In this document: positions 1-64,000 of the stretch, in pieces | Numbering within the stretch: position 1 is the first letter of the stretch | How the letters are laid out: every line of letters starts with the position of its first letter | DNA from: an uncultured Gammaproteobacteria bacterium | Lineage (GTDB): Bacteria > Patescibacteriota > Patescibacteriia > UBA1558 > 2-01-FULL-52-15 | NCBI GenBank assembly: GCA_964540995.1 | Contig: CAZIOU010000003.1 | Span: forward strand, 576-64,575 | Length of the DNA: 64,000 nucleotides | Direction of reading: 5' to 3' | Made by a program: the position numbers and the translations under genes | The notes under the pieces: model-generated | The model's input: only the letters and a program-made list of their open reading frames with translations | Told to the model about the DNA's origin: nothing | The model's database searches: none

Positions 1-1
1 T

Positions 2-1048
2 ATGAATATGTTGGAGTTCTTCAATCCCGAACAGAAGACCTTGGTTATCAACGAAGTGATCAATATTTTTGATAAACTGTATGATTTGCGGAAAACTGGT
101 GGTCCGATGTTTGAACAATATCTCCGCAACACCATTTTATTGATGATGGAAGATGTCGAATCAGGCTCGAGTTTGATGGAAGTTTCCAAAGTGTTGTCGG
201 ATGAAGAATTCCGTCGCTACAAATTATCCAAATCAACCAACCAAGTGATTCGTGATTTTTGGCTCAAAGAAGCACACAAAGCCGGCGGTGAAGCGGCGCT
301 GGCCAATATGGTTCCCTACGTCACGAGTAAGTTGACGCAATTTGTAGCCAACGATATAATGAGACCAATAGTTGCACAGCAACAAAGCTCTTTTAATTTC
401 CGGCAGGTGATGGACGAGAATAAAATATTATTGGTCAACTTATCCAAAGGTAAAATTGGTGAGATGAACAGTAATTTATTGGGATTGATCGTTGTCAGTA
501 AATTATTAATTGCTGCTTTGTCACGAGTTGACGAAGCGGAGGATAAACGCTCTGATTTCTATCTCTATATTGATGAATTTCAGAATTTCTTGACCGATAG
601 TATTGCTGTCATTTTGTCTGAAGCTCGGAAGTATAAGCTCAATCTCGTAGTAGCCCATCAATATATCAACCAATTAGTTAAGGATGGAGACACCAAGATA
701 CGTGATGCGGTATTTGGCAACGTTGGTACCAAAGTTGCTTTCCGTGTCGGCCCCGAGGACGCGGAATTTCTCGATAAGCAGTTTGCGCCTGTCTTCACCC
801 AGTATGATTTGATCAATATTCCCAAGCAGCAAGCCTATATTAAATTGTTAGTTGATAATCAGAATCCGCCGGCCTTCAATTTCCGTCCGGCACCACCGCA
901 GTCAGGAGATCGAAATCGTGCTACAATGATACGAGAGCTATCACGTATGAAATACGGACGGCCGAAAGAGCAAATAGAAATGGAATTACGCGCACGTGCG
1001 CAACGGCAGTCACCACCAGCGGCAGCGACAACCGCCGCAGTAAAATAA
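2..1048 (+). CDS. 5'-truncated CDS; C-terminal part of a TraG/VirD4/TraD-like type IV secretion coupling ATPase (weak call)
   Basis: ORF runs in from the window edge. Motifs 'ILLVNLSKGKIGE', 'YIDEFQNF' (Walker-B-like) and 'ARKYKLNLVVAHQYINQL' resemble the C-terminal region of coupling proteins. Assigned from memory of the family only. Confidence 0.4.
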   Translation: MNMLEFFNPEQKTLVINEVINIFDKLYDLRKTGGPMFEQYLRNTILLMMEDVESGSSLMEVSKVLSDEEFRRYKLSKSTNQVIRDFWLKEAHKAGGEAALANMVPYVTSKLTQFVANDIMRPIVAQQQSSFNFRQVMDENKILLVNLSKGKIGEMNSNLLGLIVVSKLLIAALSRVDEAEDKRSDFYLYIDEFQNFLTDSIAVILSEARKYKLNLVVAHQYINQLVKDGDTKIRDAVFGNVGTKVAFRVGPEDAEFLDKQFAPVFTQYDLINIPKQQAYIKLLVDNQNPPAFNFRPAPPQSGDRNRATMIRELSRMKYGRPKEQIEMELRARAQRQSPPAAATTAAVK

Positions 1049-1105
1049 AGACCACAATAAAATTGCTGACGCTTCCTTCCCCGAAGGAGACGTGAGTCAA
1101 AACAA

Positions 1106-1675
1106 ATGTCCAAAGTTAAGAAAATTCAAGAACTAGAAGACTTCATTCATCGACAGGAGTTAGAGCTTAAGAAGATGAAAGTTGTGTTAGCTGAAATGAT
1201 GGGTCAAGGATCGACTCAGGCTGTTGATTATGCTATCAAAGCCCAAGAAGTTGGTCGTGAAGCGACGAGTGATGAAGGTAAAGTCATTGAAGGTGTTTTC
1301 GATGGTCAGAATATGATTGGTCCTGATGGTAAGGTCTATTCGGTGCCGGCTAACTATGCTTCCAAGTCCAAATTGGCTGAAGGTGATATTTTGAAATTAG
1401 TCATTGACGGTCAAGGTAACTTTATCTACAAGCAGATCGGCCCCGTAGAGCGTAAACGCTTGATGGGTGTCTTGGCCCGTGATCAGGACAAAGGTGACTA
1501 TATTGTGGTTGTTGATGATCATCTGTTCCGTGTACTGACGGCTAGTATTACCTATTACAAAGGCGAAGAAGGCGACCAAGTAGTTATCCTCGTGCCCAAA
1601 GACGCGGATAGCAAGTGGGCAGCAGTGGAAAATATCATCAAACGCAGTCTTTTCCCCAACCAAAGTTACAATTAA
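1106..1675 (+). CDS. hypothetical protein with coiled-coil N-terminus
   Basis: 189-aa ORF, AAGGAG upstream, no recognisable family. Confidence 0.5.
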   Translation: MSKVKKIQELEDFIHRQELELKKMKVVLAEMMGQGSTQAVDYAIKAQEVGREATSDEGKVIEGVFDGQNMIGPDGKVYSVPANYASKSKLAEGDILKLVIDGQGNFIYKQIGPVERKRLMGVLARDQDKGDYIVVVDDHLFRVLTASITYYKGEEGDQVVILVPKDADSKWAAVENIIKRSLFPNQSYN

Positions 1676-1744
1676 ATTGCCACCTTTTGATAGGTGTTCG
1701 GCTTGACTTGCCTAAGGCAAGTTTATTTATTACTATAGGAGTCT

Positions 1745-3238
1745 ATGGCAGTTCTCTATCGTAAATATCGACCCCAAAGTTTCAACACGGTAGTGGGTCA
1801 AAATCATATCAAAACGACGCTGGCTGGTGAGATCATGAGCGGTCATTTGGCGCACGCTTATCTTTTCGTCGGGCCGCGTGGTACCGGTAAGACGACTCTG
1901 GCGCGTCTGTTTGCTCGGGCGATCAACTGTTCCAAACGTTCGGCTGATTCGGCCGAACCATGTAATAGTTGCGAGATGTGTCAACAGATTTTGGCGGGCC
2001 GCTCAATGGATATTATGGAGATCGATGCCGCTACTCATACACAAGTTGATAATGTCCGTGAAAATATAATTGCTAATGCCCAGGTGCCACCGTACAACAG
2101 TAAGGGGTATAAGGTATTTATCATCGATGAAGTACATATGTTATCCAAGGCGGCTTTCAATGCCTTGTTGAAAACCATGGAAGAACCGCCAGAGCGAGTA
2201 GTATTCATATTAGCTACGACCGAAATTCGTAAAGTACCAGAAACCATTATTTCGCGTTGTCAGCGTTTTGATTTCAAGAAGATCCCGACTATTTCCATTA
2301 TCGAACGCTTACAGTCGATCGCCAACCAAGAGCAGATTACGGTGCCGGCGGAAGTTCTGGCTGCTGTTGCTCGCCGCTCAGAAGGTGGTATGCGTGATGC
2401 AGAATCGATACTAGGTCAAATAGTAAGTTTAGCAGAAGATAAGAAGGTGACTGAAGAAATTGCTTACCTTGTTTTACCACGCAGTAATTGGTCGGATGTG
2501 GAGATCATCCTCGACAATCTGCAGGTGCGTAATGTGCAGCAAGCACTTAAGCATTTACACCAGTTAGTTCGCGAAGGGATAGACGTTGATGATCTGGCTT
2601 CTGATCTGGTGGAGTACACGCGTCAGATATTATTGGCGCAAGTGATGGGTCTGGCCTACAGTCCCGATATTGAAGAGCAACGGATTGCTAAGATTCGTGA
2701 GCTGGCTGGCCGTTTCAGTAGCAAAGAATTGGTGCAACTATTAGAAATATTTCTGGACAAAGCAGCTGAGACCAAATCAGCGATGATACCGCAGTTACCT
2801 TTGGAATTGGGTATTGTGGAGTTTTGCCAAGACGCTATTGTTAGCTCCGAGCCTATTGTGGAGCGACCAGTTATTGAAACGACTCAGACAGCTACTATCA
2901 CCCCGACTATGAATACCAGTACCTGGATGTCTATATTAGATGCTCTGAAACCGCACAATCATTCGCTGTCAGCCTTTATGAAGGTTGGTCATCCGATTAG
3001 TTTGGATAAAAATGTATTGACCATTGGATTTGAATACGATTTTCACGCCGAGCGAGTCCGCGAAAGCAAGAATAAGCAGACAGCCCAACAAATTATCAGC
3101 GATGTGCTGGGTCAGAAGATTGCTATTGATGCAGTAGTAGATAAGAATTATCAGGCCAATCATCAGAAGTTTAATGGTGGCCAAGACAAAGAAGTAGAAG
3201 ATGTTTTGGGTGTACTGGGTGGAGGAGAGATGGTTTAA
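1745..3238 (+). CDS. dnaX: DNA polymerase III subunit gamma/tau
   Basis: N-terminus 'YRKYRPQSF..VVGQ', Walker A 'GPRGTGKTT', clamp-loader box 'IIDEVHML'. SD-like 'TAGGAG' immediately upstream. Confidence 0.95.
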   Translation: MAVLYRKYRPQSFNTVVGQNHIKTTLAGEIMSGHLAHAYLFVGPRGTGKTTLARLFARAINCSKRSADSAEPCNSCEMCQQILAGRSMDIMEIDAATHTQVDNVRENIIANAQVPPYNSKGYKVFIIDEVHMLSKAAFNALLKTMEEPPERVVFILATTEIRKVPETIISRCQRFDFKKIPTISIIERLQSIANQEQITVPAEVLAAVARRSEGGMRDAESILGQIVSLAEDKKVTEEIAYLVLPRSNWSDVEIILDNLQVRNVQQALKHLHQLVREGIDVDDLASDLVEYTRQILLAQVMGLAYSPDIEEQRIAKIRELAGRFSSKELVQLLEIFLDKAAETKSAMIPQLPLELGIVEFCQDAIVSSEPIVERPVIETTQTATITPTMNTSTWMSILDALKPHNHSLSAFMKVGHPISLDKNVLTIGFEYDFHAERVRESKNKQTAQQIISDVLGQKIAIDAVVDKNYQANHQKFNGGQDKEVEDVLGVLGGGEMV

Positions 3239-3369
3239 TAAACTAGGCTTTAGGCGTTAGGTTTTTAGTTGTAGGACGTAGGGAAATCGTTACAGCAATA
3301 AATTTTTGTAAATGAATAGAGGAGCTCCGAATGGATGCTCCTCTATATGTTGGCCGTATTCGGCCAGCG

Positions 3370-3582
3370 CTATTGCGTGAACTGGTAGCCGTTGGGCGGG
3401 GTGACGCGGGCCGTGTCGCATTGAGCAGCGACGGTCTGGGTGGCCAAGTTTCTGGCCGCCAGACGCTCCTTCCCGATCTTGCCGGCTTCATGCATGACGA
3501 AGGCGCCGACAGCCATGATAACCAGGAAGAAAATCAAACCGGCTTCATTTTCGTCGATCATGTCGAGATCCTTTCTGATCAA
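3370..3582 (-). CDS. possible small membrane protein (alternative TTG start)
   Basis: 70-aa ORF with one hydrophobic helix 'GLIFFLVIMAVGAFV', in a locally GC-rich segment. It overlaps a 98-aa plus-strand ORF, so strand and reality are uncertain. Confidence 0.25.
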   Translation of the reverse strand: MIRKDLDMIDENEAGLIFFLVIMAVGAFVMHEAGKIGKERLAARNLATQTVAAQCDTARVTPPNGYQFTQ

Positions 3583-3652
3583 TGCCTAGCGAAACGGCTA
3601 GTTCGTGTACTAATTACTACATATTAGCACGATTATGTTTATTTGTCAAGTG

Positions 3653-4075
3653 TTACTTCAACGTCATCAATATTGCCCCGCCAGTTATCAACAGGGCGCC
3701 GATGGCAGAGTACCAGGATAATTTCTCACCCAAGAAGACTACGGCTAAGATCAGGACGAAGACGACACTCAGTCGGTCAAGTGCGGCTACCCCAGATGCA
3801 GGGCCAGCTTTGAGTGCGTTGAAATAGAACAGCCACGATAGCGCGCCGGCGACTCCGGCCAGGATGATATAGAGCCACGCTTTGCCTTGAATAGTATGGA
3901 GTTGTTGAAATTTATTCAATGACAGAGCAACTATCGTCAGGAATATGGCCATGATGATCGAGCGAACTGTCGTTGCTAAGGTAGTATCGATATTTTTGAT
4001 ACCCAGTTTACCGAAGATGGCTACTCCCGCGGCTGATATGGCCGATAGAAGTGCATAGATGATCCAGAGAGACAT
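3653..4075 (-). CDS. small DMT/EamA-family transporter (4 TM)
   Basis: 140 aa with four hydrophobic helices and an EamA-like pattern. Confidence 0.55.
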   Translation of the reverse strand: MSLWIIYALLSAISAAGVAIFGKLGIKNIDTTLATTVRSIIMAIFLTIVALSLNKFQQLHTIQGKAWLYIILAGVAGALSWLFYFNALKAGPASGVAALDRLSVVFVLILAVVFLGEKLSWYSAIGALLITGGAILMTLK

Positions 4076-4165
4076 ACTATTAGTATAAGGTATTTGGTAT
4101 AAAGTATAAAGTTCACCCCGTTAGATTTGAAGATATCTAGCGGGGTGACTTAGTCATAGACCGTA

Positions 4166-4193
4166 TTGACGTCAGTGTTGAATGATTTATAAT
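4166..4193 (+). promoter_or_regulatory. sigma70-like promoter (TTGACG, 16 bp spacer, TATAAT)
   Basis: TTGACG at 4166-4171 and TATAAT at 4188-4193, about 35 nt upstream of the 4228 ATG. Confidence 0.5.
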
Positions 4194-4227
4194 ACTGAAA
4201 ACAGGGGCTAATTACTAAAGCATAATT

Positions 4228-4572
4228 ATGCCAAAGAAACGTCAAAACACTATTACCCTTAATCAATTGGCCACCCTCATCAAAGGGGTTGAACAATCAG
4301 TAAGGGGTGATATATCGGGTATTAAAGGTGAGCTCAAAAATTTAAATAGTAGGGTCGATGAGGGGCTTACTAAGACCACTAAAACCTACCATACCCTAAA
4401 TGATTTAGCTTTGATGATCAAAAAGGGTTTTGACGCCACACCCACGAGGGAAGAAATGAATCACAGATTTAATCAAGTTGATAAACGATTTGATGCGGTA
4501 GAGAAGCGATTAACCAGCTTGGAGCAAAATAATTCCATCGTTCAGCGTGTCAAAGATGCATTAGCATTATAA
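4228..4572 (+). CDS. hypothetical coiled-coil protein
   Basis: 114-aa ORF bracketed by a good promoter and a strong terminator. Confidence 0.5.
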   Translation: MPKKRQNTITLNQLATLIKGVEQSVRGDISGIKGELKNLNSRVDEGLTKTTKTYHTLNDLALMIKKGFDATPTREEMNHRFNQVDKRFDAVEKRLTSLEQNNSIVQRVKDALAL

Positions 4573-4582
4573 TAATTTATGA

Positions 4583-4620
4583 AAACCCGAAGAGTTTGCG
4601 TTAGCCTTCGGGTTTTTTAT
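4583..4620 (+). terminator. rho-independent terminator
   Basis: Stem AAACCCGAAG..CTTCGGGTTT followed by TTTTTAT. Confidence 0.75.
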
Positions 4621-4674
4621 TTCCTTGTACAGGAAAGATTAATTCATGGTATAATAAGCCTGTTAAAATCTGTT

Positions 4675-6453
4675 GTGACGAAAACAAAAATACAACTGAT
4701 CTCTTCTTGGAAACAGTTTGCTGCCTTAGCTTTCGTAGCTGCGGTGGTTGTTCTATTTCCGCATAGTAGTCACGCCGCTTCACTCTACATAAGCCCTTCA
4801 TCCGGCAAGATTAGTGCCGATGGTAACATTACCGTCGGTGTTTATGTTAATAGCGAAGGTCGTGCAGTCAATAATGCCGAGGGTACCATTAGCTTCCCCG
4901 AAGATACCTTAGAAGTTATCTCGCTCAATCGAGCTGGATCAATCCTGTCTATTTGGGTTGAAGAACCAAATTTTTCCAATGATTCTGGTCGTATTTCTTT
5001 TAACGGTGGTTTACCAACGCCAGGATTCAATGGTACTGGCGGTAAGATTTTTTCAGTCACCTTTCACGCCAAGAAGTCGGGGAGCGCTTTGCTTTCATTC
5101 CCAGCTGCTTCTGTCTTGGCCAATGACGGTCTTGGCACTAATGTACTAAGTGGCACGGGTAGCGCTAATTTCACCATTGATGGCGGCACACCTCCTCCAG
5201 CCGAGACTCCGCCACCAGCACCAGTCACACCTCCAGTGACACCGCCAGCAGAAACTCCTCCAGTTAATAGCAATGTGCCACGAGCGCCATTGGTAAGCTC
5301 TGGTTCACATCCAGATCAGAATAGTTGGTACAACCAAAGTACGGCTTCTTTCCGTTGGGTGTTGCCTTCCGGCATAACTTCAGCACGTACTAAGATCAAT
5401 CAAGAAGCCAACTTCACTCCGACCGTAACCTATAGTCCAGCTATCAGTTCCAAATCAGTTAGTGATATTACTGACGGTGTGTGGTATTTCCATGTACAAT
5501 TACGCAATCAAGCTGGTTGGGGCGGTATAGCTCACTATCGTATTCAGGTTGACACGACTGCGCCCAAACCATTCGACATTCTGTTGCAAGATGGTGGATC
5601 GACGAGTAAGCCGGTAATTACTTTCGCGGCACAAGATGATGTCTCTGGTGTCGATCATTATGATGTTATTATCGACAAAGGTAATCCGATACGCGTCACC
5701 GAAAGTACTTACACTCTAGATTCTTTGGCCAGCGGTAGCCATAACGTAGAGGTACGTGCTTATGATCGTGCGGGTAATGTCACTACTAGTACCAAAGATA
5801 TCTCGATACTTTCAGTTTCTAGTCCGATCATCACCGATTACAGTCGTGAAGTAGAGTCAGGAGCTAAGATTGATGTCAGAGGAACGGCACTTGCTAATGT
5901 AACGATCAAAGTCTATATCCAACGCGATGGTCTGACGATTAGCAGTCGTGAGGTTAAGAGTGACGCTCAAGGTAATTGGTCATCAAGCGACAAAGCGCCG
6001 AGTGAACGTGGTGCCTATGAATTGTGGGCGGAAGCTATCGATGCTGCGGGAGTCAAGAGTGCACCATCGGATAAGTTAGCATTAACAGTCACCCTACCAA
6101 TCTTCGTCCGCATCGGTCAATTAGCAGTTGATTATCTGACTACTGTTGTTACCTTGATATTCTTAGTCATACTATTGTGCTTGATAATCATCTTCTTGAG
6201 CCGTAAGTTCTGGTTATGGCACAAACGTAGCTCGACTGATGTGCGTTATATCGAGCAAAGTGTCGAGACCGCTTTCCGAGCGTTGAGTACCAAGATTAAT
6301 GAACAGATAGAATATCTTGATGGCAAGTCCGGTCTGACCAAAGATGAACGGCGGGTTCGTGACCGCTTACAACAGGCCTTGGGTGTCTGTGAAAGTTTCA
6401 TTACGAAGCGCGTCAAGAAGCTGAGCAGCAAGAGTCGTAAAGGTCGTTCCTAG
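4675..6453 (+). CDS. membrane-anchored cell-surface protein: cohesin-like N-terminal domain, Pro/Thr-rich linker, Ig-like repeats, C-terminal TM and basic tail
   Basis: The ORF track begins at 4579 inside the upstream terminator. An extended -10 (TGgTATAAT, 4647-4655) and an in-frame GTG at 4675 give a plausible signal peptide (MTKTKIQLISSWKQFAALAFVAAVVVLFPHSSHA). Linker PPPAETPPPAPVTPPVTPPAETPP; C-terminal helix VVTLIFLVILLCLIIIFL. Confidence 0.6.
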   Translation: MTKTKIQLISSWKQFAALAFVAAVVVLFPHSSHAASLYISPSSGKISADGNITVGVYVNSEGRAVNNAEGTISFPEDTLEVISLNRAGSILSIWVEEPNFSNDSGRISFNGGLPTPGFNGTGGKIFSVTFHAKKSGSALLSFPAASVLANDGLGTNVLSGTGSANFTIDGGTPPPAETPPPAPVTPPVTPPAETPPVNSNVPRAPLVSSGSHPDQNSWYNQSTASFRWVLPSGITSARTKINQEANFTPTVTYSPAISSKSVSDITDGVWYFHVQLRNQAGWGGIAHYRIQVDTTAPKPFDILLQDGGSTSKPVITFAAQDDVSGVDHYDVIIDKGNPIRVTESTYTLDSLASGSHNVEVRAYDRAGNVTTSTKDISILSVSSPIITDYSREVESGAKIDVRGTALANVTIKVYIQRDGLTISSREVKSDAQGNWSSSDKAPSERGAYELWAEAIDAAGVKSAPSDKLALTVTLPIFVRIGQLAVDYLTTVVTLIFLVILLCLIIIFLSRKFWLWHKRSSTDVRYIEQSVETAFRALSTKINEQIEYLDGKSGLTKDERRVRDRLQQALGVCESFITKRVKKLSSKSRKGRS

Positions 6454-6465
6454 TTAGAGCTCATC

Positions 6466-6491
6466 GAGACCCCCGTAAGGGGGTCTTTTGG
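6466..6491 (+). terminator. rho-independent terminator
   Basis: GAGACCCCCGTAAGGGGGTCTTTTGG. Confidence 0.7.
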
Positions 6492-6560
6492 GTAGTGTAA
6501 TAATAGGTCGTATCGTACGTCTTCAATAGTAGCGAACTTATAATTTATCAATATTAACCT

Positions 6561-7052
6561 ATGAAACGAGCTATTATTTCCATCCTTGTCACTATTGTGG
6601 CTTTGGGCGGAATCATCTATTTTGGTTATCAGAGCAGCTGGTGGCAGAATCCGTCACCAACCGCCGTAGTGCCAGAAGCCGAAGTAAAAACCCCTGTTGT
6701 CGAGGCTGCCAGTACTAAAGTGGTTTCACAGAAAAATAAAGAAGAAAAAGATTTTAATAAGAAAACCTACCAACAGTTAGTAGCAGAGTACAAAGGTCGT
6801 AGATTTCAAATTCAGGATTGTACCTCAACTCCTAACCAAGTTACTTTCAAGAGCGGTACCACCATCATGTTAGATGGTTTCTCCGCCGATCCACAGAAGA
6901 TAACTATCGGGACTCAATCGGTGGTTTTGAACGGTTATGACGTAGCCTTCATGACATTGAAGAGTACCAAATTACCGACAACGTTGACGATTGATTGTCT
7001 CTGGCTTGATCAACCTCAATACAATATAGCGACTATTTTACTCCAAGCCTAA
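6561..7052 (+). CDS. hypothetical N-terminally anchored protein
   Basis: 163 aa with an N-terminal TM helix. Confidence 0.5.
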   Translation: MKRAIISILVTIVALGGIIYFGYQSSWWQNPSPTAVVPEAEVKTPVVEAASTKVVSQKNKEEKDFNKKTYQQLVAEYKGRRFQIQDCTSTPNQVTFKSGTTIMLDGFSADPQKITIGTQSVVLNGYDVAFMTLKSTKLPTTLTIDCLWLDQPQYNIATILLQA

Positions 7053-7056
7053 TACC

Positions 7057-7090
7057 AAAACCACCTAGTTGAATGACTAGGTGGTTTTTT
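7057..7090. terminator. bidirectional hairpin terminator
   Basis: AAAACCACCTAGT..ACTAGGTGGTTTTTT, flanked by A-run and T-run, between convergent genes. Confidence 0.7.
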
Positions 7091-7099
7091 AGTTGGCAA

Positions 7100-7318
7100 T
7101 TATTTCTTACTACTGTGACTGGCAATCCAGTACCATAAGGTAGCTGCAGCCATGAAGTAGAGGAAGAACGGGTAGAGCAGATCAGTGACAGAGTGGGCGT
7201 TACGATTGAGCGCCAGAAATACGTTGATGATAAACAGTAAAGGCAAGATGGTTACTACCCAGCCCATTATTGAAATAGGGCAGTAGAGCCAACCGCACGA
7301 TTTGAACCAAGGTTTCAT
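7100..7318 (-). CDS. small 2-TM membrane protein
   Basis: 72 aa, two hydrophobic helices. Confidence 0.4.
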   Translation of the reverse strand: MKPWFKSCGWLYCPISIMGWVVTILPLLFIINVFLALNRNAHSVTDLLYPFFLYFMAAATLWYWIASHSSKK

Positions 7319-7336
7319 AGTACTGGAAGTATAGGC

Positions 7337-8461
7337 TTATATGGCATCGACGCCAATGGCCTGATGAATATTGTTGTAGCCATCTCGTCGTAGGAGTTCA
7401 ACTAAGCCATCATTAATTTGACCTGGCAGTTGTGGGCCTTGAAATATAAGGCCAGTGATTAATTGGATCAAGCTGGCTCCTAATTTGATTTTGGTATAAG
7501 CATCTTTAGCTGAGAAGACACCGCCACAGCCGATGATGATTAGTTGTTGGCCGTATTTCTGATAGGTTAACTTGATCAACTCATTGGAACGGTTCCAGGT
7601 TGGTTTACCACTAAAATTGCCTATTGGATATTTAGCTAGTTCTGCGGGTACGAATTCTGGTACGGTTCGATCTTTTTGTAAATTACCGATGATAACACCA
7701 GCGATTGGGAACTGACTGATGACTTCAACCATGGCTAACGTTTCCTCGTCATTTTTTTCAATCGGCATTTTGATGAACAGTGCCTTGGTCAGGTTCAAGG
7801 CCGTAACAGCGGCCAGTAATTCGCGCAGTCGCTCCGGTTCGTAGAAGCTGATATTACCGATCAGATTGGGACAGCTGATATTTAGTTCGTAATAACTAAA
7901 GGGGATAGAGGAAGCTTCAGTTTGGCGAAAGGAGGCGATGATATCTTCGATGGCTTGTTCTTGGGTCATGGCCTCGTTGGTATTAGTTTTTCCGATACTG
8001 ATACCGACCGGGTGATTGAATTGAAGTGGCTGCAATTTGGTTAAGGTCTTGCCGATACCACCATTCTTATAGCCCTTGTTGACCATTAGCGATCGTGAGC
8101 GTACCAGACGTCCCAGACGAGGCTTAGGATTGCCCTCATAGGCCTTCTGGGTGATGGTGCCGATACTTCCGAAGCCAAAGCCCATGCTGGGTAGTATTTG
8201 TGTCAGCTGAGCCAGATAATCAAATCCTGCTGATAATCCAATGGGATTAGCGAAGTGAATACCGGCAATAGTTTGTTCTAGTGATTTGTCCTTAACTTGC
8301 CACAGACCTGCCAATATCCGACGCATTATTTTTGACCGGCCCATAAGTTCACCTTGACTGACAAGGAATTCATGGATTGTTTCGGAATCAAATGAGAAAA
8401 AAACCGGGCGAATAATGTAACGGTATTTCCAAGCAAAGATACGCAGGAAAAGATGTTTCAT
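7337..8461 (-). CDS. pyrD: dihydroorotate dehydrogenase (quinone), class 2
   Basis: 'FANPIGLSAGFD', 'GFGFGSIGTIT..GNPKPR', 'NISCPN', 'IIGCGGVFSAKDA..LGASLIQLITGLIF.GP'. Confidence 0.85.
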   Translation of the reverse strand: MKHLFLRIFAWKYRYIIRPVFFSFDSETIHEFLVSQGELMGRSKIMRRILAGLWQVKDKSLEQTIAGIHFANPIGLSAGFDYLAQLTQILPSMGFGFGSIGTITQKAYEGNPKPRLGRLVRSRSLMVNKGYKNGGIGKTLTKLQPLQFNHPVGISIGKTNTNEAMTQEQAIEDIIASFRQTEASSIPFSYYELNISCPNLIGNISFYEPERLRELLAAVTALNLTKALFIKMPIEKNDEETLAMVEVISQFPIAGVIIGNLQKDRTVPEFVPAELAKYPIGNFSGKPTWNRSNELIKLTYQKYGQQLIIIGCGGVFSAKDAYTKIKLGASLIQLITGLIFQGPQLPGQINDGLVELLRRDGYNNIHQAIGVDAI

Positions 8462-8553
8462 ATTGAACTAATATGGCAGAAATAAGGGATAAAATCAACT
8501 GACAATCTCATTGACAATAAGACTAAATAATTGTATCTTTTCCTAGCAAATAT

Positions 8554-8640
8554 TCGGGGATCGCCACCCTTCGCTAAAGCTTCGGGCGGCAGGTCTAATG
8601 GTAGCCCACCAGAGGCGGGCAGGGACGACACGCGCGAGAA
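8554..8640 (+). pseudogene. decayed tRNA-Gln-like fragment with internal hairpin insertion
   Basis: Begins TCGGGGATCG (identical to the tRNA-Gln 5' end at 9025) and contains a D-loop-like AGGTCTAATGGTAG, interrupted by CCACCCTTCGCTAAAGCTTCGGGCGGC. Confidence 0.4.
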
Positions 8641-8728
8641 TTGTATTTAAAGTCAGGTATTGGCAGAGAAGAGAAACAAAAAATTATTACTTACTCGGGG
8701 ATCGTCTAATGGTAGGACGACAGGTTCT
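8638..8728 (+). repeat. 91-bp direct repeat copy 1 (leader plus tRNA-Gln 5' half to the anticodon loop)
   Basis: Near-identical (2 mismatches) to 8968-9058. Ends ...ACAGGTTCT inside the anticodon loop, then diverges into a perfect palindrome CCTGCCTGCCGGCAGGCAGG. Confidence 0.7.
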
Positions 8729-8766
8729 CCTGCCTGCCGGCAGGCAGGGGTCCTTCAAAGGGTTCG

Positions 8767-9039
8767 ATGGAGTTTAAAATGAAACACTGGGTATATATTC
8801 TGATAAGTGAGACTACAAAGAATTGGTCATATGTAGGTAGTACTTCAAACTTGCAAGAACGCCTATATAGACATAGTATTGGTAGGGTTAGTTCTACGAA
8901 AAGCAAGAGACCGTTGAAATGTATTTACAGTGAGATTCATTCTGACAGAACGCAGGCTTATAAACGGGAATTGTATTTAAAGTCGGGTATTGGTAGAGAA
9001 GAGAAACAAAAAATTATTACTTACTCGGGGATCGTCTAA
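8767..9039 (+). CDS. GIY-YIG nuclease family protein (small YhbQ/UPF0213-like)
   Basis: 'WVYILISE..SYVGSTSNLQERLYRH' GIY-YIG core. The ATG lies in a degenerate T-arm-like GGGTTCGATGG; the C-terminus is encoded by repeat copy 2. Confidence 0.75.
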   Translation: MEFKMKHWVYILISETTKNWSYVGSTSNLQERLYRHSIGRVSSTKSKRPLKCIYSEIHSDRTQAYKRELYLKSGIGREEKQKIITYSGIV

Positions 9040-9058
9040 TGGTAGGACGACAGGTTCT
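8968..9058 (+). repeat. 91-bp direct repeat copy 2 (overlaps GIY-YIG 3' end and the intact tRNA-Gln 5' half)
   Basis: See copy 1. Confidence 0.7.
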
Positions 9059-9098
9059 GGTCCTGTTAATTGGGGTTCGAGTCCCTATCCCCGAACCA
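9025..9098 (+). tRNA. tRNA-Gln (anticodon CUG)
   Basis: Hand-folded: acceptor UCGGGGA/UCCCCGA, U8, D-stem GUC/GAC with loop UAAUGGUAG, anticodon stem ACAGG/CCUGU with loop UUCUGGU, T-arm UGGGG-UUCGAGU-CCCUA, discriminator A, encoded CCA. Confidence 0.85.
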
Positions 9099-9162
9099 CC
9101 AGCCAGAGGCTGGTAAGGCGCGGCTACAAGGTAACTACTTTTCATTTAAATTATTATCAAAA

Positions 9163-9303
9163 CTTTTAGGGACTCGAACCCGGGAAGGGGTCGGGAAACG
9201 GGAGTTTCCCGTGGCGGAAGTACTGAAACCGAAGGGTTTCAGAATCACGCTTTAGCGTGATTGGGTTCTAGGAGTGAAACGACGGAGTCCCTATCCCCGA
9301 ACC
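9163..9303. pseudogene. tRNA-Gln-derived fragments (inverted T-arm copy; degenerate copy with insertions ending GAGTCCCTATCCCCGAACCA)
   Basis: 9163-9185 is the reverse complement of the tRNA-Gln T-arm. 9195-9303 has UCGGGAA ... UUGGGUUC[16-nt insert]GAGUCCCUAUCCCCGAACCA, identical over the last 20 nt to the real tRNA 3' end. Confidence 0.4.
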
Positions 9304-9422
9304 ACCCTGCGTCGTCCAAAGACGACTTCGGGTGGCCTCTGGCCATCCGACAACCGAAGGTTGTGCAGGGTAGTAACCCGAAGCTTTAAAGCGAAGGGTT
9401 ACAGGTTAGCAATTTATACATA

Positions 9423-10190
9423 ATGAAACTAATCTCACTCAACACATGGGGAGGACGGGCGGGGAAAGAAAAATTGTTAGATTTTTTTGCTAGATATCGC
9501 GACGTCGATATTTTTTGTTTGCAAGAAATTTGTGCTGGACCATTTCCCGAGCTTGAAGGTACTCAAGCAGGCGGTAAGACGCTTAAGCACGAAGAGGTGA
9601 TGGTATACGGAAGACAAGAGATTGCTGAGTTATTGAAGAATGACTATGTTTCTTTTTTTGATCCTCACTTCTTAGATATTTACGGTTTAATGCTGCTGAT
9701 GAAGAAAGATATTCCTGCAATTTCACAAGGAGATACATTTGTCTATCGCGAAAAAGGACACGTTCCCAGCGGTGATGCCGGTAATCATGCACGCAATATT
9801 CAGTACGCCACTATTCAGACCACGAAAGGCCCCGTGACTCTTGTTAACTTTCATGGATTGTGGAATGGCGGTGGCAAGGGCGATAGCGAAGATAGATTAT
9901 TACAGTCGGATCGTATTATTGAGTTTCTCAAATCTCTGACGAATCCATATATATTTTGTGGTGATTTTAATCTCAAGCCTGATACCGAAAGCTTGAAAAA
10001 GTTCGAAACATTGGGACTACGCAATTTGATCAAAGAATTCGGCATTACCTCCACCAGAACGAGCCTCTATACTAAGGAGGAGAAGTTTGCCGACTACACC
10101 TTCGTCAGTAATGGTATAATGGTTAAGGACTTCAAAGTATTGCCAGACGAGGTTTCTGATCATGCGGCAATGTATCTTGAATTTGACTAA
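9423..10190 (+). CDS. endonuclease/exonuclease/phosphatase (EEP) family protein
   Basis: 'LNTWGG', 'DIFCLQE', C-terminal 'SDHAAM'. Confidence 0.75.
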   Translation: MKLISLNTWGGRAGKEKLLDFFARYRDVDIFCLQEICAGPFPELEGTQAGGKTLKHEEVMVYGRQEIAELLKNDYVSFFDPHFLDIYGLMLLMKKDIPAISQGDTFVYREKGHVPSGDAGNHARNIQYATIQTTKGPVTLVNFHGLWNGGGKGDSEDRLLQSDRIIEFLKSLTNPYIFCGDFNLKPDTESLKKFETLGLRNLIKEFGITSTRTSLYTKEEKFADYTFVSNGIMVKDFKVLPDEVSDHAAMYLEFD

Positions 10191-10208
10191 TATATCACGC
10201 GTACAATC

Positions 10209-11516
10209 TTGAGATCGGGTAAGGTTAGCCTTATTTATTTGCTACTGCTGGTGCTTATCGGCGGAGGGGTTTTCTGGTTTCTACGTCAATCAGACTGGAA
10301 ACAGACCAAAAGCTTGGTCAAGCAGGCTACCAGTGAAGCCAAAGCCAAATCAGAAGTACCATCCAGAGTGATCGAGATCCCGAGCGGAGAGACTTTCGGG
10401 GCGCTACTACAAGACAATGGATTTACCGGTGCTGAAGCGCAGGCCATAGTTGAAGCAAGTAAAGATGTCTATGATCTGACTACGATCCGCGCTGGTAAGA
10501 AGATAGAGCTTTATACTGATGAGGCAGGGGAGGTGCAGAAGTTGAAATATAATATTAATACGGAAGAGTACTTAGAGGTTAGTCGGGACTCGTCACTCGG
10601 TACTGGGAAGTCCAATTCTCAAGTCACGAGCATCGACTCTTCAGTGACGAGCACCGAGTACCGAGTCCCAAGTCCCCATCCCTGGACTGCTGTGAAAGTC
10701 AAAGTTCCGTACGAAGTCAAGATTCAGACAGCACAAGGTACGGTCAAAGATATTTTCTATTCTTCGGCCTTGGAGCAGGGGATAGATGAATTATTGGTTT
10801 TGGACATTGCCGATCTATTTCAATGGCAAGTTGATTTCGCCTTGGACATTCGTAACGGTGATAGTTATAAGGTCATCTACGAAGCCCGTTATCTGGACGG
10901 TAAATACGTCATGCCTGGTAAGATTTTGGCAGCCGAATTTATTAACCAAGGCCAAAGCTATAAGGCGTTCAATTTCACTGACGCCGAAGGTAATGACAGT
11001 TATTATGATCAAGATGGTAATTCGACCGAGAAGATGTTCCTCAAAGCACCGGTATCCTTCAAATATATTTCTTCCGGCTTCACGACCGGTAAACGTTATG
11101 TTAGCGCGTTCAATGTTTCTACTGGTCACCGAGCGATTGATTATGCCGCTGCCGCTGGTACACCCATACGCGCTACAGCTGACGGCACGGTCACGTATGC
11201 TGGTTGGACCAACGCCGGCTACGGCAATCTGACGAGTATTCGCCACAACAGTACCTATTCTACTAATTACGGCCATCAGTCTAAGATTCTTGTTAAGGTG
11301 GGGCAGAAGGTCAAGCAAGGCCAGACTATCGGCTACGTCGGCTCTACTGGATTCTCGACCGGTCCACATCTGCATTATGAAATGGTCAAGAACGGTGTGA
11401 AGATCAATCCGCAACACGAAGTCTTACCACCAGGGAAATCTCTTGGAGCTGAAAGTAAAGAAGCCTTTGCTCAAGTTGTAGCTGAATATAGTCAGAAGTT
11501 AGAGGCGATTAAATAA
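10209..11516 (+). CDS. M23 family metallopeptidase (membrane-anchored), TTG start
   Basis: N-terminal TM; 'HRAIDYAA..GTPIRATADGTVTYAG', 'GYVGSTGFSTGPHLHYEM'. Confidence 0.85.
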   Translation: MRSGKVSLIYLLLLVLIGGGVFWFLRQSDWKQTKSLVKQATSEAKAKSEVPSRVIEIPSGETFGALLQDNGFTGAEAQAIVEASKDVYDLTTIRAGKKIELYTDEAGEVQKLKYNINTEEYLEVSRDSSLGTGKSNSQVTSIDSSVTSTEYRVPSPHPWTAVKVKVPYEVKIQTAQGTVKDIFYSSALEQGIDELLVLDIADLFQWQVDFALDIRNGDSYKVIYEARYLDGKYVMPGKILAAEFINQGQSYKAFNFTDAEGNDSYYDQDGNSTEKMFLKAPVSFKYISSGFTTGKRYVSAFNVSTGHRAIDYAAAAGTPIRATADGTVTYAGWTNAGYGNLTSIRHNSTYSTNYGHQSKILVKVGQKVKQGQTIGYVGSTGFSTGPHLHYEMVKNGVKINPQHEVLPPGKSLGAESKEAFAQVVAEYSQKLEAIK

Positions 11517-11524
11517 ACAATTTT

Positions 11525-11556
11525 AAGAGGAGACCGGTTAGGGTCTCCTCTTTTTT
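11525..11556 (+). terminator. rho-independent terminator (copy 1 of a repeated hairpin)
   Basis: AAGAGGAGACC-GGTTAG-GGTCTCCTCTTTTTT. Confidence 0.8.
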
Positions 11557-11749
11557 GTCGAGTTTAGTCCTCTTGATCAATCTTGATATGACCATTTCGA
11601 GTGACGGGGTCATAATTGACTATCAGCTCACAAGCAGTTTGTGGGCCATGCTTTGTTCTGTAAGCCTGAAAGGCGATTGACGAAACCTCCTTGTATTGAG
11701 CCGGAGTGATAACCAAACTTAGAATCCACCTCAGAGGATTCCGACATTC

Positions 11750-11962
11750 CTATTCGACTAACCCTTCTTTTCTCATCATCCAGAGACCTACTTGGAGAGA
11801 TCTATGATCGCCCTCATGATTGATAACTTTGAAGTAGACAGTCCGAAGGGATCCGCTCTCGATGATTGGTACTGGATCAGTCAATGCCAATTCCAAGTCG
11901 CGGAGTGAGGGACCGTCAACGATAGAGAATGGATCTGGCCTTTTGACGGCTTTCTGTGTCAT
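11750..11962 (-). CDS. short diverged paralog of the 12399-12839 protein
   Basis: 'FSIVDGPSLRDLELALTDPVP' versus 'FDIVAGPSLREIELAMTDPWP'; 'SLQVGLWMMRKEGL' versus 'AIVEIWMIRHVGL'. Confidence 0.4.
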   Translation of the reverse strand: MTQKAVKRPDPFSIVDGPSLRDLELALTDPVPIIESGSLRTVYFKVINHEGDHRSLQVGLWMMRKEGLVE

Positions 11963-12096
11963 CCGACACCTCCTAATGAACGTATTCCTTTACAGGCAGG
12001 AACAGCCCTTTACTCCGCGAGTAGCAGAGCGTATCTACCATACGGCAGATATGGCTTAATTATCATGAGTTTGCTAGGTTGTCAATCGAGACGATT

Positions 12097-12129
12097 TTAA
12101 GAGGAGACCGGTTAGGGTCTCCTCTTGGT
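12097..12129 (+). repeat. second identical copy of the 11525 hairpin (no strong U-tract)
   Basis: TTTTAAGAGGAGACCGGTTAGGGTCTCCTCTT identical at 11521-11552 and 12097-12128. Confidence 0.6.
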
Positions 12130-12146
12130 TATAGGTAATAGTTAAT

Positions 12147-12356
12147 TCAGGTGACAAGACGTTGACAGAAATGCCCGAGAAGGCTTCGCGACGGTATCTG
12201 ATCTCGCTCGCCGCGAACCTGATCCATCTGAGCATTCAGACCATCGTCCATGAACAGTTCGTGAATCGATTGAGGGGGAATAATTTTCCCTTCTACTTCG
12301 TTCATGAATAGCTCATGAACTCTGGGATCCACAGTGGTGCTGTCCAGTTGTCTCAT
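12147..12356 (-). CDS. hypothetical small protein
   Basis: 69-aa ORF, last gene of a three-gene minus-strand islet. Confidence 0.35.
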   Translation of the reverse strand: MRQLDSTTVDPRVHELFMNEVEGKIIPPQSIHELFMDDGLNAQMDQVRGERDQIPSRSLLGHFCQRLVT

Positions 12357-12398
12357 TTTTACTCCTTAGGTCTCGTAGGAATAGGAGTTGACGGACTG

Positions 12399-12839
12399 TT
12401 AAGGTCGTAGCTGTCTCCATGGTGGGTTAGTCAGAACGATGCGACCTCGTTTGCGCTCATAATCGTAGAGCGCGGCAATTTCACCGATATCGTACTCATC
12501 GTCGAAACGCTGTTCTAACTCCTCGTTGGGTTCGCTAGTGGGGTTGAAGATATGCCTAGCATCGAACCCTCGCATCACAAGGCCGAGATCAAGGCTTGTC
12601 TTGGTGGTCTCGCTTAGGTCATCCGTCGGTAGGCCGACATGGCGGATCATCCATATTTCTACTATGGCGTCCACCGTCCTGCCATCAATAGCGATGATGG
12701 AAAATTTAACCTTTCGCATAAATTTAGCTTCATCTGTCGATGCGGGCCGCCCGAGTGGCCAGGGGTCGGTCATGGCTAACTCGATTTCCCGCAATGATGG
12801 GCCAGCAACAATGTCGAAAGCTTGTGGTGTATCTGACAT
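12399..12839 (-). CDS. hypothetical protein (GC-rich islet)
   Basis: 146 aa, has a paralog at 11750-11962, no known family recognised. Confidence 0.5.
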   Translation of the reverse strand: MSDTPQAFDIVAGPSLREIELAMTDPWPLGRPASTDEAKFMRKVKFSIIAIDGRTVDAIVEIWMIRHVGLPTDDLSETTKTSLDLGLVMRGFDARHIFNPTSEPNEELEQRFDDEYDIGEIAALYDYERKRGRIVLTNPPWRQLRP

Positions 12840-12859
12840 AGCTTCCTCCGAAGACAGGA

Positions 12860-13348
12860 CTAGCGTCCGTGAGCCTGAAAGCCATGACTCGATCCGAGTA
12901 CGTTAGGAGCGTCTTCACCATCATAAACTGCCGTTTGGCTTTTTTCGCCTTTGGCGAAGAGCTGCAGAGACCACACTATGGATCCATTTCGGCCATTGAG
13001 TGAGGCAGTAATGCGGAAGCCGGTCCATTGCGTTTTACCTCGCGCTAGCAGAAAATCGACGAGAAAGGCAAGAATCTTTTCTGGCGTGGAATCCTTGGCC
13101 CAGTAGCCGATATCGCCTTCAAAGCTTCCGGTGTGCTGCTCGATGCAGGCTTGGCCACGAGTTGGATCGCGATACAGAATTCGATCGTGGTCTTCCATCA
13201 CGAGAGTGTCGACGGTGTCATCATAGTCCAGCGGGAACTGATATTGCCGCATCAACATATTACTGGCGGTGCCCGATAATGAGTCGAGACCACCAAAACG
13301 ATAGCGTTCGGCCAGTGCTACTCGTTCGATTGCCATAGTAATCTCCAA
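12860..13348 (-). CDS. hypothetical protein (GC-rich islet); likely start at second Met (MAIERV)
   Basis: SD GGAGA lies within the first codons and serves the second ATG. A TTGACA promoter-like sequence sits upstream on the minus strand. Confidence 0.5.
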   Translation of the reverse strand: MEITMAIERVALAERYRFGGLDSLSGTASNMLMRQYQFPLDYDDTVDTLVMEDHDRILYRDPTRGQACIEQHTGSFEGDIGYWAKDSTPEKILAFLVDFLLARGKTQWTGFRITASLNGRNGSIVWSLQLFAKGEKSQTAVYDGEDAPNVLGSSHGFQAHGR

Positions 13349-13440
13349 AGTGAGAGAAATGTAATGAACGGTGATAGGATAAAATACTATTTATGTGTAA
13401 TATTGTCAAGGTAGTGAAACCTTGATTTTATTGCCATTTT

Positions 13441-14985
13441 ATGGCATTGTTCAATATCGATATGACAAAAAACTCCAAAGATTACTTTCTCTACCGCTTC
13501 TGGGAGATTATCCCAGGCAGCTTAGTTTGGCTGACCTTTATCTTGGCTATTGGCTTGTCGCTCTGGCAGCCATTGTGGGGTATCTATTTCATCTTGATCT
13601 TTGATGTCTATTGGGTATTGCGGGTCACCTATTTGTTGGTTTTCCTTTTGCTGTCGTGGCGTAAATTTAGACAGAATATCAAACTCAATTGGTTCGCCAA
13701 ATTGAAGACAGAATTCGGTACTGGCGACAAAGTCTGGTCTGACTACCGCCATATAATTTTCTTGCCGATGTACAAAGAGCCTCTGTCGGTAGTGGAGGAT
13801 AGTTTCCAGAGTCTAATCGCTACTAACTATGATCACCGGAAGTTTCTCATCGTTTTGGCCGGCGAAGGTGGTGCGCAAGAACACTTTGAGCAAGTCTCGG
13901 CAGCTATCGTCACTAAATATAAGCAACACTTTTTCGATATTGTAGTTACCATTCATCCGCAAGACATTGAAGGTGAATTACGCGGCAAAGGCTCCAATCT
14001 TTATTGGGCGGGGAATAAGACCAAAGAGTATGTCGATCAACAAGGCTGGGATTACAAGCAGATTATTGTGTCCGCTTTTGACATCGATACTAGACCTCAC
14101 GAACAGTATTTCAGTTACTTGACCTATGCTTTCTTAACCAGTCCCAATCCCTATCGCACCAGCTTCCAACCGTTGACCTTATACCACAATAATATCTGGG
14201 AATCTGATCTGGTGACTCGGGTCGTAGCCAATTCGACCACCTTCTGGCTTATGACTGATCTGGCGCGAGCTGATCGGCTATTTACCTTCTCATCACATAG
14301 TATGAGCTGGCAGGCGCTGGTCGATGTCGGCTTCTGGCAAAATAATATCGTGACGGAAGACTCTCGCATCTTTTTGCAATGCTTGATCCACTATGATGGA
14401 GATTATCGGGTAACGCCGATGTATATGACGGTTTCGATGGACACTGTCTATGTCGGTTCGGTCTGGAAAAGTTTACTCAATCAATATAAGCAAATGCGCC
14501 GTTGGGCTTGGGGTGTCGAGCATTATCCTTATATGATGTGGCATTTCCGAGCTAATAAGAAGATTCCGCGTAAGAAGGCGCTAATCTATATTTTCAATCA
14601 GACGGAAGGTGTCTACTCTTGGGCTACCGCTCCAATACTAATCTTTATCATGGGTCATCTACCGCTGTGGATGGCCGATCGTATCAATGAGAATTCAGCT
14701 TTGGCACAGGCAGCACCGCTAATTTTGAGTAATTTGATGACGGCTGCCTTGGCAGGATTAGTCGTAACCGCTTTTATGAGTGTTTATATCTTACCCAAAT
14801 GTCCTTACACCGGAATTCGTAAGTTCTGGGCTTATAGTATGATGCTAGTGCAGTGGGTGTTTTTCCCGATTACTATGATCCTGTGGGGCTCGATACCAGC
14901 TATAGACGCACAAACACGCCTAATGGTAGGCGCGTATATGGGTTTCTGGGTGACAGAGAAGACGAGAGTGGGGAAGAGTAATTAG
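13441..14985 (+). CDS. membrane-embedded processive family-2 glycosyltransferase (cellulose/chitin-synthase-like)
   Basis: Multiple TM helices, 'SAFDID' (DxD), 'QYKQMRRWAWG' (QxxRW motif). Confidence 0.7.
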   Translation: MALFNIDMTKNSKDYFLYRFWEIIPGSLVWLTFILAIGLSLWQPLWGIYFILIFDVYWVLRVTYLLVFLLLSWRKFRQNIKLNWFAKLKTEFGTGDKVWSDYRHIIFLPMYKEPLSVVEDSFQSLIATNYDHRKFLIVLAGEGGAQEHFEQVSAAIVTKYKQHFFDIVVTIHPQDIEGELRGKGSNLYWAGNKTKEYVDQQGWDYKQIIVSAFDIDTRPHEQYFSYLTYAFLTSPNPYRTSFQPLTLYHNNIWESDLVTRVVANSTTFWLMTDLARADRLFTFSSHSMSWQALVDVGFWQNNIVTEDSRIFLQCLIHYDGDYRVTPMYMTVSMDTVYVGSVWKSLLNQYKQMRRWAWGVEHYPYMMWHFRANKKIPRKKALIYIFNQTEGVYSWATAPILIFIMGHLPLWMADRINENSALAQAAPLILSNLMTAALAGLVVTAFMSVYILPKCPYTGIRKFWAYSMMLVQWVFFPITMILWGSIPAIDAQTRLMVGAYMGFWVTEKTRVGKSN

Positions 14986-14992
14986 AAATAAG

Positions 14993-15087
14993 ATTCAATA
15001 ATCAAGCTACAATAATCAATATCAAATTGCAGAAAACGCCGGTGCACGAGTTTGAATATTGATTATTTCTGTATTGAATATTGTTTG
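14993..15087 (+). repeat. about 95-bp AT-rich repeat element ending in paired TTGAATATTG motifs
   Basis: TTCAATAATCAA..TGCAGAAAACG..GAGTTTGAATATTGATTATTTCTGTATTGAATATTGTTTG; a second full copy at 22051-22165. Confidence 0.6.
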
Positions 15088-15181
15088 AAATTTGGGTATT
15101 GATTATTGAACATTTCTCTGTATGCTGGATTGCTTCGCCCGCGGACGTTCTCGCAAAAGTGACAATAACTTGCTCTAGGCG

Positions 15182-16093
15182 CTAACTAGTAACTATCTTA
15201 TATCCGTTGGCAAATTCTGCCGCGGACATTTTATTTTTGCCTTCTGGTTGAATTTCCAATACTTGCAGGGCAGCGATGCCACAGGCGACCAATAGGTTGT
15301 CTCCCTCTTTCCACCAGGTACCAGCCGGTTTGTGATCGGGATTCTCGGCCAAGTCAGCTTTGGAAATGATAAATCGTTTGTCATTCCAGAAGAAATAAGC
15401 GCTGGGCCAAGGAGTATAGGCGCGAATTTTGTTGCGAACTTCTGTGGCAGCATCGTCCCACATGATCAGGCCGTCTTCTTTGGACAATTTCTTGCACAGG
15501 GTTGCGGCCACATGATTCTGTTCTTCAGCTGTAGTCACACCTTCTAAATACTGTGGTAATTTCTCCGCTAACAATTGAGCAGAAGTTTCCGCCAGACGTT
15601 TCTCGAGATCAAGATAATAGTCACTGGGGTAGATCGGTAATTCCCGCTGCGCTACGATAGGACCGTGATCCATCTGAGCGTCCAGTTGCATCAGCGTGAC
15701 GGCGGTTTCTGGCTCATTGGCTAGGAGCACTGATTGGATAGGAGAGGCTCCACGCCAGCGCGGTAGGCGAGAAGGATGGATATTGAGCGCCGGTAATTCC
15801 GAAAGTTGTAGTACGGCATCGGGTATAATCTTGCCATAAGCAATAACTAGAAAGGTGGCTGGTAAGTAGGGTTGGAGCGAAGCAATGAATGTTTCGTCTA
15901 GTGCTTCGGGTGTTAGGATAGACAGGCCTAATTCCGTGGCGACTTTCTTCACGGGCGACATATTGACTGATTGACCGCGGCCTTGTTCGGAATCTGGCTT
16001 GGTGATGACCGCGCGGATTAGCCCACGTTCAGCTAATTTCTTCAGACTAGGCACGGCGAATTCTGGGCTGCCCCAGAAGATGACTGGATTCAT
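15182..16093 (-). CDS. fmt: methionyl-tRNA formyltransferase
   Basis: 'IFWGSPEFAVPSL', formyltransferase core 'NIHPSRLPRWRGASPIQ'. Confidence 0.9.
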   Translation of the reverse strand: MNPVIFWGSPEFAVPSLKKLAERGLIRAVITKPDSEQGRGQSVNMSPVKKVATELGLSILTPEALDETFIASLQPYLPATFLVIAYGKIIPDAVLQLSELPALNIHPSRLPRWRGASPIQSVLLANEPETAVTLMQLDAQMDHGPIVAQRELPIYPSDYYLDLEKRLAETSAQLLAEKLPQYLEGVTTAEEQNHVAATLCKKLSKEDGLIMWDDAATEVRNKIRAYTPWPSAYFFWNDKRFIISKADLAENPDHKPAGTWWKEGDNLLVACGIAALQVLEIQPEGKNKMSAAEFANGYKIVTS

Positions 16094-16096
16094 GGG

Positions 16097-16594
16097 TTAG
16101 ATAGATAATAATGTATCAAGTTTCTTACGACCTTCGATGATGCTCTCGGCCTTATCGATGAAGAGTATGCCATTGAGATGGTCGACTTCATGCTGAATAA
16201 CGATAGCTTCGAAATTTTTGGCTTTGCCGATAACTTTTTTCCCGTTGAGATCAGTGTATTTGTAGCGGATTTTGGCTGAACGTTTGACTGTGCCGAAGAC
16301 TTCTGGGACAGAGAGACAGCCTTCTTCACTAACCATTTTTTCTTTGGAACTGAAAGTAATTTCAGGATTGATCATCGGGATCGCTCCATCTTTGCCATCC
16401 GTCACGACAATCAAGCGGATACTGTGATTGATCTGGGGCGCTGCTAGTCCGACACCTTTGAATTCATGCATAGCCACCATCATTTGTTCGGCTAGTATCC
16501 TGATGTCTGCAGACACAGTAGTAATAGCCTTCGCTTTGTGACGCAGGATTGGCTGGGGGACGGTGATTAAGGTGAGACCTGATCTTAGCTCCAT
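16097..16594 (-). CDS. def: peptide deformylase
   Basis: 'GVGLAAPQ', 'EGCLSVPE', 'HEVDHLNG'. Confidence 0.95.
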   Translation of the reverse strand: MELRSGLTLITVPQPILRHKAKAITTVSADIRILAEQMMVAMHEFKGVGLAAPQINHSIRLIVVTDGKDGAIPMINPEITFSSKEKMVSEEGCLSVPEVFGTVKRSAKIRYKYTDLNGKKVIGKAKNFEAIVIQHEVDHLNGILFIDKAESIIEGRKKLDTLLSI

Positions 16595-18315
16595 TGGTAG
16601 GGATTAATTTCAATCAATATCCTATTATTGTAGGTTTTGATGAGATTGTCAATGAAGTCGTGGGATAAGCTACCACGAATAATCAGATAGGTGTCGTCAC
16701 GGACAGCTATTGTTGTGCCGGTCTGTGATTCGATGCGTGTAGTCAGTTCTGATTGAATCGTCGGTGCATGGGCTTTATCCTTGATAAAAATCTTATAACT
16801 AGTGGCAAAAGGTGGGTAGTTAAATTCTTGTCGGAAGGCTAATTCTTCGGAAATGAAAGCTTTGAAGTTAGTCAGTGATTGATAGACATAATGAGTCGGT
16901 GTGGCAGTTTGGATAAGGAGTGACTGACTTCGTACGAGTAGCTGCCGCAAGTGTTGGCGGAGCTCTTCGGTAGCATTAAAGTCTGGACGCCACAGCTCAC
17001 CATCGGGATGGATCGCTACCGTGAGATCAAATCTTAGTTCAGTGGATAATATCTTGGAAGTTGCTATGACAATGTCAGCCTGATGAATGGTTGATGTTAA
17101 CCGCTGACTCAAGATAGAAACTTTTTTATCTGGCCAGAGCTCTTGCACTTCGCGTACCAAACGACTTAAACCACTGGAGCGTAATTTGAGCTTGGTACTA
17201 TAGCAGCGGGGACAAGTCATCACGGCTTCGTGTTGCAACTGGCAGTTCCAACAACGCAGATCACGACTTTGGGGTTGGTAACTTAAAGCCCGGTGACAGC
17301 GAGGGCATTCGGCAATCCATTTACAGCGTCCACAAGCCACCATATTGGCTGTGCCGTAGTGATTGAGATAGAGAAGGGTTTTGGGGCTATGAACAGCGGC
17401 CTCTTGTGCTGCTTGTGATAGTAGTCCGCGCCCACCAGAATTGCGCTCACTGGTCATGTCGACAGTGGTTACGGCTTTGCTTTTGTGTTCTATAGATTTG
17501 ACCGGTAGAGCAGTCTGACGGGTAGCTTGGAATAGATTGCAATTGGGAGACGGTGAGGCTAGAAGTAATTTACAGCCGTATAGTCTCTGATAATGACCGA
17601 TGAAATCACTCAGATGCAAGCGAGGATTCTGTTCAGAACGATGCAACTGGGTATTCTCAGCATCGATAACGACAAGCTGTTGTAGATTGTGAAAGGGTAA
17701 AAACAGGCTATGAAATGTCCCGATGATAACAGGAGCAGCATGGGATTGCTCCCAAGCTTGCCAATAGGCTAATTTCTCCACCTTCGATGGTAGTACGAGT
17801 GCTTCGGGGGCAATAGTTCGCGCCAAAGGCAGTAGATAATATTCTGGTACGATGATCAGCGTCTGACCGTGAGCGGCTTTGATGGCTGCTTGGACGTAGG
17901 TTGAAAGACTGCTCCAATCATCATAGATCGCCCAACTATGATACGTATCGGGAGTTACCTCGTTGCTGATGGTGGGTTCGGTTATTGCCGGTGAGTTTTT
18001 GCGTTTTGGTTCATTAGCTACAAATAATGGCAGTAAAGTCGAAGCTGATAGATGATACAGTTCAGCTAAATGTCGAAGGAGTTCAATCTGTTGTCGAGTT
18101 AATTCGGTTGCCGCGATTGAGACGATTGATTGAATCTTGTCCCATGTACTAGAGCTGACAATTTCTAAAACGACGCCAGTGAGATGCTGACGACGGAACG
18201 GTACTTTGACTAGTGAACCAGGATGAATATCTGATTCTAGATGTTGCGGAATCTTATAGTCAAAATAATCCAAGTTCGCCGGCAAACGGCGGAGTGGAGC
18301 GACACGAGCGATCAT
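16585..18315 (-). CDS. priA: primosomal protein N' (PriA)-like with degenerate helicase ATPase motifs
   Basis: PriA N-terminal 3'-DNA-binding region ('DYFDYKIPQ..GSLVKVPFRRQHLTGVV') and the Cys4-Cys4 zinc region ('CGRCKWIAECPRC..CWNC..CPRC'). Walker A is replaced by 'AAHGQTLIIVPE' and DExH by 'VIDAEN'. Confidence 0.65.
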   Translation of the reverse strand: MIARVAPLRRLPANLDYFDYKIPQHLESDIHPGSLVKVPFRRQHLTGVVLEIVSSSTWDKIQSIVSIAATELTRQQIELLRHLAELYHLSASTLLPLFVANEPKRKNSPAITEPTISNEVTPDTYHSWAIYDDWSSLSTYVQAAIKAAHGQTLIIVPEYYLLPLARTIAPEALVLPSKVEKLAYWQAWEQSHAAPVIIGTFHSLFLPFHNLQQLVVIDAENTQLHRSEQNPRLHLSDFIGHYQRLYGCKLLLASPSPNCNLFQATRQTALPVKSIEHKSKAVTTVDMTSERNSGGRGLLSQAAQEAAVHSPKTLLYLNHYGTANMVACGRCKWIAECPRCHRALSYQPQSRDLRCWNCQLQHEAVMTCPRCYSTKLKLRSSGLSRLVREVQELWPDKKVSILSQRLTSTIHQADIVIATSKILSTELRFDLTVAIHPDGELWRPDFNATEELRQHLRQLLVRSQSLLIQTATPTHYVYQSLTNFKAFISEELAFRQEFNYPPFATSYKIFIKDKAHAPTIQSELTTRIESQTGTTIAVRDDTYLIIRGSLSHDFIDNLIKTYNNRILIEINPYQWS

Positions 18316-18316
18316 A

Positions 18317-19096
18317 TTAGCCGAGGTGAATTAGCGCATTATAATAGCCAATACCGACAGCGTGCTCGAAGCTAAGTGGCTGGACACTATAATTCTTGGT
18401 CTGTAGTAGACCGAGGGCCATGACGACCGGTCGTAGACCGCATATTGATTGGACCAAAGGATTATCGGTTGGGAGAGCTAGAAGTGCTTTGGTGTCATGA
18501 CGCTCAATCCAGGTGATTATCTTACGGTCGAGAGCGATAGCTTCAGCGTTAGACTGATTCTTGGTGTCATGACTAAGGTCGGCCGAGACAAGAACAGCTA
18601 CTCTTTGATTGGTCAGGTCGAGTGATTCGCGCCAGCGCTCACCGCAGGTATAGTGTGTTAGTAGATCCAATTCATGTGCCGTACCGACAGAAATTACGGG
18701 TATATTCCCAAGTATATCTAGTAAATGAAAGAGGGGTACTGAAGTGGCGTGATCGAGTTCACCGGTTTCTATGGCCACCATCGGAACGGCTGTTTCTATC
18801 GCTTGACGCAAGCTGTAGGCCAAACCGATATTGTTCTGCATCTGGCCATAGGGAGTGAGATCGCCAAAATCACGAAAGGTGACCGTCAAAGTAGTATTTT
18901 GATTGATACTCATGGTGCCAGCTGGAGCTTTGACATGCGGTGAAATAACCAAAATAGTCTCTGGCTTGGAAGCATAGAGTTCCTGTCGGATTTGTTTGAG
19001 ACCGGCCATGGTTGCCGCAATTTGATGGTCGGTGCCTTTTCCGATGGCCGGTATGGAGACGACCGGATGTGCCACGATAGCCGCGAAGCAAATCAT
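18317..19096 (-). CDS. LigB-family (class III extradiol dioxygenase / MEMO-like) protein
   Basis: 'IVAHPVVSIP' and 'ILVISPHVKAP' resemble LigB/DODA signatures; weak. Confidence 0.45.
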   Translation of the reverse strand: MICFAAIVAHPVVSIPAIGKGTDHQIAATMAGLKQIRQELYASKPETILVISPHVKAPAGTMSINQNTTLTVTFRDFGDLTPYGQMQNNIGLAYSLRQAIETAVPMVAIETGELDHATSVPLFHLLDILGNIPVISVGTAHELDLLTHYTCGERWRESLDLTNQRVAVLVSADLSHDTKNQSNAEAIALDRKIITWIERHDTKALLALPTDNPLVQSICGLRPVVMALGLLQTKNYSVQPLSFEHAVGIGYYNALIHLG

Positions 19097-19097
19097 G

Positions 19098-20492
19098 TTA
19101 GAAGATTATATCAGGACCTTGAGGGTGAAGATTCAGTACTTTGTCTGAGACAGTTATCACATTGGTAAACTTGTAGCCCAGCGCAGTGAAGGTCTTTTCA
19201 TCGGGGATACGAAGACGCATTCCATTGGAGACAACGAAGACATCGGGTATATCCTTGGCTTTAAGAAGCATTCCGTCTTTAAAGAAGATCGGATCACCAT
19301 CGGTGAAGCTTTCTAAGGTCTTCTGGCTAGCTGGATAGATCTTGACCTTGGGGTAATTGGCCTTGAGGAGTTCTCGGGCCCATATAGGATGTTTGATATT
19401 GGCTTCAACATAGTAAACACCTCCGGTCGTGCGATCTTGAAGTAAAGCACCGGTAGGATAATTATCGAGTTCAGTGATATCAGCACCGTCCGGAATAAGT
19501 GCTAGCTGTTCGGCTGTGATATCGTCAGCTTCGGCCGGATTGAAGCCAATCAACTTGAATACTTTGGGTGAGGCGATCTTGCGTTTGTACTGATCGGCGA
19601 TCATATAGTAGGTCTTGTCCGGGCCGACCACTAGCGAATTGGCAGCATAGCGGACAGGTTCACCGGTCTCATAAGCATCAATGTCAGTTTTTTCGACGGT
19701 TAAGATTTGAGTGGTGCTATAGCGCGAAGCAAAAGCAGCCTTAGTAGCAAAGAGACGCTTCTTACCGTCTTGGATTAGCCAGATATCTTTATCTTTCTTG
19801 ACTTGCAAGATGGAGCCATCGGGGAAGTGTGATTTGGCGAAATATTTATCCCACAGCGTCTTGAATAGCTCATTGCCGTGAAGATGAGGTGTGTAGGTGT
19901 AGAGAGCGGCGGTACTGACATTTTTGGGAGTGACGGTAGCGCATTTGCCATCGGCGCTGTTATTGCAGATGCGGTAGGTTTTGCCTGGCTGATAGTAATA
20001 TTCATCAATGTTATCTAAGTAGTAGCGGAATTGGGCAGCGGCACTGATAACTTGTTTATGGAAGCCGCGCCAACGTTCGGAGCAGGGCGCGGTGTCGGGA
20101 CAGCCATAACCGGCAGCATAATCGAGAGCTCGTTGACTGGGATTAGCAGAAGTCAGTAGACTTTGCTCTTTCTGGATCAGGATCAGGAGAAATTTGGGGT
20201 TGATCTGATATTGATGAGCGGCTCGATAGATCATCTCAGTCGCAGAGACTAAGCGACCCTCGCCAGTATCCATGAAGTAATTCTTCAAGAAGCTGCCGCT
20301 CTGATTCAAGAAGTCTAAAATGCCGGTTTGTGATAGAGCGTCGGCATTGGTAAGTTCGCTATCGGATATAAGATAGTTGTAGTCGACAGTCGAAGTCGTG
20401 GTTGAGGCTGTTTGCGCTTGAGCCGTATCTAACGGTAAGATACACACAGCGATGAGAATAAAAAGCGCGATAGCGCGGTTAAATTGATTCAT
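19098..20492 (-). CDS. secreted hypothetical protein (signal peptide)
   Basis: N-terminal 'MNQFNRAIALFILIAVCILPLDTAQA'. Confidence 0.55.
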   Translation of the reverse strand: MNQFNRAIALFILIAVCILPLDTAQAQTASTTTSTVDYNYLISDSELTNADALSQTGILDFLNQSGSFLKNYFMDTGEGRLVSATEMIYRAAHQYQINPKFLLILIQKEQSLLTSANPSQRALDYAAGYGCPDTAPCSERWRGFHKQVISAAAQFRYYLDNIDEYYYQPGKTYRICNNSADGKCATVTPKNVSTAALYTYTPHLHGNELFKTLWDKYFAKSHFPDGSILQVKKDKDIWLIQDGKKRLFATKAAFASRYSTTQILTVEKTDIDAYETGEPVRYAANSLVVGPDKTYYMIADQYKRKIASPKVFKLIGFNPAEADDITAEQLALIPDGADITELDNYPTGALLQDRTTGGVYYVEANIKHPIWARELLKANYPKVKIYPASQKTLESFTDGDPIFFKDGMLLKAKDIPDVFVVSNGMRLRIPDEKTFTALGYKFTNVITVSDKVLNLHPQGPDIIF

Positions 20493-20583
20493 GTTACAAA
20501 ATATTTATTATTCTACCACAGATAACGGTTGCTCTCAACCTTTTTCTTTACAATTATTTGATTTACTGGCATAATATCGAACT

Positions 20584-21144
20584 ATGTCTGATGCCTTACG
20601 ATTATTTATAGCTTTGGAGCCTGATAGTGGCGTTCAGAAGCAAGCAGCTAAGGAGTTTGCTCGCTTTGGTTTCGGTACTGAAGTCAAACCAACCGACAAG
20701 GAGCAGTTACACTCCACACTCAAATTTTGGAGTCATTTCCCACTTCAAGACCTGGCTCAACTCTTACAAGCATTAGAAGATGTGGCACAGCGTCATCCAG
20801 TGCTTACTTTGGATTTCAATCAGCCAGTAATCTTCGGCGGGCAACAAGCTCGTGTCCTAGCACTCGAAGCCGAGAAGAATGAGGAATTAGTTGATCTGTA
20901 TAATGATCTGGAGGAGACCTTGGTGGAATACGGCTTGGCTGACAGGGAAGGTAGATTGTTCCGCCCGCATCTGACATTGGCGCGAGTCAAAGATTATTTT
21001 ACTGAAGAAGACAGGCAGAAGTTTGAAGCTTGGAAGCCGGACATCTCGGCAGTCCATGAAGATTTGAAATTATATTCCAGTATTCTCACTCCCAAAGGAC
21101 CGGAGTATGATCAGTTGGGGAGTTTTCCGCTGCAGAATGAGTAA
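20584..21144 (+). CDS. thpR: RNA 2',3'-cyclic phosphodiesterase (2H phosphoesterase, LigT/ThpR)
   Basis: Two HxT/S motifs, 'HSTLKFW' and 'HLTLARV'. Short leader after a CATAAT-like -10. Confidence 0.8.
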   Translation: MSDALRLFIALEPDSGVQKQAAKEFARFGFGTEVKPTDKEQLHSTLKFWSHFPLQDLAQLLQALEDVAQRHPVLTLDFNQPVIFGGQQARVLALEAEKNEELVDLYNDLEETLVEYGLADREGRLFRPHLTLARVKDYFTEEDRQKFEAWKPDISAVHEDLKLYSSILTPKGPEYDQLGSFPLQNE

Positions 21145-21256
21145 TTTAATATCGTCTTTGCGAGAACGTCTGCGGGCAAAGCAATCTAGTATGCAGGAAA
21201 TTTCAAGCTAGACTGCCACGGCCTTGCTAGGCCTCGCAGAGACAGAATGAAAATAA

Positions 21257-21295
21257 ATCACCCCACCGACCAAAGTCGACGGGGTGTTTGTTATA
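21257..21295. terminator. bidirectional hairpin terminator
   Basis: CACCCCACCGAC-CAAA-GTCGACGGGGTG with U-rich flanks on both strands. Confidence 0.55.
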
Positions 21296-21306
21296 GAACG
21301 AATTAT

Positions 21307-21978
21307 CTACTTCTTCCCAGCTGGTGTCGGGAAGTAGCGAGCATAGGTCGCATCTTCAGGAATGAGCTTCGCCAGCTTGAAATCATCGAAGGCCTGCTTG
21401 AACTTGGCCTGAAGGGCTGGCAGCTCGATGCTAAGAGGATCAAGGTCGCTATCACGCCGCAGCTTGTCGAGCTCGATGGCTAGATTCTTGAGCTTACTCT
21501 CAGCCCGCATGTGCAGGACGGTCCAGTAGCTACTAACCACTTCAATGACTGAAATGTTCAGATGTTCAGCTACTGTCTTGACGATTGACTCGAGATTGTT
21601 AGTGCCGGCGTCATGGTTATCCATTGTTACAATTGAGGCAACATACATGACAACCAACAGCAATAAAATCGCAACAAACAACCAGCCATCGAAATTTTCC
21701 GGAACCATAATGAGCGGCGAGGCGAACCAAACGATGGCTGCAATTGTCGAGAGCATAGCCGAGTTCTGGCAAAAGTCATATATTGCCAGTGCTTCGAGCG
21801 GATCTTTTCCTTTGACGAGAAAATTTTTCCGCCAGTGTGAGTCTGGGGGCAGTACGATACCTGCCTTTTTGAGATCACGTTCCAATGACATGTGAAAGAA
21901 CCTCTGCTGCTGTGAAGAATCAATGGGTGCTTCCGGCACCGTCTGATAGAGGCTTCCGGCCACGATCAGAACCTTCAT
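21307..21978 (-). CDS. hypothetical 2-TM membrane protein
   Basis: 223-aa ORF with a central pair of hydrophobic helices. Confidence 0.5.
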   Translation of the reverse strand: MKVLIVAGSLYQTVPEAPIDSSQQQRFFHMSLERDLKKAGIVLPPDSHWRKNFLVKGKDPLEALAIYDFCQNSAMLSTIAAIVWFASPLIMVPENFDGWLFVAILLLLVVMYVASIVTMDNHDAGTNNLESIVKTVAEHLNISVIEVVSSYWTVLHMRAESKLKNLAIELDKLRRDSDLDPLSIELPALQAKFKQAFDDFKLAKLIPEDATYARYFPTPAGKK

Positions 21979-22039
21979 TGATGATACCGTAGCAGCGACG
22001 GTAATAGAGGATAATTACCACGATTATCACTAAATGTCA

Positions 22040-22510
22040 AATATAGGGTAATACTCAAGTTTCAATAATCAATAGCCAAACAATAATAAATAATTAAGTT
22101 AAAATGCAGAAAACGTTAAAGAATGAGTTTAAATATTGATTATTTCTGCGTTGAATATTGTTTGCCTGCCCGTCTTGGCAAGCCAAAGGCGCGTCGGGCG
22201 GGGAATTTGAGTATTGTTTATTGAATATTTATAAGCTAGACTGCTTCGTCGACCAAGCTCGCCTCGCAGAGACAGAGACTGCTTTGTTTATTGAATATTG
22301 GACCTTTCTCTGGTATCTTTAGCCCAGAATAGACAATAATTATCAATATTCAAGCCACAATAGTCAAACAATAATCTCAGCCAAAGGCTGATCGTCCTCT
22401 GGACGAAAACAATAACTAATAATCAATTTTCAATAGAAGAAAAATACATAAAGAGTTTGAATATTGATTATTTCTGTATTGAATATTGTTTGTAACTTGA
22501 GTATTGTTTA
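22040..22510 (+). repeat. 470-bp AT-rich non-coding region packed with TTGAATATTG / CAATATTCAA motifs and two about 40-bp direct repeats
   Basis: GAGTTT(G/A)AATATTGATTATTTCTG..TTGAATATTGTTTG at 22125-22165 and 22453-22493. GAGTATTGTTTATTGAATATT at 22209 and 22500, the latter abutting the tagA ATG. Confidence 0.6.
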
Positions 22511-23239
22511 TTGAATATTATGAAAAAGATTGAGCTCCTCGGAGTCAAAATAGCTACGCTAGAGCCAACCGAAATCGATAGCACTTTGGCTGATTTTTTG
22601 CATACACCTGGTCTCAAACAGATTGTCACGGTTAATCCAGAATTTCTCGTTACAGCTCAAGAAGACAGTGAATTCAAAGCTATTCTGAACTCGGCTGATC
22701 TGGCCTTGCCGGACGGTGTCGGCATCATCTACGTCAGTAAAATATTAGGAAAGAAAATTTCACGAACCAATAGAATGACAGGTGTGGAGCTGACGCACTC
22801 ACTACTGAAGCTGGCTGAAGCTGAACAAAAAACCGTGGAGATCGTTTTGCCCGCCAATGCACTTTCAACCCAAGAAGAAATTTTAATCAACGTGAAAAAA
22901 CTGAATCCCCAGAGCATCGTTAAAGTTATTGCAGCTGCAGATGTCCAAGAACAATCACCACGAGCAGATATAATCTTCGTAGCGCTGGGAGCTCCGGAGC
23001 AAGAGAAGTGGATTTGGAGTCAGCGAGAGAAATTATTGGGCACGAAGATTGCCGTCGGAGTAGGGGGGACGTTTGACTTCATATCTGGTAAAATACCAAG
23101 AGCACCACAGTGGCTGCGTTCTCTGGGCTTGGAATGGCTCTATCGCCTCTACCAAGAGCCAAGGAGAAGGTTTAAGCGCATTATACGGGCGGTTATCGTG
23201 TTTCCGTGGCTCGTACTCACTAAGAGTAATAATCAATAA
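22511..23239 (+). CDS. WecB/TagA/CpsF-family glycosyltransferase
   Basis: 'LLGVKI', 'VTVNPEF', 'LPDGVGI'. Confidence 0.85.
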   Translation: MNIMKKIELLGVKIATLEPTEIDSTLADFLHTPGLKQIVTVNPEFLVTAQEDSEFKAILNSADLALPDGVGIIYVSKILGKKISRTNRMTGVELTHSLLKLAEAEQKTVEIVLPANALSTQEEILINVKKLNPQSIVKVIAAADVQEQSPRADIIFVALGAPEQEKWIWSQREKLLGTKIAVGVGGTFDFISGKIPRAPQWLRSLGLEWLYRLYQEPRRRFKRIIRAVIVFPWLVLTKSNNQ

Positions 23240-23366
23240 TCAAATTCCAATTTACAAACAATATTTAATCTTCAAATCCCAAACAGCAATGCTTTTAGGT
23301 TTGTCTGTATTGAATATTTGATATTGTTTGGCACTTGATTATTGAGTCTTGAAATTTCATTTTTGT

Positions 23367-24806
23367 ATGTCAAAAATTGTAACCCGCTTCGCACCATCAC
23401 CCACCGGCTATCTTCATCTCGGCGGTCTTCGTACTGCCTTGTATTCCTATCTGTGGGCCAAGAAGCACGATGGCCAATTTATCCTCCGTATCGAAGATAC
23501 TGATCAGAAACGTAAAGTGGAGGGCGCAGAAGAGCAATTAATCGGCGTTTTGAGTCAGTTGGGTATGAAACATGATCAATTATTCCGTCAGTCCGATCGA
23601 CTGGATCTCTATCGTGAAGCGGCCGAGAAGCTAATTGCTTCTGGCCATGCCTATCGCTGTTACTGCAGTGAAGAGCGCCTCGAAGAATTACGAGCGCGTC
23701 AGACAGCTGAACATCAGGTGCCACGCTATGACGGCCGTTGCCGTTCGCTATCGGCCGAAGAAATTCAATCGCAGGCTGGCAAGCCGAGTGTGGTCCGTTT
23801 CCGTATGCCTGACAATCGTGTCATCACGATGAGAGACTTTATTCGTGGCACTATTACCGTGAAAAGTGAAGATTTAGACGATTTCATCTTGCTCAAGTCT
23901 GATACCTGGCCTACCTACCATCTAGCGGTCGTTGTGGATGATTCTTCTATGGGAGTGACACACATCATCCGAGGAGATGAGTGGTTGTCGTCGCTACCCA
24001 AGCATCAATTACTGTATGAAGCTTTTGGTTTAGAAGTACCAACGTTCGTGCATCTGCCGTTATTACTCAATCCTGACAAATCGAAACTGTCCAAACGTCA
24101 GGGCGATGTGGCGGTGGAAGATTATCTGGCTAAGGGTTATCTCAAAGTAGCTCTGATCAACTACGTGTCGTTACTTGGCTGGCATGCTTCTAGCGATGAA
24201 GAGTTTTTTACCTTGGAACAATTGATCAAGGAATTCGATCTAGATCGTCTGCAGAAATCGGGTGCCGTCTTTGATGTCGAGAAACTTAATTGGTATAACA
24301 GTCATTATATTCGTCAGGCGGTTGAGCAAAATATTCCGGCGTATTACCAAGAGGTACTGGCTTTCGTCCGAGCCAACGTCTTGCCTGGAGTCGACGAGTC
24401 ACTGATGGAGAAGATTGTTAAAGTGTATTCGCCTCGTTTAGAGTATTTGATGTTATTAAAAGATCGTTGTAGCTATATTTTTGAATTGCCTGACTATCCG
24501 GCGGAGATGTTAGTTTTCAAGAAAAGCACCAAAGAAGTTACCACTAAGGGTTTACACGCTGTTATCAAAGCTTTGACCGACGTCAATGTGACATGGTGGG
24601 TGGCGGTAGAACAGTTAGATTCTTTATTGAAAGAAGTTGTTACCATGGAGGGATTAACCTTCGGCGATGTCTTATGGCCAGTGCGAGTTGCTTTGAGTGG
24701 TGTAGAGCAGAGCCCATCACCGGCAGAATTGGCCTGGATCTTGGGTCGTGATGAATCATTGCGTCGTTTACAGTTGGCTAGCGACAAGCTGGGAACTATG
24801 GTATAA
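23367..24806 (+). CDS. gltX: glutamate--tRNA ligase
   Basis: 'RFAPSPTGYLHLGG' HIGH region, 'KLSKRQG' KMSKS region. Start moved to the MSKIV Met. Confidence 0.95.
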   Translation: MSKIVTRFAPSPTGYLHLGGLRTALYSYLWAKKHDGQFILRIEDTDQKRKVEGAEEQLIGVLSQLGMKHDQLFRQSDRLDLYREAAEKLIASGHAYRCYCSEERLEELRARQTAEHQVPRYDGRCRSLSAEEIQSQAGKPSVVRFRMPDNRVITMRDFIRGTITVKSEDLDDFILLKSDTWPTYHLAVVVDDSSMGVTHIIRGDEWLSSLPKHQLLYEAFGLEVPTFVHLPLLLNPDKSKLSKRQGDVAVEDYLAKGYLKVALINYVSLLGWHASSDEEFFTLEQLIKEFDLDRLQKSGAVFDVEKLNWYNSHYIRQAVEQNIPAYYQEVLAFVRANVLPGVDESLMEKIVKVYSPRLEYLMLLKDRCSYIFELPDYPAEMLVFKKSTKEVTTKGLHAVIKALTDVNVTWWVAVEQLDSLLKEVVTMEGLTFGDVLWPVRVALSGVEQSPSPAELAWILGRDESLRRLQLASDKLGTMV

Positions 24807-24828
24807 TAGTTTCATCTTGCTTGTCAGA

Positions 24829-26097
24829 ATGAAAACAAAAAAATTGTACCCAACCATTATTAAATTTTTGAAGCCCAGCATCGGGTTGATGTTGGTTTTT
24901 TTGTTTAGCGTTAGCCCAATTGTCCAAGCAGCCACGACGTCGTTGTCGCTGGATAATGCCGCTGATCAAGAAATTTGGCAGCTCAATCAGCAGATAAATG
25001 ACAAAAAGAAGGCCATTGATGATTTGAAACGACAAGCGGAGATTTACCGCAAGGCCGTAGCGCAGAAACAAGCCAAAGTCTCGACACTTACCAATCAATT
25101 GACGCAGATCAATTCCACTATTGCGCGTGTCAGCTTGGAGATTGATTCGCTGGAGCTGCAGATGGACGAAGTTAACCTCCGTTTGGAGTCGACTAAGTTG
25201 AAAATATCGGCCAAAGAAAAGGAAATTCAAGATCAGAAGGGTCGCCTAGCTGATCTGATACGAGCTTTGGATGATCGCTATCAAGAGAATGCTATGGTTA
25301 TGATGTTGGCGACAAGTGACAGCCTCGGTGACTATATGGACAATCTGCAAACCTTGCAGAATTTGCAACACGATCTTTATAATAACCTTGATCAGATGAA
25401 CAATCTCAAGATTGCTTTGGTCTCGGACCAGAATCAACTGACCGATAGCAAGAAAGATCTGGACAGTCTGCGGGAGAATTTGGATGGTAAGGTTGATCAA
25501 CTACAATCCCAGAAGGATGTCAAAAGTAATCTCATCGTCAATACCAAGGGTGAAGAAGCCAAATATCAGAAACTGTTAGCCCAAGCCAAAGCAGAAGCTG
25601 ATAAAATTGATAGCGATATTACCAATCTAGAGAAGGTCGCTCGTGAAAAGTTACAACGACAAGTAACCAAGGGAGATGTCTTGGGAGGAGATGAGGCTTT
25701 TGCCTGGCCGGTACCATCACATATTGTTAATGCCTATTTCCACGATCCTGATTACCCTTTTCGCAATGTTTTCGAGCATTCCGGTGTCGACCTGAAGGCC
25801 AAGCAGGGCACCGAAGTGCGCGCGGCCAAGTCAGGCTATGTCGCCAAGGCCAAGAATGCCGGCATGGGCTACAGCTATGTGATTTTGGTGCATGACAATC
25901 AATTATCTACTGTCTACGGTCATTTGAGTAAGATTTTGGTCAAAGATGATAATTTCGTTAATCAAGGTCAGATTATCGGTTATTCTGGTGGCACCCCTCA
26001 TACTCCTGGAGCAGGCCCGTTCGTCACTGGTCCGCATTTACATTTTGAAGTTCGATTGAACGGTATCCCTGTCAACCCACTCAATTATTTACCTTAG
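24829..26097 (+). CDS. coiled-coil M23 peptidase (EnvC-like murein hydrolase activator)
   Basis: Signal peptide after Met at 24829, an extended -10 TGgTATAAT at 24799-24807 inside the gltX 3' end, a long coiled-coil, and C-terminal 'TGPHLHFEV'. Confidence 0.85.
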   Translation: MKTKKLYPTIIKFLKPSIGLMLVFLFSVSPIVQAATTSLSLDNAADQEIWQLNQQINDKKKAIDDLKRQAEIYRKAVAQKQAKVSTLTNQLTQINSTIARVSLEIDSLELQMDEVNLRLESTKLKISAKEKEIQDQKGRLADLIRALDDRYQENAMVMMLATSDSLGDYMDNLQTLQNLQHDLYNNLDQMNNLKIALVSDQNQLTDSKKDLDSLRENLDGKVDQLQSQKDVKSNLIVNTKGEEAKYQKLLAQAKAEADKIDSDITNLEKVAREKLQRQVTKGDVLGGDEAFAWPVPSHIVNAYFHDPDYPFRNVFEHSGVDLKAKQGTEVRAAKSGYVAKAKNAGMGYSYVILVHDNQLSTVYGHLSKILVKDDNFVNQGQIIGYSGGTPHTPGAGPFVTGPHLHFEVRLNGIPVNPLNYLP

Positions 26098-26132
26098 TCG
26101 TCGATGACCCGAGTCATGACGCTTGTCATAGG

Positions 26133-26672
26133 ATGAAGACGTTAGCTCGCTCGGTTTTATTGTTATTGGCCCTTCTGGGGCTGTTTAGTTTCTTTACTGC
26201 TGGTCGAGCACAGAATGTATTGTCTAGTGCTTCTGTACCTTCGGAGACAGAGTTTCAAAAGCTGCAATACTGCCTGAAGGATAGTGATTGTCAGATTGTA
26301 CGCTGGGACGATTGTACGCAATGTTCTTATTCACGGGCAGTCAATAGTCGTTGGGCCAACTATTTTCACGACAACGCTGATTACTACCAATATCCTATCA
26401 GCTTCAATACCTATTATTGCCAAGCGTTGATCAAATTACCTACCACTACGGTAACTACGACGAAACCCGCCCCACGGCCGGTCACCTGTCAGGACGAATT
26501 CCAGTCAGAGCAAGTAATCGGTAGCGGCTGCGATAGTTTCATTCATCAATGTTATGCCAAGTGCAAAGATTTGTTGGGTAGAACCCATAAGTGCACCTTT
26601 GACTCCTATTTGCAACGACTAACTGATACCTACGTGCCTCAATTAATAGTCCCTACGCATGAAGCCAAGTAG
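26133..26672 (+). CDS. secreted Cys-rich hypothetical protein
   Basis: Signal peptide and about 14 cysteines. Confidence 0.5.
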   Translation: MKTLARSVLLLLALLGLFSFFTAGRAQNVLSSASVPSETEFQKLQYCLKDSDCQIVRWDDCTQCSYSRAVNSRWANYFHDNADYYQYPISFNTYYCQALIKLPTTTVTTTKPAPRPVTCQDEFQSEQVIGSGCDSFIHQCYAKCKDLLGRTHKCTFDSYLQRLTDTYVPQLIVPTHEAK

Positions 26673-28320
26673 AGGCTTTAGCTTACATTTTATCTTGCTC
26701 TTGTTGTTCTATTTTTTTGCTTTGTTGCCCTTATTTTTTTTCTTGAGCAACACGTTTCAGCCTGACGTCATCCTGCAGCTAAGCCGTGAAGGTGTGGTTT
26801 CAACCACGGGGAGCGAACAGCTAGTCGCCCTGTATCAGCAGTTGCAATCACGACAAGATTCTCTGCTTCTGTGGTTCGGCATCTATGTGCTGGTAGTGAG
26901 CGGCTTGATCATCGTAATTGCTCGGCAGATTACACGACCACTCCGTGACCTCGAACGTCAAGCTACTACCATGGCACAAGGAAATCTGGGCTCAGCTATA
27001 CGCGCTGGGGGCAGTCTGATACCACTGCGGGAGGCGCATCATGTGGCCGCCGCACTCGAAAGCGCTCGTGTCAAAATCTTGCAGTCTTATCAAGAGTTGG
27101 AGTCGCAAGTAGCCGAGCGCACGTGGGATTTGCAGGTCAAAGTCCATCAATTGAGTCAGGCCGAGCAGCGTATCCAAGCGTCTAATAAAGCTCTAGCAGA
27201 ATCATTAGCCGTTAACCAGCGTCAGAGAGTGGTGCTGCAAGATGTGTTGGACAACATGCCGGTCGGAGTCATGATTAGTCGTGCTGCCAATGGTCCCGTG
27301 GAATTTATCAATCGGCGAGCTGGAGAGCTGCTCGATGGTAATAAGCGTGGCGGTGATTATGCTGAACGCTATCAGATCTATCAGGTGGATCAGAAAACTC
27401 TTTACGACGCTAGTCAATTGCCGATTAATGCTAGCTTCGGTAGCAAGAAAGGCAGCTACAAAGAAGATCTATTTGCCCGCCGACCAGACGGCAACTTTAT
27501 CCAGCTCTACGCTCAATCGTCAGTATTATACGATAAGATAGGGCAGGTGGAGCTGACGATTATGATTTTTGACGACATTACTGCTCGCAAAGAAATTGAG
27601 CGCCAGAAGTCGGAGTTTGTCTCGGTAGCTTCACATCAATTACGTACACCACTTACTGGAGTGAAGTGGTTTGCGGAGTTATTATTGGATAAACGGAGCG
27701 GCAAGTTATCTGAAAAACAGCGTTCCTTCGCCGATAATATCTTACAATCAACTGAACGGCTGATTAGTTTGGTCAATGATCTGCTCAATGTTTCTCGCAT
27801 CGAGTCGCATCGAGTCGCGATCACTCCGGAGCCGGTGGATATCAAGAAGTTGCTCGAGAACCTGCAGTTGCAGCTGACGCCCCTATGGACGGCTCGACAG
27901 CAAACCGTCAAGCTGGAGTCGCCAGAACGCGTACCACTGATCTCTCTCGACCCTAAGTTTATCGCGGAAGCCTTCACCAATCTTTTGTCCAACGCTATCA
28001 AATATTCTCCCGATGGAAGCATTATTCATATAGCGATTGAATTGCGACCCTCTGATGTGCTGATAACGGTTAGTGATCAGGGTCTGGGTATACCGATGGC
28101 CGACCAGTCTAAGCTATTTACCAAATTTTTCCGGGCTGATAATGTAGTGAAGAAGGAGACCGAAGGCACGGGTTTGGGATTGTATGTGACGAAGCGAATT
28201 ATCGAAGCTTCTGGTGGTACTATTTCTTTCCAATCAGCAGAAAATAAAGGCACACAATTTTTCATCACCTTACCATTGACCGGAAGTCCAATGATTAAAG
28301 GTGAAAAACAACTAATTTAA
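26659..28320 (+). CDS. sensor histidine kinase (2 TM, PAS-like, HisKA, HATPase_c)
   Basis: H-box 'SHQLRTPLT'; N, G1 and G2 boxes 'LLSNAIKYS', 'DQGLGI', 'GTGLGL'. Confidence 0.9.
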   Translation: MKPSRGFSLHFILLLLFYFFALLPLFFFLSNTFQPDVILQLSREGVVSTTGSEQLVALYQQLQSRQDSLLLWFGIYVLVVSGLIIVIARQITRPLRDLERQATTMAQGNLGSAIRAGGSLIPLREAHHVAAALESARVKILQSYQELESQVAERTWDLQVKVHQLSQAEQRIQASNKALAESLAVNQRQRVVLQDVLDNMPVGVMISRAANGPVEFINRRAGELLDGNKRGGDYAERYQIYQVDQKTLYDASQLPINASFGSKKGSYKEDLFARRPDGNFIQLYAQSSVLYDKIGQVELTIMIFDDITARKEIERQKSEFVSVASHQLRTPLTGVKWFAELLLDKRSGKLSEKQRSFADNILQSTERLISLVNDLLNVSRIESHRVAITPEPVDIKKLLENLQLQLTPLWTARQQTVKLESPERVPLISLDPKFIAEAFTNLLSNAIKYSPDGSIIHIAIELRPSDVLITVSDQGLGIPMADQSKLFTKFFRADNVVKKETEGTGLGLYVTKRIIEASGGTISFQSAENKGTQFFITLPLTGSPMIKGEKQLI

Positions 28321-28321
28321 T

Positions 28322-28699
28322 ATGTCTACATCAACCATCAAAGTATTGGTAGTCGAGGACGATCCCTTCTTGTCCAAAGTTTACGAGAGTTCCTTCGCGG
28401 AAGCTGGCTACACTATGGCCTTTGCCCACGACGGTGAAGAAGCGCTCGATCAGATCGGTAGCTTTCATCCTGACGTAGTGTTATTGGATCTCGTCATGCC
28501 CAAGAAAGATGGCTTCGAAGTTTTGGAGGCGGTCAAAGCTAACCCGGCCTTGGCGGGCATTAAGATTGTCGTCTTGAGTAATCTGGGACAGCCTGAGGAT
28601 AAAGCGAAATGTTTGGCTTTGGGTGCTGTCGACTATTTGATTAAGACGGATATTGCCATCTTGGATTTGGTGGCTAAAGTCAAAACCTATGTTAGCTGA
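28322..28699 (+). CDS. single-domain response regulator (CheY-like receiver)
   Basis: 'VLVVEDD', 'LLDLVMP', 'K..VLS'. Confidence 0.9.
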   Translation: MSTSTIKVLVVEDDPFLSKVYESSFAEAGYTMAFAHDGEEALDQIGSFHPDVVLLDLVMPKKDGFEVLEAVKANPALAGIKIVVLSNLGQPEDKAKCLALGAVDYLIKTDIAILDLVAKVKTYVS

Positions 28700-30362
28700 T
28701 CGCTTAGCCTCACATGAATTACGTGATCTGATCGTCAAGCCGGGATTTATCACCGCCGATGAATTTCAAGCCGCTATCAATGAAGCGCAGCACAGCGGTA
28801 AATCATTGGCTACCGTTATATTGGAGAAAAGTTTCCTCACGACTGAAGAGCTAACTCGTCTAGCGTCAGATCATTTTCAGATCCCTTTCGTGCAACTTAG
28901 TCGGGTGTCGATCCCAGCTGATGTCATACAAGCTATCCCCGAATTAGTGGCACAAGAACATCGGGCCGTTGCTTTTGGTTCAGATACTGCGGGAATCAAA
29001 GTTGCTTTCGTCGATCCGCTCGACACCACTGCTATTGAGACCTTGAAGAAAGCAGTAGAACATCCGATCATTGTCTGTGCTGCGACTGAAGATGACGTGG
29101 CGGCTGCTTTGGGTGCGTACCCACATCACTACCTTGATGGGATCAAAGAATTAGCTTTAGCCGCAGCCAAACAGCAAGGAGATAGTAGTGGCATTAGTGA
29201 CGGTCTGATTAAACTGTTTGAATCGTTGCTCAACTATGCAGTAGTCAATCACGCCTCGGATATTCACCTCGAGCCGTATGAAGATCGTTTCTTAGTTCGG
29301 TATCGTATCGATGGAGTCATGCATCATGTTATAGACCTACCTAAGGCCATAGGACTGCCTATAATCAATCGAATCAAGGTATTGGGTAAGATGAAGCTTG
29401 ATGTTAAGAATACGCCGCAGGATGGCAAATTTCGCTTCGGACAAGGAACGGCTGCTATCGATATCCGCGCCTCAATCGCGCCATTAGTTACCGGTGAGAA
29501 AGTTGTCTTACGTTTACTCAGTAGTCGTCATCGGTCATTAAATTTGGGTGATCTTGGTTTGTCGGCTGATCAACTTAAAGCCCTAGGTGCATTAGCTATG
29601 AAGAAGCAGGGTATGATTGTTTCTTGCGGTCCGAGTGGTTCTGGTAAAACAACAACCCTGTATGCTCTACTGAAGAAAATGAATTCGGAGCAAGTTACGA
29701 TTGCTAGTATTGAAGATCCAGTAGAGTATGATCTAGAAGGAGTCAACCAATTGCAAGTGAATGAAGCTTTCAGTCTTTCGTTTAGCGAAGGATTGAAAGT
29801 AATTTTGCGACAGGATCCAGACATCATCATGATTAGTGCCATTCGCGATATTGCTACGGCGCATCTGGCCAATAATGCCGCTCTGACGGGGCACTTGGTT
29901 TTGACCAGTCTAGACGGTACTGATGCTGTCAGTGCTATTGGTCGACTGCGTGAGCTCGAGCTTGATCCTTTCCCCTTGGCTACAAGTTTGCAAGGAATCA
30001 TCGGGCAGCGACTGGTGCGCAAAATTTGTTTCAACTGTCGTATTAGTTATGATCTTAATGACAAAGAGCGGGAAGTACTGGCGCAGCAGTTTCGATTGAC
30101 ACCAGAACAAACCCCCAAACATCTCTATCGAGGTAAGGGTTGTGATGTCTGCGGACAAACTGGTTATCGTGGTCGGGTAGGACTATTTGAAGTATTAGAA
30201 ATTACCGAAGCACTTCGTCAAATGATAATCGATAATCAACCATCCGAAGCGTTGGCTAAAGCGGTACAAACGGCTGGCTGGCGCAGTTTGCGGCTGGACG
30301 CTATAGACAAAGTCTCGTCCGGTCTGACGACGGCGGACGAGGCGTTTCAAGTTTTGTTATAA
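28689..30362 (+). CDS. pilB: type IV pilus assembly / type II secretion ATPase (PilB/GspE family)
   Basis: GSPII_E N-terminal domain, Walker A 'GPSGSGKTTT', tetracysteine 'CFNC..CDVCGQTGYRGR'. ATG at 28689 overlaps the regulator stop codon. Confidence 0.9.
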   Translation: MLADRLASHELRDLIVKPGFITADEFQAAINEAQHSGKSLATVILEKSFLTTEELTRLASDHFQIPFVQLSRVSIPADVIQAIPELVAQEHRAVAFGSDTAGIKVAFVDPLDTTAIETLKKAVEHPIIVCAATEDDVAAALGAYPHHYLDGIKELALAAAKQQGDSSGISDGLIKLFESLLNYAVVNHASDIHLEPYEDRFLVRYRIDGVMHHVIDLPKAIGLPIINRIKVLGKMKLDVKNTPQDGKFRFGQGTAAIDIRASIAPLVTGEKVVLRLLSSRHRSLNLGDLGLSADQLKALGALAMKKQGMIVSCGPSGSGKTTTLYALLKKMNSEQVTIASIEDPVEYDLEGVNQLQVNEAFSLSFSEGLKVILRQDPDIIMISAIRDIATAHLANNAALTGHLVLTSLDGTDAVSAIGRLRELELDPFPLATSLQGIIGQRLVRKICFNCRISYDLNDKEREVLAQQFRLTPEQTPKHLYRGKGCDVCGQTGYRGRVGLFEVLEITEALRQMIIDNQPSEALAKAVQTAGWRSLRLDAIDKVSSGLTTADEAFQVLL

Positions 30363-30363
30363 G

Positions 30364-30753
30364 TTAGCGGGCAGTAAAGGTGGCGGAGATGATCTGACCA
30401 CTTTTGTTTTGGGCGGGTAGATCTTGGGAAGCGATGAATTTGAGATCGCTATTGTCAGCATGCATAACTACCAGATATTGTTTGCCGCCTTGGAGTTTGT
30501 CAGCGGTAGCGATAGTAATATTGGAGCTCGATCCGATGGGGTAGAGGATGCTCAAACCGAGGATTTTGCCTGGTTGGCCGTTATCGTTCTCATGCACCAC
30601 CAGATAACCAGGAGTATCGAACGTGACTTTCTTGATAACTACACGGTCGCCACTAGCGCTAATGCCAGAGAGCGGTCCTGATTGGCCCAGGGAGCAGCCA
30701 GAAATGATCAATAATACGCCAGCCATCAAGGTGGCGAAAAGTAGCTTTTTCAT
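30364..30753 (-). CDS. lipoprotein, hypothetical
   Basis: Lipobox 'LLIISGCS'. Confidence 0.5.
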   Translation of the reverse strand: MKKLLFATLMAGVLLIISGCSLGQSGPLSGISASGDRVVIKKVTFDTPGYLVVHENDNGQPGKILGLSILYPIGSSSNITIATADKLQGGKQYLVVMHADNSDLKFIASQDLPAQNKSGQIISATFTAR

Positions 30754-30818
30754 GTATATAGTATAGCATGCACGGCGGGTAGTGATAAGCTTTCTGTGCT
30801 ATTATTACTGCGTTTACT

Positions 30819-31532
30819 ATGAAAGTTTGGATTCATCTCAATACGTATAACGAGGCTGATAATCTGGAACCGATAGTGCGGTCTATTTTGGCGCAGCAAC
30901 TCGGTGATTTCACCTTGGCTATCGTTGATGATAATTCTCCTGATGGCACCGGTCACATCGCCGACACGTTAGCCCTTGAAGATAGACGAATTACAGTTAT
31001 CCACCGCCCTGCCAAAGAAGGTATTGGCCCAGCTTATCGGGCTGGTTTCAAGCAGGCTCTGGCCGGTGACTATGATGCTTGTATTCAGATTGATGCTGAC
31101 TTCTCTCATGACGCTGCTGATTTGCCACGGCTGATCGCTGCGCTTACAAATTCTGCCGATATTGTTATTGGTTCTCGCTATGTGCCTGGTGGTCGGGTAG
31201 AGGGTGTGCCTTTGTACCGTCAATGGATCAGCCGTTTAGGTAATTGGTATATCGAGAAGAAACTTCATCTGCCAGTCAATGATGTTACGGCTGGTTTCGT
31301 GGGATTTCGACGAAGTGCTTTGGAGCAGCTCGATATCACTACTATCGGATCATTTGGTTATGCTTGGCAGATCGAAACGAAGGTGCGTGCCGTTCGATTG
31401 AAATTATCTATCGTCGAATTGCCGATAATCTTTCGCGAGCGCCGAGCTAACCAATCTAAATTTACTTGGTCGATTGCCCAGGAGTGCATCGCGGTAGTCA
31501 ATCGTATAGCAATTTCTAACCATGATCACTAA
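30819..31532 (+). CDS. GT2 polyprenyl-phosphate glycosyltransferase (Dpm1-like)
   Basis: 'NTYNEADNL', 'IVDDNSPDGT', 'DADFSHD'. Confidence 0.85.
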   Translation: MKVWIHLNTYNEADNLEPIVRSILAQQLGDFTLAIVDDNSPDGTGHIADTLALEDRRITVIHRPAKEGIGPAYRAGFKQALAGDYDACIQIDADFSHDAADLPRLIAALTNSADIVIGSRYVPGGRVEGVPLYRQWISRLGNWYIEKKLHLPVNDVTAGFVGFRRSALEQLDITTIGSFGYAWQIETKVRAVRLKLSIVELPIIFRERRANQSKFTWSIAQECIAVVNRIAISNHDH

Positions 31533-33231
31533 GTTACGCCGCTGGTGGCCTGAATTATTATCGGCAGCGATTATCATTAGTCTGCTTTTCTGGCGTCTAG
31601 ATTGGACTGGTATGCTGGGTGATGAGGCGGCCTATGCGGTACGATCGTGGCGTTGGGTTGATTTCCTCTTCTCGCCCTATCAGACTACACCCTGGCAGTG
31701 GTATAACCCCTTGCCCTGGTGGGTTTTCTTGTCTTTTCATGACGCGCCACCGCTGGCGTTCTGGTGGCAGCATGGTGCGCAAACTCTGTTTGGCGCTACT
31801 ACCTGGACAACACGTTTGCCGGGGGTACTAGCTGGTATCGGTGTGGCTGCTTTGGTCTACGACTGTTTGCAACAAACATTTTCGCGACGTACTGCTGTGG
31901 TGGGGTTGCTTATACTTGCAACTCTGACGCCCTTTTATTGGTTGCAACGGACTGCTTTGCTGGAACCAACGATGATGCTGTGGATAATGTTGGCTATTGC
32001 TGCCTTTCTACGAGCCGCTAAGCAACCGCGCTGGTATCTGGCTATTGGAGCCGCTCTTGGACTCGCGCTCCTGACGAAGTACACCGCTTTATTTGTGTTG
32101 CCCGCATTGCTGATTATTATTATCTGGCGCCGTAGAAGTGCTTTGAAACAGCGCCAAATATGGTCCGGTGTCGGTCTGATGATTATCCTGCAATATCCAG
32201 TACTTCTTTATAATCTGCTGATGTACAAGAGTCGAGGACACGCTGATGTACAGATCGCAGCTTTATTACGTCAGACCAATCGCGATTGGCCGATCTTATC
32301 CACACAGGTCAGTACGAGCTGGTGGCAATCATTGGTAAGCCTAGTTCAAAATGTGACTGATCTCTATGCTTGGCCAATGATCATACTTATTATCTTGGTT
32401 CTGGTGCTACTCGGGTTGAAGAAGGTCTGGCGACAAGCTACCAACTATTGGTTGTTACTTGGTCTTTTGGCTCTTGGGTGGATTGTCTTCATGCTGCTGA
32501 CACGACAGGACGCCCGCTTCATCGCTACCGGTTATATTTTCGTTCCCTTGCTTGTAGCGCCACTGGTGACTGCTTGGAGCTACCAATTTCGTTGGTATAG
32601 TCTGATAGTAGTATTACTGCTAGTAATATCATTATTTTATAATCTGCAAACAAATTATTTACCGCAACAGTGGGGGAGCGTTCGCTGGACTTATTCAGCG
32701 TTCCATGGTCGAGGATATGGCTTATTAGCGACGGAGCACTACCTAGCTGCTTTGACTGCTGGTCATCAACCAGATGTATTATTACAGGACGATTATTATC
32801 GACAGTTTGATCCTCGAGTTGCTAAAGAGAAAATATTTGATTTTACAGCCGATGCTTCGGTTTCCAAGGAGCCGGTGTTATCGGATATTATTATCTACGA
32901 TCAGAGAATCAATTGGTTTGCGGAGATTTGGTATTTCAAACGAATCTTTTATTTCCAACGTTTCATGGTCATTAGCACGCGAGATTTAGTAAAGTTTCAC
33001 GAGCAATTTCCTCAAGAATATTTAGATATTACCAGCGGCAAAAATTTTCATTATTTTCAAATAACTGATAGTGATTTGATTGATAAAGTTGCTGGGCTTG
33101 ATAGTGTCAACACGCAAGCAGAAAAGTTACTAACTGCTTCAGGTGAAACGATGTTACCGAGCCCGACTGGTCAATCCGCCTTCAAATTGTACACCGGAGT
33201 TTTCCCAGTCGGAGCTGTGCCTAAGCCCTAG
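31522..33231 (+). CDS. GT-C fold integral membrane glycosyltransferase (PMT/ArnT-like)
   Basis: More than 10 TM helices and a luminal C-terminal domain; overlaps the Dpm1-like gene, suggesting a functional pair. Confidence 0.6.
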   Translation: MITKLRRWWPELLSAAIIISLLFWRLDWTGMLGDEAAYAVRSWRWVDFLFSPYQTTPWQWYNPLPWWVFLSFHDAPPLAFWWQHGAQTLFGATTWTTRLPGVLAGIGVAALVYDCLQQTFSRRTAVVGLLILATLTPFYWLQRTALLEPTMMLWIMLAIAAFLRAAKQPRWYLAIGAALGLALLTKYTALFVLPALLIIIIWRRRSALKQRQIWSGVGLMIILQYPVLLYNLLMYKSRGHADVQIAALLRQTNRDWPILSTQVSTSWWQSLVSLVQNVTDLYAWPMIILIILVLVLLGLKKVWRQATNYWLLLGLLALGWIVFMLLTRQDARFIATGYIFVPLLVAPLVTAWSYQFRWYSLIVVLLLVISLFYNLQTNYLPQQWGSVRWTYSAFHGRGYGLLATEHYLAALTAGHQPDVLLQDDYYRQFDPRVAKEKIFDFTADASVSKEPVLSDIIIYDQRINWFAEIWYFKRIFYFQRFMVISTRDLVKFHEQFPQEYLDITSGKNFHYFQITDSDLIDKVAGLDSVNTQAEKLLTASGETMLPSPTGQSAFKLYTGVFPVGAVPKP

Positions 33232-33294
33232 TGCAAAAAACCCAAGAAAATGCTATTATTTCAAAGATAATTAATCAATTAAGATTATCCACAT

Positions 33295-33579
33295 ATGGCA
33301 AAAGGTATTACTAAGTCTCAAATGCTTGAGGCATTAGCCACCAAGACCGGTCACTCCAAGAAGGATGTGGCTGCAATGTTGGAAGCTGTAGCTAACCTAG
33401 CTTACAGCGAAGTTAAGAAAAACGGAGAAATTACCATCCCAGGAATTGGTAAATTGGTCAAGAAGCACCGTGCAGCTCGCATGGGTCGCAACCCGGCCAC
33501 TGGCGCAGAGATCAAAATCCCAGCCAAAACCGTAGTAAAGTTCAAGGTTGCAAAGGCTGCCAAGGACGCTATTCTATAG
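33295..33579 (+). CDS. hup: DNA-binding protein HU
   Basis: 'GFGKF', arm 'RMGRNPATGAEIKIPA'. Confidence 0.9.
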   Translation: MAKGITKSQMLEALATKTGHSKKDVAAMLEAVANLAYSEVKKNGEITIPGIGKLVKKHRAARMGRNPATGAEIKIPAKTVVKFKVAKAAKDAIL

Positions 33580-33649
33580 GAATTAGCTTGTAGGTTGTAG
33601 CCTGTAGGGACAGGTCTTGACCTGTCCTGTAGGTTAGTAGCAAATCAAA

Positions 33650-33712
33650 AAATACTCCTTTTCTTAAGGACGCTCAGCGCCTGCAAGAAGAGGAGTATTT
33701 GTTATTGACAAA
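33650..33712 (+). terminator. long imperfect hairpin terminator after hup
   Basis: AATACTCCTTTTCTT..AAGAAGAGGAGTATT followed by TGTTATTG. Confidence 0.55.
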
Positions 33713-33931
33713 ATAGTTAAAACTTATTGTTAAAAAATACCCCCAACCGTTAGGTCGGGGGTTGAAAGCTGATTTGGTTCAGTTCGCTATTGAGGCGAAC
33801 CTGTCCATGAGATAGGGTAGCCAGCAGATCACCGTGCCGTAAGAATGTCCACAACATGTAGCCGTAGACAGCCAGACAGGCTAGTAGTAGATTCCTCGGA
33901 AGCGGATATGTCCTATGCTTTGACATCTCCT

Positions 33932-34393
33932 TCAGCCCTTGTGGTCGGCGGGAGTGATGTGACACAGAACTCGGTCTCCCTCCATGAGTGCCACTGAACC
34001 ACCGCGATCGTCCATCAAAGCTGTGAGATATGCGATAAAATCACTGTAACTCCTCGAGCTTCTAAAGAATACCTTCCATTCACTCAACTGCAGAGAACGC
34101 TTGGGGGTCTGGTTTGACCTCGGCATAACTAGGCCTAGGAATTTGCCATTGGCCATGATTGGGGTGGGGAAGTCACCATTCGCATCGATGGTACTTGTGA
34201 GAATCTCAAAAAATGTCGCTGCCGCCTTGTCATCTTTGAAGAAGCCAACAGGAGTTGGTTGATCGCTGGGCGGAGTTTGGAATTGTTTGATCAGAGCAAA
34301 AACCTTATCATAGGCGGCAGAGGCGTCTTGATCGATGAAAAGGTGGCGGTAATGGGCCAACTCAATAAGTACTTTGTTGGGTGTCTCAGACAT
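33932..34393 (-). CDS. hypothetical protein
   Basis: AAGGAG 8 nt upstream of the ATG on the minus strand. Confidence 0.5.
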   Translation of the reverse strand: MSETPNKVLIELAHYRHLFIDQDASAAYDKVFALIKQFQTPPSDQPTPVGFFKDDKAAATFFEILTSTIDANGDFPTPIMANGKFLGLVMPRSNQTPKRSLQLSEWKVFFRSSRSYSDFIAYLTALMDDRGGSVALMEGDRVLCHITPADHKG

Positions 34394-34480
34394 GGAACAA
34401 CTCCTTGGTTGAGAGCGGTGGTGTAAAGGAACGGAGCGTAATGAAACTACTAGATTTAGCTAATTTAGTCAATAAAAAGT

Positions 34481-34840
34481 GCCGCCTAAGTTTCCTTAGG
34501 CGGCGATCTGCTACATGGCCCCTTGCGAACAAGGGATAGCGACTTGTTTAAGGTCATCTATTATTGCCGCAGCAGAAGGAAGGTGGAGGCAGCGTTCAAA
34601 CTTACTAGAGCTCTACGGAACCTAAGTTTCCTTAGGCAGGTCCATGGAGAGTTTGGTAACTCTACCGTAGTAACTATAGCAGCGAGTCTGCCTCCAATGA
34701 TAAGGTACGATCCCCTCGAATGCTATCGTAGGATAGCTCGCGACCGTCCCGCTGGAAGCATTTCAACGGGATCGCACCAAAATGGCTGGGTGGCTCACAG
34801 AGTGGTCAAAAAATCGCGTGTTCGACCCAGAGCGTCCTCC
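34481..34840. ncRNA. candidate structured RNA or decayed RNA gene, identity unresolved
   Basis: About 360-bp GC-enriched non-coding stretch with many stable hairpins (GCCGCCTAAG-TTTCC-TTAGGCGGC; CCCCTTG-CGAA-CAAGGG; GGAGGCAG..CTGCCTCC long-range pair). The only ORF is Arg-rich junk. It lies next to a tyrosine integrase, a classic tmRNA/tRNA context. I could not find tmRNA (GGGG..TCCACCA, T-loop) or RNase P (AAGUCCGG, GGUAAGAGCGCACC) signatures. Confidence 0.3.
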
Positions 34841-35037
34841 TTTTACAAGTAAGAACAACTCATCTCTGTGAGACGCACCCAAAGGTACAATATAAGGGGG
34901 TACAACCGGAACAGCTTCGGCCTTACACTAACACTCGTTTGAGGTTAGATGACTGTAACCGGTCGTACCCGCAACCAGCGCACTTTAGCACACTGGTCTA
35001 ATGTGTCAAATTATTTCAGGGGGTATTTGGCACTATG

Positions 35038-35589
35038 TCACAAGCGCTGTCGACACTCATATATCTTAAACTCGATCACTTCATTTTCGTTGGGTATGTA
35101 TAGAATGGTCGCGTCCTTCATACTTGAGAGATTGTAGGCAAGTTTGTATAGACTCGTTGTTCCGATTTCAACATAAATCTTTTGATTATCTTTTTCGGCC
35201 AGTAAGTCTGCGGTTCCAAAATTGGTATGAGGTTCCTGTAATATAGTGTAGTCTTCGAATTCAAAATAGTTAACTACTTTATTCATCATATCAAAATGCC
35301 AATCGGCACCATGTTTTTTCGTTAGATTCTTACGGTTTACTGAATGGCCAGTGTGTTCCCATAGAGTAGAGGATTTTAGCTCCTTCACCGCGACGTCACC
35401 AGTAACTATGAGGATAGCAATGTGCCTCAAAAGGCATTTAGAGCATGAAATGGGTTCATTGATATGAGGACTCTGAGCTTGCTGAATTTTCGAACTTAGC
35501 CATTGTATTTCTTTATGAAGGTGTTTCTCTACAACATCCCAGGGTAAACTTGATGGTTGTTTATTCATTCTTGATATCCTTTCCACCAT
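35038..35589 (-). CDS. hypothetical protein, possibly PD-(D/E)xK-type nuclease
   Basis: 'GTADLLAEKDNQKIYVEIG' resembles a D..E.K core. It overlaps the integrase 3' end by 29 nt. Confidence 0.4.
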   Translation of the reverse strand: MVERISRMNKQPSSLPWDVVEKHLHKEIQWLSSKIQQAQSPHINEPISCSKCLLRHIAILIVTGDVAVKELKSSTLWEHTGHSVNRKNLTKKHGADWHFDMMNKVVNYFEFEDYTILQEPHTNFGTADLLAEKDNQKIYVEIGTTSLYKLAYNLSSMKDATILYIPNENEVIEFKIYECRQRL

Positions 35590-36517
35590 GATATTTGCTG
35601 TGAATATCTTTTAGTTGTTTATTAGTAACATGTGTATAGATCTGAGTAGTGGCAATATTTTTGTGTCCTAGAAATTCTTGTACTAATCTTAGGTCAACGC
35701 CATGAATAAGTAGGTCGGTGGCATAGGAGTGTCTCAGTGTATGTGGTGAAGCGTCTAGTGCAATACCAGCTAGGCGCGTATATTTCTGCACGATACGCTC
35801 CATAGAACGAGGTGTCAGACGATTAGCTTTGGAGGCGATATTAAAGCTATGTGAAATAAATAGTGCTTTGTCATCATCATTACGTTCATGAAGATACTTC
35901 TGTAACCAGTCGAGACAACGAACCGAAAAATAAACGGTTCTTACACGATTACCTTTACCGATAACCGGCACTTCCAGACTAATCTTTTGTTGCTTAGCGG
36001 GTATTCGCTCCTTATTGAGTGCCGTTAGTTCTGAAACTCGCAAACCAGTGGAGAATAGGGTTTCTAAGATAGCTCTATCTCGAAGTCCAATGATAGTTTC
36101 TAAATCAGGTGTAAGCAGTAAACGTTCAATTTGATCGAGAGATAAAAATTTTATTTTTTGACCTGATTTATCGTCCTTAGCCAATTTTACCTTATCAGGT
36201 GCTATGCAGGGTATATTCTTGTCACTGAAATAACTTAATAATGATCTTAGAGCAATTAGATAATAATTTTGAGTAGTGCGTTTGAGTGGTTTGTCATTCG
36301 AAGTATTCCTTTTCGACAAGAAAATTCTATATTGCCAAAGCAGGTCAGTCGTCAAAAGAGGGGGAGTGAGATCGGGTTGCTTAATTGTTTGAAGCCAGTC
36401 AGTAAATTTTTTTAGATAGCGATCATAATTAATTTGAGTAGTCTGAGATAGACCGCGTTCAATTTCTAGATATTCTAATAAATCTGGGATGTAAGCTCGG
36501 ATCGATTTGTAAACCAT
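35561..36517 (-). CDS. tyrosine-type site-specific recombinase/integrase
   Basis: 'TLRHSYATDLLIHGVDLRLVQEFLGHKNIATTQIYTHV' (R..H..R..Y catalytic set) and an N-terminal SAM-like core-binding domain. Confidence 0.9.
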   Translation of the reverse strand: MVYKSIRAYIPDLLEYLEIERGLSQTTQINYDRYLKKFTDWLQTIKQPDLTPPLLTTDLLWQYRIFLSKRNTSNDKPLKRTTQNYYLIALRSLLSYFSDKNIPCIAPDKVKLAKDDKSGQKIKFLSLDQIERLLLTPDLETIIGLRDRAILETLFSTGLRVSELTALNKERIPAKQQKISLEVPVIGKGNRVRTVYFSVRCLDWLQKYLHERNDDDKALFISHSFNIASKANRLTPRSMERIVQKYTRLAGIALDASPHTLRHSYATDLLIHGVDLRLVQEFLGHKNIATTQIYTHVTNKQLKDIHSKYHGGKDIKNE

Positions 36518-37079
36518 AGAGGAGTGTTAATTATTAGTTGTTGTGGACAACTATAGTATGTCGCACAATATATGTAAAGCGACATGTAAATAATAACGTA
36601 TCCCAATAAAGCCGTCAAACGCTACAGTAATGATCGTTTTGACCCTGTGCCCTACTACGTAAATCAAATTTTGAATTCAAGGTACAATATGACCTGAAAT
36701 TTCAATTTGTACGCTCTTCTATCGGTTTCGTCCGTTACTCCTATCTCTTTAGCTACGACGCATTTAAAGCCTCGTTTGAGGATGGCTACGGTACTCGGTA
36801 CTAGGTGCTCGTTTAGATCTATTAGGGCATCTATGACCTAAGTCGCTCTTAGTGACACTAGCTAGCACTTATTCAGTTAATGCGCTTTGGGTCATCTATG
36901 ACCTGAATTGGTAAATTTAAATTCAACTGACGTTCGTGTTGGATAGATCAGACCACTACGGCTCGTTTCGAATTATGTTTAGGAGGTATGTCGCCTCCAA
37001 AAATGCACTGGTGGGCTATGTGTCGTAAAATATATTGCTGCATGGGACTCGGTACTAGGTGCTCGGGACTCGAAAAGAA

Positions 37080-37110
37080 ACACCGCCTCGATGTTTGAGA
37101 CGGTGTTGTG
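37080..37110 (-). terminator. rho-independent terminator of the serS-alr-ftsQ transcription unit
   Basis: On the minus strand: AACACCGTCTC-AAACATC-GAGGCGGTGTT followed by TCTTTTC. Confidence 0.6.
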
Positions 37111-37132
37111 GACGTTGGGCGTCCGAAGATTA

Positions 37133-37393
37133 TTAGTTGCGAATGGGCTTACGACCGCGCTTGGCTGCTGGCGGTCGACGGGTGAAGGGATTGATCAGGT
37201 CATGACGGGCAATCCAGGCTGATAGACATGATCTGGCGCCGCCCTCCTCTATTTCGAAATCGGTGGCTTGGAATGAACTACCTCCAATGGCAAATATTCC
37301 ATGAATCTCGTCGGCAATTTGTTGGCGTTCGGGCTTGCGAACAATGAATGGAGTCTCTTCAACTTTCTTTCGCCATACCCTGCACCTGATCAT
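37133..37393 (-). CDS. hypothetical small protein
   Basis: 86-aa ORF at the operon end. Confidence 0.35.
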   Translation of the reverse strand: MIRCRVWRKKVEETPFIVRKPERQQIADEIHGIFAIGGSSFQATDFEIEEGGARSCLSAWIARHDLINPFTRRPPAAKRGRKPIRN

Positions 37394-37428
37394 GGTCTTT
37401 TCCGCCCTGGTTAGAAGTGGGAAAGCAA

Positions 37429-38274
37429 CTACTTGAAATAAACATGATCTCCAAAACGAAGATCAACATACTGGATAGTAGCAGGAATTACATTTTGGTC
37501 AAGCAGGTCACGCAGACGCTGGATCTGTGGACCAAAGGCATCGCTAGAACTGAAAAGGACGCGGTAGCCTCGTGAAGTTGAGACGATTAGCTGTCGGTCA
37601 TCATCGTTGAGGTGGAATTTGCTGATAGTAATCATGTCAGTTGGGAAATTCCAGGCCTGACGAATGGCTGACGCTTTTTCTAAATAGTCAGTACTAATCC
37701 ATTGACTGCGGTCAGAACGCTCATCAGCAATGACTACATTGGTAGGGATCGTCGTGCTAGCTAGATCTCCTAGTTGCTGCCCGCGATAATCCAATTGGGT
37801 GAAAGCTTCTGGAGTCTGTCGCACGAAGGGTAAGATACGTTCCTCGCCTTTGATGTGTAATGTATTGGGGAACTGCTTCCGTATGATTACATTCTTGAGC
37901 CAGAAATCGTCAGTTAATTGTTGCTGTAATTTTCCTGATTTAAATAAAAGAAAATTACTATTTTTAAAGATTAGCCAGCGATGCTGCTGCAAAACCGGAT
38001 TAATACGTTGATCAAGCTGCTCTCGTGGTATATCGGGTAAGCCTTCGATAGTGACGTGACTCAATGCCAGCCATGGCACCTGGAAGATACTCTGCCCGAT
38101 CAAAAATATTGCAATGATCCCCATTACTAGATAAGCGCGAGACATCGTCCTTTGGGCCGGTGGTTCGCGGTAATAGTCATAGACTTGCCGCCGACGAGGT
38201 TCGTTGGCTACACGAGTCGTATCGAGTCGGTAGAAACGATTACTAGGAGTTTGTTGACGCTTCTTCAGGAACAT
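37429..38274 (-). CDS. ftsQ: cell division protein FtsQ/DivIB-like (POTRA)
   Basis: Cytoplasmic basic N-terminus, one TM, POTRA 'VTIEGL', C-terminal 'VDLRFGDHVYFK'. Confidence 0.7.
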   Translation of the reverse strand: MFLKKRQQTPSNRFYRLDTTRVANEPRRRQVYDYYREPPAQRTMSRAYLVMGIIAIFLIGQSIFQVPWLALSHVTIEGLPDIPREQLDQRINPVLQQHRWLIFKNSNFLLFKSGKLQQQLTDDFWLKNVIIRKQFPNTLHIKGEERILPFVRQTPEAFTQLDYRGQQLGDLASTTIPTNVVIADERSDRSQWISTDYLEKASAIRQAWNFPTDMITISKFHLNDDDRQLIVSTSRGYRVLFSSSDAFGPQIQRLRDLLDQNVIPATIQYVDLRFGDHVYFK

Positions 38275-39368
38275 ATGATGCGGGGTAATAACGGATTGAG
38301 GCGAGTAGTCACTTCATAGTTAATCGTTGCAGACCATTTGGCTAGATCATCAACTGTGATCAGTTCTTTACCATCACGACCAATCAGGGTGACGATGTCA
38401 TCAACCTTAATCTGATGCTTGGCGGGTAATGCTATCATCATGACATTCATACAAATCCTGCCCACGACTGGATAGCGCTGGCCTTTGATCAGCACTGTGG
38501 CATTATTGCTGAAGCGTCGATCGAAACCATCATAGTAACCAACCGGAATGGTGGCGATGAAGCTGTCCTTAGTCACTCGATAACTTTGGCCATAGCCAAC
38601 GGTGTCCCCGCGTTTGACGGCTTTGACTTGCAACACTTTGGTCTTCCATGACAGTACAGGCTTGAGTACTCCTCCCCGCTTCTGATCATGATAGGGTTCT
38701 AAGCCATACAGACCCAAGCCTAAACGTAAGCCTTGAACTTGATACGATGGTTGGCGCAAGACAGCGGCAGTACAAGCAATGTGATTGAGTGGGAAAATGA
38801 TATTGTCTTTGTGTAATTCATGAATGACACGTAGGAAGCGTTGAAACTGCAGATGAGTGAAATCTTGCTGGCGATTCTCGCTGTCAGCAAAATGACTAAA
38901 GATGCCTTGGATTTGTAAATTTTTTAACTTAACGATTTGTTCGATACCACCGACAGCTTGACGGTAATCGATACCGAGTCGACGCGTACCAACATCAACT
39001 TTGATCTGGGTTGACACTTTGACCCCCAGCGAATTCAAGTATTGAGCGTCGGCTAGGTCTTTGATCGGCAAGGTAATCTTGGCTCGAGCAGCGGCACGTA
39101 ATTCTGATTTCGATCGAGGCCAGAAGCCCAAAATTAAGATTGGCTTAGTTGTTTGTTTCCTGATAGCTAGTGCTTCTGATAATTCAAAGACAACAAATCC
39201 GTCTACCAACTTGTTTCGCTTGAGGCTAGAGACAATTTCCGCTTGCCCATGACCGTAGGCGTTACCTTTGACTACGGCGAAAAGTTTGGTCTGGGGATTG
39301 AGCAAACGACGAAAATAACGAACGTTGTGTTCGAGATTGCTGCGGGAGATTTCGAGCCAGCTGGTCAT
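38265..39368 (-). CDS. alr: alanine racemase
   Basis: PLP site 'AVVKGNAYGHG' and C-terminal barrel motifs. Confidence 0.9.
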   Translation of the reverse strand: MTSWLEISRSNLEHNVRYFRRLLNPQTKLFAVVKGNAYGHGQAEIVSSLKRNKLVDGFVVFELSEALAIRKQTTKPILILGFWPRSKSELRAAARAKITLPIKDLADAQYLNSLGVKVSTQIKVDVGTRRLGIDYRQAVGGIEQIVKLKNLQIQGIFSHFADSENRQQDFTHLQFQRFLRVIHELHKDNIIFPLNHIACTAAVLRQPSYQVQGLRLGLGLYGLEPYHDQKRGGVLKPVLSWKTKVLQVKAVKRGDTVGYGQSYRVTKDSFIATIPVGYYDGFDRRFSNNATVLIKGQRYPVVGRICMNVMMIALPAKHQIKVDDIVTLIGRDGKELITVDDLAKWSATINYEVTTRLNPLLPRIICS

Positions 39369-39456
39369 CGTTAGTTATTAGTTACATGTTACTAGTTATT
39401 AGGGAAGAGCTAATGAATCAATCTGACCCTAATAACTAATACCTAATAACTGCTCG
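39369..39456. repeat. TTATTAGTTATTAGGG / CCCTAATAACTAATA inverted-repeat spacer
   Basis: Arms at 39373-39400 and 39428-39452. Related copies at 45715-45755 and 55130-55200. Confidence 0.6.
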
Positions 39457-40731
39457 CTATTTAATGACTTTCTTCCCCACAAATGGCTGTAGGACATCCG
39501 GTACAACGATCGATCCGTCCGCTTGCTGATAGTTCTCGAGGATGGCGATCAAGATACGCGGTGAGGCCACCACGGTGTTATTCAAGGTATAAGGATAGAT
39601 GTTTTCGCCCTTGTCATTCTTGTAGCGTAGATTGAGTCGGCGACTCTGCCAATCGGTCAGGAAGGATAGTGAATGAGTCTCACCGTAGGCATTGCGACTG
39701 GGCATCCAGGTTTCAATATCGTACATTTTGTATTTACCAGCACCCATATCACCGGTACAGATGTGGAGCAGACGATGTGGTAAACCAAGCTCTTGGAGTA
39801 ATTCTACTGCGTAGCCGAGCATCTCTTGGAAGTACTTCTCCCCGACTTTGAGATCAGCTTCGCAAACTACGACTTGTTCAATTTTGAAAAACTCATGTAC
39901 GCGGTACAGGCCTTTGGTATCTTTGCCATAGCTGCCAACTTCGCGGCGATAGCATTGAGAAATACCACAATACTTCAAAGGTAATTCTTTGGCTGTTAAC
40001 AGTTCATCGGCACGATAGGCTAAGAGTGAGGGTTCGCTCGTGCCGGCTAAATATTTATTTTCTTTCTCATTCTGCTCACTGGTTTCATAGATTTCTTCTC
40101 GGCCAGCAGGGAAATGTCCGCTACCGGTGAGCGCCATTTCTTTGACCATGGTTGGAGTAAACATCGGGGTGAAGCCAGCTTTGACCATTTTTTGGATAGC
40201 CAGACTGATCAAGCCCCAATGCATCAAAGCCAATTCATTTTTCAAGAAATACCCGCGGAAACCAGCAACCTTCACTCCTCGATCGAAGTCTAGTAGGTCA
40301 TGAGCCAAACCTAATTCGATGTGATCTTTGATAGGGAAATCAAAATTTTTCGGTTCACCATTTTTCTGAATCTCGACATTGCTATGTTCATCAGCACCAA
40401 CAGGCGTATCTTCAGCGTAGACATTGGGTACCAGCAGCATCAGGTTAGTGTATTCGATTTCAATTTCATCGAAATGTTTCTGCAATACTTCTAACTTCGA
40501 TTTGATCTTCTTGCCCAATTCGATTAGTTCCTGATCAGGTTTGCCCTTCTGTCCGCTAATGGTAAAAGCATTGGCCTTCTTCTCTTGATTAAGCTGTTCT
40601 ATTTGACGCATCAGGTCACTACGCTGTTCGTGCAAAGCCAAGAGACGATCTAGATCGACCTGACTATTTTTGTTCTTGATAGCCAAGAGAACTTGTTCTT
40701 TGTTGGCTTGGATGAATTTGATGTCAAGCAT
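39457..40731 (-). CDS. serS: serine--tRNA ligase
   Basis: N-terminal coiled-coil; class II motifs 'FRREVGSYGKDTKGLYRVHEF', 'GETHSLSFLTD..RR'. Confidence 0.95.
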   Translation of the reverse strand: MLDIKFIQANKEQVLLAIKNKNSQVDLDRLLALHEQRSDLMRQIEQLNQEKKANAFTISGQKGKPDQELIELGKKIKSKLEVLQKHFDEIEIEYTNLMLLVPNVYAEDTPVGADEHSNVEIQKNGEPKNFDFPIKDHIELGLAHDLLDFDRGVKVAGFRGYFLKNELALMHWGLISLAIQKMVKAGFTPMFTPTMVKEMALTGSGHFPAGREEIYETSEQNEKENKYLAGTSEPSLLAYRADELLTAKELPLKYCGISQCYRREVGSYGKDTKGLYRVHEFFKIEQVVVCEADLKVGEKYFQEMLGYAVELLQELGLPHRLLHICTGDMGAGKYKMYDIETWMPSRNAYGETHSLSFLTDWQSRRLNLRYKNDKGENIYPYTLNNTVVASPRILIAILENYQQADGSIVVPDVLQPFVGKKVIK

Positions 40732-40734
40732 AGG

Positions 40735-40798
40735 AGTCAGTATTAAGTATAGTATTAAGTATAATGTATTAAGTATGATGTATTAAGTATGATGTATG
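40735..40798. repeat. tandem repeat of about 13 bp (GTATTAAGTAT unit, about 5 copies)
   Basis: AGTATTAAGTATAGTATTAAGTATAATGTATTAAGTATGATGTATTAAGTATGATGTATG directly upstream of the serS start. Confidence 0.7.
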
Positions 40799-41170
40799 TC
40801 AGGCTTTGAGCGTTCTGATAAGACCATTGATGAGTTTATGGGTCGTTATAATTCCTTGATCAAGCAGATCATATTCGGGTTTTGTTATCTGGTTAATATC
40901 ATGACAGATATAAATTTGACTTTGAAGTTCCGTTAATGATCCGAGTGCGATAGCTAAGAGTTGAATTTTGTCTTTCTTACCCCTACGAGAAAACGATTCT
41001 GCAATATTGGAAGTGACTGATACAGTTGCACGTCGCATCTGCGATGTTAGTCCGAATCGTTCAGTGTCAGGAAAAGTCGATGTTATGCGATAAATGCGAT
41101 TTACAATTTTGGCTGCTTCTTGCCAAGCGTACAAATCTTTGAATGACGTTATCTTCTGATTGGCGCACAT
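40799..41170 (-). CDS. four-helix-bundle protein (family formerly called 23S rRNA intervening-sequence protein)
   Basis: 'FKDLYAWQEAAKIVNRIYRIT..FP..ERFGLTSQMRRATVSVTSNIAE' is typical of the family. Confidence 0.8.
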   Translation of the reverse strand: MCANQKITSFKDLYAWQEAAKIVNRIYRITSTFPDTERFGLTSQMRRATVSVTSNIAESFSRRGKKDKIQLLAIALGSLTELQSQIYICHDINQITKPEYDLLDQGIITTHKLINGLIRTLKA

Positions 41171-41216
41171 TATACTTCATACTTTCTACATAATACTATT
41201 CCCTGTTAACTAGTAA

Positions 41217-41870
41217 TTACTTAATAATAATTGACTCAATTTTGTCTCCCTGCTGAATTTTATTGACGATGTCCTGTCCAGCAGTGACTTGGCCAAAGAT
41301 GGTGTGTTTGTCATTTAACCATTCAGTTGGTACGTGAGTAATGAAAAATTGTGAACCGTTAGTAGCGGGGCCAGAATTGGCCATAGCGAGGACGCCTGGT
41401 TTATCGAAACGCAAGGCAGCGTTAAACTCATCTTCAAATTGATAACCAGGGCCGCCAGTGCCAGCGATGGGTAAGCGCTTAGGATTATTGTTGGAGTCGT
41501 AGACGAAATCTTTACCCGCTTCGCCCTTGGCTTGCGGGTCACCAGTCTGAATCATGAAATCAGCGATCACGCGATGAAAATAGATGCCGTTGTAGAATTT
41601 CTCGTTAGCTAATTTGATGAAGTTGGCTACGGCCTTGGGAGCTTCGTTACCGTACAATTCGACAGTGATGTCACCTTTGTTAGTCTTGATAGTCGCAGTA
41701 TTGGTCATGGTTGGCTTAGGCAAATTATTAGTTGGTTGATTGGTGTTGGCATTGATGGTGGCTAGTCCACCGGAAGGATTGTAGTCATCATTGGAAGTAA
41801 CTGGCTTAGATGGTGTACATCCAGTAAGCGCGATGAGCGCGATGAACGATAGTGTTAAGTATTTGTACAT
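41217..41870 (-). CDS. cyclophilin-type peptidyl-prolyl isomerase lipoprotein
   Basis: Lipobox 'ALTGCT'; '[15 protein letters not shown]', '[13 protein letters not shown]'. Confidence 0.9.
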
Positions 41871-41871
41871 G

Positions 41872-43461
41872 TTATGTAGTGACTTCTTGGAGTCGAGTTA
41901 ATAATAAGGTTCGAGGCAAAACACTCAAGAACCAACCGGCTTTAGGGCCGCTGGTAGCATTGAGGAATGATTTGTAAATTGCTTCAAATAACTCTTTGGG
42001 TTCTATGCCTTGTGTTTCTTTGATCTCGTGTAACTTGGTATGGAAATCTTGGCCATTGAGATTATCATTGGCTTGGATATAGTGCAGGATTTCGATCAGA
42101 GCTTTCTTCTGTGATGTTGTTAAGCTCCGAGCTAGTTCTGGTACCGAATCAGTAAAGATAGTGAGGCGGAATTTGTCTGGTGAATAGGTATCCAGCCAAC
42201 GCCGAGCATAATCAGCACGATAGGTGACTTCATTTTTGTCCGCTGCAGTCAAAGCCTCACCCTTCATCTTGGCGGTTTCAACTTGCAGATCAATATGTGG
42301 CATCTGTGACAAGTAAGCGATCAAGCTGAAACGCGGTAAGAATCGTGGTTGTAATTTATCAGTCTGCGAAGGTGTGTGCGTTAACAGAAATAATCGCTGA
42401 TGATCTTCATGTGATTTAGCCCAATAATCAACCGCCAAAGTATCGTAGAAGTCATAGAGAACAGGAATGGTGTCACCATCCGGTTGGAAATCAATCTCAT
42501 GCTGTGGCTTGGCGCGCAGCATCAGCAAACGAGTCATTTCAGGTGGCAGCAAATCAGAGATGTCTTTGGCGGTCGAGCCGAGGCCTTTGGACGAGGACAT
42601 TTTCTTGCCACCCACTACCAAGAAGTTATAAGGAATATCGAAAGGATTATGATAGCCGAATATTTCCTTGGCAATCAGACTCGAGACTTCGCGAGAGCCA
42701 CCTTTGGTCGCATGATCTTTGCCTGCTCCTTCGATGTCAACGCCAATAATTTTCCATTTAGCTGCCCACTCAACTTTCCATGGTAATTTACCTTTGCCGT
42801 CGAAGGGCGAAACCTTACCTTCATGGCCACAACCTTGTGCCCATTTGACTAAGTCTGGTTCACACCGATAGGTAACGACAGCGCCGTCCCAATCTATGGC
42901 TTTGGTGGTACCAATCTTCTGACACTGTTCACAAACCAATTGTACTGGCAGCCACTCCTCACCCTTGTCAGAACCAGAGACTCGTTTGTAGATGTCGCGA
43001 ATCTTCTCGGCATTATCCAGAGCCAGACGAATCGTTTCGTTAAATTTACCTTCTAAGTATAAGGTGCTAGCGCGATACAACTCTGGCTCGAAGCCGGTAG
43101 TCTTCACTACTTTGACAAATTCATCAGCCACGTATTCGGCGAAATTAGGAAAAGCTGGATCAGGCGATGGTACGTCTTTGAGGGTGCGTCCCATGTAAGG
43201 ACGATAGACTTTCTCATCTAAATAATGAGGCAGACCGTCGAATGGATCGAAATCATTAATTTCAAATAAATACCGGCTAGCAATATTTCGCTCCTTCAGT
43301 ATCTGATCAATAATACCGTGAATCACCACTCCTCTTAGAGAGCCCACATGTACTCTACCGGACATTGTCTTCTCATCGCGGATAATTAAAGGCTGACCGC
43401 TTTTAATTTTGTCGGCCAGCTTAGCTTGGATTTCGTCGACTATTTTATCGCCCCAAAACAT
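41872..43461 (-). CDS. lysK: lysine--tRNA ligase, class I
   Basis: '[12 protein letters not shown]' (archaeal-type LysRS HIGH region) and exact 'KMSSSKG'. Confidence 0.8.
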
Positions 43462-43634
43462 AAAGTAGGTTATTAGGTTGTAGTCAGGTAGTAATTAGGG
43501 AATTTTAGCTAAATTGGGCTATTTTAGCAAGGATACTTGACAAAATCATGTAAAAATGCCAATATACTCAATTACACGTGCGATCTACGCCGTGTTAGTT
43601 CCTGAACAATTTGTACTCATTGGTTGCCTAGGGG

Positions 43635-44231
43635 GTGTCAGTGGAACTTGCCAAAGCGCTGGCCTTCGTGGCCACTGGATTTCAGTTGTGGGCCTTCTGG
43701 CTCTACAACCGTAAGATGATCGTTGATCAGCAAAATCCTAACACATCGACCTGGCTTCTGTGGGCAGTACTGACGATTCTCAATTTCACCAGCTACAGCA
43801 TTGCTAGTGGTGATATCTGGAAAAGTCTCCTGCCAATGGCCACTTCTTTCGCCTGTATCGGAACTTGTATCTTCGCCCTCCGGCGAGGCAAGTTCAAGAA
43901 GTTGTCTGGTCTCACGGACATGTTAGTCATCATTGTTGGATTGACGGCGGCGATCGTCTGGAAAGTCTACCAATCTGCCGCCTTGGGGAATGTCACATTG
44001 CAATTAGCAATTGTGATTTCCTTCATACCAACCTTCCGTGATGTACTCATCAAGGATGAAAATCCACTACCCTGGTTACTCTGGGGTGTGGCCTATGCGT
44101 TCCTACTGATCGTCGTCATCCTGCGTTGGCAACATCAGCCATGGGATCTGGTATATCCCTTGGTTGGAGTCACTTTTCACCTGGCCGTTGCATTGCTAAG
44201 CAGAGCGCGCCGTAGCCAAAAGGAGCGGTAA
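43635..44231 (+). CDS. polytopic membrane protein (tandem paralog 1)
   Basis: 6-7 TM helices, GTG start after AGGGGGTG. Confidence 0.5.
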   Translation: MSVELAKALAFVATGFQLWAFWLYNRKMIVDQQNPNTSTWLLWAVLTILNFTSYSIASGDIWKSLLPMATSFACIGTCIFALRRGKFKKLSGLTDMLVIIVGLTAAIVWKVYQSAALGNVTLQLAIVISFIPTFRDVLIKDENPLPWLLWGVAYAFLLIVVILRWQHQPWDLVYPLVGVTFHLAVALLSRARRSQKER

Positions 44232-44232
44232 C

Positions 44233-44820
44233 ATGAACAGCTTTCGGCAGATCTTGTCATTGGCCTCGGCGATTGTCTTTCTGATTGCCTTCGTGCCCTA
44301 TATCGTGGCCATCGTACGCCGCCAGAGTACGCCACCGTTCTTTACTTGGGCACTGTGGGCAGCGCTCGACATCGTCACTTTGGTAGCGATGATTAGTCAG
44401 GGCGCTTCACACATTTGGCTGTTCGTAGCTGCGATCTTCGGTGCTTCCACGGTTGCGTTGCTGGCGCTGAAGTACGGCGAGCGCAGTTTTAGTCGGGTTA
44501 ACATTTCCTGCAGTGTACTCGTCACGATTGCCATCATCTGCAAGATCAGTGGCGCTGGCATGATGTCGCTGGCGGCAGGATTGGTTGGTCTGATAATCGC
44601 CGGTATCCCTATGGTCGTTAATGCGTGGAAGGACCCGACTAGCGAGGATCGGAATAGTTGGATCTTGTTCGCCATTTCCAGCTGGATGGCCATGGCAGCA
44701 GCTAACCTGGATATATTGGGTGATATGCTGCCTCCTTTGACCTTTCTTCTCATCGATTCTCTGATATTGGCTATCGTTCTTTTTCGCCCGAAACGGGCCA
44801 ACGTCATCGTGAACGTTTAA
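44233..44820 (+). CDS. polytopic membrane protein (tandem paralog 2)
   Basis: Similar topology and N-terminal pattern to the upstream gene. Confidence 0.5.
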   Translation: MNSFRQILSLASAIVFLIAFVPYIVAIVRRQSTPPFFTWALWAALDIVTLVAMISQGASHIWLFVAAIFGASTVALLALKYGERSFSRVNISCSVLVTIAIICKISGAGMMSLAAGLVGLIIAGIPMVVNAWKDPTSEDRNSWILFAISSWMAMAAANLDILGDMLPPLTFLLIDSLILAIVLFRPKRANVIVNV

Positions 44821-44834
44821 TCAAGAAATTATAC

Positions 44835-44870
44835 AGGCCTCCCTTCAAAAGGAGGCCTGTTTCTTTTTAT
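44835..44870 (+). terminator. rho-independent terminator
   Basis: CAGGCCTCC-CTTCAAAA-GGAGGCCTG followed by TTTCTTTTT. Confidence 0.75.
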
Positions 44871-44936
44871 CCACAAGTACGCTAGGGTAGCTAAGACACG
44901 GGTTCTTGTTCTTTCTACCTACTGAAATGCGGAGGT

Positions 44937-45623
44937 TTGTCCATGAAACGGCTTATTACTGCCATTGTGGTGCTGTTGAGTATTCTTGTGCCCAGTTTAG
45001 CCTATTCGCTGGAATGGGCGGGTTCAGAGCCGACTATTGGTTTCAACTATCGTATTCCTGTCTACACTTCATGGGGACTTCAGGCTTCGGGTGAGCTTCG
45101 GGCAATTCCGTCTTCTGATAAAGTTTATCAGTCCTTGAGTCTGGGTGGCGGTTGGTATTGTGGCAACCGCTGGTACTATATCACCATCGGTGGCATCAGG
45201 AACTGGTTTGCTGAAGGCAACGAAGCGATGACATGGGGTTTAGTCGCCGGAACTTCTACCAGTAACGGTAACATTTGGGCCGAAGCGGACGCTCACTTCA
45301 TTGAGAGCAAGGGCTTCCCGCATCAGTATTACGGCCGTTACAGGTTTGTCAGGCTTTTTCATCCGCTGATGCTGACGGCAAATGTCGAACAGCGTAATCT
45401 CAACGAGATTCGCATCGGCCCTGGTATTGGGATATATTCCCGCGATGGTTTCTCGCTCATAGGCAAGTGGCTGGTCTGGCGCGATCTTGATACGGTCAAA
45501 ACGCCGCCCATGCATAGCGTACGGATTGAAGTTATGTGGTACTTCCCCTTGCCGGGAGAGGACGCCAAGAGACAGGCGGGTTACTCGACATATCTCGGTC
45601 AACCTCCACTTCCTCCGAAGTAG
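44937..45623 (+). CDS. secreted hypothetical protein (signal peptide, beta-rich)
   Basis: SD GCGGAGG; signal peptide MKRLITAIVVLLSILVPSLAYS. Confidence 0.5.
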   Translation: MSMKRLITAIVVLLSILVPSLAYSLEWAGSEPTIGFNYRIPVYTSWGLQASGELRAIPSSDKVYQSLSLGGGWYCGNRWYYITIGGIRNWFAEGNEAMTWGLVAGTSTSNGNIWAEADAHFIESKGFPHQYYGRYRFVRLFHPLMLTANVEQRNLNEIRIGPGIGIYSRDGFSLIGKWLVWRDLDTVKTPPMHSVRIEVMWYFPLPGEDAKRQAGYSTYLGQPPLPPK

Positions 45624-45624
45624 T

Positions 45625-45668
45625 GACCAAAACAGCGGGCGTTTCCACATCGTGGAAACGCCCGCTTT
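45625..45668. terminator. hairpin terminator
   Basis: AGCGGGCGTTTCCAC-ATC-GTGGAAACGCCCGCT followed by TTAAAAT. Confidence 0.7.
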
Positions 45669-45834
45669 AAAATAGAAGAAAGTAGAATGTAGAAAGAAGT
45701 AAGGGAAAGAAGCTAGAGTTTGCCCTTCCCTAATAACTAATAACGAATGACGAATATCAATTCAACCAGCTAGATTGCTTCCCTCATTGTCATGGTTCTA
45801 CAAGCTCACCATGACAATTCGGTCGCAATGACAG

Positions 45835-46641
45835 TTAGGAATGCGGATTCTGCTTACCGCGATATTTCATCCAGTATTTATAGAAACTTTTGATATGTTC
45901 ACGACTGGAGCGGTGAAAGACGCTTTGCAACACTCCATTATCGGCTGATTCACGTTTGTGATAATGAGTAAATTCAGCATCAGCCACGTACCAGACTTGA
46001 TAACCAGCTTCCCAGAAACGTCGACACCAATCAGTATCTTCGAGGTATAAGAAAAAATTCTCGTCCAAAAGACCAACTCTGATCAAAGCTTCTTTGCGTA
46101 CGATCAGTGTGGCTCCCACCAACCAATCAATGGCGCGGTTAGACCGGTGATCCCACTCGCGATAGAAATAATGATCTAACCACTTGCGGCCATAAGTAGT
46201 ATCTTTGAGTGCCGTGCGTCGGAAGAACGGTAGCAATAAGCTAGGCCAGCGCGAACAGGATTCTTGCAGTTCACCATTGGGATGTACCAGACGCGGTCCA
46301 GCGATGCCGACGTTGGTATTGCGATCCATGAAATCAACCAAACGCTCGATCTCTTCTGCTCGGCGGATGGTGATATCGGGGTTGATGATGAGAATATATT
46401 TTCCTTGGGCTCGATTGATGCCGAGATTATTACCGGCAGCGTAGCCTCGATTGGCATCGGACGTGAGGAAGGTGACGCTCGGATAGTCTGGGCCCAATTC
46501 AGCAGCTAGGTTGTCTCCAGATGCATTGTCCACGACAATAATTTCCATTTCCAATGATGGTTTGAGAGACAACAAATTCTTCAGTTGGTATTTGACCAGC
46601 TGGGCAGTCTGATAGTTGACGATGATGATGGAGAGGGTCAT
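45835..46641 (-). CDS. family-2 glycosyltransferase
   Basis: 'LSIIIVNYQ', 'VVDNASGD', 'DAEF'. Confidence 0.85.
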   Translation of the reverse strand: MTLSIIIVNYQTAQLVKYQLKNLLSLKPSLEMEIIVVDNASGDNLAAELGPDYPSVTFLTSDANRGYAAGNNLGINRAQGKYILIINPDITIRRAEEIERLVDFMDRNTNVGIAGPRLVHPNGELQESCSRWPSLLLPFFRRTALKDTTYGRKWLDHYFYREWDHRSNRAIDWLVGATLIVRKEALIRVGLLDENFFLYLEDTDWCRRFWEAGYQVWYVADAEFTHYHKRESADNGVLQSVFHRSSREHIKSFYKYWMKYRGKQNPHS

Positions 46642-46740
46642 GAAGATTGGGGCTGGGGACTCGTTACTCGCGACTCGGACGGGCGCGTCTTCCCCTAGTA
46701 GCGAGTAACGAGTACCTAGTACCCTTGTTATCTAAACCAC
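46641..46740. repeat. palindromic MITE-like element, copy A (intergenic)
   Basis: GGGGCTGGGGACTCGTTACTCGCGACTCGGACGGGCGCGTCTTCCCCTAGTAGCGAGTAACGAGTACCTAGTACC. Its reverse complement matches 52090-52215. Confidence 0.7.
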
Positions 46741-47732
46741 GAAGCGAAATCGCTCGGCTTAATACTAATTAATTTACGGATATATTTGCGCTTATACACC
46801 AGTTTAGGTCGTAAGCGCCAATACTCGACTAATCCGGTAATACTAGATCCATCGACAAAAAGCAAGTACAGCCACTTGGCTAATTCATAGACCAGCATCC
46901 GTGGGAAAAATCTAATGGTCAGCGAAGAGAAACTGTTTTTCTTAATCATGGCCAGATGATTACGGTAAGACAATAGATTGATCAGCTTACGGCCGCGGCG
47001 TTCGTGTTGGCGATTCTTCTCCTGATTGCTGATCGTACGATCATGATAGGCAGCGATATCAGCCAAGACATAGTGCTCCCAGCCATTGAGGCGGAGTCGC
47101 CAAGCCAGGTCAACATCTTCTTTGTAGGCGAAGAAATCCTCGTCAAAATATTCGTATAAGTCAGGACTATTCTTCTTGGGGATTTTGGTGGCTTCCAGCG
47201 CCTGCCGGCGATACAGTACTGCCACTGCGCTCAAGCCAAAGACCTGTCCCGACTGATAGGTCTCGCTGTCGGGTAAGGTCTGATAGCGGTCGGCGACATG
47301 ATAGCGCTGGTAAATCTCCAAACCAAAAGAATCAATACTATCTGTCAGCTCGGAATTGGCGAAGTCCCAGCGTAATAATTTACCGCTGACAGAGGCAACT
47401 TCAGGATGTTGATCTAAGAATGCAACCAGACGTGAGACGTAGTTCTCTGGTAGCAAGACATCAGGATTGAGCACCAAGATATAGTCACTGTCAGACCAAT
47501 TGATAATAGCGTTATGCGCGCGGGAGAAACCGATGTTATGTCGCTGCTCCAATAACTTGCAGTTAATAGCCACCTCACGGATAGCAGCCAAGGTTCCGTC
47601 AGTTGATTCATTATCTAAAATAAACAACTGCCAATCTTTAAAGTCCTGCTTAGCAATAGCCGGCAAGACATAAGGCATATATTTCTCACTGTTGTAGGTA
47701 ACCAAACTAATGGCTACTTTGGGTTTTGTCAT
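46728..47732 (-). CDS. family-2 glycosyltransferase
   Basis: 'VAISLVTYN', 'ILDNESTDGT'. Confidence 0.85.
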   Translation of the reverse strand: MTKPKVAISLVTYNSEKYMPYVLPAIAKQDFKDWQLFILDNESTDGTLAAIREVAINCKLLEQRHNIGFSRAHNAIINWSDSDYILVLNPDVLLPENYVSRLVAFLDQHPEVASVSGKLLRWDFANSELTDSIDSFGLEIYQRYHVADRYQTLPDSETYQSGQVFGLSAVAVLYRRQALEATKIPKKNSPDLYEYFDEDFFAYKEDVDLAWRLRLNGWEHYVLADIAAYHDRTISNQEKNRQHERRGRKLINLLSYRNHLAMIKKNSFSSLTIRFFPRMLVYELAKWLYLLFVDGSSITGLVEYWRLRPKLVYKRKYIRKLISIKPSDFASWFR

Positions 47733-49155
47733 GATAGAGATATAACCAGACTAAGATCAGATAGCCGAGACCCAAGGGGTGGTTGAGATACGGCGTCAGA
47801 GCATGGGTCAGACTGATGAAGAGTAAACTGCTGCCGGCCAGGAGTAGCCCTGTCTGATGACGCTCCACTCCTCGACGCCAACAGAGCCATAAGAGATAAA
47901 CGATCAGGCTAAACCAAGTCAGCCAACCAAGGATACCAAATTTGAAAGCAAAATCCAGCCACCCAAGTTCAAAGGCATAAGTAGTATAAGTTCCATCGGG
48001 ATTAGCCAGATTTCTAATGCGCGGATCCTGATTGATATAGGTTAACGTACTACCGAAGCCAGCACCGGTTATCCAATTGGTTTCTATACCACGAATCAAG
48101 ACTGGTAATAAATTGGCACGGGAAGAAGCTGCTGCTTCGCCTCCGGACAGTCGCCGAGCAAAAGCTGCAGCTACGTTAGCGTCTACCGGTGGGACGAAGA
48201 GTAATCCCAGTGTCAAAACAGCTGACGACAGAACAAGGCAGATTATCAGACCGATTCGTTTCCAAGATAGTTGTAATCTTCTGGCTATAAGTGGAATGGT
48301 GATAATCACCGTTCCGATCAGGGCTACTCCGAAGCTGCGTGACAAACTGATCAGGATGGCTGATCCGATGACGGTGAGTAGTAACCAATTCTTCTTGGTG
48401 AAACGTACACTGGCATCGAGTGACAGTAGTAGCAGACCCATTAACCAGATAATGACCAGATAGAGTTGCGACTGGAAAAATACTCGCCAGACATTACCGG
48501 TGACGAAGGTTAATTCCCCCACCTTGGTATCGCGTACCCAGAGATAGAGATAAGCAATATTGGCCCAAGGGTAGGCATGAGCGAAAATATGAAAGATGGC
48601 CAACGCCTTGAGACTGACGATCAGTACCGCCGCAACTGCGATAGCAGCAACTTTCTTCCAATCAATCGTCGGGATGAGATTAAGCCAGACCAACCAGTAG
48701 CCGAGATAGAGATAGTTATTGGCGTCGAAGAACATAGTAGCTAAACTGTTGTGACGCAGCAGTCCCACGGTAATCGCAAGGGCTAAGAAAAATACCACAG
48801 CGCCATACCAGCGTGCTAATGGCTGTGACCAGCTTATTTTACGCAGGCTGCTAATAATCGAAGGCAAACTAACCAAGAAGATAATGACAAACAGTAATAA
48901 GCGTAGCGATACTTCCGCTCCACCGAAAGTCCAGTAAAATGATTTACCGAGTGAACCCCAGACCAATTCTGCTAGTGGCAGATACAAGGCCCAGCGACGA
49001 TCACGGTGAAGTAGCCAGATGGTAGCTCCGGTGATCGCTAGTAATAGTAACCAGTTGAGCCACGACAAGGTATAGGCAGCCAGTGATAGTACTTCGGCGA
49101 TAACCAGTAGCAAGGCAGTGATTTGGAACCAATGATAATTGAGATAGCGAGACAT
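47707..49155 (-). CDS. O-antigen ligase/polymerase-like (Wzy/WaaL family) membrane protein
   Basis: About 12 TM helices and a large periplasmic loop, sited inside a glycan locus. Confidence 0.6.
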   Translation of the reverse strand: MSRYLNYHWFQITALLLVIAEVLSLAAYTLSWLNWLLLLAITGATIWLLHRDRRWALYLPLAELVWGSLGKSFYWTFGGAEVSLRLLLFVIIFLVSLPSIISSLRKISWSQPLARWYGAVVFFLALAITVGLLRHNSLATMFFDANNYLYLGYWLVWLNLIPTIDWKKVAAIAVAAVLIVSLKALAIFHIFAHAYPWANIAYLYLWVRDTKVGELTFVTGNVWRVFFQSQLYLVIIWLMGLLLLSLDASVRFTKKNWLLLTVIGSAILISLSRSFGVALIGTVIITIPLIARRLQLSWKRIGLIICLVLSSAVLTLGLLFVPPVDANVAAAFARRLSGGEAAASSRANLLPVLIRGIETNWITGAGFGSTLTYINQDPRIRNLANPDGTYTTYAFELGWLDFAFKFGILGWLTWFSLIVYLLWLCWRRGVERHQTGLLLAGSSLLFISLTHALTPYLNHPLGLGYLILVWLYLYHDKTQSSH

Positions 49156-49156
49156 A

Positions 49157-50005
49157 TTAGCCTTTGATGAAACTATAGAGCCAAGTCAGGAGCAGATTGA
49201 AGGGCATCATCAGATACAACCAAGCAACAGCAATGGGATTGCTGTGCTTCTTCATGTAGGTCAGTAGACTGCGATTGAACATCATTTGTAAACGAAGGGT
49301 GAAATGTTGACGGAAAGAAGCTTTGCCATGATGCACAATTTCCGCTGCTGGATAATACAGTAATTTCAGACCAGCTTGTTGTACGCGACGACAGAAGTCA
49401 ACTTCCTCGAACCAAAGATAAAACGATTCATCTAGCGTACCGATCTGGTCTAACAGTGAACGACGGAATAGCAAGGCCGCCCCCATAAGCTGCTCGACTT
49501 CTGCTGCTTGCGAATAATCAAAATCCCAACAGAGATACTGGCGTAAGGGCCAGACTGATGGGAGGACATTAATCATTTTGAGCACGACGGCCGTTTGATC
49601 GGCGACGTTAGGATTGCGCCGGACAGAACGTTGCCTGCTACCGTCAGGATTGAGCAAGGCCGGAGCGATAATACCAACCTGCGGCTTTTGTGCCAATTGA
49701 TCCACTAACTGTGCTAATGCAGTCGGCTTAACTTCCGTATCGGGATTGAGCATCAGGATGTAATCACCGGTGGCTTGAGCCAATCCTTGGTTATTGGCAG
49801 CGGCGAACCCTAAGTTAGTATCGTTAGCAATTAGTCTGACCTGAGGAAATTCCGACATCACCATGACTCGTGAGCCATCGCTGGAATGATTATCAATGAC
49901 GATAACTTCCAGTTCTAACGCTTTAGAGGATCGCTGCAACGACTGCAGACATTGTCGCAATAACCCGCGCACATTCCAGCTAACGATGACAACAGACAGC
50001 TTCAT
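49157..50005 (-). CDS. family-2 glycosyltransferase
   Basis: 'LSVVIVSWN', 'IVIDNHSSDGS'. Confidence 0.85.
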   Translation of the reverse strand: MKLSVVIVSWNVRGLLRQCLQSLQRSSKALELEVIVIDNHSSDGSRVMVMSEFPQVRLIANDTNLGFAAANNQGLAQATGDYILMLNPDTEVKPTALAQLVDQLAQKPQVGIIAPALLNPDGSRQRSVRRNPNVADQTAVVLKMINVLPSVWPLRQYLCWDFDYSQAAEVEQLMGAALLFRRSLLDQIGTLDESFYLWFEEVDFCRRVQQAGLKLLYYPAAEIVHHGKASFRQHFTLRLQMMFNRSLLTYMKKHSNPIAVAWLYLMMPFNLLLTWLYSFIKG

Positions 50006-50006
50006 C

Positions 50007-51194
50007 TTAAGCGTTTATTTTTTTCTCCACGATGTCTACCATGGCGTCAACCGTTTTGATCCAAGAATAGCGCTCCATCAAGGTTTTCTTGGCTTGCGCT
50101 TTGGTCTCGTCGCCAATGTCAGCAATAGCCAGTTGCAGCTGGTCATGGAAAGCCTCATAACTATCAGCAATATAGATCTGGTCATGGAACATTTCGGCTC
50201 CACTCCCCGCCGTTGCTACCACCGGTTTACCGCAAGCTAGATATTCGTACATTTTCATCGGATTGGTAGAGGCGATGAATTCATCTTGTTTGTGCGGTAT
50301 CAGACCAATGTCAAATTGTTGGATGTACATAGGAGATTCAGAATATTCTTTGTAACCGAGGAAATGAATATTGGGTAAGGCTTGTAACTCTTTGGAATCT
50401 TCGGCGTACCAGACAGGACCACAGAGTACGAAGGATTTGTCAGGATTTTTCTCGGCCAGATATTTGATCAACGGCAGATCGACTCGTTTCTGGATGACGC
50501 CAATGTAACCAATAATCGGTCGTGGCAAATCAGCAATATCACGATTGACCAGACGCCACGGCTGTTGATAATGTTTTAGATCCACGCCATTGGGGATCCA
50601 ATAGACATTAGGTTGATTGTCGAAAACTTTCTGCAAATCTTCGGACACCGTGAAGATGACGTGACTGTGTTTCTTGATGTATTGATAGTTGTCTTGCAAT
50701 CGTTTCTTGATGAAACCATAGGAGCTGTGCTCGGCCCAGTTATCAACCGCGTCGAAAATAGTGAATTCAGCTTTGAGCGGTTCGAGATATGGCATGATCG
50801 GCGGGAAGAAGGACCAGACCACCGTAGTTTCAAATCCCAACTTGGTCAATGTCTGACGCAAGCGTTTGATGTAGCCTTGGGGATCGAGATGGAAAGAAAT
50901 GTCAGAGTAAACAAATTGCCGATCCGATAGTTGGATCGTTCGTTGCCACAGTGAACGTTGGATCACCTTGCCGCTCTTGAGCGGAGTGATGATAGTTTCT
51001 TTGAAATTACGAGCAGCTCGTTTCCAAGTTAGTGGCGGATAGTCGATGCAGATAATTTTGCGAAATTCGTGTCGCTTGGCCAATTCTTGCCAGATGTGGA
51101 AATTGCGGTTATGCACACCGTGCTCCCACTCGGTGAAATTGGACATATTGATCAAGACCAGATCGATCGGTTTCATATTAGGACAGTATAGCAT
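50007..51194 (-). CDS. family-1 (GT4-like) glycosyltransferase
   Basis: C-terminal 'FDIGLIPHK..E..STNPMKMYEYLACGKPVVAT'. Confidence 0.85.
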   Translation of the reverse strand: MLYCPNMKPIDLVLINMSNFTEWEHGVHNRNFHIWQELAKRHEFRKIICIDYPPLTWKRAARNFKETIITPLKSGKVIQRSLWQRTIQLSDRQFVYSDISFHLDPQGYIKRLRQTLTKLGFETTVVWSFFPPIMPYLEPLKAEFTIFDAVDNWAEHSSYGFIKKRLQDNYQYIKKHSHVIFTVSEDLQKVFDNQPNVYWIPNGVDLKHYQQPWRLVNRDIADLPRPIIGYIGVIQKRVDLPLIKYLAEKNPDKSFVLCGPVWYAEDSKELQALPNIHFLGYKEYSESPMYIQQFDIGLIPHKQDEFIASTNPMKMYEYLACGKPVVATAGSGAEMFHDQIYIADSYEAFHDQLQLAIADIGDETKAQAKKTLMERYSWIKTVDAMVDIVEKKINA

Positions 51195-52347
51195 TAAGCT
51201 GGTTAGCCTTGGTGGTCCAATCAGGTAAGGTTTGGAGCTGATTGTAAGCGGCTTCGCCTAATTGTTGGCGCACTTCTGGATGGTCTAGTAGGTATTTCAG
51301 ATTAGCACTAATCGCTTCCAGTGAGGTGCTATCAACCAACAAACCGCTAACTTCGTGCTGCAGTATTTCTTCGGCTGAAGTATGTTGACCAGCGATGATC
51401 GGCAAGTGGAAATGAGCAGCGTCGAGATAGACGATGCCATAGCCTTCGATATCAGCACCAAGATTCAGTGTGGGTAACATGAAGATATCGGCTGCCTGAT
51501 AGTAGTTAGCAATATCCTCGTCACTGACATCAGTTAGGAAGGAAACCTGATCATTAATTTTCAGTTCGGTTGCGAGATGCTGTAAGGAAGCTAATTCTGG
51601 ACCGTTGCCAACGATGAGATAGTGACTATCATCACGACCCAAGGCATTCATCGCTTTCAACATCAGTTCATGATTCTTGCGTTTCACTAGACGACTAACA
51701 GTAAGGATGATCTGTTGGCCGACAAACTGTTGCTTGATAGCGGCGACACGCACTGGATCGGCTACCAGTCGTCCTGTCATGTACGGTGTGATCACGGTTA
51801 ATTTATTGGCCGGCAAAAGTGGCGCTACGATGGATCGGGTTGTTTCGCTGTTGACGATGACGTGATGGGCATTGGTCAGTAGACGAATGGCAGTCGTGCG
51901 ATCTTTGGCCAAAGCCAGATTGATATCCAGACCGTGTAATGACAAAACGTAGGGAAGGTTTAATTTCTTGCCGACTTTTTCCGCGATCAAGCCCAGCGGC
52001 AAAATGTGTGGTGTGAAAATAAGTTCAATCTTTTGTTGCTGACACAATTTCTTGACATTACGATAACCAGTTAGCCAGCGCGGGCGGAAGAGCTTTCCGA
52101 GAAGAGGTACTCGGTGCTCGTTACTAGGTACTCGGGAAGACGCGGGCGACCGAGTCGCGAGTAGCGAGTCGCTAGTACCGATTTGTCCGTCTCGAGCACC
52201 AAGTGACGAGTCCCCAGCCCCGCTCTTCATATCATGCGCCACAATATAATTTTGCTGTGGCAAATGTGAAAATAAACCGTAGCAATAATTGGCAATGCCG
52301 CCGCGGAAGGGGAAATATTCGTGTGTGAGGAGAAGGGTTTTTTTCAT
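51178..52347 (-). CDS. family-1 (GT4-like) glycosyltransferase carrying an in-frame insertion of repeat element B
   Basis: N-terminus 'MKKTLLLTHEYFPFRGGIANY' and C-terminus 'EGYGIVYLDAAHFHLPIIAG' are typical GT4. Residues about 42-85 (SGAGDSSLGARDGQIGTSDSLLATRSPASSRVPSNEHRVP) are low-complexity and are encoded by the element at 52090-52215. Confidence 0.8.
   Translation of the reverse strand: MKKTLLLTHEYFPFRGGIANYCYGLFSHLPQQNYIVAHDMKSGAGDSSLGARDGQIGTSDSLLATRSPASSRVPSNEHRVPLLGKLFRPRWLTGYRNVKKLCQQQKIELIFTPHILPLGLIAEKVGKKLNLPYVLSLHGLDINLALAKDRTTAIRLLTNAHHVIVNSETTRSIVAPLLPANKLTVITPYMTGRLVADPVRVAAIKQQFVGQQIILTVSRLVKRKNHELMLKAMNALGRDDSHYLIVGNGPELASLQHLATELKINDQVSFLTDVSDEDIANYYQAADIFMLPTLNLGADIEGYGIVYLDAAHFHLPIIAGQHTSAEEILQHEVSGLLVDSTSLEAISANLKYLLDHPEVRQQLGEAAYNQLQTLPDWTTKANQLNAILS
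52085..52215. repeat. palindromic MITE-like element, copy B (inside a CDS, inverted relative to A)
   Basis: GGTACTCGGTGCTCGTTACTAGGTACTCGGGAAGACGCGGGCGACCGAGTCGCGAGTAGCGAGTC...GAGTCCCCAGCCCC. Shares GAAGACGCG..CCGAGTCGCGAGTA.CGAGTC and CCCAGCCCC blocks with revcomp(A). Confidence 0.7.
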
Positions 52348-52470
52348 GGGGGTTGGGAATTGGGAATCAGGAATTAGGCGTTAGGAATTGGCAATTTGGT
52401 TTTTAGTAAATTATGGCCTCTCTGATTCCTACTGCCTAATGCCTACGGCCTAAGGAACTGGATTAATGAT

Positions 52471-53910
52471 TTAACGTTTGAGACTCGCTAACAAAGTACG
52501 TAAGTCAGCTGGTTTAAGTAGCCCAAGGATCCAGGTTCCTGCCAGGTAGGCTAGAGCAGCCAAAGCTATAGTTAGGTAGATATTGAGGTAATGGACTAGG
52601 AAAAGGATCAGCAGGGCCATCAGGAAGGCCATTATAAGCGTTTTAACGGCCATTATAAGCGTTTTGGCCCTGTTATAGGCTATATGGCGGTTGAGCACCC
52701 ATAAGCTCAAAATAAAGACCAAAATGGTACTAGTGGTCGAAGCCGCAGCCGCTCCCCGTGCCCCGTACATCGGGATCAGGATAAGGTTGCTGGTCACATT
52801 CCAGATAAGACCAGCAGTCACGATGGCGGTCTGCGCCCGCTGTTGGTTAATGGCATTGAGCAAAGAGCCCAAAGGAAAATTGATAAACAGAAATGGTAAA
52901 TTGGTGATCAGGATTTGTAAGGGCAAGACAGCATTGCCGAAAGCGCCGGTATAAATATGCGGTATCACATACGGTGCAGACACGATCAAACCTAAACTAA
53001 TGGGAGCAGCGACTAATAACAGATAGTGAATCGAACGAGTGAAGGTGACGGCTAGTTGCTCACGATCGTGCTGCCAGTAGTAGGCAAAGGCCGGATATAG
53101 TGCAGCGACGAAAGCTAATGGTATGAATTGGAAAGCAAAAGTAATTTTGTAGGCCACAGAATAATAACCGACTTCGGTGCTGCCCTGCATCAAGCGCAAC
53201 AAGACAGAATCAGTATAGGCATATAAGCGTGTAAAGACTGCAGCCAGAGCAAACGGTACGATCAAAGTCCATAATTCACGCAGTAGACCTTGATTCCAAG
53301 TCCAGTGCAGATGAAATCCGACTTTGCGCCGAGCGACCCACCACGAGTAAGCGAAGTTGAAGCTGCTGGCCACTACCAGGGCAACGATCAAAATGTCGAC
53401 GGGGAAGTGCAGACGTATCAAGGTGAAGCCAATGACGAGAATGATGAATTGGTGTAGCAGCGTGGCGAAACTTTCGTAGCCTAAGTTTTGTTTACCACGG
53501 ATACCGGAATAAAAAATTAAGGTAAAGCCATCCATAACCATGGCGATAGCGGCGACGATGATCAAGATGGCAGTCGCTAGATCGTGTACCAAGAAAGGGG
53601 TGATCAATCCCAACGCTACAATGACAAACAGTGACGTGACGATCTTGAGCGAGATGATCTGGTTAAATAATTTATCAGCGCCCTCCCCGCCTTTGGCCAC
53701 TTCGCGGGTAGCGATAGCGGACATACCGAGGTCAGCGAAGACGGCAAAGATTAGGACATAGGAAGTAGCGAAGAAGTATTTACCGGTATCCTCTGGGCCG
53801 AGGTAGCGGGCCAATAAGGTGAAATAAACAAAAGAAATGACCTTCTGCAAGGTCAGGGCAATCATATACCAGGCGGCATTGGAGGTGACTTTCTGGGTCG
53901 AAACTGACAT
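52471..53910 (-). CDS. Wzx-like oligosaccharide flippase (polysaccharide biosynthesis protein, MOP superfamily)
   Basis: 14 predicted TM helices and a typical N-terminal region. It contains a 21-bp in-frame tandem duplication at about 52600-52645 (KTLIMAV KTLIMAF). Confidence 0.75.
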   Translation of the reverse strand: MSVSTQKVTSNAAWYMIALTLQKVISFVYFTLLARYLGPEDTGKYFFATSYVLIFAVFADLGMSAIATREVAKGGEGADKLFNQIISLKIVTSLFVIVALGLITPFLVHDLATAILIIVAAIAMVMDGFTLIFYSGIRGKQNLGYESFATLLHQFIILVIGFTLIRLHFPVDILIVALVVASSFNFAYSWWVARRKVGFHLHWTWNQGLLRELWTLIVPFALAAVFTRLYAYTDSVLLRLMQGSTEVGYYSVAYKITFAFQFIPLAFVAALYPAFAYYWQHDREQLAVTFTRSIHYLLLVAAPISLGLIVSAPYVIPHIYTGAFGNAVLPLQILITNLPFLFINFPLGSLLNAINQQRAQTAIVTAGLIWNVTSNLILIPMYGARGAAAASTTSTILVFILSLWVLNRHIAYNRAKTLIMAVKTLIMAFLMALLILFLVHYLNIYLTIALAALAYLAGTWILGLLKPADLRTLLASLKR

Positions 53911-54054
53911 ATGGGCAGTATAGCAAATTAGACTAATTTATCTAGTGTTTTGGCAAGGGGAAGATAGGGAGCTCGCAAAGGGTAATTCGTAATACGTAAT
54001 GCGTAATTACGTGCTACACCTTACGTTGTACGCCGTACGTCTTACGCTTTACGT

Positions 54055-54100
54055 CTCTAAAAAAATCCCCCCATACACGAATGTACGAGGGGATGGTTGG
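54055..54100 (-). terminator. terminator (shared motif with 55195-55243)
   Basis: Minus strand: CCATCCCCTCGTACA..TGTATGGGGGGATTTTTTTAGAGA. Confidence 0.6.
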
Positions 54101-54970
54101 TCAGACTGGTTGCTCTTCGACTGGCTTTTGCTGTTCGGCAGCTTTGGCTTCAGCATCCAGAATTGCGGTGGCTTGATCGGCCCATCGAGCACGACGCAGG
54201 CTGCTCATGATGCGGAAGTCGTCCCAGATATGCAGTTTGAGTATTAGTTGCTCCAGCTCAACACGCATTCTGCGACCGACTTCGGATTTGATCTTGCCCT
54301 TCTCGGTTCGTTCTCGATTACTTCTTTCGATCACGACGCTGACCCCGATACCCAAGGTGTCGATTACCTGATTCATGTAGTCCTCGTCACCTTGGGCAGA
54401 ATAATGACCATTCATCCATACTAGTAGCTCTGTCGTAGACAGTCGGCCAACTGACCGTCCCAAATCATCAAGAAGTTGACACGTACTATTTGGAGTCCAG
54501 GCTTGTATTTTCTTCCATCTGTATTCACGGTCGTCAGTGCAAACAAACGAACACGACCGAAATATTCCGCGATTGCGAAGTTGGAGGATGAAGTGTCGGA
54601 TCTTGACCGCGTGTCGCTCGTCCAGCTCGTTGGCATAGTAGAAATACCATCCATCACCGATCTCTAAGGGTGCTATTAGATGTGTATGTTGTTTACCATT
54701 CACATCTTCGAACTGGTACACTTCCTGACCAATGACGGAGTAGCGAATTAGGTCACTGAGATTGATCAGGAACCAGAAAACACAGACAGCAGATAGCACG
54801 AAGCAAACTTCCTGTAGGATACCATTGTTGACATTACACATTATGCCCAGATAAATGGCACCGAAAAGCCATAGCGCTAGACTAGAAATACCTTTGGCAC
54901 ATGAATAACGCCACAACTCTTTTTCGCAGCCGCAGTTCCGTTGTTTGCTTTTTGCTTCTTCGTCTGACAT
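54101..54970 (-). CDS. membrane protein with N-terminal Cys cluster, 2 TM and a conserved C-terminal domain (tandem paralog 1)
   Basis: 'NCGCEKE..C', two TM helices, 'VYQFEDVNGKQHTHLIAPLEIGDGWYF' homologous to the downstream paralog. Confidence 0.55.
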   Translation of the reverse strand: MSDEEAKSKQRNCGCEKELWRYSCAKGISSLALWLFGAIYLGIMCNVNNGILQEVCFVLSAVCVFWFLINLSDLIRYSVIGQEVYQFEDVNGKQHTHLIAPLEIGDGWYFYYANELDERHAVKIRHFILQLRNRGIFRSCSFVCTDDREYRWKKIQAWTPNSTCQLLDDLGRSVGRLSTTELLVWMNGHYSAQGDEDYMNQVIDTLGIGVSVVIERSNRERTEKGKIKSEVGRRMRVELEQLILKLHIWDDFRIMSSLRRARWADQATAILDAEAKAAEQQKPVEEQPV

Positions 54971-55194
54971 TGATGCTCCTTAGGGTGAATCTGTATCTGG
55001 TTGTTAGATACTATTTCACCGGAAGAAGGTGCTAAGATAGGCCATTTCTGCGAGATGGCAGAACATTCCTATCAGAGCGGTGTAAATGAACTGTTGCAGT
55101 TTTACTATGGATGGAGTCATTTGTCAATCGTTATTAGTTATTAGGGTAGGTTGCCCTCTCTTCCCGAATAACGAGTAACTAATAAAAAATATCT

Positions 55195-55243
55195 CTCTTC
55201 AAAAAAATCCCCCCGCACTATGCGTACGAGGGGATGGTTATCA
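55195..55243 (-). terminator. terminator (paralogous to 54055-54100)
   Basis: Minus strand: CCATCCCCTCGTACGCATAGTGCGGGGGGATTTTTTTGAAG. Confidence 0.6.
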
Positions 55244-56089
55244 TCAGGCGACGGTTTCCGAAGGTTGCGTCGGTTCTGATGACAGCTGTTCTGCCGTGAG
55301 AGATGAACCAGGGTAGAGTCGCTTGAACTCCAATCCAGCAACTTCTTCCCATTCAGCGACTTGCTTCTGGTCACGGAATTGTGCCAAACTCTCCTCGAGT
55401 GTGCGTCTCATTGCTGCGGCATTGGGTGAGGGCTGCGTCTGCCGACCAAACTGCGCCTGACGTCTGGCCAGACACATGGCGACACCGAGACGGAAGGTGT
55501 GCTCCTGGTACTCAGACCAGTCGTCACAGGAGTTGATGATAGTTAAAGCCTCACCAACTGAGACTCTCGGTCCTCTATTACAGCGGTCTCGAAGTTCAAC
55601 CGAATCAGAGTGATACGCCGAGTAAGCTCGAATCTCTTTCCAGGAGTAATCGACGGGATTGAGCACATACGACCTTGTGTTTGACCAACCATTTGGGCGG
55701 ATAACTACGATATACTTTTTGATCTGGATCGCCGTTCCGTTGGGATTGTTGCAGTGCCAGATCTGACCGACACGGATCGGAAGCGTGACATGCAGATGTT
55801 CTACGCCTTTGGCATCTTGGAAAAGGTAGAGTTCCTGCTTGCTACTGCAAATCATAAGGATCACTGCGATGACCATACATATGAATGAAGTGGGTAGTAC
55901 GAATTGAGAGGAGTTAGGTGTTAGCTGTTGATTCTGCAATGAGTCAAATAGAGCGGCAATGAACAGTAGGATACTGATTAACCCAAAGATAATTGAGAAT
56001 TTGGCTGAATGCTTAAGCCGTTCCTCGGATTGAGAATCAGGAACTGTTACGCAATATTCACAGCCTGGTTTGTACATATTGAACCTCAC
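55244..56089 (-). CDS. membrane protein with N-terminal Cys cluster, 2 TM and a conserved C-terminal domain (tandem paralog 2)
   Basis: 'PGCEYC', two TM helices, 'LYLFQDAKGVEHLHVTLPIRVGQIWH'. Confidence 0.55.
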   Translation of the reverse strand: MRFNMYKPGCEYCVTVPDSQSEERLKHSAKFSIIFGLISILLFIAALFDSLQNQQLTPNSSQFVLPTSFICMVIAVILMICSSKQELYLFQDAKGVEHLHVTLPIRVGQIWHCNNPNGTAIQIKKYIVVIRPNGWSNTRSYVLNPVDYSWKEIRAYSAYHSDSVELRDRCNRGPRVSVGEALTIINSCDDWSEYQEHTFRLGVAMCLARRQAQFGRQTQPSPNAAAMRRTLEESLAQFRDQKQVAEWEEVAGLEFKRLYPGSSLTAEQLSSEPTQPSETVA

Positions 56090-56245
56090 GACGTCAGGCC
56101 AGATTCACCTAACGACAGAGTGCCAAGATACAGCCATCCCTATCAGTTGATTGGGCATTCCGTATCAGGGCGATGTGTAAATGAACTAGACCTACCCTAC
56201 TGATTTTCGTCTCTACCGTCAAGCCAACCTGCCTGCTGCAGCTTG

Positions 56246-56300
56246 TCGTTTCGACCGAAGTCCCGCTCGGGTGGGACGAGCAGAGAAACCTTTATTATAC
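56246..56300 (-). repeat. inverted copy of the GIY-YIG-flanking repeat
   Basis: GTCGTTTCGACC[hairpin]GAGCAGAGAAACCTTTATTATA equals revcomp of the conserved ends of 56856-56917. Confidence 0.6.
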
Positions 56301-56396
56301 TTTGGGTGGCAATACAGTATTTAGTAAAGGTTTCTCTGCTCGTTATCTTATGGATAGCTGGGAAAAGTCACAATCATAATTGGTTGCTGTGTAGTG

Positions 56397-56458
56397 TGTA
56401 ATAAAGGTTTCTCCGCTCTCTACGCCTGCGGCTTCGTTCGGTCGAAACGACAGAGCAA
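56397..56458 (+). repeat. direct repeat R1 flanking the GIY-YIG gene (3' side)
   Basis: GTGTAATAAAGGTTTCTCCGCTC[22-nt hairpin]GTCGAAACGACAGAGCA. Confidence 0.7.
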
Positions 56459-56460
56459 TA

Positions 56461-56787
56461 TTAATCTTCGCGAGGGACTATCTCCTCCCCCGTCAGAGCA
56501 AAGTCATACAAGTCGATGAATTTGGGATTATAGATTTGGATGAGTTGTAATTTTTTATTTCTGTTCCAGCGTTTGATTTGCTTCTCGCGCGCGATGGCCT
56601 CTAATGGACTACCATAATGTTGGAAGAAAAGCAGTTTGTGTGTATTGTAGTGGGCGCTAAAACTTCGAGGATTATATTTTGTCCGATGTTCATTAATTCG
56701 CCGCTCAATGTTATTCGTAATGCCCACGTAAATACAGGTATTGTATTTGTTACTAATTATATAGGTGGTGTAGATGCGATCTGGCAT
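56461..56787 (-). CDS. GIY-YIG nuclease family protein (second copy, diverged)
   Basis: 'IYTTYIISNKYNTCIYVGITNNIERRINEH'. Confidence 0.8.
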   Translation of the reverse strand: MPDRIYTTYIISNKYNTCIYVGITNNIERRINEHRTKYNPRSFSAHYNTHKLLFFQHYGSPLEAIAREKQIKRWNRNKKLQLIQIYNPKFIDLYDFALTGEEIVPRED

Positions 56788-56855
56788 TGGAGGTTAAATA
56801 AACTGTAATAATTTTTTTTGGCCTGTCTGGCTACGCAAACTTGGAGAAGTCTCGA

Positions 56856-56917
56856 TTATGTGTAATAAAGGTTTCTCCGCTCACCTCTCGCCGCGAGAGG
56901 TTTGGTCGAAACGACAG
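56856..56917 (+). repeat. direct repeat R2 flanking the GIY-YIG gene (5' side)
   Basis: TGTGTAATAAAGGTTTCTCCGCTC[ACCTCTCGCCGCGAGAGGTTTG]GTCGAAACGACAGAGCA. Ends are identical to R1; the middle hairpin differs. Confidence 0.7.
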
Positions 56918-56924
56918 AGCAGAA

Positions 56925-56960
56925 AATAAAACAAGGTATCGAATGATACCCTGTTTTTTG
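56925..56960. terminator. bidirectional terminator after rpsI
   Basis: CAAGGTATC-GAAT-GATACCCTG with A-tract 5' and T-tract 3'. Confidence 0.65.
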
Positions 56961-57018
56961 TAATATATTGTGTCTAGCGTTTCGACCATCCCCTCGGCTT
57001 TGCTCGGGGTTCCGCAAG

Positions 57019-57423
57019 CTAACGCTTGCTCCATTGAGGGGCGCGACGAGCACGTTTCAAACCTGGCTTCTTACGTTCTTTCTTGCGAGAATCGCGAGTG
57101 AGTAAACTATTTTTCTTCAAAGTAGATTTGACTGTCTCGTCCATTTTGAGTAGAGCGCGGGCAACAGCGTGACGGACAGCTTCTGATTGGGAAGATTTAC
57201 CACCACCGGAAACTTTGACGGAGATGTTCAACCGATCCTGACCCACTAGCTTCATTGGTTCGAGGATATTCTCTTGCCACTGGGCATAGGGGAAATACTG
57301 CTTCCAATCAACGTCATTGACGGTCATGGTGAAAGCCTGATCATCAGATTTGTTGATGCGTAGACGGGCAACAGCAGTTTTGCGGCGACCGACAGTGATA
57401 ATAGTGGTAGTTCGAGCAGTCAT
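57019..57423 (-). CDS. rpsI: 30S ribosomal protein S9
   Basis: C-terminal 'GLKRARRAPQWSKR'. Confidence 0.95.
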   Translation of the reverse strand: MTARTTTIITVGRRKTAVARLRINKSDDQAFTMTVNDVDWKQYFPYAQWQENILEPMKLVGQDRLNISVKVSGGGKSSQSEAVRHAVARALLKMDETVKSTLKKNSLLTRDSRKKERKKPGLKRARRAPQWSKR

Positions 57424-57433
57424 GGTTTAGAAA

Positions 57434-57835
57434 TTAGGATTTAACTTCAGTCTTAGGCTTAGGAGGGTTACCGAACGTCATGCGCTTAATACGAGCAGAC
57501 CGTAGTCGGTTCTTGGGTAACATGTCATTGACCATTTTCCACAACAACTTCTTAGGGTTCTTGAGGTTCATCTCTTTCAACGGAGTGGTGATGATACCAC
57601 CTGGGTAACCAGTATAACGATGGTAGACTTCCTTTTCTAATTTCTTACCGCTGAATTTGAGTTTGTCGATATTATAAACTTTGACCATGTCTCCCCCATC
57701 GATATGAGCTTGGTAGTCAACTTTGTGTTTACCAATTAACCAGGTAGCGATCTGGGTAGCGATACGGCCGGCGTTATTGGATGAAGCGTCGATTGTCTTG
57801 ATTTCTCGTTTGATCATATTATTGCAGATATTCAA
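57434..57835 (-). CDS. rplM: 50S ribosomal protein L13
   Basis: 'GRIATQIATWLIGKHK', 'YHRYTGYPGG'. Confidence 0.95.
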   Translation of the reverse strand: MNICNNMIKREIKTIDASSNNAGRIATQIATWLIGKHKVDYQAHIDGGDMVKVYNIDKLKFSGKKLEKEVYHRYTGYPGGIITTPLKEMNLKNPKKLLWKMVNDMLPKNRLRSARIKRMTFGNPPKPKTEVKS

Positions 57836-58172
57836 TTTGAGCTACAGTCGCGCCGTCACCTTTGCGTACTCCCAATTTGACGACACGGGTGTAGCCGCTG
57901 GTGCGGTCAGCGAAACGAGGCACATAGACTTCGATTAGTTTCTTGACAGCCTTCTTATCGAGCATGAGAGCGTTCAATTCACGTTTGGAAACTAAGGTCT
58001 TCTTCTTAGCGATAGTGATAAGTTTATCGGCCAATGGCTTGATAGCCTTAGCTTTGGCTTCGGTGGTTTTGACCTTTTCAAATAAGACTAAGCTGGTAGC
58101 CAAGCTTAAGAGAAGCGCTTTGCGAGGGGCGGCTTTGCGGTCGAGAATAACTTGTTTCTTGCGATGCTTCAT
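57819..58172 (-). CDS. rplQ: 50S ribosomal protein L17
   Basis: 'MKHRKK..L.R', 'RTSGYTRVVKLG.R.GD'. Confidence 0.95.
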   Translation of the reverse strand: MKHRKKQVILDRKAAPRKALLLSLATSLVLFEKVKTTEAKAKAIKPLADKLITIAKKKTLVSKRELNALMLDKKAVKKLIEVYVPRFADRTSGYTRVVKLGVRKGDGATVAQIEYLQ

Positions 58173-58248
58173 AATAGTTGGTAGCTTGGTAGGTTATTAG
58201 CTTAGTAGGAATGTAGGCTGGTAGATAAGTAGATTGGTAGTTGTGTAG

Positions 58249-59016
58249 CTAGGCAGTAGCTTCGGCTGATTCAGCCTCTTCTTCAGCGGCTTCAGCTTTC
58301 TTGGACTTTTTCTTAGGCTTAACTTCAACGGCTGATTGTTCTTTGATGAAGTTGAAGTGCTCGATCAAGATATCAGATGACATAGTGATAGCTTCTTCAC
58401 CGGTCATTGATCCATCGGTGGTGATAGCCATGACCAAACGTTCATAGTCAGTCTGTTGACCGACACGGACGTGTTCGATCTCGAAGCCGACATTGATAAC
58501 TGGTGAGAAAATAGCATCGATATCGATGGCTCCGATCTCGCCTTTGTGCTTGCTCTGGGTATCGACCGCTAGATAACCACGACCGCGGCTGATAGTCAAT
58601 TCCATCTCGAAGACGGCTTTCTTATCAGTCAGGGTGGCGATCACCATATCGGGGTTGGTGACTTCAGCTTGAGCGTTGGGTTTGATGTCAGCACCGGTGA
58701 CTACTTTGTCGCCTTTGGCGGACAGGGTCAAGACAACCGGCTCATCGCCATGAAGCTTAACGTTTAATTTCTTCAAATTCAAAATGATATCTACCACGTC
58801 TTCTTTGACATGGTCGATAGTCTGAAATTCATGCTGGACACCAGAGATCTTGATACTGGTGACAGCAGCGCCGGGTAGCGACGATAAGAGGACGCGTCGC
58901 AGTGAATTGCCGAGGGTGACACCGTAGCCAGGGAAACAAGGCTCAATGACTACTTCGTAGACATTGGCTTTCTTTTCCTTATAGGATACGGATTTTGGTA
59001 ATTCGATTAATCCCAT
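58249..59016 (-). CDS. rpoA: DNA-directed RNA polymerase subunit alpha, N-terminal domain only (no recognisable alpha-CTD)
   Basis: Typical alpha-NTD (255 aa) ending in an acidic tail 'KKKSKKAEAAEEEAESAEATA'. No helix-hairpin-helix CTD follows before rpsD. Confidence 0.85.
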   Translation of the reverse strand: MGLIELPKSVSYKEKKANVYEVVIEPCFPGYGVTLGNSLRRVLLSSLPGAAVTSIKISGVQHEFQTIDHVKEDVVDIILNLKKLNVKLHGDEPVVLTLSAKGDKVVTGADIKPNAQAEVTNPDMVIATLTDKKAVFEMELTISRGRGYLAVDTQSKHKGEIGAIDIDAIFSPVINVGFEIEHVRVGQQTDYERLVMAITTDGSMTGEEAITMSSDILIEHFNFIKEQSAVEVKPKKKSKKAEAAEEEAESAEATA

Positions 59017-59039
59017 GAGCGTTTATAAAAAGTTGATTA

Positions 59040-59654
59040 TTATCGTGAGTAGAACTCAACGATTGGTTTAGTATCAATGTTGGCTGGCAACTCTTCTTTC
59101 AACGGTTCGGAGGTGACGGTAATCGTCATCTTGTCCCAGTCGACGGTGAGCCAGCTAACGGTGGGCTTAGCTTTCTTCTGTTCTTCGATCAGATTCTTCC
59201 AGTAGGCAGTCTTCAATTTGGAAGTGCGGACCGTAATAGTCTGACTGATCTTGACGGAATAGGAAGGAATATCGGTTTTGATCTTATTGACGGCGACATG
59301 ACCATGAGTCACCAACTGACGAGCCAGACGACGAGTCTTGGCAAAGCCAGCGCGGTACACCACATTGTCTAAGCGCTTTTCGAGCAACTTCATCAAGTTC
59401 TCACCAGCATCACCAGTCATACCCTTGGATTTCTCGAATAGATTGGAGAATTGACGTTCAAATAAGCCGTAAATCAATTTGGCCTTCTGTTTCTCGCGCA
59501 GCTGCTTACCGTAGTCAGTGGCTTTGCGGAATCCCATCTTGGTCGGACCGTGTTGTCCTGGTGGGTAATTTCTCTTATTCCATTTCGGAGTATCGAAAAT
59601 ATCCGTTCCTTCACGGCGAGAGATTTTGACTTTGGGACCTGTGTATCTACCCAT
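59040..59654 (-). CDS. rpsD: 30S ribosomal protein S4
   Basis: 'MGRYTGPK.K.SRREG'. Confidence 0.95.
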   Translation of the reverse strand: MGRYTGPKVKISRREGTDIFDTPKWNKRNYPPGQHGPTKMGFRKATDYGKQLREKQKAKLIYGLFERQFSNLFEKSKGMTGDAGENLMKLLEKRLDNVVYRAGFAKTRRLARQLVTHGHVAVNKIKTDIPSYSVKISQTITVRTSKLKTAYWKNLIEEQKKAKPTVSWLTVDWDKMTITVTSEPLKEELPANIDTKPIVEFYSR

Positions 59655-59754
59655 AGGATTGTTAATTGATTAATTGATTCATCGACTAATTGGCTACTCC
59701 TCTATCTTCTCGCTGAATCAATTGCTCTATTATTCTATTAATCTATTAATTAAA

Positions 59755-60150
59755 TTATACTCTTCGGACTTTCTTGGGTCGGCAACCGTTGTGTGGGATA
59801 GGAGTTTGATCTTTGATAGACAAGACATCGAGGCCATGAGCGTGTAAGGCACGGACAGCCGCTTCGCGACCAGAGCCAACACCTTTGACGAAGACATCGA
59901 CTTCTTTCAAGCCATAATCTTTGACTTGATCAATAACTTTCTTGACGATCAATCCGGCAGCATACGGAGTAGGCTTCTTGGGACCTTTGAAACCAGTATT
60001 ACCGGCACTGGACCAAGCGATAACATTTCCCGCCTGATCGGTCAGGGTGACTAAGGTGTTATTGTACGTAGCTTGAACATAAGCTCGGCCACGAGTGACT
60101 GTGCGCTTCTTCTTGTTCTTCTTAGTTGTTGTCGTTGGTTTGTCTACCAT
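59755..60150 (-). CDS. rpsK: 30S ribosomal protein S11
   Basis: 'GNVIAWSSAG..GFKG.KK.TPYAA'. Confidence 0.95.
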   Translation of the reverse strand: MVDKPTTTTKKNKKKRTVTRGRAYVQATYNNTLVTLTDQAGNVIAWSSAGNTGFKGPKKPTPYAAGLIVKKVIDQVKDYGLKEVDVFVKGVGSGREAAVRALHAHGLDVLSIKDQTPIPHNGCRPKKVRRV

Positions 60151-60246
60151 GTGTTTAGTTTGTAGGTTGTAAGATAGGAATGTAGGCTGGTAGGTTGCAG
60201 AGCTAATTCTGGCTACATCCTACTACCTAATAACCTACGATCTTAA

Positions 60247-60636
60247 TTATGTTTTCTGCGCCGCTGGCTTCTTACCGCTGGTAGCGGTGTGTCGGACGTT
60301 ACCGCGGATTGTACGGGAATTGGTCTTGGTGCGTTGACCGCGGACAGGTAGGCCTTTGGCATGACGAGAGCCACGGTGGGAGCCAATTTCTTTCAAACGT
60401 TTGATATTGGTCAAGATTTCACGACGAAGATCACCTTCAACTTTGTAGGTGTCCTCAATAATACGGCGTAATTTGTTGACTTGGTCTTCGGTCAGATCTT
60501 TGACGCGAATGTTACCGTCAATATTGGTCTGAGCCAAAATCTTGACAGCGAGGGTCGGGCCAATGCCATACAGATATGGTAAAGCTGCTTCGACTCTTTT
60601 ATTATTGGGTAAATTGACGGATGCGATTCTAGCCAT
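60247..60636 (-). CDS. rpsM: 30S ribosomal protein S13
   Basis: 'MARIA.V.LP..KRVE.AL..IYGIG'. Confidence 0.95.
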
Positions 60637-60723
60637 TTGTATAATAGATTAATGGAGTAATAGATTAATTGTCCCTACTTCAGTGCTGTGCAATTAATCA
60701 ATTATTCGATGATTCAATGATAT

Positions 60724-60837
60724 TTATCCCTGTCGTTGTTTATGCTTAGGATTTTCACAGAGACAGACTACGCGTCCTTTGCGGCGGACGAGCTTACATT
60801 TCTTACACATGACTTTGACTGATGGACGTACTTTCAT
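60724..60837 (-). CDS. rpmJ: 50S ribosomal protein L36 (not in the ORF track, too short)
   Basis: Hand translation of the minus strand gives [37 protein letters not shown]. Confidence 0.85.
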
Positions 60838-60913
60838 AGGATGTAGGTTGGTAGATTGGTAGGCGGTAGGTTGGTAGATGAAATAGTCTGGCTACTTCCT
60901 ACCTCCTGACGGA

Positions 60914-61147
60914 CTACTTTCTATAAGTAATTCTGCCTTTGGTTAAATCATAGGGGCTGATCTCCATGACTACCCGATCGCCAGGGATAATACTGATACG
61001 GTGCAAGCGCATCTTACCGGACAAATGAGCCAGAATCATCTGACCGTTGTCGAGTAGGACCTTGAAGGTGGCGTTCGGTAGTTGTTCATCTACCACGCCT
61101 TCCATCTGGATAAAGCCCTTGCTGTCTACAATTCCTGATTCTGACAT
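60914..61147 (-). CDS. infA: translation initiation factor IF-1 (start may be the internal Met at about 61105)
   Basis: 'GKMR..RI.I.PGD.V..E.SPYDL.KGRI.YR'. Confidence 0.9.
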
Positions 61148-61385
61148 GTATTGCTGATAACAAAAAAATACTTCTTCATCTGTGGTGCCACGTATTTAAC
61201 TGGTTCTCACACCCATGAAGAACAGCGTATTTTGCGCTAGTTGTTGATAATTTTTCAAAGCAGGATAATTATACAGTTTTGGTGGGAGTTGTCAAGAAGA
61301 AGTACGGAGTAAGACGTAAAGCGTACGGGGCGTTGTGTCACTGGAAATGAAAGGGCCTGTTTAGAGCCTAATTTACTACTTGCCC

Positions 61386-61413
61386 TTGACAATATTCCTT
61401 GATTATGTATAAT
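61386..61413 (+). promoter_or_regulatory. near-consensus sigma70 promoter with extended -10
   Basis: TTGACA (61386-61391), 16-nt spacer ending TG, then TATAAT (61408-61413). Confidence 0.6.
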
Positions 61414-61419
61414 ACCAAT

Positions 61420-61582
61420 ACCTTGAGGCAACGGCCCGCTCTAGGTACGACTAGCCCCTGATGGCTAGCCGGCAAGGCCATTATACTAATAGCGTACATT
61501 TTTGCACCTCCTCTCCCCGTGACGCTACCCTCGAGGTAGCCGGCGGCGACTATTCACTTCTGATAGTCGCCGTTTTATTTTA
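61420..61582 (+). ncRNA. candidate small RNA (about 160 nt) between a consensus promoter and an intrinsic terminator
   Basis: No SD-preceded ORF; only a 38-codon ATG frame without an RBS. Hairpins CUAGCC-CCUGAU-GGCUAG and GCUACC-CUCGA-GGUAGC, then a terminator. Confidence 0.4.
61543..61582 (+). terminator. rho-independent terminator (sequence repeated at 63137)
   Basis: GGCGACTATTCACTTCTGATAGTCGCCGTTTTATTTT. Confidence 0.8.
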
Positions 61583-61674
61583 ACTTGACGCTCCCCTTCC
61601 ATTATTGTACGATAGCGAATCCTTTGAATATCCCGAGGCGTACACACTCTTCCCCTTCGAAAGGAAGGTTTCTC

Positions 61675-61977
61675 ATGGATTTCATCACCAAGGCACTGTT
61701 GGATAACAAAGGTGTTTTACCCCTAGTTGCTTCCGAGACTCTTCCTCAAACGGAGATCGTCACCGCGGTGGCCTTTCTCCGGGCTGGAGGGTCGGCAGCT
61801 CAGCTGTCCATCCGTTTCCACGATCTGGGTAAAGATGATGAGGCTCGGATGAGTCAACTCAGGATTCGAGTCACGAAGATTCTGGCGTCACTTAGTGATA
61901 CGGGCGAAGTTCTTGGTGCAAGACAAAAACGCGAGGCGGAATACGTCACGTATACACTGACCCGCGAGGTACACTGA
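61675..61977 (+). CDS. hypothetical protein (start moved to the Met with SD GAAAGGAAGG)
   Basis: Good RBS, own promoter-like TTGACG..TACGAT upstream, and a terminator at about 61995-62045. Confidence 0.5.
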   Translation: MDFITKALLDNKGVLPLVASETLPQTEIVTAVAFLRAGGSAAQLSIRFHDLGKDDEARMSQLRIRVTKILASLSDTGEVLGARQKREAEYVTYTLTREVH

Positions 61978-62156
61978 TACAAAAGTACCTTTAACCTTCA
62001 CCAATGCGGCCAACGGCGGCTAGCCACCATACTAGCCGCTTTTTTAATTTAGCTATTGACATTTGCCTCACCTTGTGGCAAATTAATCAATCGACAAATC
62101 GTCGTTTGTACACTTACAATTGATCCAATCCCAAACCTACCAACGGAGGTAAACCC

Positions 62157-62642
62157 GTGACTACCAGGCGTATTGTTGGCTTCGTTTCGCTCGGAATTTT
62201 TGTTATCAGTCTGTGGATCTTTCTGGCCAATACCCTTCATTATGTAGAGAAACATGAGCTGGGATACACCTTCGATCGTTTCAATGGCGAAGTTCAGATC
62301 GTCCCCCACACAGGGTGGGTGGTCAGGAATCCGTTTCATTACTCCGTTTATACCATCGATCTCCGTCCGTATCAGGTATCTATTACCGCTGCTACTGCTA
62401 CGACAGGAATCAGCGATCGCATTCTTAACGCCAAGTTGGTGAGGTTCAATCCTGCGGGATTGCAAACCTTCATTTCCTGGCATGGATGCGGAGCTGGTGG
62501 GAGCGTCGGTAACTTGAAAGAGATTCTCAAGTGTTACGCTTTTGACAAGCAGAATGGGGCGGATTGTCCTTTCGTGACGGTAGTGAGCGAACTCTCTCCC
62601 GATCAAGCGCCTATCGTGCCTCAACCGCAGGAGAATAAGTAG
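62157..62642 (+). CDS. N-terminally anchored membrane protein (paralog 1, weak SPFH-like resemblance)
   Basis: GTG start with GGAGGT SD; 'GWVVRNPFHYSVYTIDLRPYQVSI'. Confidence 0.55.
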   Translation: MTTRRIVGFVSLGIFVISLWIFLANTLHYVEKHELGYTFDRFNGEVQIVPHTGWVVRNPFHYSVYTIDLRPYQVSITAATATTGISDRILNAKLVRFNPAGLQTFISWHGCGAGGSVGNLKEILKCYAFDKQNGADCPFVTVVSELSPDQAPIVPQPQENK

Positions 62643-62650
62643 GAGCCAAC

Positions 62651-63133
62651 ATGCAACGTGAGGAATTTCTCGACCGTCTGCATCAGCTTCGGCGGGCACG
62701 ATGGTTGAAATATACCATGATTGTGTTGCTGGTACTGCTACTGCTTCGAGTCAACCTGTTGACCTACAGCGGTCCGACCGAGATCGGTATTGCTCGCAAT
62801 GTTCTGACAGGACAGACCTGGCCGATGCCTAAAGGGTTGCGTTTCAAACCGCCGTGGGTATTGGTGCCACACATCGATACACGTCCTATGCGAGTCTCAG
62901 TTGATTCGGCTGGTCATGGATGGAGCGCCAAGCTGGTGCAGTTCGTACCATCAGAATGGGAGTCATTCGTGAAAACGGAAGGCTTCTACTTCTGGTGGTG
63001 GGCCAATCGGATTTCCTTCAACAGCGGCTACCGCGATGAACACCGCGGGATCAAGGATATTTTCCGAGGCTATGCCTACGGGGTCAAGCAATATCCGTTC
63101 CTAGTGGTGCTGAAGGATGTGGATCAAGAATAG
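62651..63133 (+). CDS. N-terminally anchored membrane protein (paralog 2)
   Basis: AGGAG SD; 'GLRFKPPWVLVPHIDTRPMRVSV' parallels the upstream protein. Confidence 0.55.
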   Translation: MQREEFLDRLHQLRRARWLKYTMIVLLVLLLLRVNLLTYSGPTEIGIARNVLTGQTWPMPKGLRFKPPWVLVPHIDTRPMRVSVDSAGHGWSAKLVQFVPSEWESFVKTEGFYFWWWANRISFNSGYRDEHRGIKDIFRGYAYGVKQYPFLVVLKDVDQE

Positions 63134-63136
63134 CAA

Positions 63137-63175
63137 TGGCGGCGACTAGTCACTTCTGATAGTCGCCGTTTTATT
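63137..63175 (+). terminator. rho-independent terminator (second copy of the 61543 terminator)
   Basis: GGCGACTAGTCACTTCTGATAGTCGCCGTTTTATTTT. Confidence 0.8.
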
Positions 63176-63322
63176 TTGTGGAGGTTGACAAAACTTCTAC
63201 CGCAGGAGCTATAGTAGGAGTATAGGGCAATGTTCTTTAATAGACTAAAAGTCAGGTGAGCGTCACGATCACCGAGTAAGACTCGTACAATCGGGCTAAA
63301 TGGGCATAAAAGGAGCTTTATA

Positions 63323-63505
63323 ATGTCGGAAGAAAAGGAAGCAGAAAAGAAGGAGGAGGCTGGTCTGCCGGTTGAGGGCGAACAGCAACTCTACCTGTGT
63401 TATGACTGTAAAAAGATGAAAGCCAAGGGAACACACTTTGACAACAACACACGATTCGAGTGTGATGACTGTAGATGGTGGCGAATAGTTGTTATCGAAG
63501 ATTAA
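63323..63505 (+). CDS. small zinc-ribbon protein
   Basis: CYDC..17..CDDC four-cysteine pattern, acidic N-terminus, AAGGAG SD. Confidence 0.45.
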   Translation: MSEEKEAEKKEEAGLPVEGEQQLYLCYDCKKMKAKGTHFDNNTRFECDDCRWWRIVVIED

Positions 63506-63544
63506 ACAGGTGTAGACGGTAAACCAGAAAGGTGGAATTCTGTC

Positions 63545-63898
63545 ATGAGTAGCCACGATGACAAGGAGTTTGGTTGGTCTGATGTCGCTGCGATCGTCGT
63601 AGGGGCAGTTATTTTCTCTCCAATCATTATACCGGCTCTTGCAGCTGAACGGAGTCGACAGACTGCAAAGGAAGCTCAGAACAGACGGTTGGAGCGTGAA
63701 AGATCGAGAGCAGCTCTTGATGCCGCACGTAGCGCCTCCAGTTTCGACTCTGATTCAGATGAAGAAGATGCAGCTGAGGATGATGAAAGTGAATCCGTCA
63801 GGTGTCGCTGTGGATCAACCACTGACCTCCTGGAGCGCGATGGATACTATGAATGTCTCTCGTGTGACAATGACAACAACGCGGGTTGCGATGATTGA
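63545..63898 (+). CDS. small TM protein with acidic linker and C-terminal zinc ribbon
   Basis: TM 'VAAIVVGAVIFSPIIIPALAA', 'CRCG..CLSC', followed by a terminator at about 63905-63950. Confidence 0.45.
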   Translation: MSSHDDKEFGWSDVAAIVVGAVIFSPIIIPALAAERSRQTAKEAQNRRLERERSRAALDAARSASSFDSDSDEEDAAEDDESESVRCRCGSTTDLLERDGYYECLSCDNDNNAGCDD

Positions 63899-64000
63899 GA
63901 ACATCGCCTTACGGCCGCTGGCTTATGAGCTAGCGGCCGTTTTATTAATCCAAATGAAAAGCCGCCTCCCGTGATAAGACGAGAAGCTAAGCTTTTCATC

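What the first reader, a model, noticed from the sequence alone, without database searches (positions are those of the whole stretch)
34394..37130. Tyrosine integrase flanked by an unassigned 360-nt structured-RNA-like region and a repeat-rich 590-bp non-coding block
The integrase (35561-36517) and a possible PD-(D/E)xK protein (35038-35589) sit between two non-coding blocks.

Block (i), 34481-34840, is GC-enriched and hairpin-dense, with two related CCUAAGUUUCCUUAGG hairpins and long-range complementary GGAGGCAG/CTGCCTCC. It has the look of an RNA gene (tmRNA and tRNA genes are classic integrase targets), but I could not find tmRNA or RNase P signatures.

Block (ii), 36540-37130, has no ORFs. 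It contains direct repeats (CATCTATGACCT at 36833 and 36893; ATGACCTGAA at about 36690 and 36897) and two half-copies of the palindromic element core (GGTACTCGGTACTAGGTGCTCG at about 36800 and 37045).

Together this looks like a small integrated element or its remnant, possibly with a novel or highly divergent RNA attachment site.
Basis: partly seen in the sequence, partly recalled or inferred. Interest (0 to 1): 0.55.

Follow-up and report, generated by a model that had tools for sequence, protein, structure and literature searches.

The report
Xer/dif module plus orphan RNA gene
The "integrase island" is most likely the host's own chromosome-untangling recombinase (Xer) with its DNA target site next to it, a nuclease-like partner gene, and a separate structured RNA gene of unknown function found only in a narrow group of ultra-small (CPR) bacteria.

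Summary
The described features are all present, with small coordinate offsets. The interpretation as an integrated element with an RNA attachment site is not supported.

The 318-aa recombinase (36517-35561, minus strand) belongs to a Xer family found across Patescibacteria/CPR at 46-62% identity. A 28-bp dif-like imperfect palindrome (36558-36585) lies 41 nt upstream of its start. Equivalent sites lie just upstream of xer in about half of 85 related loci. In 26 of 44 of those loci the GC skew switches sign at xer, never in the opposite sense. This window's own clade shows no switch.

The 183-aa ORF has a PD-(D/E)xK (Hjc/YraN-like) fold. It belongs to a family that lies next to xer or is fused to a Xer paralog.

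Block (i) is a real RNA gene on the minus strand, about 34976-34473. It has its own promoter and intrinsic terminator. Diverged homologs sit between xer and hup in three related lineages. Its 3' domain shows 12 of 27 compensatory base pairs. It matches no Rfam family, tRNA or tmRNA, and its function is unknown.

Block (ii) holds dif, the xer promoter and a strain-variable spacer with heptamer repeats.

The parts
36558..36585 (.). dif-like 28-bp imperfect palindrome, ATGTCGCACAA-TATATG-TAAAGCGACAT. It is the candidate Xer recombination site and lies 41 nt upstream of the xer start codon.
   Evidence: Unique in the 64-kb window. The same kind of site lies within 400 nt upstream of xer in 43 of 85 loci, a 14-fold enrichment. 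Relatives' sites share up to 16 contiguous nt with E. coli dif. It is conserved in L008, L096, L097 and L104 while the surrounding spacer is not.
36550..36578 (-). Predicted xer promoter: -35 TTTACA lies inside the dif-like site, then a 17-nt spacer, then -10 TATAGT.
   Evidence: Consensus scan, 10 of 12 matches. The block dif + ACTATA(G/C)TT(G/A)TCCACA is conserved in four diverged relatives. Function is inferred.
35561..36517 (-). xer: a Xer-type tyrosine recombinase, 318 aa.
   Evidence: Pfam E=4e-40. Full-length matches to NCBIfam XerD and XerC at 1e-65, below their equivalog cut-offs. Best solved-structure match is XerD 1a0p. The catalytic residues R160, K188, H259, R262, H285 and Y294 are invariant in alignment A1. 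More than 597 relatives across CPR classes.
35038..35589 (-). p183: a Xer-associated protein with a C-terminal PD-(D/E)xK (Hjc/YraN-like) fold. The alternative start at 35568 gives 176 aa.
   Evidence: No Pfam, PHROGs or PADLOC hit; a faint NCBIfam YraN hit at E=0.0095. The family has 156 cluster representatives, and about 40 of the best 100 are C-terminal fusions to a Xer-like recombinase. AF2 model pLDDT 85.6, pTM 0.80. The top high-probability Foldseek PDB hits (probability 0.96-0.99) are PD-(D/E)xK proteins, with weak E-values of 0.013-0.1. Invariant D128, E141, K149 and nearly invariant E119.
34982..35009 (-). Promoter of the ncRNA gene: TTGACA, 16-nt spacer, TG-n-TAAAGT (extended -10).
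   Evidence: Consensus scan. In strain L004 and in relative L096 both hexamers are kept while the spacer differs.
34473..34976 (-). Orphan structured ncRNA gene, about 505 nt. The ends are predicted from the promoter and terminator, not measured.
   Evidence: z=-9.2. No Rfam, tRNA or tmRNA match. Homologous genes lie between xer and hup in L096/L105/L106, L097 and L104.
34474..34575 (-). Conserved 3' domain of the ncRNA: a three-way junction (outer stem with a bulge, a hairpin with the conserved 9-nt loop CYUAAAYAR, and a variable hairpin with a UUCG loop here), followed by the terminator.
   Evidence: Covariance model R1 hit, 92.7 bits. On alignment A7, 96.2% of cells are paired and 12 of 27 pairs are compensatory. 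0 of 500 shuffles reach this; slid controls give 29-47% paired.
34481..34504 (-). Intrinsic terminator hairpin of the ncRNA (GCCGCCUAAG-GAAA-CUUAGGCGGC, then a U-run).
   Evidence: Terminator scan. The stem covaries in relatives.
36600..37650 (.). Strain-hypervariable patch, 72-94% identity in an otherwise ~100% identical background. It covers most of block (ii), the 86-aa ORF (37133-37393, minus) and the 3' end of ftsQ, and it ends about 15 nt from the dif-like site.
   Evidence: Identity profile and alignment against L001 and L004.
36790..37065 (+). Two 22-nt blocks of 7-nt-period repeats (GGTACTC GGTACTA GGTGCTC G) at 36790-36811 and 37044-37065. They bound a 241-nt segment (36806-37046) that is absent from strains L005 and L006.
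   Evidence: Relatives carry other heptamer runs, of the TAATAAC type, at the same relative position.
33915..34441 (-). Second hypervariable patch. It holds the 153-aa ORF (34393-33932) with its own promoter. In all other strains this ORF is replaced by a diverged 62-aa allele. A 58-aa predicted membrane ORF follows at 33926-33750.

Best explanation
The interval is not an integrated element. It is the chromosomal Xer/dif module of a CPR (Komeilibacteria-like) bacterium, followed by an unrelated small-RNA gene.

**Proposed Xer/dif mechanism**
1. Xer binds the two arms of the 28-bp dif-like site at 36558-36585, just upstream of its own gene.
2. It exchanges strands through a Holliday-junction intermediate to resolve chromosome dimers. 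This would work like the single-gene modules XerS/difSL and XerH/difH.
3. Because the predicted -35 box of xer lies inside the site, Xer binding probably also represses xer. This is inferred.

**The 183-aa protein**
- It is translationally coupled to xer and has a PD-(D/E)xK, Hjc-like fold.
- It is a dedicated Xer partner. In other lineages the same domain is fused to a second, catalytically altered Xer paralog encoded directly upstream of a canonical xer.
- It most likely acts on the recombination intermediate, for example by cutting or holding the Holliday junction, or by nicking at dif. This is inferred, not shown.

**The RNA**
- Downstream, an independent sigma-70-type promoter drives a highly structured RNA of about 505 nt that ends at an intrinsic terminator.
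- The RNA has a variable multi-branched 5' part and a conserved 3' three-way junction.
- It is most likely a trans-acting regulatory or protein-binding RNA restricted to this clade. Its function is unknown.

**Shown:** gene identities, site conservation and position, gene fusions, the fold, promoter and terminator conservation, and covariation.
**Inferred:** all biochemical activities.
For: **Xer identity**
- Full-length XerD/XerC matches and an intact catalytic set.
- More than 597 relatives at 46-62% identity across CPR classes, all of uniform length.
- Same synteny in L008, L103 and L104.

**dif**
- ATTATGCGAA is the top upstream 10-mer, present in 27 loci.
- Full sites lie 35-135 nt upstream of xer in most loci that have one.
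- Up to 16 contiguous nt and 20 of 28 positions are identical to E. coli dif.
- GC skew is +/- across xer in 26 of 44 loci and -/+ in none.
- The published single-recombinase precedents have dif adjacent to the gene (PMC5357621, PMC1914069).

**p183**
- Adjacent to xer in Gribaldobacteria, Buchananbacteria and Jorgensenbacteria loci.
- Fused to Xer-like domains.
- The fusion genes lie directly upstream of a canonical xer, with a dif-like site in front.
- Fold evidence.

**RNA**
- Fold z-scores.
- Promoter hexamers conserved with a variable spacer.
- Covariation.
- Covariance-model hits only in this clade.
Against: - In this window and its closest relatives the GC skew does not switch at xer/dif; it has the same sign for at least 27 kb on both sides. 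A terminus location is therefore not shown for this genome.
- xer and p183 are 7-8 GC points below the window average, which is unusual for the family (mean difference +0.006).
- Xer scores fall below the NCBIfam equivalog cut-offs.
- The PD-(D/E)xK assignment rests on weak Foldseek E-values (0.013-0.1) and a non-canonical motif: there is no K two residues after E141.
- RNA covariation rests on only four distinct sequences.
- There are no expression data, and the RNA's function is a guess.
- Whether this genome has a second Xer could not be checked.
Confidence: 0.72

Rival explanations
1. One reading: a small integrated mobile element, or its remnant, whose integrase targeted a novel RNA gene (block i). 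Block (ii) would be the other element end.
For: - Low GC of xer and p183.
- A 12-nt direct repeat AAGGTACAATAT at 34882 and 36679 brackets the two genes.
- Strain-variable DNA lies on both sides.
Against: - The recombinase is conserved phylum-wide and is syntenic in relatives.
- A dif-like site lies upstream as in its homologs.
- No tRNA or tmRNA here or in 60 related loci.
- RNA homologs sit downstream of xer in relatives that lack p183.
- The 12-mer repeat is at chance level: about 0.4 expected in 3.5 kb, and near-matches in the window equal the shuffle expectation.
- No PHROGs or PADLOC hits and no phage or plasmid similarity.
Confidence: 0.04
2. The dif-xer-p183 cassette is itself a horizontally exchanged housekeeping module. 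It would have replaced the native copy in this lineage. This would explain the low GC, the absence of a skew switch, and the divergence patch that begins next to dif.
For: - The GC deficit is specific to this genome.
- p183 is distributed patchily among distant CPR lineages.
- The hypervariable tract ends about 15 nt from dif.
- No skew switch in this clade.
Against: - The closest xer relatives (77-82% identity) come from the same clade and the same synteny.
- These relatives lack p183, so at most p183 was added.
- No flanking repeats or mobility genes.
Confidence: 0.12
3. The palindrome at 36558-36585 is only an operator or promoter element of xer, and the true dif lies elsewhere.
For: - The -35 box lies inside the site.
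- No skew switch here.
- Half-site-like TGTCGCA(C/T)AAT motifs occur many times in some loci, possibly as promoters.
Against: - The site has the full architecture of two arms plus a 6-bp centre.
- Its arm-plus-centre sequence resembles bacterial dif.
- In most other CPR loci it coincides with the skew switch.
- The two roles are not mutually exclusive.
Confidence: 0.08
4. The RNA is a regulator of the downstream 153-aa ORF, acting in cis or as an antisense RNA, rather than a general trans-acting RNA.
For: - RNA positions 34706-34687 are complementary in 18 of 20 nt to the ORF153 mRNA at 34321-34302 (inverted repeat I1). About 3e-4 such matches are expected for this pair of sequences (my calculation).
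- The internal hairpin and the terminator hairpin have identical sequences and could swap strands.
Against: - All other strains keep an identical RNA but carry a 62-aa allele without the complementary stretch.
- In L097 and L104 the RNA is followed directly by the convergent hup gene, with no ORF in between.
- ORF153 has its own promoter.
Confidence: 0.08

Closest known systems
XerS/difSL (streptococci, lactococci) and XerH/difH (epsilon-proteobacteria): single-recombinase Xer modules
   Same: - A Xer-type tyrosine recombinase gene with its imperfect-palindrome recombination site immediately upstream, forming one genetic module (PMC1914069, PMC5357621).
- In most CPR relatives the module lies at the GC-skew switch.
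   Different: - The protein is XerC/D-sized (318 aa, against about 356 aa) and scores best against the XerD and XerC models.
- The site is 28 bp with a 6-bp centre and resembles classical dif, whereas difSL is 31 bp with an 11-bp centre.
- A PD-(D/E)xK partner gene is attached.
- This clade shows no skew switch.
- That Xer is the only recombinase in this genome was not verified.
XerC/XerD with dif (E. coli, B. subtilis)
   Same: - Catalytic residues and domain layout.
- CPR sites share CGCATAATGTATATTA with E. coli dif.
- Lineages with the fusion protein have two different Xer paralogs and asymmetric arms.
   Different: - Here there is one xer gene at the site, and the outer arms are near-symmetric (ATGTCGC ... 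GCGACAT).
- The gene lies adjacent to the site rather than far from it.
Archaeal Holliday-junction resolvase Hjc / bacterial YraN (UPF0102) PD-(D/E)xK nucleases
   Same: - The fold of p183 residues about 95-176.
- A faint YraN sequence match.
- Conserved acidic residues and a lysine.
   Different: - An extra N-terminal helical domain with a partly conserved Cys...Cys pair (C49/C52 of p183).
- A non-canonical motif: E141-x-G, with the conserved K eight residues later.
- Obligate genomic linkage or fusion to Xer recombinases.
- No activity has been shown.
Integrase islands at tRNA/tmRNA genes, and IMEX elements integrated at dif
   Same: - A tyrosine recombinase next to a structured RNA gene.
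- Variable DNA beside a dif-like site.
   Different: - No tRNA-like 3' end and no att duplication.
- The recombinase is conserved and syntenic.
- The variable DNA differs by substitutions and small indels, not by an inserted element flanked by dif copies.

Membership tests
Xer/dif chromosome-dimer-resolution module | Tyrosine recombinase with the complete catalytic set R-K-H-R-H/W-Y and XerC/D-like two-domain layout | tested here: met
   R160, K188, H259, R262, H285 and Y294 are invariant in alignment A1. Pfam SAM-like and catalytic domains are present. XerD/XerC NCBIfam matches run full length at 1e-65, but at 220 bits they are below the equivalog cut-offs of 330-335.
Xer/dif chromosome-dimer-resolution module | A 28-31-bp site made of two imperfect inverted 11-bp arms around a 6-8-bp centre, conserved among relatives | tested here: met
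   The site at 36558-36585 has arms ATGTCGCACAA and ATGTCGCTTTA (reverse complement) and centre TATATG. It is conserved in L008, L096, L097 and L104 and, in variant form, in 43 of 85 loci.
Xer/dif chromosome-dimer-resolution module | Vertical, near-universal presence in the lineage (a housekeeping gene) | tested here: met
   More than 597 confirmed relatives in GTDB species representatives from many CPR classes, at 46-62% identity. 8000 hits at E<1e-20.
Xer/dif chromosome-dimer-resolution module | The site lies at the replication terminus (GC-skew switch) and is single-copy | tested here: not met
   The site is unique within the 64-kb window. However, the skew keeps the same sign for at least 27 kb on both sides here and in L008, L103 and L104. 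In the wider family the feature is met: 26 of 44 loci switch +/- at xer and none switch -/+.
Xer/dif chromosome-dimer-resolution module | Xer-dependent recombination at the site; dependence on FtsK | not testable with these tools
   Needs biochemistry or genetics.
Integrase-bearing genomic island at a tRNA/tmRNA gene | A tRNA or tmRNA gene at one element end | tested here: not met
   ARAGORN and Rfam find nothing at 34300-35100. There is no tRNA-like acceptor or T-arm and no G3:U70 pair (by inspection). No tRNA or tmRNA lies adjacent to xer in 60 loci.
Integrase-bearing genomic island at a tRNA/tmRNA gene | attL/attR direct repeats and presence/absence polymorphism of the element | tested here: not met
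   The only flanking repeat is a chance-level 12-mer. xer is present at the same locus in all relatives examined.
Integron (IntI + attI + cassettes) | IntI-specific sequence signature; attC-bounded cassettes | tested here: not met
   The integron-integrase models match only the C-terminal ~74 residues, at 56-87 bits against cut-offs of 265-435. No attC-like repeats were found.
PD-(D/E)xK nuclease superfamily (p183) | alpha-beta-beta-beta-alpha-beta core fold | tested here: met
   AF2 model with pLDDT 85.6. The top high-probability Foldseek PDB hits are 3fov, Hjc, the R2 RLE domain and Bax1, at probability 0.96-0.99 but E-values of only 0.013-0.1 and TM-scores of 0.37-0.43 on the small targets.
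PD-(D/E)xK nuclease superfamily (p183) | Catalytic D ... (D/E)-x-K motif | tested here: inconclusive
   D128, E141 and K149 are invariant and E119 nearly so in 25 sequences. The lysine is 8 residues after E141, not 2.
Any Rfam 15 RNA family (tmRNA, RNase P, 6S, SRP, introns, riboswitches and others) | A covariance-model match | tested here: not met
   No match at gathering thresholds, and none up to E=10 except chance miRNA hairpins on the terminator. None in the homologous regions of L096, L097 and L008.
Independent bacterial ncRNA gene | Own promoter, own intrinsic terminator, and conserved secondary structure with compensatory changes | tested here: met
   Promoter and terminator. 12 of 27 compensatory pairs, 96% of cells paired, 0 of 500 shuffles reach this. 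Transcription itself was not tested.

The most novel reading that the evidence does not exclude
Two previously undescribed things may be here.

1. CPR bacteria may run a compact dif-xer module in which a dedicated Hjc-like PD-(D/E)xK domain is an integral part of Xer recombination. The domain is either free or fused to a catalytically altered Xer paralog. It could, for example, resolve or process the Holliday-junction intermediate, which might make the reaction independent of FtsK.
2. A new class of structured RNA of about 250-500 nt is genetically tied to the xer-hup interval in Komeilibacteria-like lineages.
Probability: 0.3. Interest if true: 0.65.

Novelty: new variant of a known kind. Interest (0 to 1): 0.45.

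Why it matters
- **Annotation:** many CPR "integrases" are probably housekeeping Xer enzymes with an adjacent dif. These should not be read as markers of mobile elements or prophages. The dif-like site also gives a ready marker for the replication terminus in most CPR genomes.
- **Mechanism:** the recurrent linkage and fusion of a restriction-endonuclease-fold domain to Xer points to an unstudied accessory activity in a well-understood recombination pathway. It can be tested directly with purified proteins and synthetic junctions.
- **RNA:** this is an orphan with real covariation but a very narrow distribution. Its wider importance is uncertain.

Tried and rejected
**tmRNA idea**
- The minus-strand stretch GGAGGACGCUCUGGGUCGAAC resembles a tmRNA 5' end.
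- Rejected: there is no T-arm, no 7-bp acceptor stem with G3:U70, no CCA context and no tag ORF. ARAGORN and Rfam are silent.

**RNase P, 6S and SRP**
- Their signature sequences are not visible in the RNA by my reading of it, and no Rfam model matches.

**Searches for further RNA homologs**
- nhmmer over 1 Mb of xer loci found none.
- blastn against phages and plasmids found none.
- A degenerate 28-nt pattern over JGI metagenome contigs gave one chance hit inside a proteobacterial gene.
- A profile and a covariance model over all loci hit only the known clade.

**Targets of the RNA**
- The conserved loop has no complementary match in the available sequence.

**Second dif-like site**
- GTGTCGTAAAATAT at 37020 lies in inverted orientation, which would suggest an invertible switch.
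- It has three mismatches, which is chance level, and no inverted variants occur among the strain contigs.

**IMEX insertion at dif**
- The variable DNA is a substitution and indel tract, not an insert flanked by dif copies.

**Libraries that were unavailable**


Full report
**1. What is in the sequence**

All genes of the interval lie on the minus strand. The order, 5' to 3' on that strand, is as follows.

| Feature | Coordinates |
|---|---|
| ftsQ-like gene | 38274-37429 |
| 86-aa ORF | 37393-37133 |
| Terminator | 37107-37079 |
| Non-coding block of about 590 nt | block (ii) |
| Tyrosine recombinase | 36517-35561 |
| 183-aa ORF overlapping its end | 35589-35038 |
| Promoter-like site | 35009-34982 |
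| Highly structured non-coding stretch | block (i) |
| Intrinsic terminator | 34504-34481 |
| 153-aa ORF | 34393-33932 |
| 58-aa ORF | 33926-33750 |
| Convergent HU gene (plus strand) | 33295-33579 |

Near-identical contigs from aquatic metagenomes were found (L001-L007). The closest named relative is a "Candidatus Komeilibacteria" MAG, whose HU is 89% identical.

**2. The recombinase is the lineage's Xer, not an element integrase**

- It matches the XerD and XerC models over their full length at 1e-65, below the equivalog cut-offs.
- Its best solved-structure relative is XerD.
- It keeps every catalytic residue.
- More than 8000 database proteins match. The best are 58-62% identical, have the same length, and come from many CPR classes.
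They span Paceibacteria, Nealsonbacteria, Falkowbacteria, Kuenenbacteria, Magasanikbacteria, Curtissbacteria, Saccharimonadales and others.
- Closer relatives keep the same neighbourhood, alr-ftsQ ... xer ... hup-PMT-GT2 (L008, L103, L104).
- No tRNA or tmRNA gene lies beside xer in 60 related loci.
- There are no phage, defence, plasmid or phage-DNA matches.

**3. A dif-like site sits directly upstream**

- K-mer counting in the 450 nt upstream of xer across 83 loci gave ATTATGCGAA in 27 loci. A second variant, ATTGTGCGAC / GTAAAGCGAC, is the one in this window.
- The instances are full sites of two arms around a 6-bp centre. An example is ACTTCGCATAATGTAGATTAAGCGAAGTAT. They usually lie 35-135 nt upstream of xer.
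- The core is 14-fold enriched in that 400-nt zone, and 43 of 85 loci have it there.
- The window's site is ATGTCGCACAA-TATATG-TAAAGCGACAT at 36558-36585 and is unique in the window.
- It is conserved in L008, L096, L097 and L104, although the surrounding spacers have diverged beyond alignment.
- Sites in some lineages share 16 contiguous nucleotides with the E. coli dif 28-mer. I confirmed that 28-mer to be single-copy in 5424 of 5426 E. coli genomes.
- Across 44 loci with enough flanking DNA, GC skew is positive upstream and negative downstream of xer in 26, and the reverse in none. This is what a terminus site predicts.
- A recombination site immediately upstream of the recombinase gene is the published hallmark of the single-recombinase systems XerS/difSL and XerH/difH (PMC1914069, PMC5357621).
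- No paper in the searchable library links CPR with Xer/dif.
- One caveat applies. In this window and its closest relatives the skew keeps one sign on both sides. The terminus criterion is therefore not met for this genome, although gene orientation does converge at about 33.6 kb.
- The predicted -35 box of xer lies inside the site. This suggests autoregulation, which is an inference.

**4. The 183-aa protein is a Xer partner with a nuclease fold**

- It has no Pfam, PHROGs or PADLOC match and only a faint YraN hit.
- The word-indexed search found three clusters. One comes from Gribaldobacteria, where the gene again directly follows xer.
- tblastn found further copies beside xer in Buchananbacteria and Jorgensenbacteria loci.
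- An exhaustive profile search found 156 cluster representatives. About 40 of the best 100 are proteins of 430-500 aa in which the domain is C-terminal.
- In those fusions the N-terminal part is a Xer-like recombinase, 32-40% identical to the window's Xer. The first arginine is often lysine and the first histidine of HxxR is replaced. The second arginine, the later histidine and the tyrosine are kept.
- These fusion genes lie directly upstream of a canonical xer of 314-316 aa. A dif-like site with different, asymmetric arms lies in front.
- A 25-sequence alignment gave a confident model, with pLDDT 85.6 and pTM 0.80.
- The best high-probability structural matches are PD-(D/E)xK proteins: YraN-like 3fov, Hjc, the R2 restriction-like endonuclease domain and Bax1. 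Their E-values are weak.
The fusions make a functional link to Xer very likely. The activity itself is not shown.

**5. Block (i) is a real, orphan RNA gene on the minus strand**

- The minus strand folds with z=-7.5 to -9.2, against -4.0 for the plus strand.
- On that strand the hairpins carry GAAA and UUCG loops, and the last hairpin plus a U-run is an intrinsic terminator.
- The promoter is TTGACA, a 16-nt spacer, then TGcTAAAGT. In strain L004 and in relative L096 both boxes are kept while the spacer is rewritten.
- Relatives with Xer at 77-82% identity, or HU at 88-89% identity, carry a gene with promoter, structured RNA and terminator in the same place, between xer and hup. These are L096/L105/L106, L097 and L104. 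None of them has the 183-aa gene.
- Their RNAs fold with z=-4.6 and -5.7.
- The 5' parts differ in sequence and length, at about 505, 295 and 245 nt. The last ~100 nt are homologous: an outer stem with a bulge, a hairpin with the loop CYUAAAYAR, a variable hairpin and the terminator.
- On the four distinct sequences, 96.2% of pair cells are standard pairs and 12 of 27 pairs show changes on both sides. No shuffle out of 500 reaches this. Sliding the partners by 1-3 columns drops pairing to 29-47%.
- No Rfam family, tRNA or tmRNA matches here or in the relatives.
- Homologs were not found elsewhere.
- Across CPR, the gap after xer is typically about 50 nt. The RNA gene is therefore specific to this clade and is not part of the Xer system in general.
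- Its function is unknown. A trans-acting regulatory or protein-binding RNA is the default guess.

**6. Block (ii) and strain variation**

- Apart from dif and the xer promoter, block (ii) is a fast-evolving spacer.
- Against strains L001-L004 the genome is about 100% identical except for two patches. One is 36600-37650 at 72-94% identity, ending about 15 nt from dif. The other is 33915-34441, where the 153-aa ORF is replaced by a diverged 62-aa allele.
- The two 22-nt repeats are runs of a 7-nt unit. The 241 nt between them are missing in L005 and L006.
- Relatives carry other heptamer runs at the same relative position.
- Similar runs occur inside genes at 10.6 and 52.1 kb.

**7. Verdict**

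The "integrated element with an RNA attachment site" reading is not supported. What is there is a Xer/dif housekeeping module of a kind already known, apparently not yet described for CPR. It carries an unusual nuclease-fold partner. Next to it lies a clade-restricted orphan structured RNA with good but thin covariation support.

The residual oddities are the low GC of xer and p183 and the missing skew switch in this clade.

Noticed in passing
L100:216-2633, L102:6001-8425, L099:167-2106: Proteins of 471-495 aa that fuse a Xer-like recombinase with partly substituted catalytic residues to the p183 domain. They are encoded directly upstream of a canonical xer of 314-316 aa. A dif-like site with asymmetric arms (GAGTATAAT-AACYCT-TRCACT) lies just in front.
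   Followed up: partly
L103:8508-10012: In a Komeilibacteria MAG with the same alr-ftsQ ... hup synteny, xer (328 aa) is preceded by an HNH endonuclease gene (165 aa) instead of being followed by p183. An ABC transporter occupies the place of the RNA gene. This is a second, unrelated nuclease type beside xer.
   Followed up: no
window 36600-37650 and 33915-34441: Two hypervariable patches, down to 72% and about 60% identity with indels, bracket a 2.1-kb invariant core (dif-xer-p183-RNA). The strains are otherwise about 100% identical. The cause is unknown; candidates are imported recombination tracts, diversifying selection, or exchange linked to dif.
   Followed up: partly
window 34687-34706 vs 34302-34321: 18 of 20 nt are complementary between the ncRNA and the coding region of the 153-aa ORF downstream. 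About 3e-4 such matches are expected for this pair of sequences. The complementarity is not present in strains carrying the 62-aa allele.
   Followed up: partly
44 xer loci (L010-L095): GC skew switches from positive to negative exactly across xer in 26 of 44 CPR loci and never in the opposite sense. xer therefore has a fixed orientation relative to the terminus. The xer/dif pair could serve as a terminus marker for CPR MAGs.
   Followed up: partly
window 40799-41170 (minus): A 123-aa ORF whose identical copy in L001 carries hits to PF05635 (23S rRNA-intervening-sequence protein) and, weakly, to bAvd, the accessory protein of diversity-generating retroelements. I did not look for a reverse transcriptase in the window.
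   Followed up: no
window 10600-10680 and 52105-52215: Runs of the same 7-nt-period motif (GGTACTC, GGTGCTC and their complements) as in block (ii) occur inside long ORFs, partly as inverted copies about 76 nt apart.
   Followed up: no
L074, L053, L071, L046 (MAGs labelled Saccharibacteria): The half-site-like motif TGTCGCA(C/T)AATAA occurs 3-7 times per ~7-13-kb locus, often after GAGCGGGG. It may be a promoter or terminator-proximal element that merely resembles the dif arm.
   Followed up: no
window 33750-33926 (minus): A 58-aa ORF with a good Shine-Dalgarno sequence (AAGGAG) and a hydrophobic segment directly follows the variable 153-aa ORF. It is conserved in the other strains. The 153-aa and 62-aa alleles share only their N- and C-terminal parts.
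   Followed up: no

Follow-up and report, generated by a model that had tools for sequence, protein, structure and literature searches.

Hairpin-forming inverted tandem repeats at gene junctions in a Komeilibacteria-like genome

The window – the whole 64,000-nt stretch of DNA analysed here – belongs to a bacterium of the Candidate Phyla Radiation (CPR), a Komeilibacteria-like member of the Parcubacteria, and carries a group of ribosomal-protein genes, a region of glycosyltransferase and flippase genes, and the genes lysK, serS and alr. In front of seven genes (lysK, rplQ, rpsK, rpmJ, alr, serS and a glycosyltransferase gene at 52347), an earlier note had described G-depleted leaders made of short tandem units, together with five related copies elsewhere. 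All are present where it placed them, and TRF finds an array of period 7 or 8 in every named tract, a period also seen in 28 of the 34 arrays of the host lineage. The glycosyltransferase, labelled GT1 in that note, belongs to the GT4 family, and the apparent preference for the minus strand merely mirrors gene orientation in that half of the window.

The G-poor tracts prove to be arms of dispersed DNA elements that form hairpins and are built as inverted tandem repeats. Each has two arms of degenerate units, 7-8 nt long, arrayed in inverted orientation – a G/A/T arm (the R arm) and, beyond a short and often purine-rich loop, a complementary C/A/T arm (the Y arm) – with the G-poor tract as the 3' arm; in the host lineage the purine arm precedes the G-free arm whichever strand is read. 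Several unit families occur side by side (GTAGG/CCTAC, TTATTAG/CTAATAA, TAATTGA/CAATTAATC, GTACTCG/CGAGTAC, GTATTAA and CGTAA), occupying intercistronic spacers, 5' UTRs, terminator-promoter gaps, convergent spacers and one ORF; an element usually takes up all of the DNA that separates one gene's stop codon from the next start codon. G depletion is real for the start-proximal arms (0-8% G), but the whole rpsK, rpmJ, alr and glycosyltransferase spacers hold 14-17% G, because the coordinates first proposed cover both arms. The complementary purine-rich arms exist as well, with folds that beat shuffled sequence, although those of the infA-rpmJ and rpmJ-rpsM spacers are weak and the rplQ leader is unstructured.

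Among the ribosomal-protein genes, on the minus strand, the infA-rpmJ spacer (60838-60913) holds a GTAGG/CCTAC element with its R arm at 60892-60908, a loop, and a Y arm (60838-60877; 1 G in 40 nt) that ends at the rpmJ ATG; its fold has a z-score of -1.5 against shuffled sequence, and at this site strain L028 has a TTATTAG-type allele that is unrelated to it. The rpmJ-rpsM element (60637-60723; R arm 60691-60720, Y arm 60637-60671) is a period-8 TAATTG/CAATTA member with no G in the 35 nt of its Y arm and a z-score of -1.0, and just 2-3 substitutions, all within the loop, separate strains whose fourfold-degenerate sites diverge by 10-13%. A second GTAGG/CCTAC element fills the rpsM-rpsK spacer (60151-60246; R arm 60213-60239, Y arm 60151-60197, 1 G in 47 nt; -24.3 kcal/mol, z-score -3.3); its sequence is the same in L028, L035 and L036 and remodelled at the scale of units in L119. 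The rpsK-rpsD element (59655-59754; R arm 59714-59754, Y arm 59655-59681; TAATAGA/TAATTGA ... CAATTAATC family, z-score -2.7) has an orthologue recognisable in L002, with 77 of 104 aligned columns and the final 19 nt identical. The rpoA-rplQ spacer (58173-58248) reaches from the stop codon of rpoA to the ATG of rplQ and is a Y arm alone, of CTACC-type units. G accounts for 3 of its 76 nt (P = 3e-5; P here and below is binomial, against a background of 21%), and its minimum free energy is -1.9 kcal/mol; the insertions and deletions that distinguish strains here are on the scale of units and preserve its composition.

The glycosyltransferase and flippase region, also on the minus strand, holds an element in the flippase-GT4 spacer (52348-52470) with an R arm at 52425-52455, a long loop and a Y arm at 52348-52389 (2 G in 42 nt; z-score -2.4). 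Within the GT4 gene itself lies an in-frame GTACTCG/CGAGTAC inverted repeat (52106-52221; -52 kcal/mol) encoding about 39 low-complexity residues; its copy number differs in L028, another unit family sits at the same codon position in L002, and L003 has no element at this site. The same family, with opposite loop orientation, supplies the window's strongest hairpin, in a GT2-GT2 spacer (46642-46727; -37.5 kcal/mol, z-score -4.2). A CGTAA/TTACG-type inverted array (53980-54055) lies between a predicted terminator (54094-54065) and the predicted promoter (53944-53917) of the flippase gene, which is apparently leaderless; in L028 a TTATTAG-type element takes its place between conserved flanks. 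A TTATTAG/CTAATAA-type array (55123-55187; z-score -2.0) follows immediately downstream of a terminator at 55235-55207, and its L028 orthologue has a different loop. Both copies are flanked by a predicted terminator on one side and a leaderless gene's predicted promoter on the other, and are therefore probably not leaders.

Elsewhere on the minus strand, the serS-alr spacer (39369-39456; R arm 39427-39452, Y arm 39369-39404) contains a TTATTAG/CTAATAA element (-27.3 kcal/mol, z-score -4.8) whose Y arm, with 3 G in 36 nt, is marginally depleted. The serS leader (40732-40798; 1 G in 67 nt, P = 3e-6) is a Y arm of CATACTTAATAC units, forming an array of period 14 with 93% matches, and its partner is an R arm of GTATTA/GTATGA units upstream of a four-helix-bundle gene (41171-41216); their duplex (-24.8 kcal/mol, z-score -3.2) was reached by none of 300 shuffles. 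The lysK 5' UTR (43462-43500; 1 G in 39 nt) is wholly a Y tract, and the predicted promoter, TTGCTA-17-TAAAAT (43530-43502), stops just upstream of it. In a divergent spacer, a Y tract of CTTTATAC units (4076-4111; 1 G in 36 nt) adjoins the ATG of an EamA-family gene (3653-4075). The earlier note had overlooked this tract, the R arm at 41171-41216, and the rpmJ-rpsM, rpsK-rpsD, GT2-GT2 and in-frame GT4 copies.

Two of its related copies call for a fuller description: that at 3243-3292 is a purine-rich plus-strand arm of TAGGC/TAGGG units (array 3243-3283) that begins at the dnaX stop codon and has no partner arm, and that at 45700-45760 (45675-45758, plus strand) is a chimera, in a convergent spacer, of GAAAGTA-type purine and CTAATAA-type arms that do not pair (z-score -0.25). 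A plus-strand R array of GTAGG units (33583-33650; z-score -3.8) is broken by a perfect small palindrome, GGGACAGGTC..GACCTGTCC. A longer dispersed family reverses the arm order, the Y arm preceding the R arm (CAATAATCAA ... TTGAATATTGATTATT; 14992-15114, with more copies at about 22050-22230, 22345-22519 and 23284-23350); it corresponds to repeat families D1, D3 and D6 (67 nt at 93% identity).

Comparison with relatives, whose orthologous sites hold other unit families, provides evidence for DNA-level insertion between, and once within, genes, as do the in-frame GT4 copy and the two copies placed between terminator and promoter. The flippase/GT4 junction measures 123 nt in the window. In L028 it is a Y tract of 46 nt, and in the sister lineages L002 and L003 stop and start codons overlap there as ATGA, which makes the window's element an insertion; the rplQ-rplM spacer is 1 nt long in the window and L028, with Y tracts of 37 nt in L001 and 44 nt in L002. 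Dispersal is also suggested by repeat families D5 and D7, which connect copies at separate window sites, and by the L002 ribosomal-protein operon, where three TAATTG-family copies have similar loops; paralogous copies of a single genome share 71% identity, near the 74% between orthologues. No Y1/RAYT or other transposase was found among window ORFs of at least 100 aa, and no target-site duplication is visible. The single allele swap that can be dissected, at infA-rpmJ, is ordinary homologous recombination rather than cassette mobility.

The earlier note proposed initiation independent of Shine-Dalgarno (SD) pairing on unstructured C/A/U-rich sequence, and indeed no SD core occurs at -17 to -4 in any of the seven named genes; SD scarcity, however, is a property of the genome and phylum without specificity to repeat leaders (cores in 11 of 86 genes versus 261 of 418 in controls, or ~13% versus 62%). 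Of 11 arrays next to a start codon in the host lineage, 10 are poor in G when read on the coding strand; repeat leaders have 7.5% G at -20 to -1, compared with 15.8% for other leaders and ~21% for intergenic DNA, and the unpaired tail before the AUG spans 0-23 nt (4-23 nt in all folds but one). This bias and these tails favour a translational filter on the host lineage's arrays; because the AUG-proximal tail stays open, the proposed hairpin control by start-site masking is not supported. G depletion is nevertheless not required for the element class, since a G/T-rich arm can stand at the AUG both in other Parcubacteria, where no G-poor polarity exists (21 arrays with C>G versus 19 with G>C), and in another repeat family of the window, in which it is a C-poor, G/T-rich arm that adjoins the wecG and gltX start codons. 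SD-independent initiation is thus compatible with the leaders but not specific to them.

In 13 of 16 spacers the sense strand folds less stably than the antisense strand, an argument against selection for the strongest possible hairpin on the mRNA; a C-to-T mutation bias of the G-rich plus strand could explain the asymmetry equally well. Some constraint on spacer sequence is suggested at rpsK-rpsD, where strains show 0-2 substitutions per 100 nt against differences at 10-13% of their fourfold-degenerate sites; the evidence is uneven, as the rpsM-rpsK spacer belongs to a block of 258 identical nt and has been remodelled in L119.

We envisage elements that are tolerated and perhaps used, with translation, RNA processing and phase variation as candidate direct roles. 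Units would multiply by slippage-type processes, elements or arms might be copied or exchanged between loci, and copies would persist at low-harm sites – gene junctions (including ancestral ATGA overlaps), 5' UTRs, terminator-promoter gaps and a glycosyltransferase surface loop. Host-lineage spacers of 74-128 nt have folded stop-to-start distances of 9-41 nt; arm pairing on the mRNA would thus leave ~9-41 unpaired nt between stop codon and next AUG, and operons may tolerate the elements because the arms fold away to leave an open, G-free landing site. The AUG-adjacent G-free arm would offer no SD mimics and could pair solely with its partner, its open tail serving the SD-independent initiation that an SD-poor genome already uses; single Y tracts (rplQ, lysK, the EamA gene) may be half-elements with an equal passive role.

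The suggestion of a lineage-specific simple-repeat element is well supported, in a class wider than proposed that spans Parcubacteria and phage contigs. Parcubacteria contain 103 period-7 arrays in 822 kb, more than of any other period, and such arrays are absent from non-CPR controls; inverted array pairs number 23 in other Parcubacteria (L004 and L039-L118) versus none in 357 kb of those controls, and at least 8 of 17 fill stop-to-start spacers. High-GC phage contigs contain GTAGG/CCTAC pairs too, and the R arm leads in 11 of 11 cases. The best reading overall, to which we give about an even chance, is one of dispersed palindromic repeats that are tolerated, and perhaps used, because they fold away in this manner.

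The G-depleted repeat tracts that the earlier note had reported upstream of minus-strand start codons are all found at their sites, and Tandem Repeats Finder (TRF) gives each of them a period of 7 or 8, as it does for 28 of the 34 arrays of this lineage. Their start-proximal arms hold 0–3 G per 35–76 nt (binomial P 3e-6 to 4e-2 against an intergenic background of 21%). The purine-rich partner arms proposed for several of them are likewise present, and 8 of 12 folded regions are more stable than dinucleotide shuffles (z −2.0 to −4.8). When the co-directional genes at 36–61 kb are read on their coding strand, 12 of the 15 spacers of at least 40 nt consist almost wholly of one element. This opens with a G/A/T array (the R arm), whose units contain TAG or TAA and which starts at, or a few nucleotides from, the upstream stop codon; a short loop follows, often with AAGAG at its start or CTCTT at its end; and a complementary, G-poor C/A/T array (the Y arm) ends at the next ATG. 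Since an inverted repeat is identical on both strands, the order ‘R arm first, Y arm second’ belongs to the element and not to its orientation, so that the G-free arm adjoins the downstream AUG for either direction of the gene pair.

At least six unit families occur in the window: GTAGG/CCTAC, TTATTAG/CTAATAA, TAATTGA-TAATAGA/CAATTAATC, GTACTCG/CGAGTAC, GTATTAA/TTAATAC and CGTAA/TTACG. There are also half-elements – a Y arm only upstream of rplQ, lysK and an EamA-family gene, an R arm only downstream of dnaX – and a chimeric element (45675–45758) whose two arms do not pair with each other. The rplQ leader, a Y arm only, is essentially without structure (minimum free energy −1.9 kcal/mol) and contains 34% C and 4% G across 76 nt. 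Units are degenerate, with TRF matches of 66–93% and 1–3 positions differing between units of one array; the near-identical units of classical simple sequence repeats (SSRs) are not found in these arrays. What the copies have in common is unit type and loop flavour rather than a fixed REP-like sequence of 20–40 nt. The dispersed families D5 and D7 tie together copies at separate sites of the window, and paralogues are 61–71% identical in what are low-complexity alignments. Rfam covariance models run over the window yielded only tRNA-Gln at gathering score and no match to an element.

Repeats occur at further places of the window. A longer dispersed family, with units CAATAATCAA and TTGAATATTGATTATT and up to 67 nt at 93% identity, lies at 14992–15114, ~22050–22230, 22345–22519 and 23284–23350; it has the reverse arm order (Y first) and flanks wecG and gltX, with the C-poor arm beside their start codons. 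The 615-nt ORF-free spacer at 36518–37132 (minus strand), upstream of a XerC/D-like integrase gene (35561–36517), holds CGAGTAC-type arrays and three AGGTCATAGATG-like motifs, and has no Rfam match.

Many of the elements sit in a core operon. The minus-strand cluster at 57–61 kb reads infA-rpmJ-rpsM-rpsK-rpsD-rpoA-rplQ-rplM-rpsI, and further down the same strand come the genes for a class I lysyl-tRNA synthetase, a peptidyl-prolyl isomerase and a four-helix-bundle protein, followed by serS and alr. Relatives were found with the rpoA protein as query, in a scan of one genome per species. The nearest are uncultured CPR bacteria, represented by the loci L001 (95% rpoA identity), L002 (91%), L003 (79%) and L004 (51%), of which L002 is labelled Candidatus Komeilibacteria and L004 comes from a Parcubacteria-group genome. 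A metagenome scan with serS found no close relatives, the best identity being 57%. That the window might be identified through its heptamers as cyanobacterial (STRR repeats) is ruled out by gene content and by the rpoA-based scan, which lead to Komeilibacteria/Parcubacteria. The rpoA gene itself (58249–59016, minus strand) encodes only 255 aa; its family-model match covers positions 9–251 of 320, which leaves the protein without an alpha C-terminal domain. L001, L002, L003 and the strain L028 likewise lack this domain and have a short acidic tail at most, while L004 retains helix-hairpin-helix, CTD-like sequence downstream of the N-terminal domain.

Four lines of results point to the elements being insertions rather than leaders built for the purpose. 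The flippase/GT4 junction is occupied by a 123-nt element in the window and by a 46-nt Y tract in L028, and is an ATGA stop/start overlap in L002 and L003; likewise, the spacer between rplQ and rplM is 1 nt long in the window and L028, with Y tracts of 37 nt in L001 and 44 nt in L002. No target-site duplication, such as would flank a MITE, is evident between the filled flippase/GT4 junction of the window and the empty ATGA junction of L002 and L003, although the flanks have diverged. Two of the copies that the earlier note had listed as related lie directly 3′ of strong predicted terminators (55235–55207 and 54094–54065), and one of them also precedes a predicted promoter, whose −10 box ends 6 nt upstream of the flippase ATG and which would thus imply a leaderless flippase mRNA. 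Neither copy, judging from these predicted signals, is probably a leader. In L028, one post-terminator copy has been swapped for another family between conserved flanks, and the ribosomal-protein spacers of L001, L002 and L003 share the architecture of their orthologues in the window with other unit families. The 23-nt spacer between rpsD and rpoA, which has no repeat, is conserved out to L002. The remaining line of results is a copy inside a coding sequence, described below. In addition, three spacers of one L002 operon contain paralogous TAATTG-family copies with similar loops.

Some further observations concern mobility. Two otherwise diverged TAATTG-family elements of L002 contain an identical 32-nt GC-rich double mini-hairpin, CCACCCACAGGGTGGTCGCCCCGTGGGCGATA (~4232–4263 and ~5427–5458), in both cases at the same position, after CAATTAATC, which looks like copying between loci or like a nested mini mobile insert. 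No RAYT (Y1) transposase was present among the ORFs of at least 100 aa scanned in the 64-kb window. Cassette-specific mobility had appeared conceivable between infA and rpmJ, where two unrelated alleles of equal length occur; it is ruled out because L028 is a recombinant in which the stretch between infA nt ~147 and the rpmJ start is of L001 type, so that the allele swap follows from an ordinary homologous recombination tract. Nor are the elements intrinsic terminators, as they have no T runs and the terminator scan picks separate, adjacent hairpins (the two at 55235–55207 and 54094–54065).

One copy lies within a coding sequence. At 52106–52221 (minus strand), a GTACTCG-family element with a predicted fold of −52 kcal/mol is placed in frame inside the GT4 glycosyltransferase gene. 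Its copy number is different in L028: the two alleles differ by 21 nt, which corresponds to three units of 7 nt, and the protein has 389 aa in the window as against 382 aa in L028. L002 has GTTGTAA ... TTACAAC at the same codon (~13205–13280), and L003 has ordinary sequence there. The ORF is open in every assembled allele.

The strains compared differ at 10–13% of fourfold-degenerate sites, and against this scale the individual copies behave differently. The spacers between rpsK and rpsD and between rpmJ and rpsM show 0–3 substitutions among strains, mostly in the loops. The spacer between rpsM and rpsK is identical in four strains; as this identity is part of a 258-nt identical block, and as the allele of the fifth strain (L119) has been remodelled by unit-scale changes, its conservation counts for less. 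That spacers are more conserved than synonymous sites is thus true of the first two and weakened for this third one. The rplQ leader has gained and lost units between strains (7 mismatches and 16 gap columns). So some copies are constrained and others SSR-like, with wholesale replacement over longer time scales.

The earlier note had described such leaders as often lacking a Shine–Dalgarno (SD) sequence, and none of the genes named there has an SD core at −17 to −4. Repeat leaders are, however, not alone in this: correctly spaced SD cores are found in 11 of 86 genes of this lineage (window, L002 and L003) and in 80 of 668 from other Parcubacteria loci (L004 and L039–L118), compared with 261 of 418 (62%) in non-CPR loci fetched likewise. 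A few genes have a strong AAGGAG or GGAGG at the correct spacing, which suggests a canonical anti-SD. Of the 11 arrays of this lineage that adjoin a start codon, 10 are poor in G when read on the coding strand, and G makes up 7.5% of positions −20 to −1 in repeat leaders, as against 15.8% in the others. A −10-like box (TATACT or CATAAT) whose end lies 6–8 nt from the ATG precedes several first genes, at 53917–53944 (minus strand), 30754–30818 and 20493–20583, and these boxes suggest that leaderless mRNAs are common in this organism. The gene for S1, the protein invoked in the earlier note, is not in the 64-kb window.

Predicted folding brings stop and start codons together. In this lineage, spacers of 74–128 nt shrink to 9–41 unpaired nucleotides from stop to start; with five other Parcubacteria spacers included, 74–158 nt become 6–41 nt, with a median of 19. 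Such shortening would matter because termination–reinitiation coupling is reported to be lost at a linear spacing of ~20 nt (PMC10666635). The 4–23 nt before the AUG stay open in all but one predicted fold of this lineage. With the AUG-proximal nucleotides unpaired in most folds, neither hairpin control through masking of the start site nor classical coupling by unmasking is supported. In 13 of 16 spacers the sense strand folds less stably than the antisense strand, since its mismatches are A–C and not G–U (26 G–U pairs in the sense folds versus 70 in the antisense). Considered as a test of RNA-level selection, this asymmetry is ambiguous, as a C-to-T bias on the G-rich plus strand predicts the same; the weakness of the modelled sense folds fits selection for a modest hairpin with a C-rich arm or, equally, C-to-T mutation bias.

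How far the architecture extends was explored in further Parcubacteria loci, 822 kb in all and obtained by way of serS, with 357 kb of non-CPR loci as a control. Tandem repeats of the Parcubacteria sample most often have period 7 (103 arrays), well ahead of period 8 (38), whereas periods 6 and 9 dominate the control. A strict test for inverted pairs of 7–8-mer arrays gave 23 pairs in other Parcubacteria (L004 and the serS loci) and none in the 357 kb of non-CPR controls. At least 8 of 17 distinct Parcubacteria pairs fill stop-to-start spacers, with gaps of no more than 10 nt at both ends. Arm order is often reversed in these genomes, and their start-adjacent arrays show no G-poor bias (21 with C>G versus 19 with G>C).

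The GTAGG family reaches still further. At least 120 viral contigs match (CCTACNN)3CCTAC, where ~0.1 would be expected by chance (an estimate from pattern length); a scan of viral contigs with an AT-rich 16-mer gave only single matches at chance level. In 1.12 Mb of fetched viral contigs there are 11 inverted pairs, all in contigs of 63–70% GC and all with the R arm first, an order shared by the five hairpin copies of the GTAGG family that were read in the lineage of the window. Two viral contigs, L303 (69% GC) and L271 (61% GC), carry elements between phage structural genes such as those for terminase and major head protein, and in the L271 copies shown the Y arm is followed by a normal SD; the architecture is thus neither CPR-specific nor tied to SD-less initiation. 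The copies read as (GGCAGTA)n-loop-(CTACTGC)n and (GGAGTAG)n-loop-(CCTACTC)n, at 1988–2138 and 9168–9301 in L303 and at 1440–1540 and 6800–6900 in L271. Between the two ideas put forward in the earlier note, that of a lineage-specific simple-repeat element is the better supported, and it applies more broadly than proposed, to other Parcubacteria and to phage contigs. GTAGG/CCTAC arrays with a fixed arm order in unrelated high-GC phages hint at a general, undescribed mechanism.

A special arrangement surrounds the gene at 40799–41170 (minus strand), which encodes a four-helix bundle of the ‘23S rRNA intervening-sequence protein’ family (TIGR02436/PF05635). It lies between a purine arm (41171–41216) and a G-free arm (40732–40798) of one repeat family, predicted to form a duplex of −24.8 kcal/mol (z −3.2), and hence in the loop of a split hairpin. 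By analogy, this split stem resembles the rRNA intervening sequences excised by RNase III, the gene for which is not in the 64-kb window. Other repeats of the window are of different kinds. A 94-nt direct duplication with 97% identity (8635–8728 and 8965–9058) includes the 5′ part of tRNA-Gln (9025–9098) and could be a scar of integration at a tRNA gene. At 56090–57018 (minus strand), a GIY-YIG endonuclease ORF (56461–56787) is flanked by three copies of TAATAAAGGTTTCTC(C/T)GCTC; the ORF is present in L001 and the whole block of ~600 nt is absent from L028, a presence/absence polymorphism typical of a homing-endonuclease cassette. Terminator-like hairpins occur as pairs, 97–98% identical and 0.6–1.6 kb apart, at 61542–61581 and 63138–63177 and at 11517–11552 and 12091–12126.

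The explanation that we favour, although we regard it as evenly poised between right and wrong, combines a dispersed repeat element with a selective filter on its AUG-adjacent arm in this lineage. The SD-independent leaders of the earlier note enter it as a plausible filter, given the G-poor arrays next to start codons, and not as the origin of the sequences, copies of which exist outside leaders. It is unlikely, in our estimation, that the C/A/U tracts evolved specifically to load ribosomes onto internal cistrons without an SD, or to enhance the translation of these cistrons, with the purine arm as a regulatory partner. The tracts do adjoin the AUG, nearly G-free and unstructured, in an SD-poor genome, and a Y tract precedes the AUG even where the R arm and loop are lacking (the GT4 junction of L028; rplQ). 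In bacteria, translation is enhanced by leaders made of G-free repeats, of which TMV omega is an example. The same role was proposed for TAACTGA repeats before ribosomal-protein genes (MacGregor 2015, PMC4679880). However, copies also follow terminators or lie in convergent spacers and inside an ORF, sister lineages have an ATGA overlap or a 1-nt spacer at the same junctions, polarity is opposite beside the wecG and gltX starts and in other Parcubacteria, and SD-using phage contigs place the same elements upstream of a normal SD. At the other extreme, heptamer slippage and template switching could produce inverted arrays in non-essential DNA as a mutational by-product, with no effect on expression. 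Unit-scale indels between strains, family turnover at orthologous sites and elements in every kind of non-coding context speak for this, and many prokaryotes are described as having heptamers as their commonest class of long SSR (Mrazek 2007, in the summary of PMC4679880). We nevertheless consider it distinctly unlikely: some spacers vary far less than fourfold sites (2 substitutions in 283 nt versus 10%), the rpsK–rpsD spacer is recognisable at 60% fourfold-site divergence, the arm order of the GTAGG family is strict across unrelated genomes (phage-contig pairs and lineage copies alike), and start-adjacent arrays have a 10:1 polarity.

The intercistronic hairpins could also be places where transcripts are cleaved, by RNase III for instance, or stabilised; cleavage would yield units with a short G-free 5′ tail, and we rate this reading as improbable. 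Imperfect stems of 17–32 bp lie exactly between cistrons, the TIGR02436/PF05635 gene occupies the loop of a split R/Y stem laid out like RNase III-excised rRNA intervening sequences, and operon first genes look leaderless, from which it would follow that the ribosomes of this lineage may favour very short leaders. Against it, sense stems are weakened by A–C oppositions rather than G–U pairs, there are copies with only a Y arm and chimeric ones whose arms do not pair, predicted transcripts do not take in all copies, and the window has no RNase III gene. That the elements are binding or loading sites, be it for Rho, cold-shock proteins, S1, a protein like CsrA or a regulator that recognises iterated 7–8-mers in DNA, is conceivable but very improbable. 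RNA that loads Rho is C-rich, G-poor and unstructured, a composition shared by Y tracts such as that of rplQ, and iterated units suggest multivalent binding. S1, Csp and CsrA have been named as candidates for TAACTGA repeats (MacGregor 2015, PMC4679880), and in Nostoc heptamer repeats have been linked to the control of promoters and of translation (bioRxiv 10.1101/2022.06.06.494920). Yet one genome contains six or more unrelated unit sequences, which swap at orthologous sites; this hardly agrees with a single sequence-specific binder, and no candidate gene is linked to the elements. We give just as little credence to phase variation, in which gain or loss of 7-nt units would shift the GT4 frame, leader spacing or stem length and so switch polysaccharide and other genes. 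It would suit an in-frame array in a glycosyltransferase of a polysaccharide cluster, where strains differ by three whole units, and the unit-scale indels in the rplQ and rpsK leaders; but unit degeneracy (66–93% matches) lowers slippage rates, the location of most copies in housekeeping ribosomal-protein and tRNA-synthetase operons makes on/off switching implausible, and all assembled GT4 alleles keep the frame open.

A bolder proposal, which we offer as a doubtful one, is that Parcubacteria and some phages possess an undescribed class of self-complementary tandem-heptamer elements acting as a ‘structural punctuation’ of operons, whose folding and possible cleavage enable translation of internal genes. 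The folded insert would hold the upstream stop codon and the next AUG ~10–30 nt apart; the stem might be cleaved in the manner of RNase III, as the intervening-sequence-protein gene nested in one element brings to mind; each internal cistron would keep a very short G-free leader; and ribosomes without SD guidance, tuned to leaderless mRNAs, might in this way be given a route to internal genes. Much of bacterial diversity belongs to the CPR/Patescibacteria, whose genomes are tiny and densely packed, and still this lineage carries structured repeat spacers of 75–125 nt within the core operon of its ribosomal proteins. Should the elements matter for expression, they are relevant to initiation at internal cistrons in SD-poor bacteria, and on subunit stoichiometry once stop/start overlaps are broken. 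If they are merely tolerated parasites, they illustrate a design rule for harmless insertion into operons: fold away and leave a G-free tail. In practical terms, they affect start-codon and ORF calling in metagenome-assembled CPR genomes, serve as high-resolution strain markers, and create in-frame protein variation in a surface-polysaccharide enzyme.

Full-text searches of the CPR/Patescibacteria/Parcubacteria literature returned no relevant account of repeats, heptamers, hairpins or SD, and the closest description found is that of the TAACTGA repeats (MacGregor 2015, PMC4679880). These heptamers lie directly 5′ of start codons in Beggiatoaceae, cyanobacteria and Bacteroidetes, including ribosomal-protein operons; SD sequences are rare in the repeat-bearing spacers, and translational roles have been proposed (PMC4679880). 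Here, too, tandem 7-nt units end a few nucleotides from start codons, SD is rare, and sites are found in ribosomal-protein operons and before tRNA-synthetase genes. However, the TAACTGA system has one dominant, well-conserved unit and essentially direct repeats only, whereas in the present case there are many degenerate families, inverted stop-to-start hairpins are the rule, copies also occur in an ORF and after terminators, and the host belongs to the CPR. TAACTGA itself is not the unit – the types are CCTACNN, CTAATAA, CAATTAATC, CATACTT and others – and the nearest variants, TAACTAA and TAACTAG, occur in the alr leader only.

Cyanobacterial STRR and Nostoc repeats, from a different phylum, similarly consist of contiguous heptamers near start codons or promoters (Pradhan 2022, bioRxiv 10.1101/2022.06.06.494920, for Nostoc). 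The identical 32-nt insert of the two L002 elements adds another resemblance. Elhai reportedly described, in 2008, tiny palindromic inserts nested in cyanobacterial repeat arrays. To our knowledge, cyanobacterial heptamers have not been described as obligatory inverted pairs.

The nearest general classes are REPINs and, as far as their summary in a later paper goes, long SSRs. REP/REPIN sequences are short, dispersed, extragenic inverted doublets that form hairpins and are associated with RAYT transposases (Bertels & Rainey 2011, PMC3116915). The elements described here share with them the dispersed, extragenic, hairpin-folding inverted doublets tolerated between operon genes, and differ in that their arms are tandem 7–8-mer arrays, with low identity between sites, where a REP is a fixed sequence of 20–40 nt. 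REPs have a GTAG motif at their outer 5′ end, which matches the GTAGG...CCTAC polarity found here. Long SSRs, as Mrazek (2007) is summarised in PMC4679880, have units of 5–11 nt, predominantly heptamers, and are mostly intergenic and sporadic across taxa. On that summary, the present arrays resemble them in their heptamer-dominated, head-to-tail 5–11-nt units and in unit-number variation between close strains, while classical long SSRs are near-perfect direct arrays and those described here are degenerate, inverted pairs running from stop to start.

Two more distant parallels concern the stems and the in-frame copy. Phage T7 early mRNA has intercistronic RNase III hairpins, and the intervening sequences of 23S rRNA, which are excised by RNase III, carry a PF05635 ORF; the elements likewise form long imperfect stems exactly between cistrons, one of them enclosing a PF05635/TIGR02436 gene. 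Unlike rRNA intervening sequences, they are located in mRNA, and many copies have no partner arm. The tandem repeats of Borgs – archaeal, extrachromosomal and direct – create disordered protein regions, with in-ORF units that are multiples of 3 nt (PMC9879509). Fast evolution, and an in-frame occurrence in ORFs that adds low-complexity peptide, are common to both, but the inverted element with 7-nt units is in frame here only as a whole. Dispersed intergenic repeats made of tandem heptamers or palindromes are, as a kind, already known; what look new are the obligatory inverted stop-to-start architecture, the multiple families and their turnover, and the in-frame copy in a CPR host.

Follow-up and report, generated by a model that had tools for sequence, protein, structure and literature searches.

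Heptamer-unit hairpins in a Patescibacteria genome, one of them in frame within a sugar-transferase gene

What kind of DNA can lie as a palindrome between two genes and, in a related form, be translated inside a third? The question is raised by two elements, A and B, in a stretch of 64,000 nt from a contig of an ultrasmall Patescibacteria bacterium (CAZIOU010000003.1; the window). Both heptamer-unit hairpins are genuinely present, and B lies in frame within a sugar-transferase gene. We hold with moderate confidence that A and B are paralogs within a lineage-wide, STRR-like family of heptanucleotide hairpins in this Komeilibacteria-like genome, and that the family is selfish or neutral. The original prediction had described B as the reverse complement of A, and the repeat search recovered the two as inverted pairs, 46646-46694 with 52134-52182 (I2, 49 nt) and 46640-46677 with 52193-52230 (I6, 38 nt), each at 82% identity. 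The proposed boundaries had to be corrected, to nearer 46646-46724 and 52106-52224, and the ATGAAG at the edge of B is host sequence, coding for a conserved D-M-K, and not part of the element. The two elements and the host gene of B are laid out as follows.

46646..46724, no strand: element A hairpin, filling the GT2a-GT2b spacer 46642-46727 (fold, repeat I17)
46649-46678: A arm 1, GGGGCTG GGGACTC GTTACTC GCGACTC GG
46679-46693: A loop, ending in CTTCCC (46689-46694)
46694-46724: A arm 2
51178..52347, minus strand: PimB-like GT4 glycosyltransferase gene, host of B
52106..52224, minus strand: element B, heptamer-array palindrome in frame, codons 42-81 of the GT4 gene
52106-52135: B first arm
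52136-52149: B loop, with GGGAAG at 52134-52139
52150-52179: B second arm
52207-52221: B terminal block GGGGCTGGGGACTCG (reverse complement)
52129..52218, minus strand: disordered segment, GT4 codons 44-73, the sole stretch with pLDDT < 50
52163..52204, minus strand: 42-nt (6 x 7) segment of B, missing from the 93%-identical ortholog L002

The arms of A and B consist of tandem 7-nt units, CGAGTAC/GTACTCG, and both elements are imperfect palindromes. In A, the arms 46653-46678 and 46694-46719 are 85% complementary (repeat I17), and the fold of -43.6 kcal/mol has z = -4.6 against dinucleotide shuffles. The fold of B was not significantly stabler than those of its shuffles (z = -1.7); the palindromy first proposed holds for A, and for B only in the form of a weaker, composite palindrome. 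A sits where it had been placed, between two GT2 genes (PF00535 on both sides), in a spacer of 86 nt. The 20-mer GGGGCTGGGGACTCGTYACT and the 21-mer CCGAGTCGCGAGTANCGAGTC are exact in both elements, with 0.01 and 0.00 expected from shuffles. Related DNA was found at three further places.

10585..10683, plus strand: element C, third member of the CGAGTAC family, in frame in the M23 peptidase ORF 10209-11516
36790..36811, plus strand: single-arm array GGTACTCGGTACTAGGTGCTCG, previously listed as a first half-copy (repeat D10)
37044..37072, plus strand: single-arm array GGGACTCGGTACTAGGTGCTCGGGACTCG, previously listed as a second half-copy (repeats D10, I13)

A, B and C are homologous, having a 30-nt arm and the loop in common at unlinked sites. 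C sits in the linker that joins the N-terminal domain of the peptidase to its Csd3_N2 domain and codes for the peptide DSSLGTGKSNSQVTSIDSSVTSTEYRVPSPHP. The half-copies are real: GGTACTCGGTACTAGGTGCTCG at 36790-36811 and its counterpart at 37044-37065 are 95% identical direct repeats, 254 nt apart, and the "integrase" near them is more exactly a XerC/D-type tyrosine recombinase.

B was expected to lie entirely within the minus-strand ORF 51178-52347, inserted in frame into the N-terminal Rossmann domain of a glycosyltransferase. This was borne out: the product is a GT4/GT1 protein, and the palindrome family is also intergenic. The true start of the gene lies upstream of B, as the N-terminal MKKTLLLTHEYxPFxGG is kept in 80 homologs. 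The AlphaFold model (mean pLDDT 90.8) has a confident GT-B fold apart from residues 44-73, a disordered stretch of 30 aa in the loop between strands b2 (34-38) and b3 (77-79), and is nearest to PimB' (3oka, TM 0.81). From the DMK anchor to the RPRW anchor, insert-free orthologs have 54 nt where the window has 138, which makes them shorter by 28 aa and not by the roughly 42 aa first estimated. The insert is present in part of the orthologs and absent in distant ones.

The loop itself could be the selected feature, serving as a functional linker or as a membrane- or partner-binding segment, with the palindromy of the DNA incidental; we regard this as highly improbable. An insert is indeed retained at the same loop in orthologs down to 46% identity, and part of the array codes for strand b3 (EHRV, EYRV, TYNL), with better model confidence. 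However, the peptides of different lineages are unrelated (SGAGDSSLGARDG..., LPVVSYQLKDRK..., TGTRDQGSEQTPDSG...), the same DNA is non-coding in A, the palindromy at the DNA level is strong (z -6.1 in L005), and the majority of homologs are without the loop.

Within the well-aligned part of the glycan cluster (45835-53910), the sole coding indels of at least 3 nt between the window and L002 were the 42 nt listed above and 21 nt (3 x 7) that L002 has in excess near 52132, both in B. The DMK-RPRW distance was 138 nt in the window, 117 in L002, 96 in L006 and 54 in insert-free orthologs, that is, it changed in steps of 21 nt, as follows from the coding versions keeping their frame. In L005 it was 87 nt, 33 above the 54-nt baseline and outside this series. 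At the C site, L129 is empty (linker of 6 aa), L128 has a GGGACTT/AAGTCCC hairpin instead, the linker of P0122 exceeds the window's C version by 7 aa (21 nt), and the insert of L127 is 15 nt longer than the window's. The differences in length from their comparators, at site B of L005 and at the C site of L127, are multiples of neither 7 nor 21 and count against the explanation that we favour. All nine versions whose DNA was compared, insert-bearing or empty (five for B and four for C), were stop-free multiples of 3, in a set retrieved via proteins in which OFF alleles would be missed; this argues that the inserts are translated, not bypassed.

These comparisons also bear on the possibility of a contingency locus, in which 7-nt repeats in a surface-glycan transferase gene would act by slippage as an ON/OFF switch in the population; one unit gained or lost would shift the frame, 7 nt not being divisible by 3. 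The GT4 gene, part of a flippase/Wzy/GT cluster, has the array in its 5' third, the unit number varies among relatives, and L002 carries three perfect CGAGTAC units. We nevertheless consider such a switch very unlikely. The array of the window has no run of perfect units, every allele observed is in frame (within the limits of protein-based retrieval), and such arrays also occupy most spacers and the linker of a housekeeping M23 peptidase, so that they show no specificity for variable surface genes.

A and B lie inverted and flank five glycan genes, and they had been proposed to mediate inversion or deletion of this 5.4-kb segment. The proposal was unsupported and is, in our view, extremely improbable: the longest exact match between A and B is 16 nt, with 82% identity over at most 49 nt, an inversion would truncate GT4 after codon 41, and L001-L005 and L133 are collinear with the window. 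A is about 99% identical in L002, and its site is empty in L005 (TAA-TCT-ATG) and L133 (ATGA overlap). At the same GT4 codon position, more distant orthologs have hairpins of other 7-mers, and orthologs more distant still are insert-free, with overlapping genes. L005 and L007 both carry a TTACAAC-type hairpin at site B; their GT4 proteins are 48% identical, which hints at selection or repeated re-acquisition.

Arrays of this period are common well beyond the three elements. The window holds 21 period-7 arrays against 0.5 expected in shuffles, while other periods gave 0-3 arrays each, except period 8 with six. Eighteen of the 21 are intergenic, the coding three being C and the two arms of B, and most form spacer-filling hairpins, with several distinct unit sequences. 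Relatives have 1.4-5.2 period-7 arrays per 10 kb, again of different unit sequences, and (GACTCGN)n arrays, some of them hairpin-forming, were found at more than 118 loci in Acidobacteriota, Gemmatimonadota, Chloroflexota and others. The further arrays that concern us in the window, none with an assigned strand, are these.

39370..39458: hairpin H39, TTAGTTA/CTAATAA units, GGGAAG loop junction, filling the alr-serS spacer
40739..40798: tandem array with 4.3 copies of GTATTAAGTATGAT, period 7/14, which fills the spacer upstream of serS (TRF)
45666..45762: hairpin H45, AGAAAGT/AATAACG units, CTTCCC junction, between convergent genes
52345..52457: hairpin H52, GGAATTG/CCTAATG units, filling the flippase-GT4 spacer
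53975..54056: hairpin H53, GTAATAC/TACGTCT units, between a canonical terminator and the flippase start
55115..55192: hairpin H55, GTTATTA/AATAACG units, CTTCCC junction

In the H52 spacer, 77 nt (11 x 7) are missing from L002, and the entire spacer is missing from L005, L132 and L133. H55 is 91% complementary to H45 across 32 nt, and at least two dispersed subfamilies, each with at least three members, can be told apart: A/B/C and H39/H45/H55 (79-91% identity). Despite different arm units, CTTCCC/GGGAAG stands at the same loop junction in six of the eight hairpins. The 64 kb of the window contain just 32 such hexamers, and the figure for random segments is 0.11 of 8. The motif also occurs in the close relatives L002, L127 and L131; it is absent from two of the eight window hairpins and from those of more distant relatives.

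A recurrent junction motif could point to an enzyme-driven, REP/REPIN-like family, in which a dedicated nuclease or transposase would copy single-stranded DNA hairpins, recognising or cleaving them at the CTTCCC of the loop/arm-2 junction; the heptamer arms would be secondary growth. Taken as a whole, this reading appears unlikely to us. The motif in the window and its close relatives, the two subfamilies, the existence of both filled and empty sites, a nested insertion in L007 and a small GIY-YIG gene cassette of the window, which L002 does not have at the same place, are consistent with it. Against it, neither a HUH/Y1 transposase nor a RAYT was found in 38 scanned ORFs (part of the window's total) or in annotated relatives, the motif is missing from the hairpins named above, and hairpin ends are undefined.

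The original filing under Correia/RUP/ERIC-type MITEs did not hold, since the arms are degenerate heptamers varying in unit number, with no defined ends and no target-site duplication. More generally, a classical MITE would be a non-autonomous IS derivative, moved in trans via terminal inverted repeats, that landed in frame by chance. Palindromic elements of 80-120 nt, homologous inverted copies 5.4 kb apart (A and B) and the empty A site in L005 and L133 would suit it, and in-frame fusions are known for MITEs and for Rickettsia palindromic elements (RPEs; PMC10969869). It is nevertheless very unlikely: the termini grade into variable heptamer arrays, length varies by 7-nt units, and just three arm-sharing copies occur in 64 kb. 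Filled and empty sites at A, B and C revealed no target-site duplication (at most an ambiguous 2-3 nt), and no parent IS or transposase was seen by Pfam in the same 38 ORFs or in annotated syntenic relatives. Exact searches found the element in no viral contig and in one other context among JGI metagenome contigs.

For the STRR-like hairpin family, we propose the following course of events. A short array would arise, possibly from unit-like native codons; candidate seeds are ATT CGA GTA AAG at b3 in L133 and ACTTACAACTTA, encoding T-Y-N-L, in L005 and L007. Strand or template switching would turn it into a hairpin by inverted duplication, and slipped-strand mispairing is the probable cause of the observed length differences in multiples of 7 nt. 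The hairpin would then be copied to other sites, as the homology of A, B and C suggests, and selection would leave coding versions such as those observed, in frame and without stop codons. The coding hairpins lie where added peptide does no harm, in the disordered b2-b3 loop of GT4 and the M23 interdomain linker. In spacers, free of frame, they have, by comparison with L133 and L005, opened formerly overlapping, translationally coupled genes. Slippage cannot account for the 30-nt arm and loop common to A, B and C at unlinked sites, nor for the same-junction CTTCCC in hairpins with different arms. Also against this explanation, slippage is expected to be slow in arrays as degenerate as these, in which perfect tandem units are few, and the 42-nt indel of B includes non-heptamer sequence. 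The TTACAAC-type hairpin common to L005 and L007 and the unexceptional fold stability of B weigh against it as well.

The family resembles a type of selfish or neutral repeat that is already known, and not a classical miniature transposon. STRR heptanucleotide sequences were reportedly described in heterocystous cyanobacteria by Mazel et al. in 1990, and Vioque is said to have found STRR inside an RNase P RNA gene in 1997; in Nostoc, Elhai et al. (2008, Genome Res 18:1484) reportedly described small dispersed repeats nested in heptamer repeats. STRR and the window arrays are alike in being built from tandem 7-nt units, of which a genome has several types, in being mainly intergenic and in a unit number hypervariable between relatives; we know of no function for either. 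STRR hosts are cyanobacteria, whereas the window belongs to a Patescibacteria genome that is small and 87% coding. Unlike STRR, the window arrays are mostly paired as hairpins with a loop motif, and two are translated in frame. The likeness is one of repeat architecture.

Heptameric SSRs are over-represented in many bacteria (Rehm et al. 2015, PMC4692102); that paper mentions a Calothrix STRR report and gives GGGAATC in Xanthomonas and GGGGA(C/T)T in Nostoc as examples (Mrazek et al. 2007, cited there). Like the window arrays, they have period 7, lie near start or stop codons and differ in length and sequence among close relatives, with slippage proposed as the cause; they are G-rich and discussed as G-quadruplex formers, whereas the window arrays form Watson-Crick hairpins of complementary arrays. 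The Nostoc repeats of Elhai et al., as cited in PMC2884548 and PMC3116915, resemble the window hairpins in being very small, possibly mobile and tied to tandem heptamers or hairpin contexts, a likeness by general description in another taxon.

The in-frame behaviour appears closest to that of RPEs, which, according to PMC10969869 (citing Ogata et al. 2000), are likewise palindromes of about 100-150 nt, in frame in unrelated housekeeping genes, adding a peptide at fold-compatible positions and having intergenic copies too. RPE families have a conserved full-length consensus and peptide; unlike them, the window elements have arms of variable unit number and unit type and no conserved peptide, and the lineage is unrelated. 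REP/BIME and REPINs (PMC3116915, PMC3733652) are also short imperfect palindromes that fill intra-operon spacers, in dispersed subfamilies with a common conserved short motif. REPs, however, are 20-40 nt long, carry a GTAG or CGTC head at the foot of the stem and are accompanied by a RAYT gene, whereas the window hairpins have CTTCCC in the loop and periodic arms, and no RAYT was seen in the scanned window ORFs. Correia, ERIC and RUP MITEs (PMC10969869) are of like size, palindromic, sometimes intragenic and able to form RNA stem-loops in transcripts, but their terminal inverted repeats are fixed and they are flanked by target-site duplications (for instance TA for Correia); neither feature was found in the window elements.

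In the spacer between the GT2 genes, the stem of A would draw the stop before it and the start after it near each other; A spans nearly the whole spacer, and this may be why it is tolerated. Most likely, the hairpins have no role for the protein and are selfish or neutral DNA, acting at most as RNA stem-loops in polycistronic mRNA.

Elements A and B proved to be inverted homologous copies, as the original prediction had described from their sequence. One inverted repeat pair spans 49 nt (46646-46694 versus 52134-52182, 82%) and a second 38 nt (46640-46677 versus 52193-52230, 82%), and the exact words GGGGCTGGGGACTCGTYACT and CCGAGTCGCGAGTANCGAGTC, with shuffle expectations of 0.01 and 0.00, are common to both elements. 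A third element, C, shares GGGACTCGTCACTCG with B, and the 64 kb hold three homologous copies in all, plus two single arms. The elements considered here are:

46642-46727: A, the 86-nt spacer between two PF00535 GT2 genes, minus strand; a whole-spacer hairpin
51178-52347, minus strand: ORF of the GT4/GT1 protein gene, within which B lies
10585-10683: C, an in-frame array hairpin of the CGAGTAC family, within the interdomain linker (N-terminal to Csd3_N2) of an M23 peptidase
39370-39458: H39, whole-spacer hairpin
45666-45762: H45, whole-spacer hairpin
52345-52457: H52, whole-spacer hairpin
53975-54056: H53, whole-spacer hairpin
55115-55192: H55, whole-spacer hairpin

All arms of A and B consist of tandem 7-nt units. 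Those of A read GGGGCTG, GGGACTC, GTTACTC and GCGACTC before the loop and CTAGTAG, CGAGTAA, CGAGTAC and CTAGTAC after it; the units of B are the same in reversed orientation. The stem of A is long (dG -43.6 kcal/mol, z = -4.6), and the palindrome of B is composite and weaker (z = -1.7). An assembly artefact was ruled out, since assemblies made independently (ENA, NCBI and Logan) contain the same elements. We did not rely on the shared ATGAAGA as proof that B was the source of A: in B, ATGAAG codes for the conserved M-K, the word overlaps the GT2 start codon in A, and the empty A site of L005, a related locus, already has TCT..ATG.

Tandem Repeats Finder returned period-7 and period-14 rows for A, B and numerous further places, and a lag-7 scan of the window detected 21 period-7 regions, where dinucleotide shuffles gave 0.5. 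For periods 4-6 and 9-12 the count was 0-3 regions, and for period 8 it was six. Although the window is 87% coding, 18 of the 21 arrays fall between genes, and coding DNA holds just three, namely both arms of B and site C. Most arrays pair as hairpins that occupy entire spacers, and their units include CGAGTAC, TTAGTTA, GGAATTG, GTAATAC and AGTATTA. H39, H45 and H55 are mutually 79-91% alike over 32-38 nt. Related genomes carry 1.4-5.2 period-7 arrays per 10 kb. No Rfam family was found for any hairpin; the only above-threshold match was tRNA-Gln, and weak miRNA-like matches were chance matches to hairpins. A role as terminators was rejected, as none of the hairpins has a T-run, and H53 and H55 each come after a separate canonical terminator. 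These two terminators, on the minus strand at 54065-54094 and 55207-55235, are nearly identical (ATCCCCTCGTAC...GGGGGGAT, then a T-run), each followed by a heptamer hairpin and then by the next gene.

Other repeats were seen in the window as well. Period-8 regions (six, against 0.3 expected) include tandem arrays between genes of the ribosomal-protein/rpoA operon at 58178-58250, 59658-59750, 60642-60721 and 60843-60879, with TCTATTAA, ATTGATTA and GTAGCTTA as examples; arms at 59719-59755 and 60635-60671 are inverted, about 880 nt apart. AT-rich dispersed repeats of families D1-D5 (up to 67 nt, 93%) lie in intergenic DNA at 15048-15175, 21139-21196, 22040-22520 and 23218-23350; a 58-nt inverted pair (15118/21139, 79%) is also intergenic, and these repeats in part show a 7-nt periodicity (TATTGAA/TATTGAT). 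In the region 40739-41170, a 14-nt tandem array of 4.3 copies occupies the spacer to serS and directly adjoins an ORF (40799-41170) of the 23S rRNA intervening-sequence protein/bAvd-like family.

We then consider B, for which the original prediction of an in-frame palindromic insertion held: the gene starts upstream of it, orthologs exist with and without the insert, and the insert is stop-free. The start at 52347 is taken as correct, because the N-terminal motif MKKTLLLTHEYxPFxGG and a further 33 positions do not vary among 80 homologs. The stretch from the D-M-K to the R-P-R-W anchor, both conserved, measures 18 aa (54 nt) in homologs that lack the insert and 46 aa (138 nt) in the window. 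The AlphaFold2 model of the GT4 protein (mean pLDDT 90.8) has a GT-B fold closest to PimB' (3oka, TM 0.81), and its only segment with pLDDT below 50 comprises residues 44-73, between strands b2 and b3.

Syntenic loci were compared at GT4 identities of 93% (L001-L004), 88% (L006), 69% (L005), 46-49% (L007 and L132) and 48% (L133). The anchor-to-anchor distance was 138 nt in the window, 117 in L002, 96 in L006, 87 in L005, 180 in L007 and 54 in L133; all six stretches are stop-free multiples of 3, and the L005 insert, 33 nt above the 54-nt baseline, falls outside the 21-nt series. In a 21-kb alignment of the window with L002, indels of 42 and 21 nt, both in B, were the only coding indels of at least 3 nt in the well-aligned glycan cluster 45835-53910, and the flippase-GT4 spacer differed by 77 nt. 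These three differences are multiples of 7, and the coding pair are multiples of 21. The unit itself also changes between relatives: L006 has CCGGACT units at site B, and L005 and L007, whose GT4 proteins are only 48% identical, have a hairpin of another unit, GTTGTAA/TTACAAC, at the B codon position (z = -6.1 and -4.3). Within the TTACAAC hairpin of L007 (GT4 ortholog 2237-3436) a GC-rich palindrome, CCCGCCTCGC...GCGAGGCG...GGCGGG, is nested; it adds about 31 aa and keeps the frame.

Since all nine insert or empty versions of sites B and C checked on DNA are in frame and without stops, programmed bypassing or an untranslated insert was rejected. Variable repeats in a coding region could also be read as a phase-variation switch, which we hold to be quite unlikely: a contingency locus is expected to carry a perfect SSR tract in its 5' coding region and to have frameshifted (OFF) alleles in the population, whereas the tract in the window is imperfect and the GT4 alleles obtained were in frame only, although retrieval via proteins would pass over OFF alleles. 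A loop selected for its contribution to the protein has very little probability, as the encoded peptides vary by copy and by ortholog.

Site C shows the same pattern in an unrelated gene, its insert being, like that of B, stop-free and a multiple of 3. The linker is only 6 aa long in M23 peptidase orthologs such as that of L129 (P0125), and the site is therefore empty there; in an ortholog 96% identical (P0122) the linker is seven residues (21 nt) longer than in the window. L128 has a GGGACTT/AAGTCCC hairpin at this position. At site A, L002 has the element at about 99% identity. Just 3 nt separate the two GT2 genes of L005 (TAA TCT ATG), in L133 these genes overlap (ATGA), and the flippase and GT4 genes overlap in both L132 and L133. 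These arrangements indicate that the ancestral cluster had coupled, abutting genes and that hairpins opened the spacers. The stem of A would bring the stop and start codons together, by which it may be tolerated. In L002 the GT2 gene at 15602-16492 (ortholog of window 45835-46727) is called as 296 aa instead of 268 aa; a single change creates an ATG at the edge of the element, upstream of the start, so that the call runs through A, and it is likely an annotation artefact of a stop-free hairpin. In L005, a Komeilibacteria MAG, genes of the ribosomal operon have single C/T/A-rich arrays, (CCTAANN)n, directly against their ATG (1355-1396, 3814-3842 and 4201-4242), with no visible Shine-Dalgarno; the array at 52345-52396 of the window likewise abuts an ATG, upstream of GT4.

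The original prediction had assigned A and B to MITE-like elements, and this membership was not supported. Inverted homologous copies with filled and empty sites would suit a classical MITE, but the window elements differ from Correia, ERIC and RUP in that they end in variable heptamer arrays and not in fixed terminal inverted repeats. A scan of 38 ORFs of the window brought up neither an IS nor a transposase. Comparison of filled with empty sites (A: window and L002 versus L005 and L133; C: window versus L129) gave at most an ambiguous target-site duplication of 2-3 nt, the empty sites coming from diverged genomes. We consider a classical MITE improbable.

On the whole, we somewhat favour the reading that A, B and C form a family of STRR-like heptamer-array hairpins. 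The arrays resemble STRR in their 7-nt tandem period above chance, in the several unit sequences, in their mainly intergenic location, and in a unit number that varies between close relatives (138/117/96 nt at B). The STRR1-3 units are CCCCAGT, TTGGTCA and CAACAGT. As the units in the window differ from these, and its homologs belong to Patescibacteria/Komeilibacteria whereas STRR proper is cyanobacterial, the arrays are an analogue of STRR and not STRR proper. B and C are also similar to Rickettsia palindromic elements (RPE), documented as in-frame palindromic repeats in many genes (PMC10969869), being in-frame palindromes in unrelated genes at permissive positions (the GT4 b2-b3 loop and the M23 linker). 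They differ in that RPE encode a conserved peptide and occur in Rickettsia, the host here being a patescibacterium. The elements thus belong to known kinds, heptanucleotide repeat arrays and RPE-like in-frame palindromes. Slippage would cause the changes in unit number and inverted duplication would give rise to the palindromes; arrays could have been seeded from native codons, such as CGAGTAA at strand b3 in L133 or ACTTACAACTTA in the L005 clade.

A, read on the plus strand, and B and C, read on the minus strand, have the common layout arm, loop, CTTCCC, arm. CTTCCC/GGGAAG is located at the loop junction in 6 of 8 hairpins, including those with TTAGTTA-type arms, as compared with an expectation of 0.11 of 8 for random segments; only 32 such hexamers are present in the 64 kb. 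The junction motif also occurs in the close relatives L002, L127 and L131, and is missing from the hairpins of L005, L128 and L129. Because the STRR-like reading leaves this motif, the copying to new sites and the deep persistence at site B unaccounted for, an enzyme-driven, REPIN-like mechanism keeps some probability, though a fairly low one. Neither the annotated relatives nor the 38 ORFs scanned in the window yielded a RAYT (Y1 HUH transposase), and where REP elements have a GTAG/CGTC stem-foot head, the hairpins have no common stem-foot tetranucleotide and carry CTTCCC at the loop junction instead. A bolder version, in which the hairpins are an undescribed, actively propagating mobile system whose heptamer arms extend themselves and whose CTTCCC signal at the loop junction serves an enzyme that recognises and copies hairpins, is speculative and probably incorrect.

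The 'half copies' reported next to the integrase are real 22-nt CGAGTAC-type arrays, at 36790 and 37044. They lie in 615 nt without genes (36518-37132) adjoining the recombinase gene, as direct repeats around 232 nt that hold CATCTATGACCT twice and have no Rfam match. A link of the integrase to the elements was rejected, the gene being XerC/D-like and the neighbouring arrays single arms. That A and B, inverted with respect to each other, serve as inversion substrates for the locus, as had also been proposed, is most improbable, and this part of the original interpretation was not supported.

Two further regions were noted. A stand-alone GIY-YIG ORF of 108 aa (56461-56787) has GAGCAGAGAAACCTTTATTA repeats around it at 56276-56343, 56396-56418 and 56860-56882, and about 700 nt here are missing from the 96%-identical relative L002; the region 56270-57017 looks like a small mobile GIY-YIG cassette, and genes of this type are also present in L005 and L129. 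A 94-nt direct repeat (8635-8728 and 8965-9058, 97% identical) takes in about 34 nt of the 5' end of tRNA-Gln (9025-9098) together with the region upstream; it is a partial tRNA duplication of the kind that integration or deletion would leave as a scar.

The GT4 and M23 proteins have their homologs in Patescibacteria, the named ones mostly in Candidatus Komeilibacteria. An A/B-specific 20-mer gave one match in metagenome contigs (L131), one further context, and a scan of viral contigs gave none. A scan of representative genomes with GACTCGNNACTCGCGACTCGG (three GACTCGN-type units) matched largely unrelated heptamer arrays: among the matches listed, GACTCGN-type arrays occur at more than 118 loci, mostly in Acidobacteriota, Gemmatimonadota and Chloroflexota, with many long (GACTCGG)n and related heptamer arrays in Acidobacteriota/Terriglobia, Gemmatimonadales and Chloroflexota MAGs (L009-L126), some of them hairpins beside start codons. 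The Acidobacteriota MAG GB_HAYS_MAG_00028 had matches on at least 11 contigs. According to Rehm et al. 2015 (PMC4692102), heptameric repeats are over-represented in many bacteria and little studied, with polymerase slippage as a proposed cause.

What is new is the lineage, as our literature searches found no such repeats described in Patescibacteria. A streamlined, 87%-coding patescibacterial genome still has repeats in most spacers of an operon and in two housekeeping genes. The repeats also offer a natural experiment, with one repeat type under two regimes (window and L002 differ by multiples of 7 nt in the spacer and of 21 nt in coding DNA), that bears on the heptamer excess of bacteria. 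Such elements can give rise to artefacts of annotation, among them extended ORFs like the longer GT2 call and low-complexity loops of CPR proteins. If the hairpins were a mobile system, they could enter the same protein loops and operon spacers again and again in streamlined Patescibacteria, and might underlie the heptamer excess seen in other phyla, Acidobacteriota and cyanobacteria among them; should the CTTCCC junction motif be the mark of an enzyme-driven process, a new mobility mechanism would be indicated.
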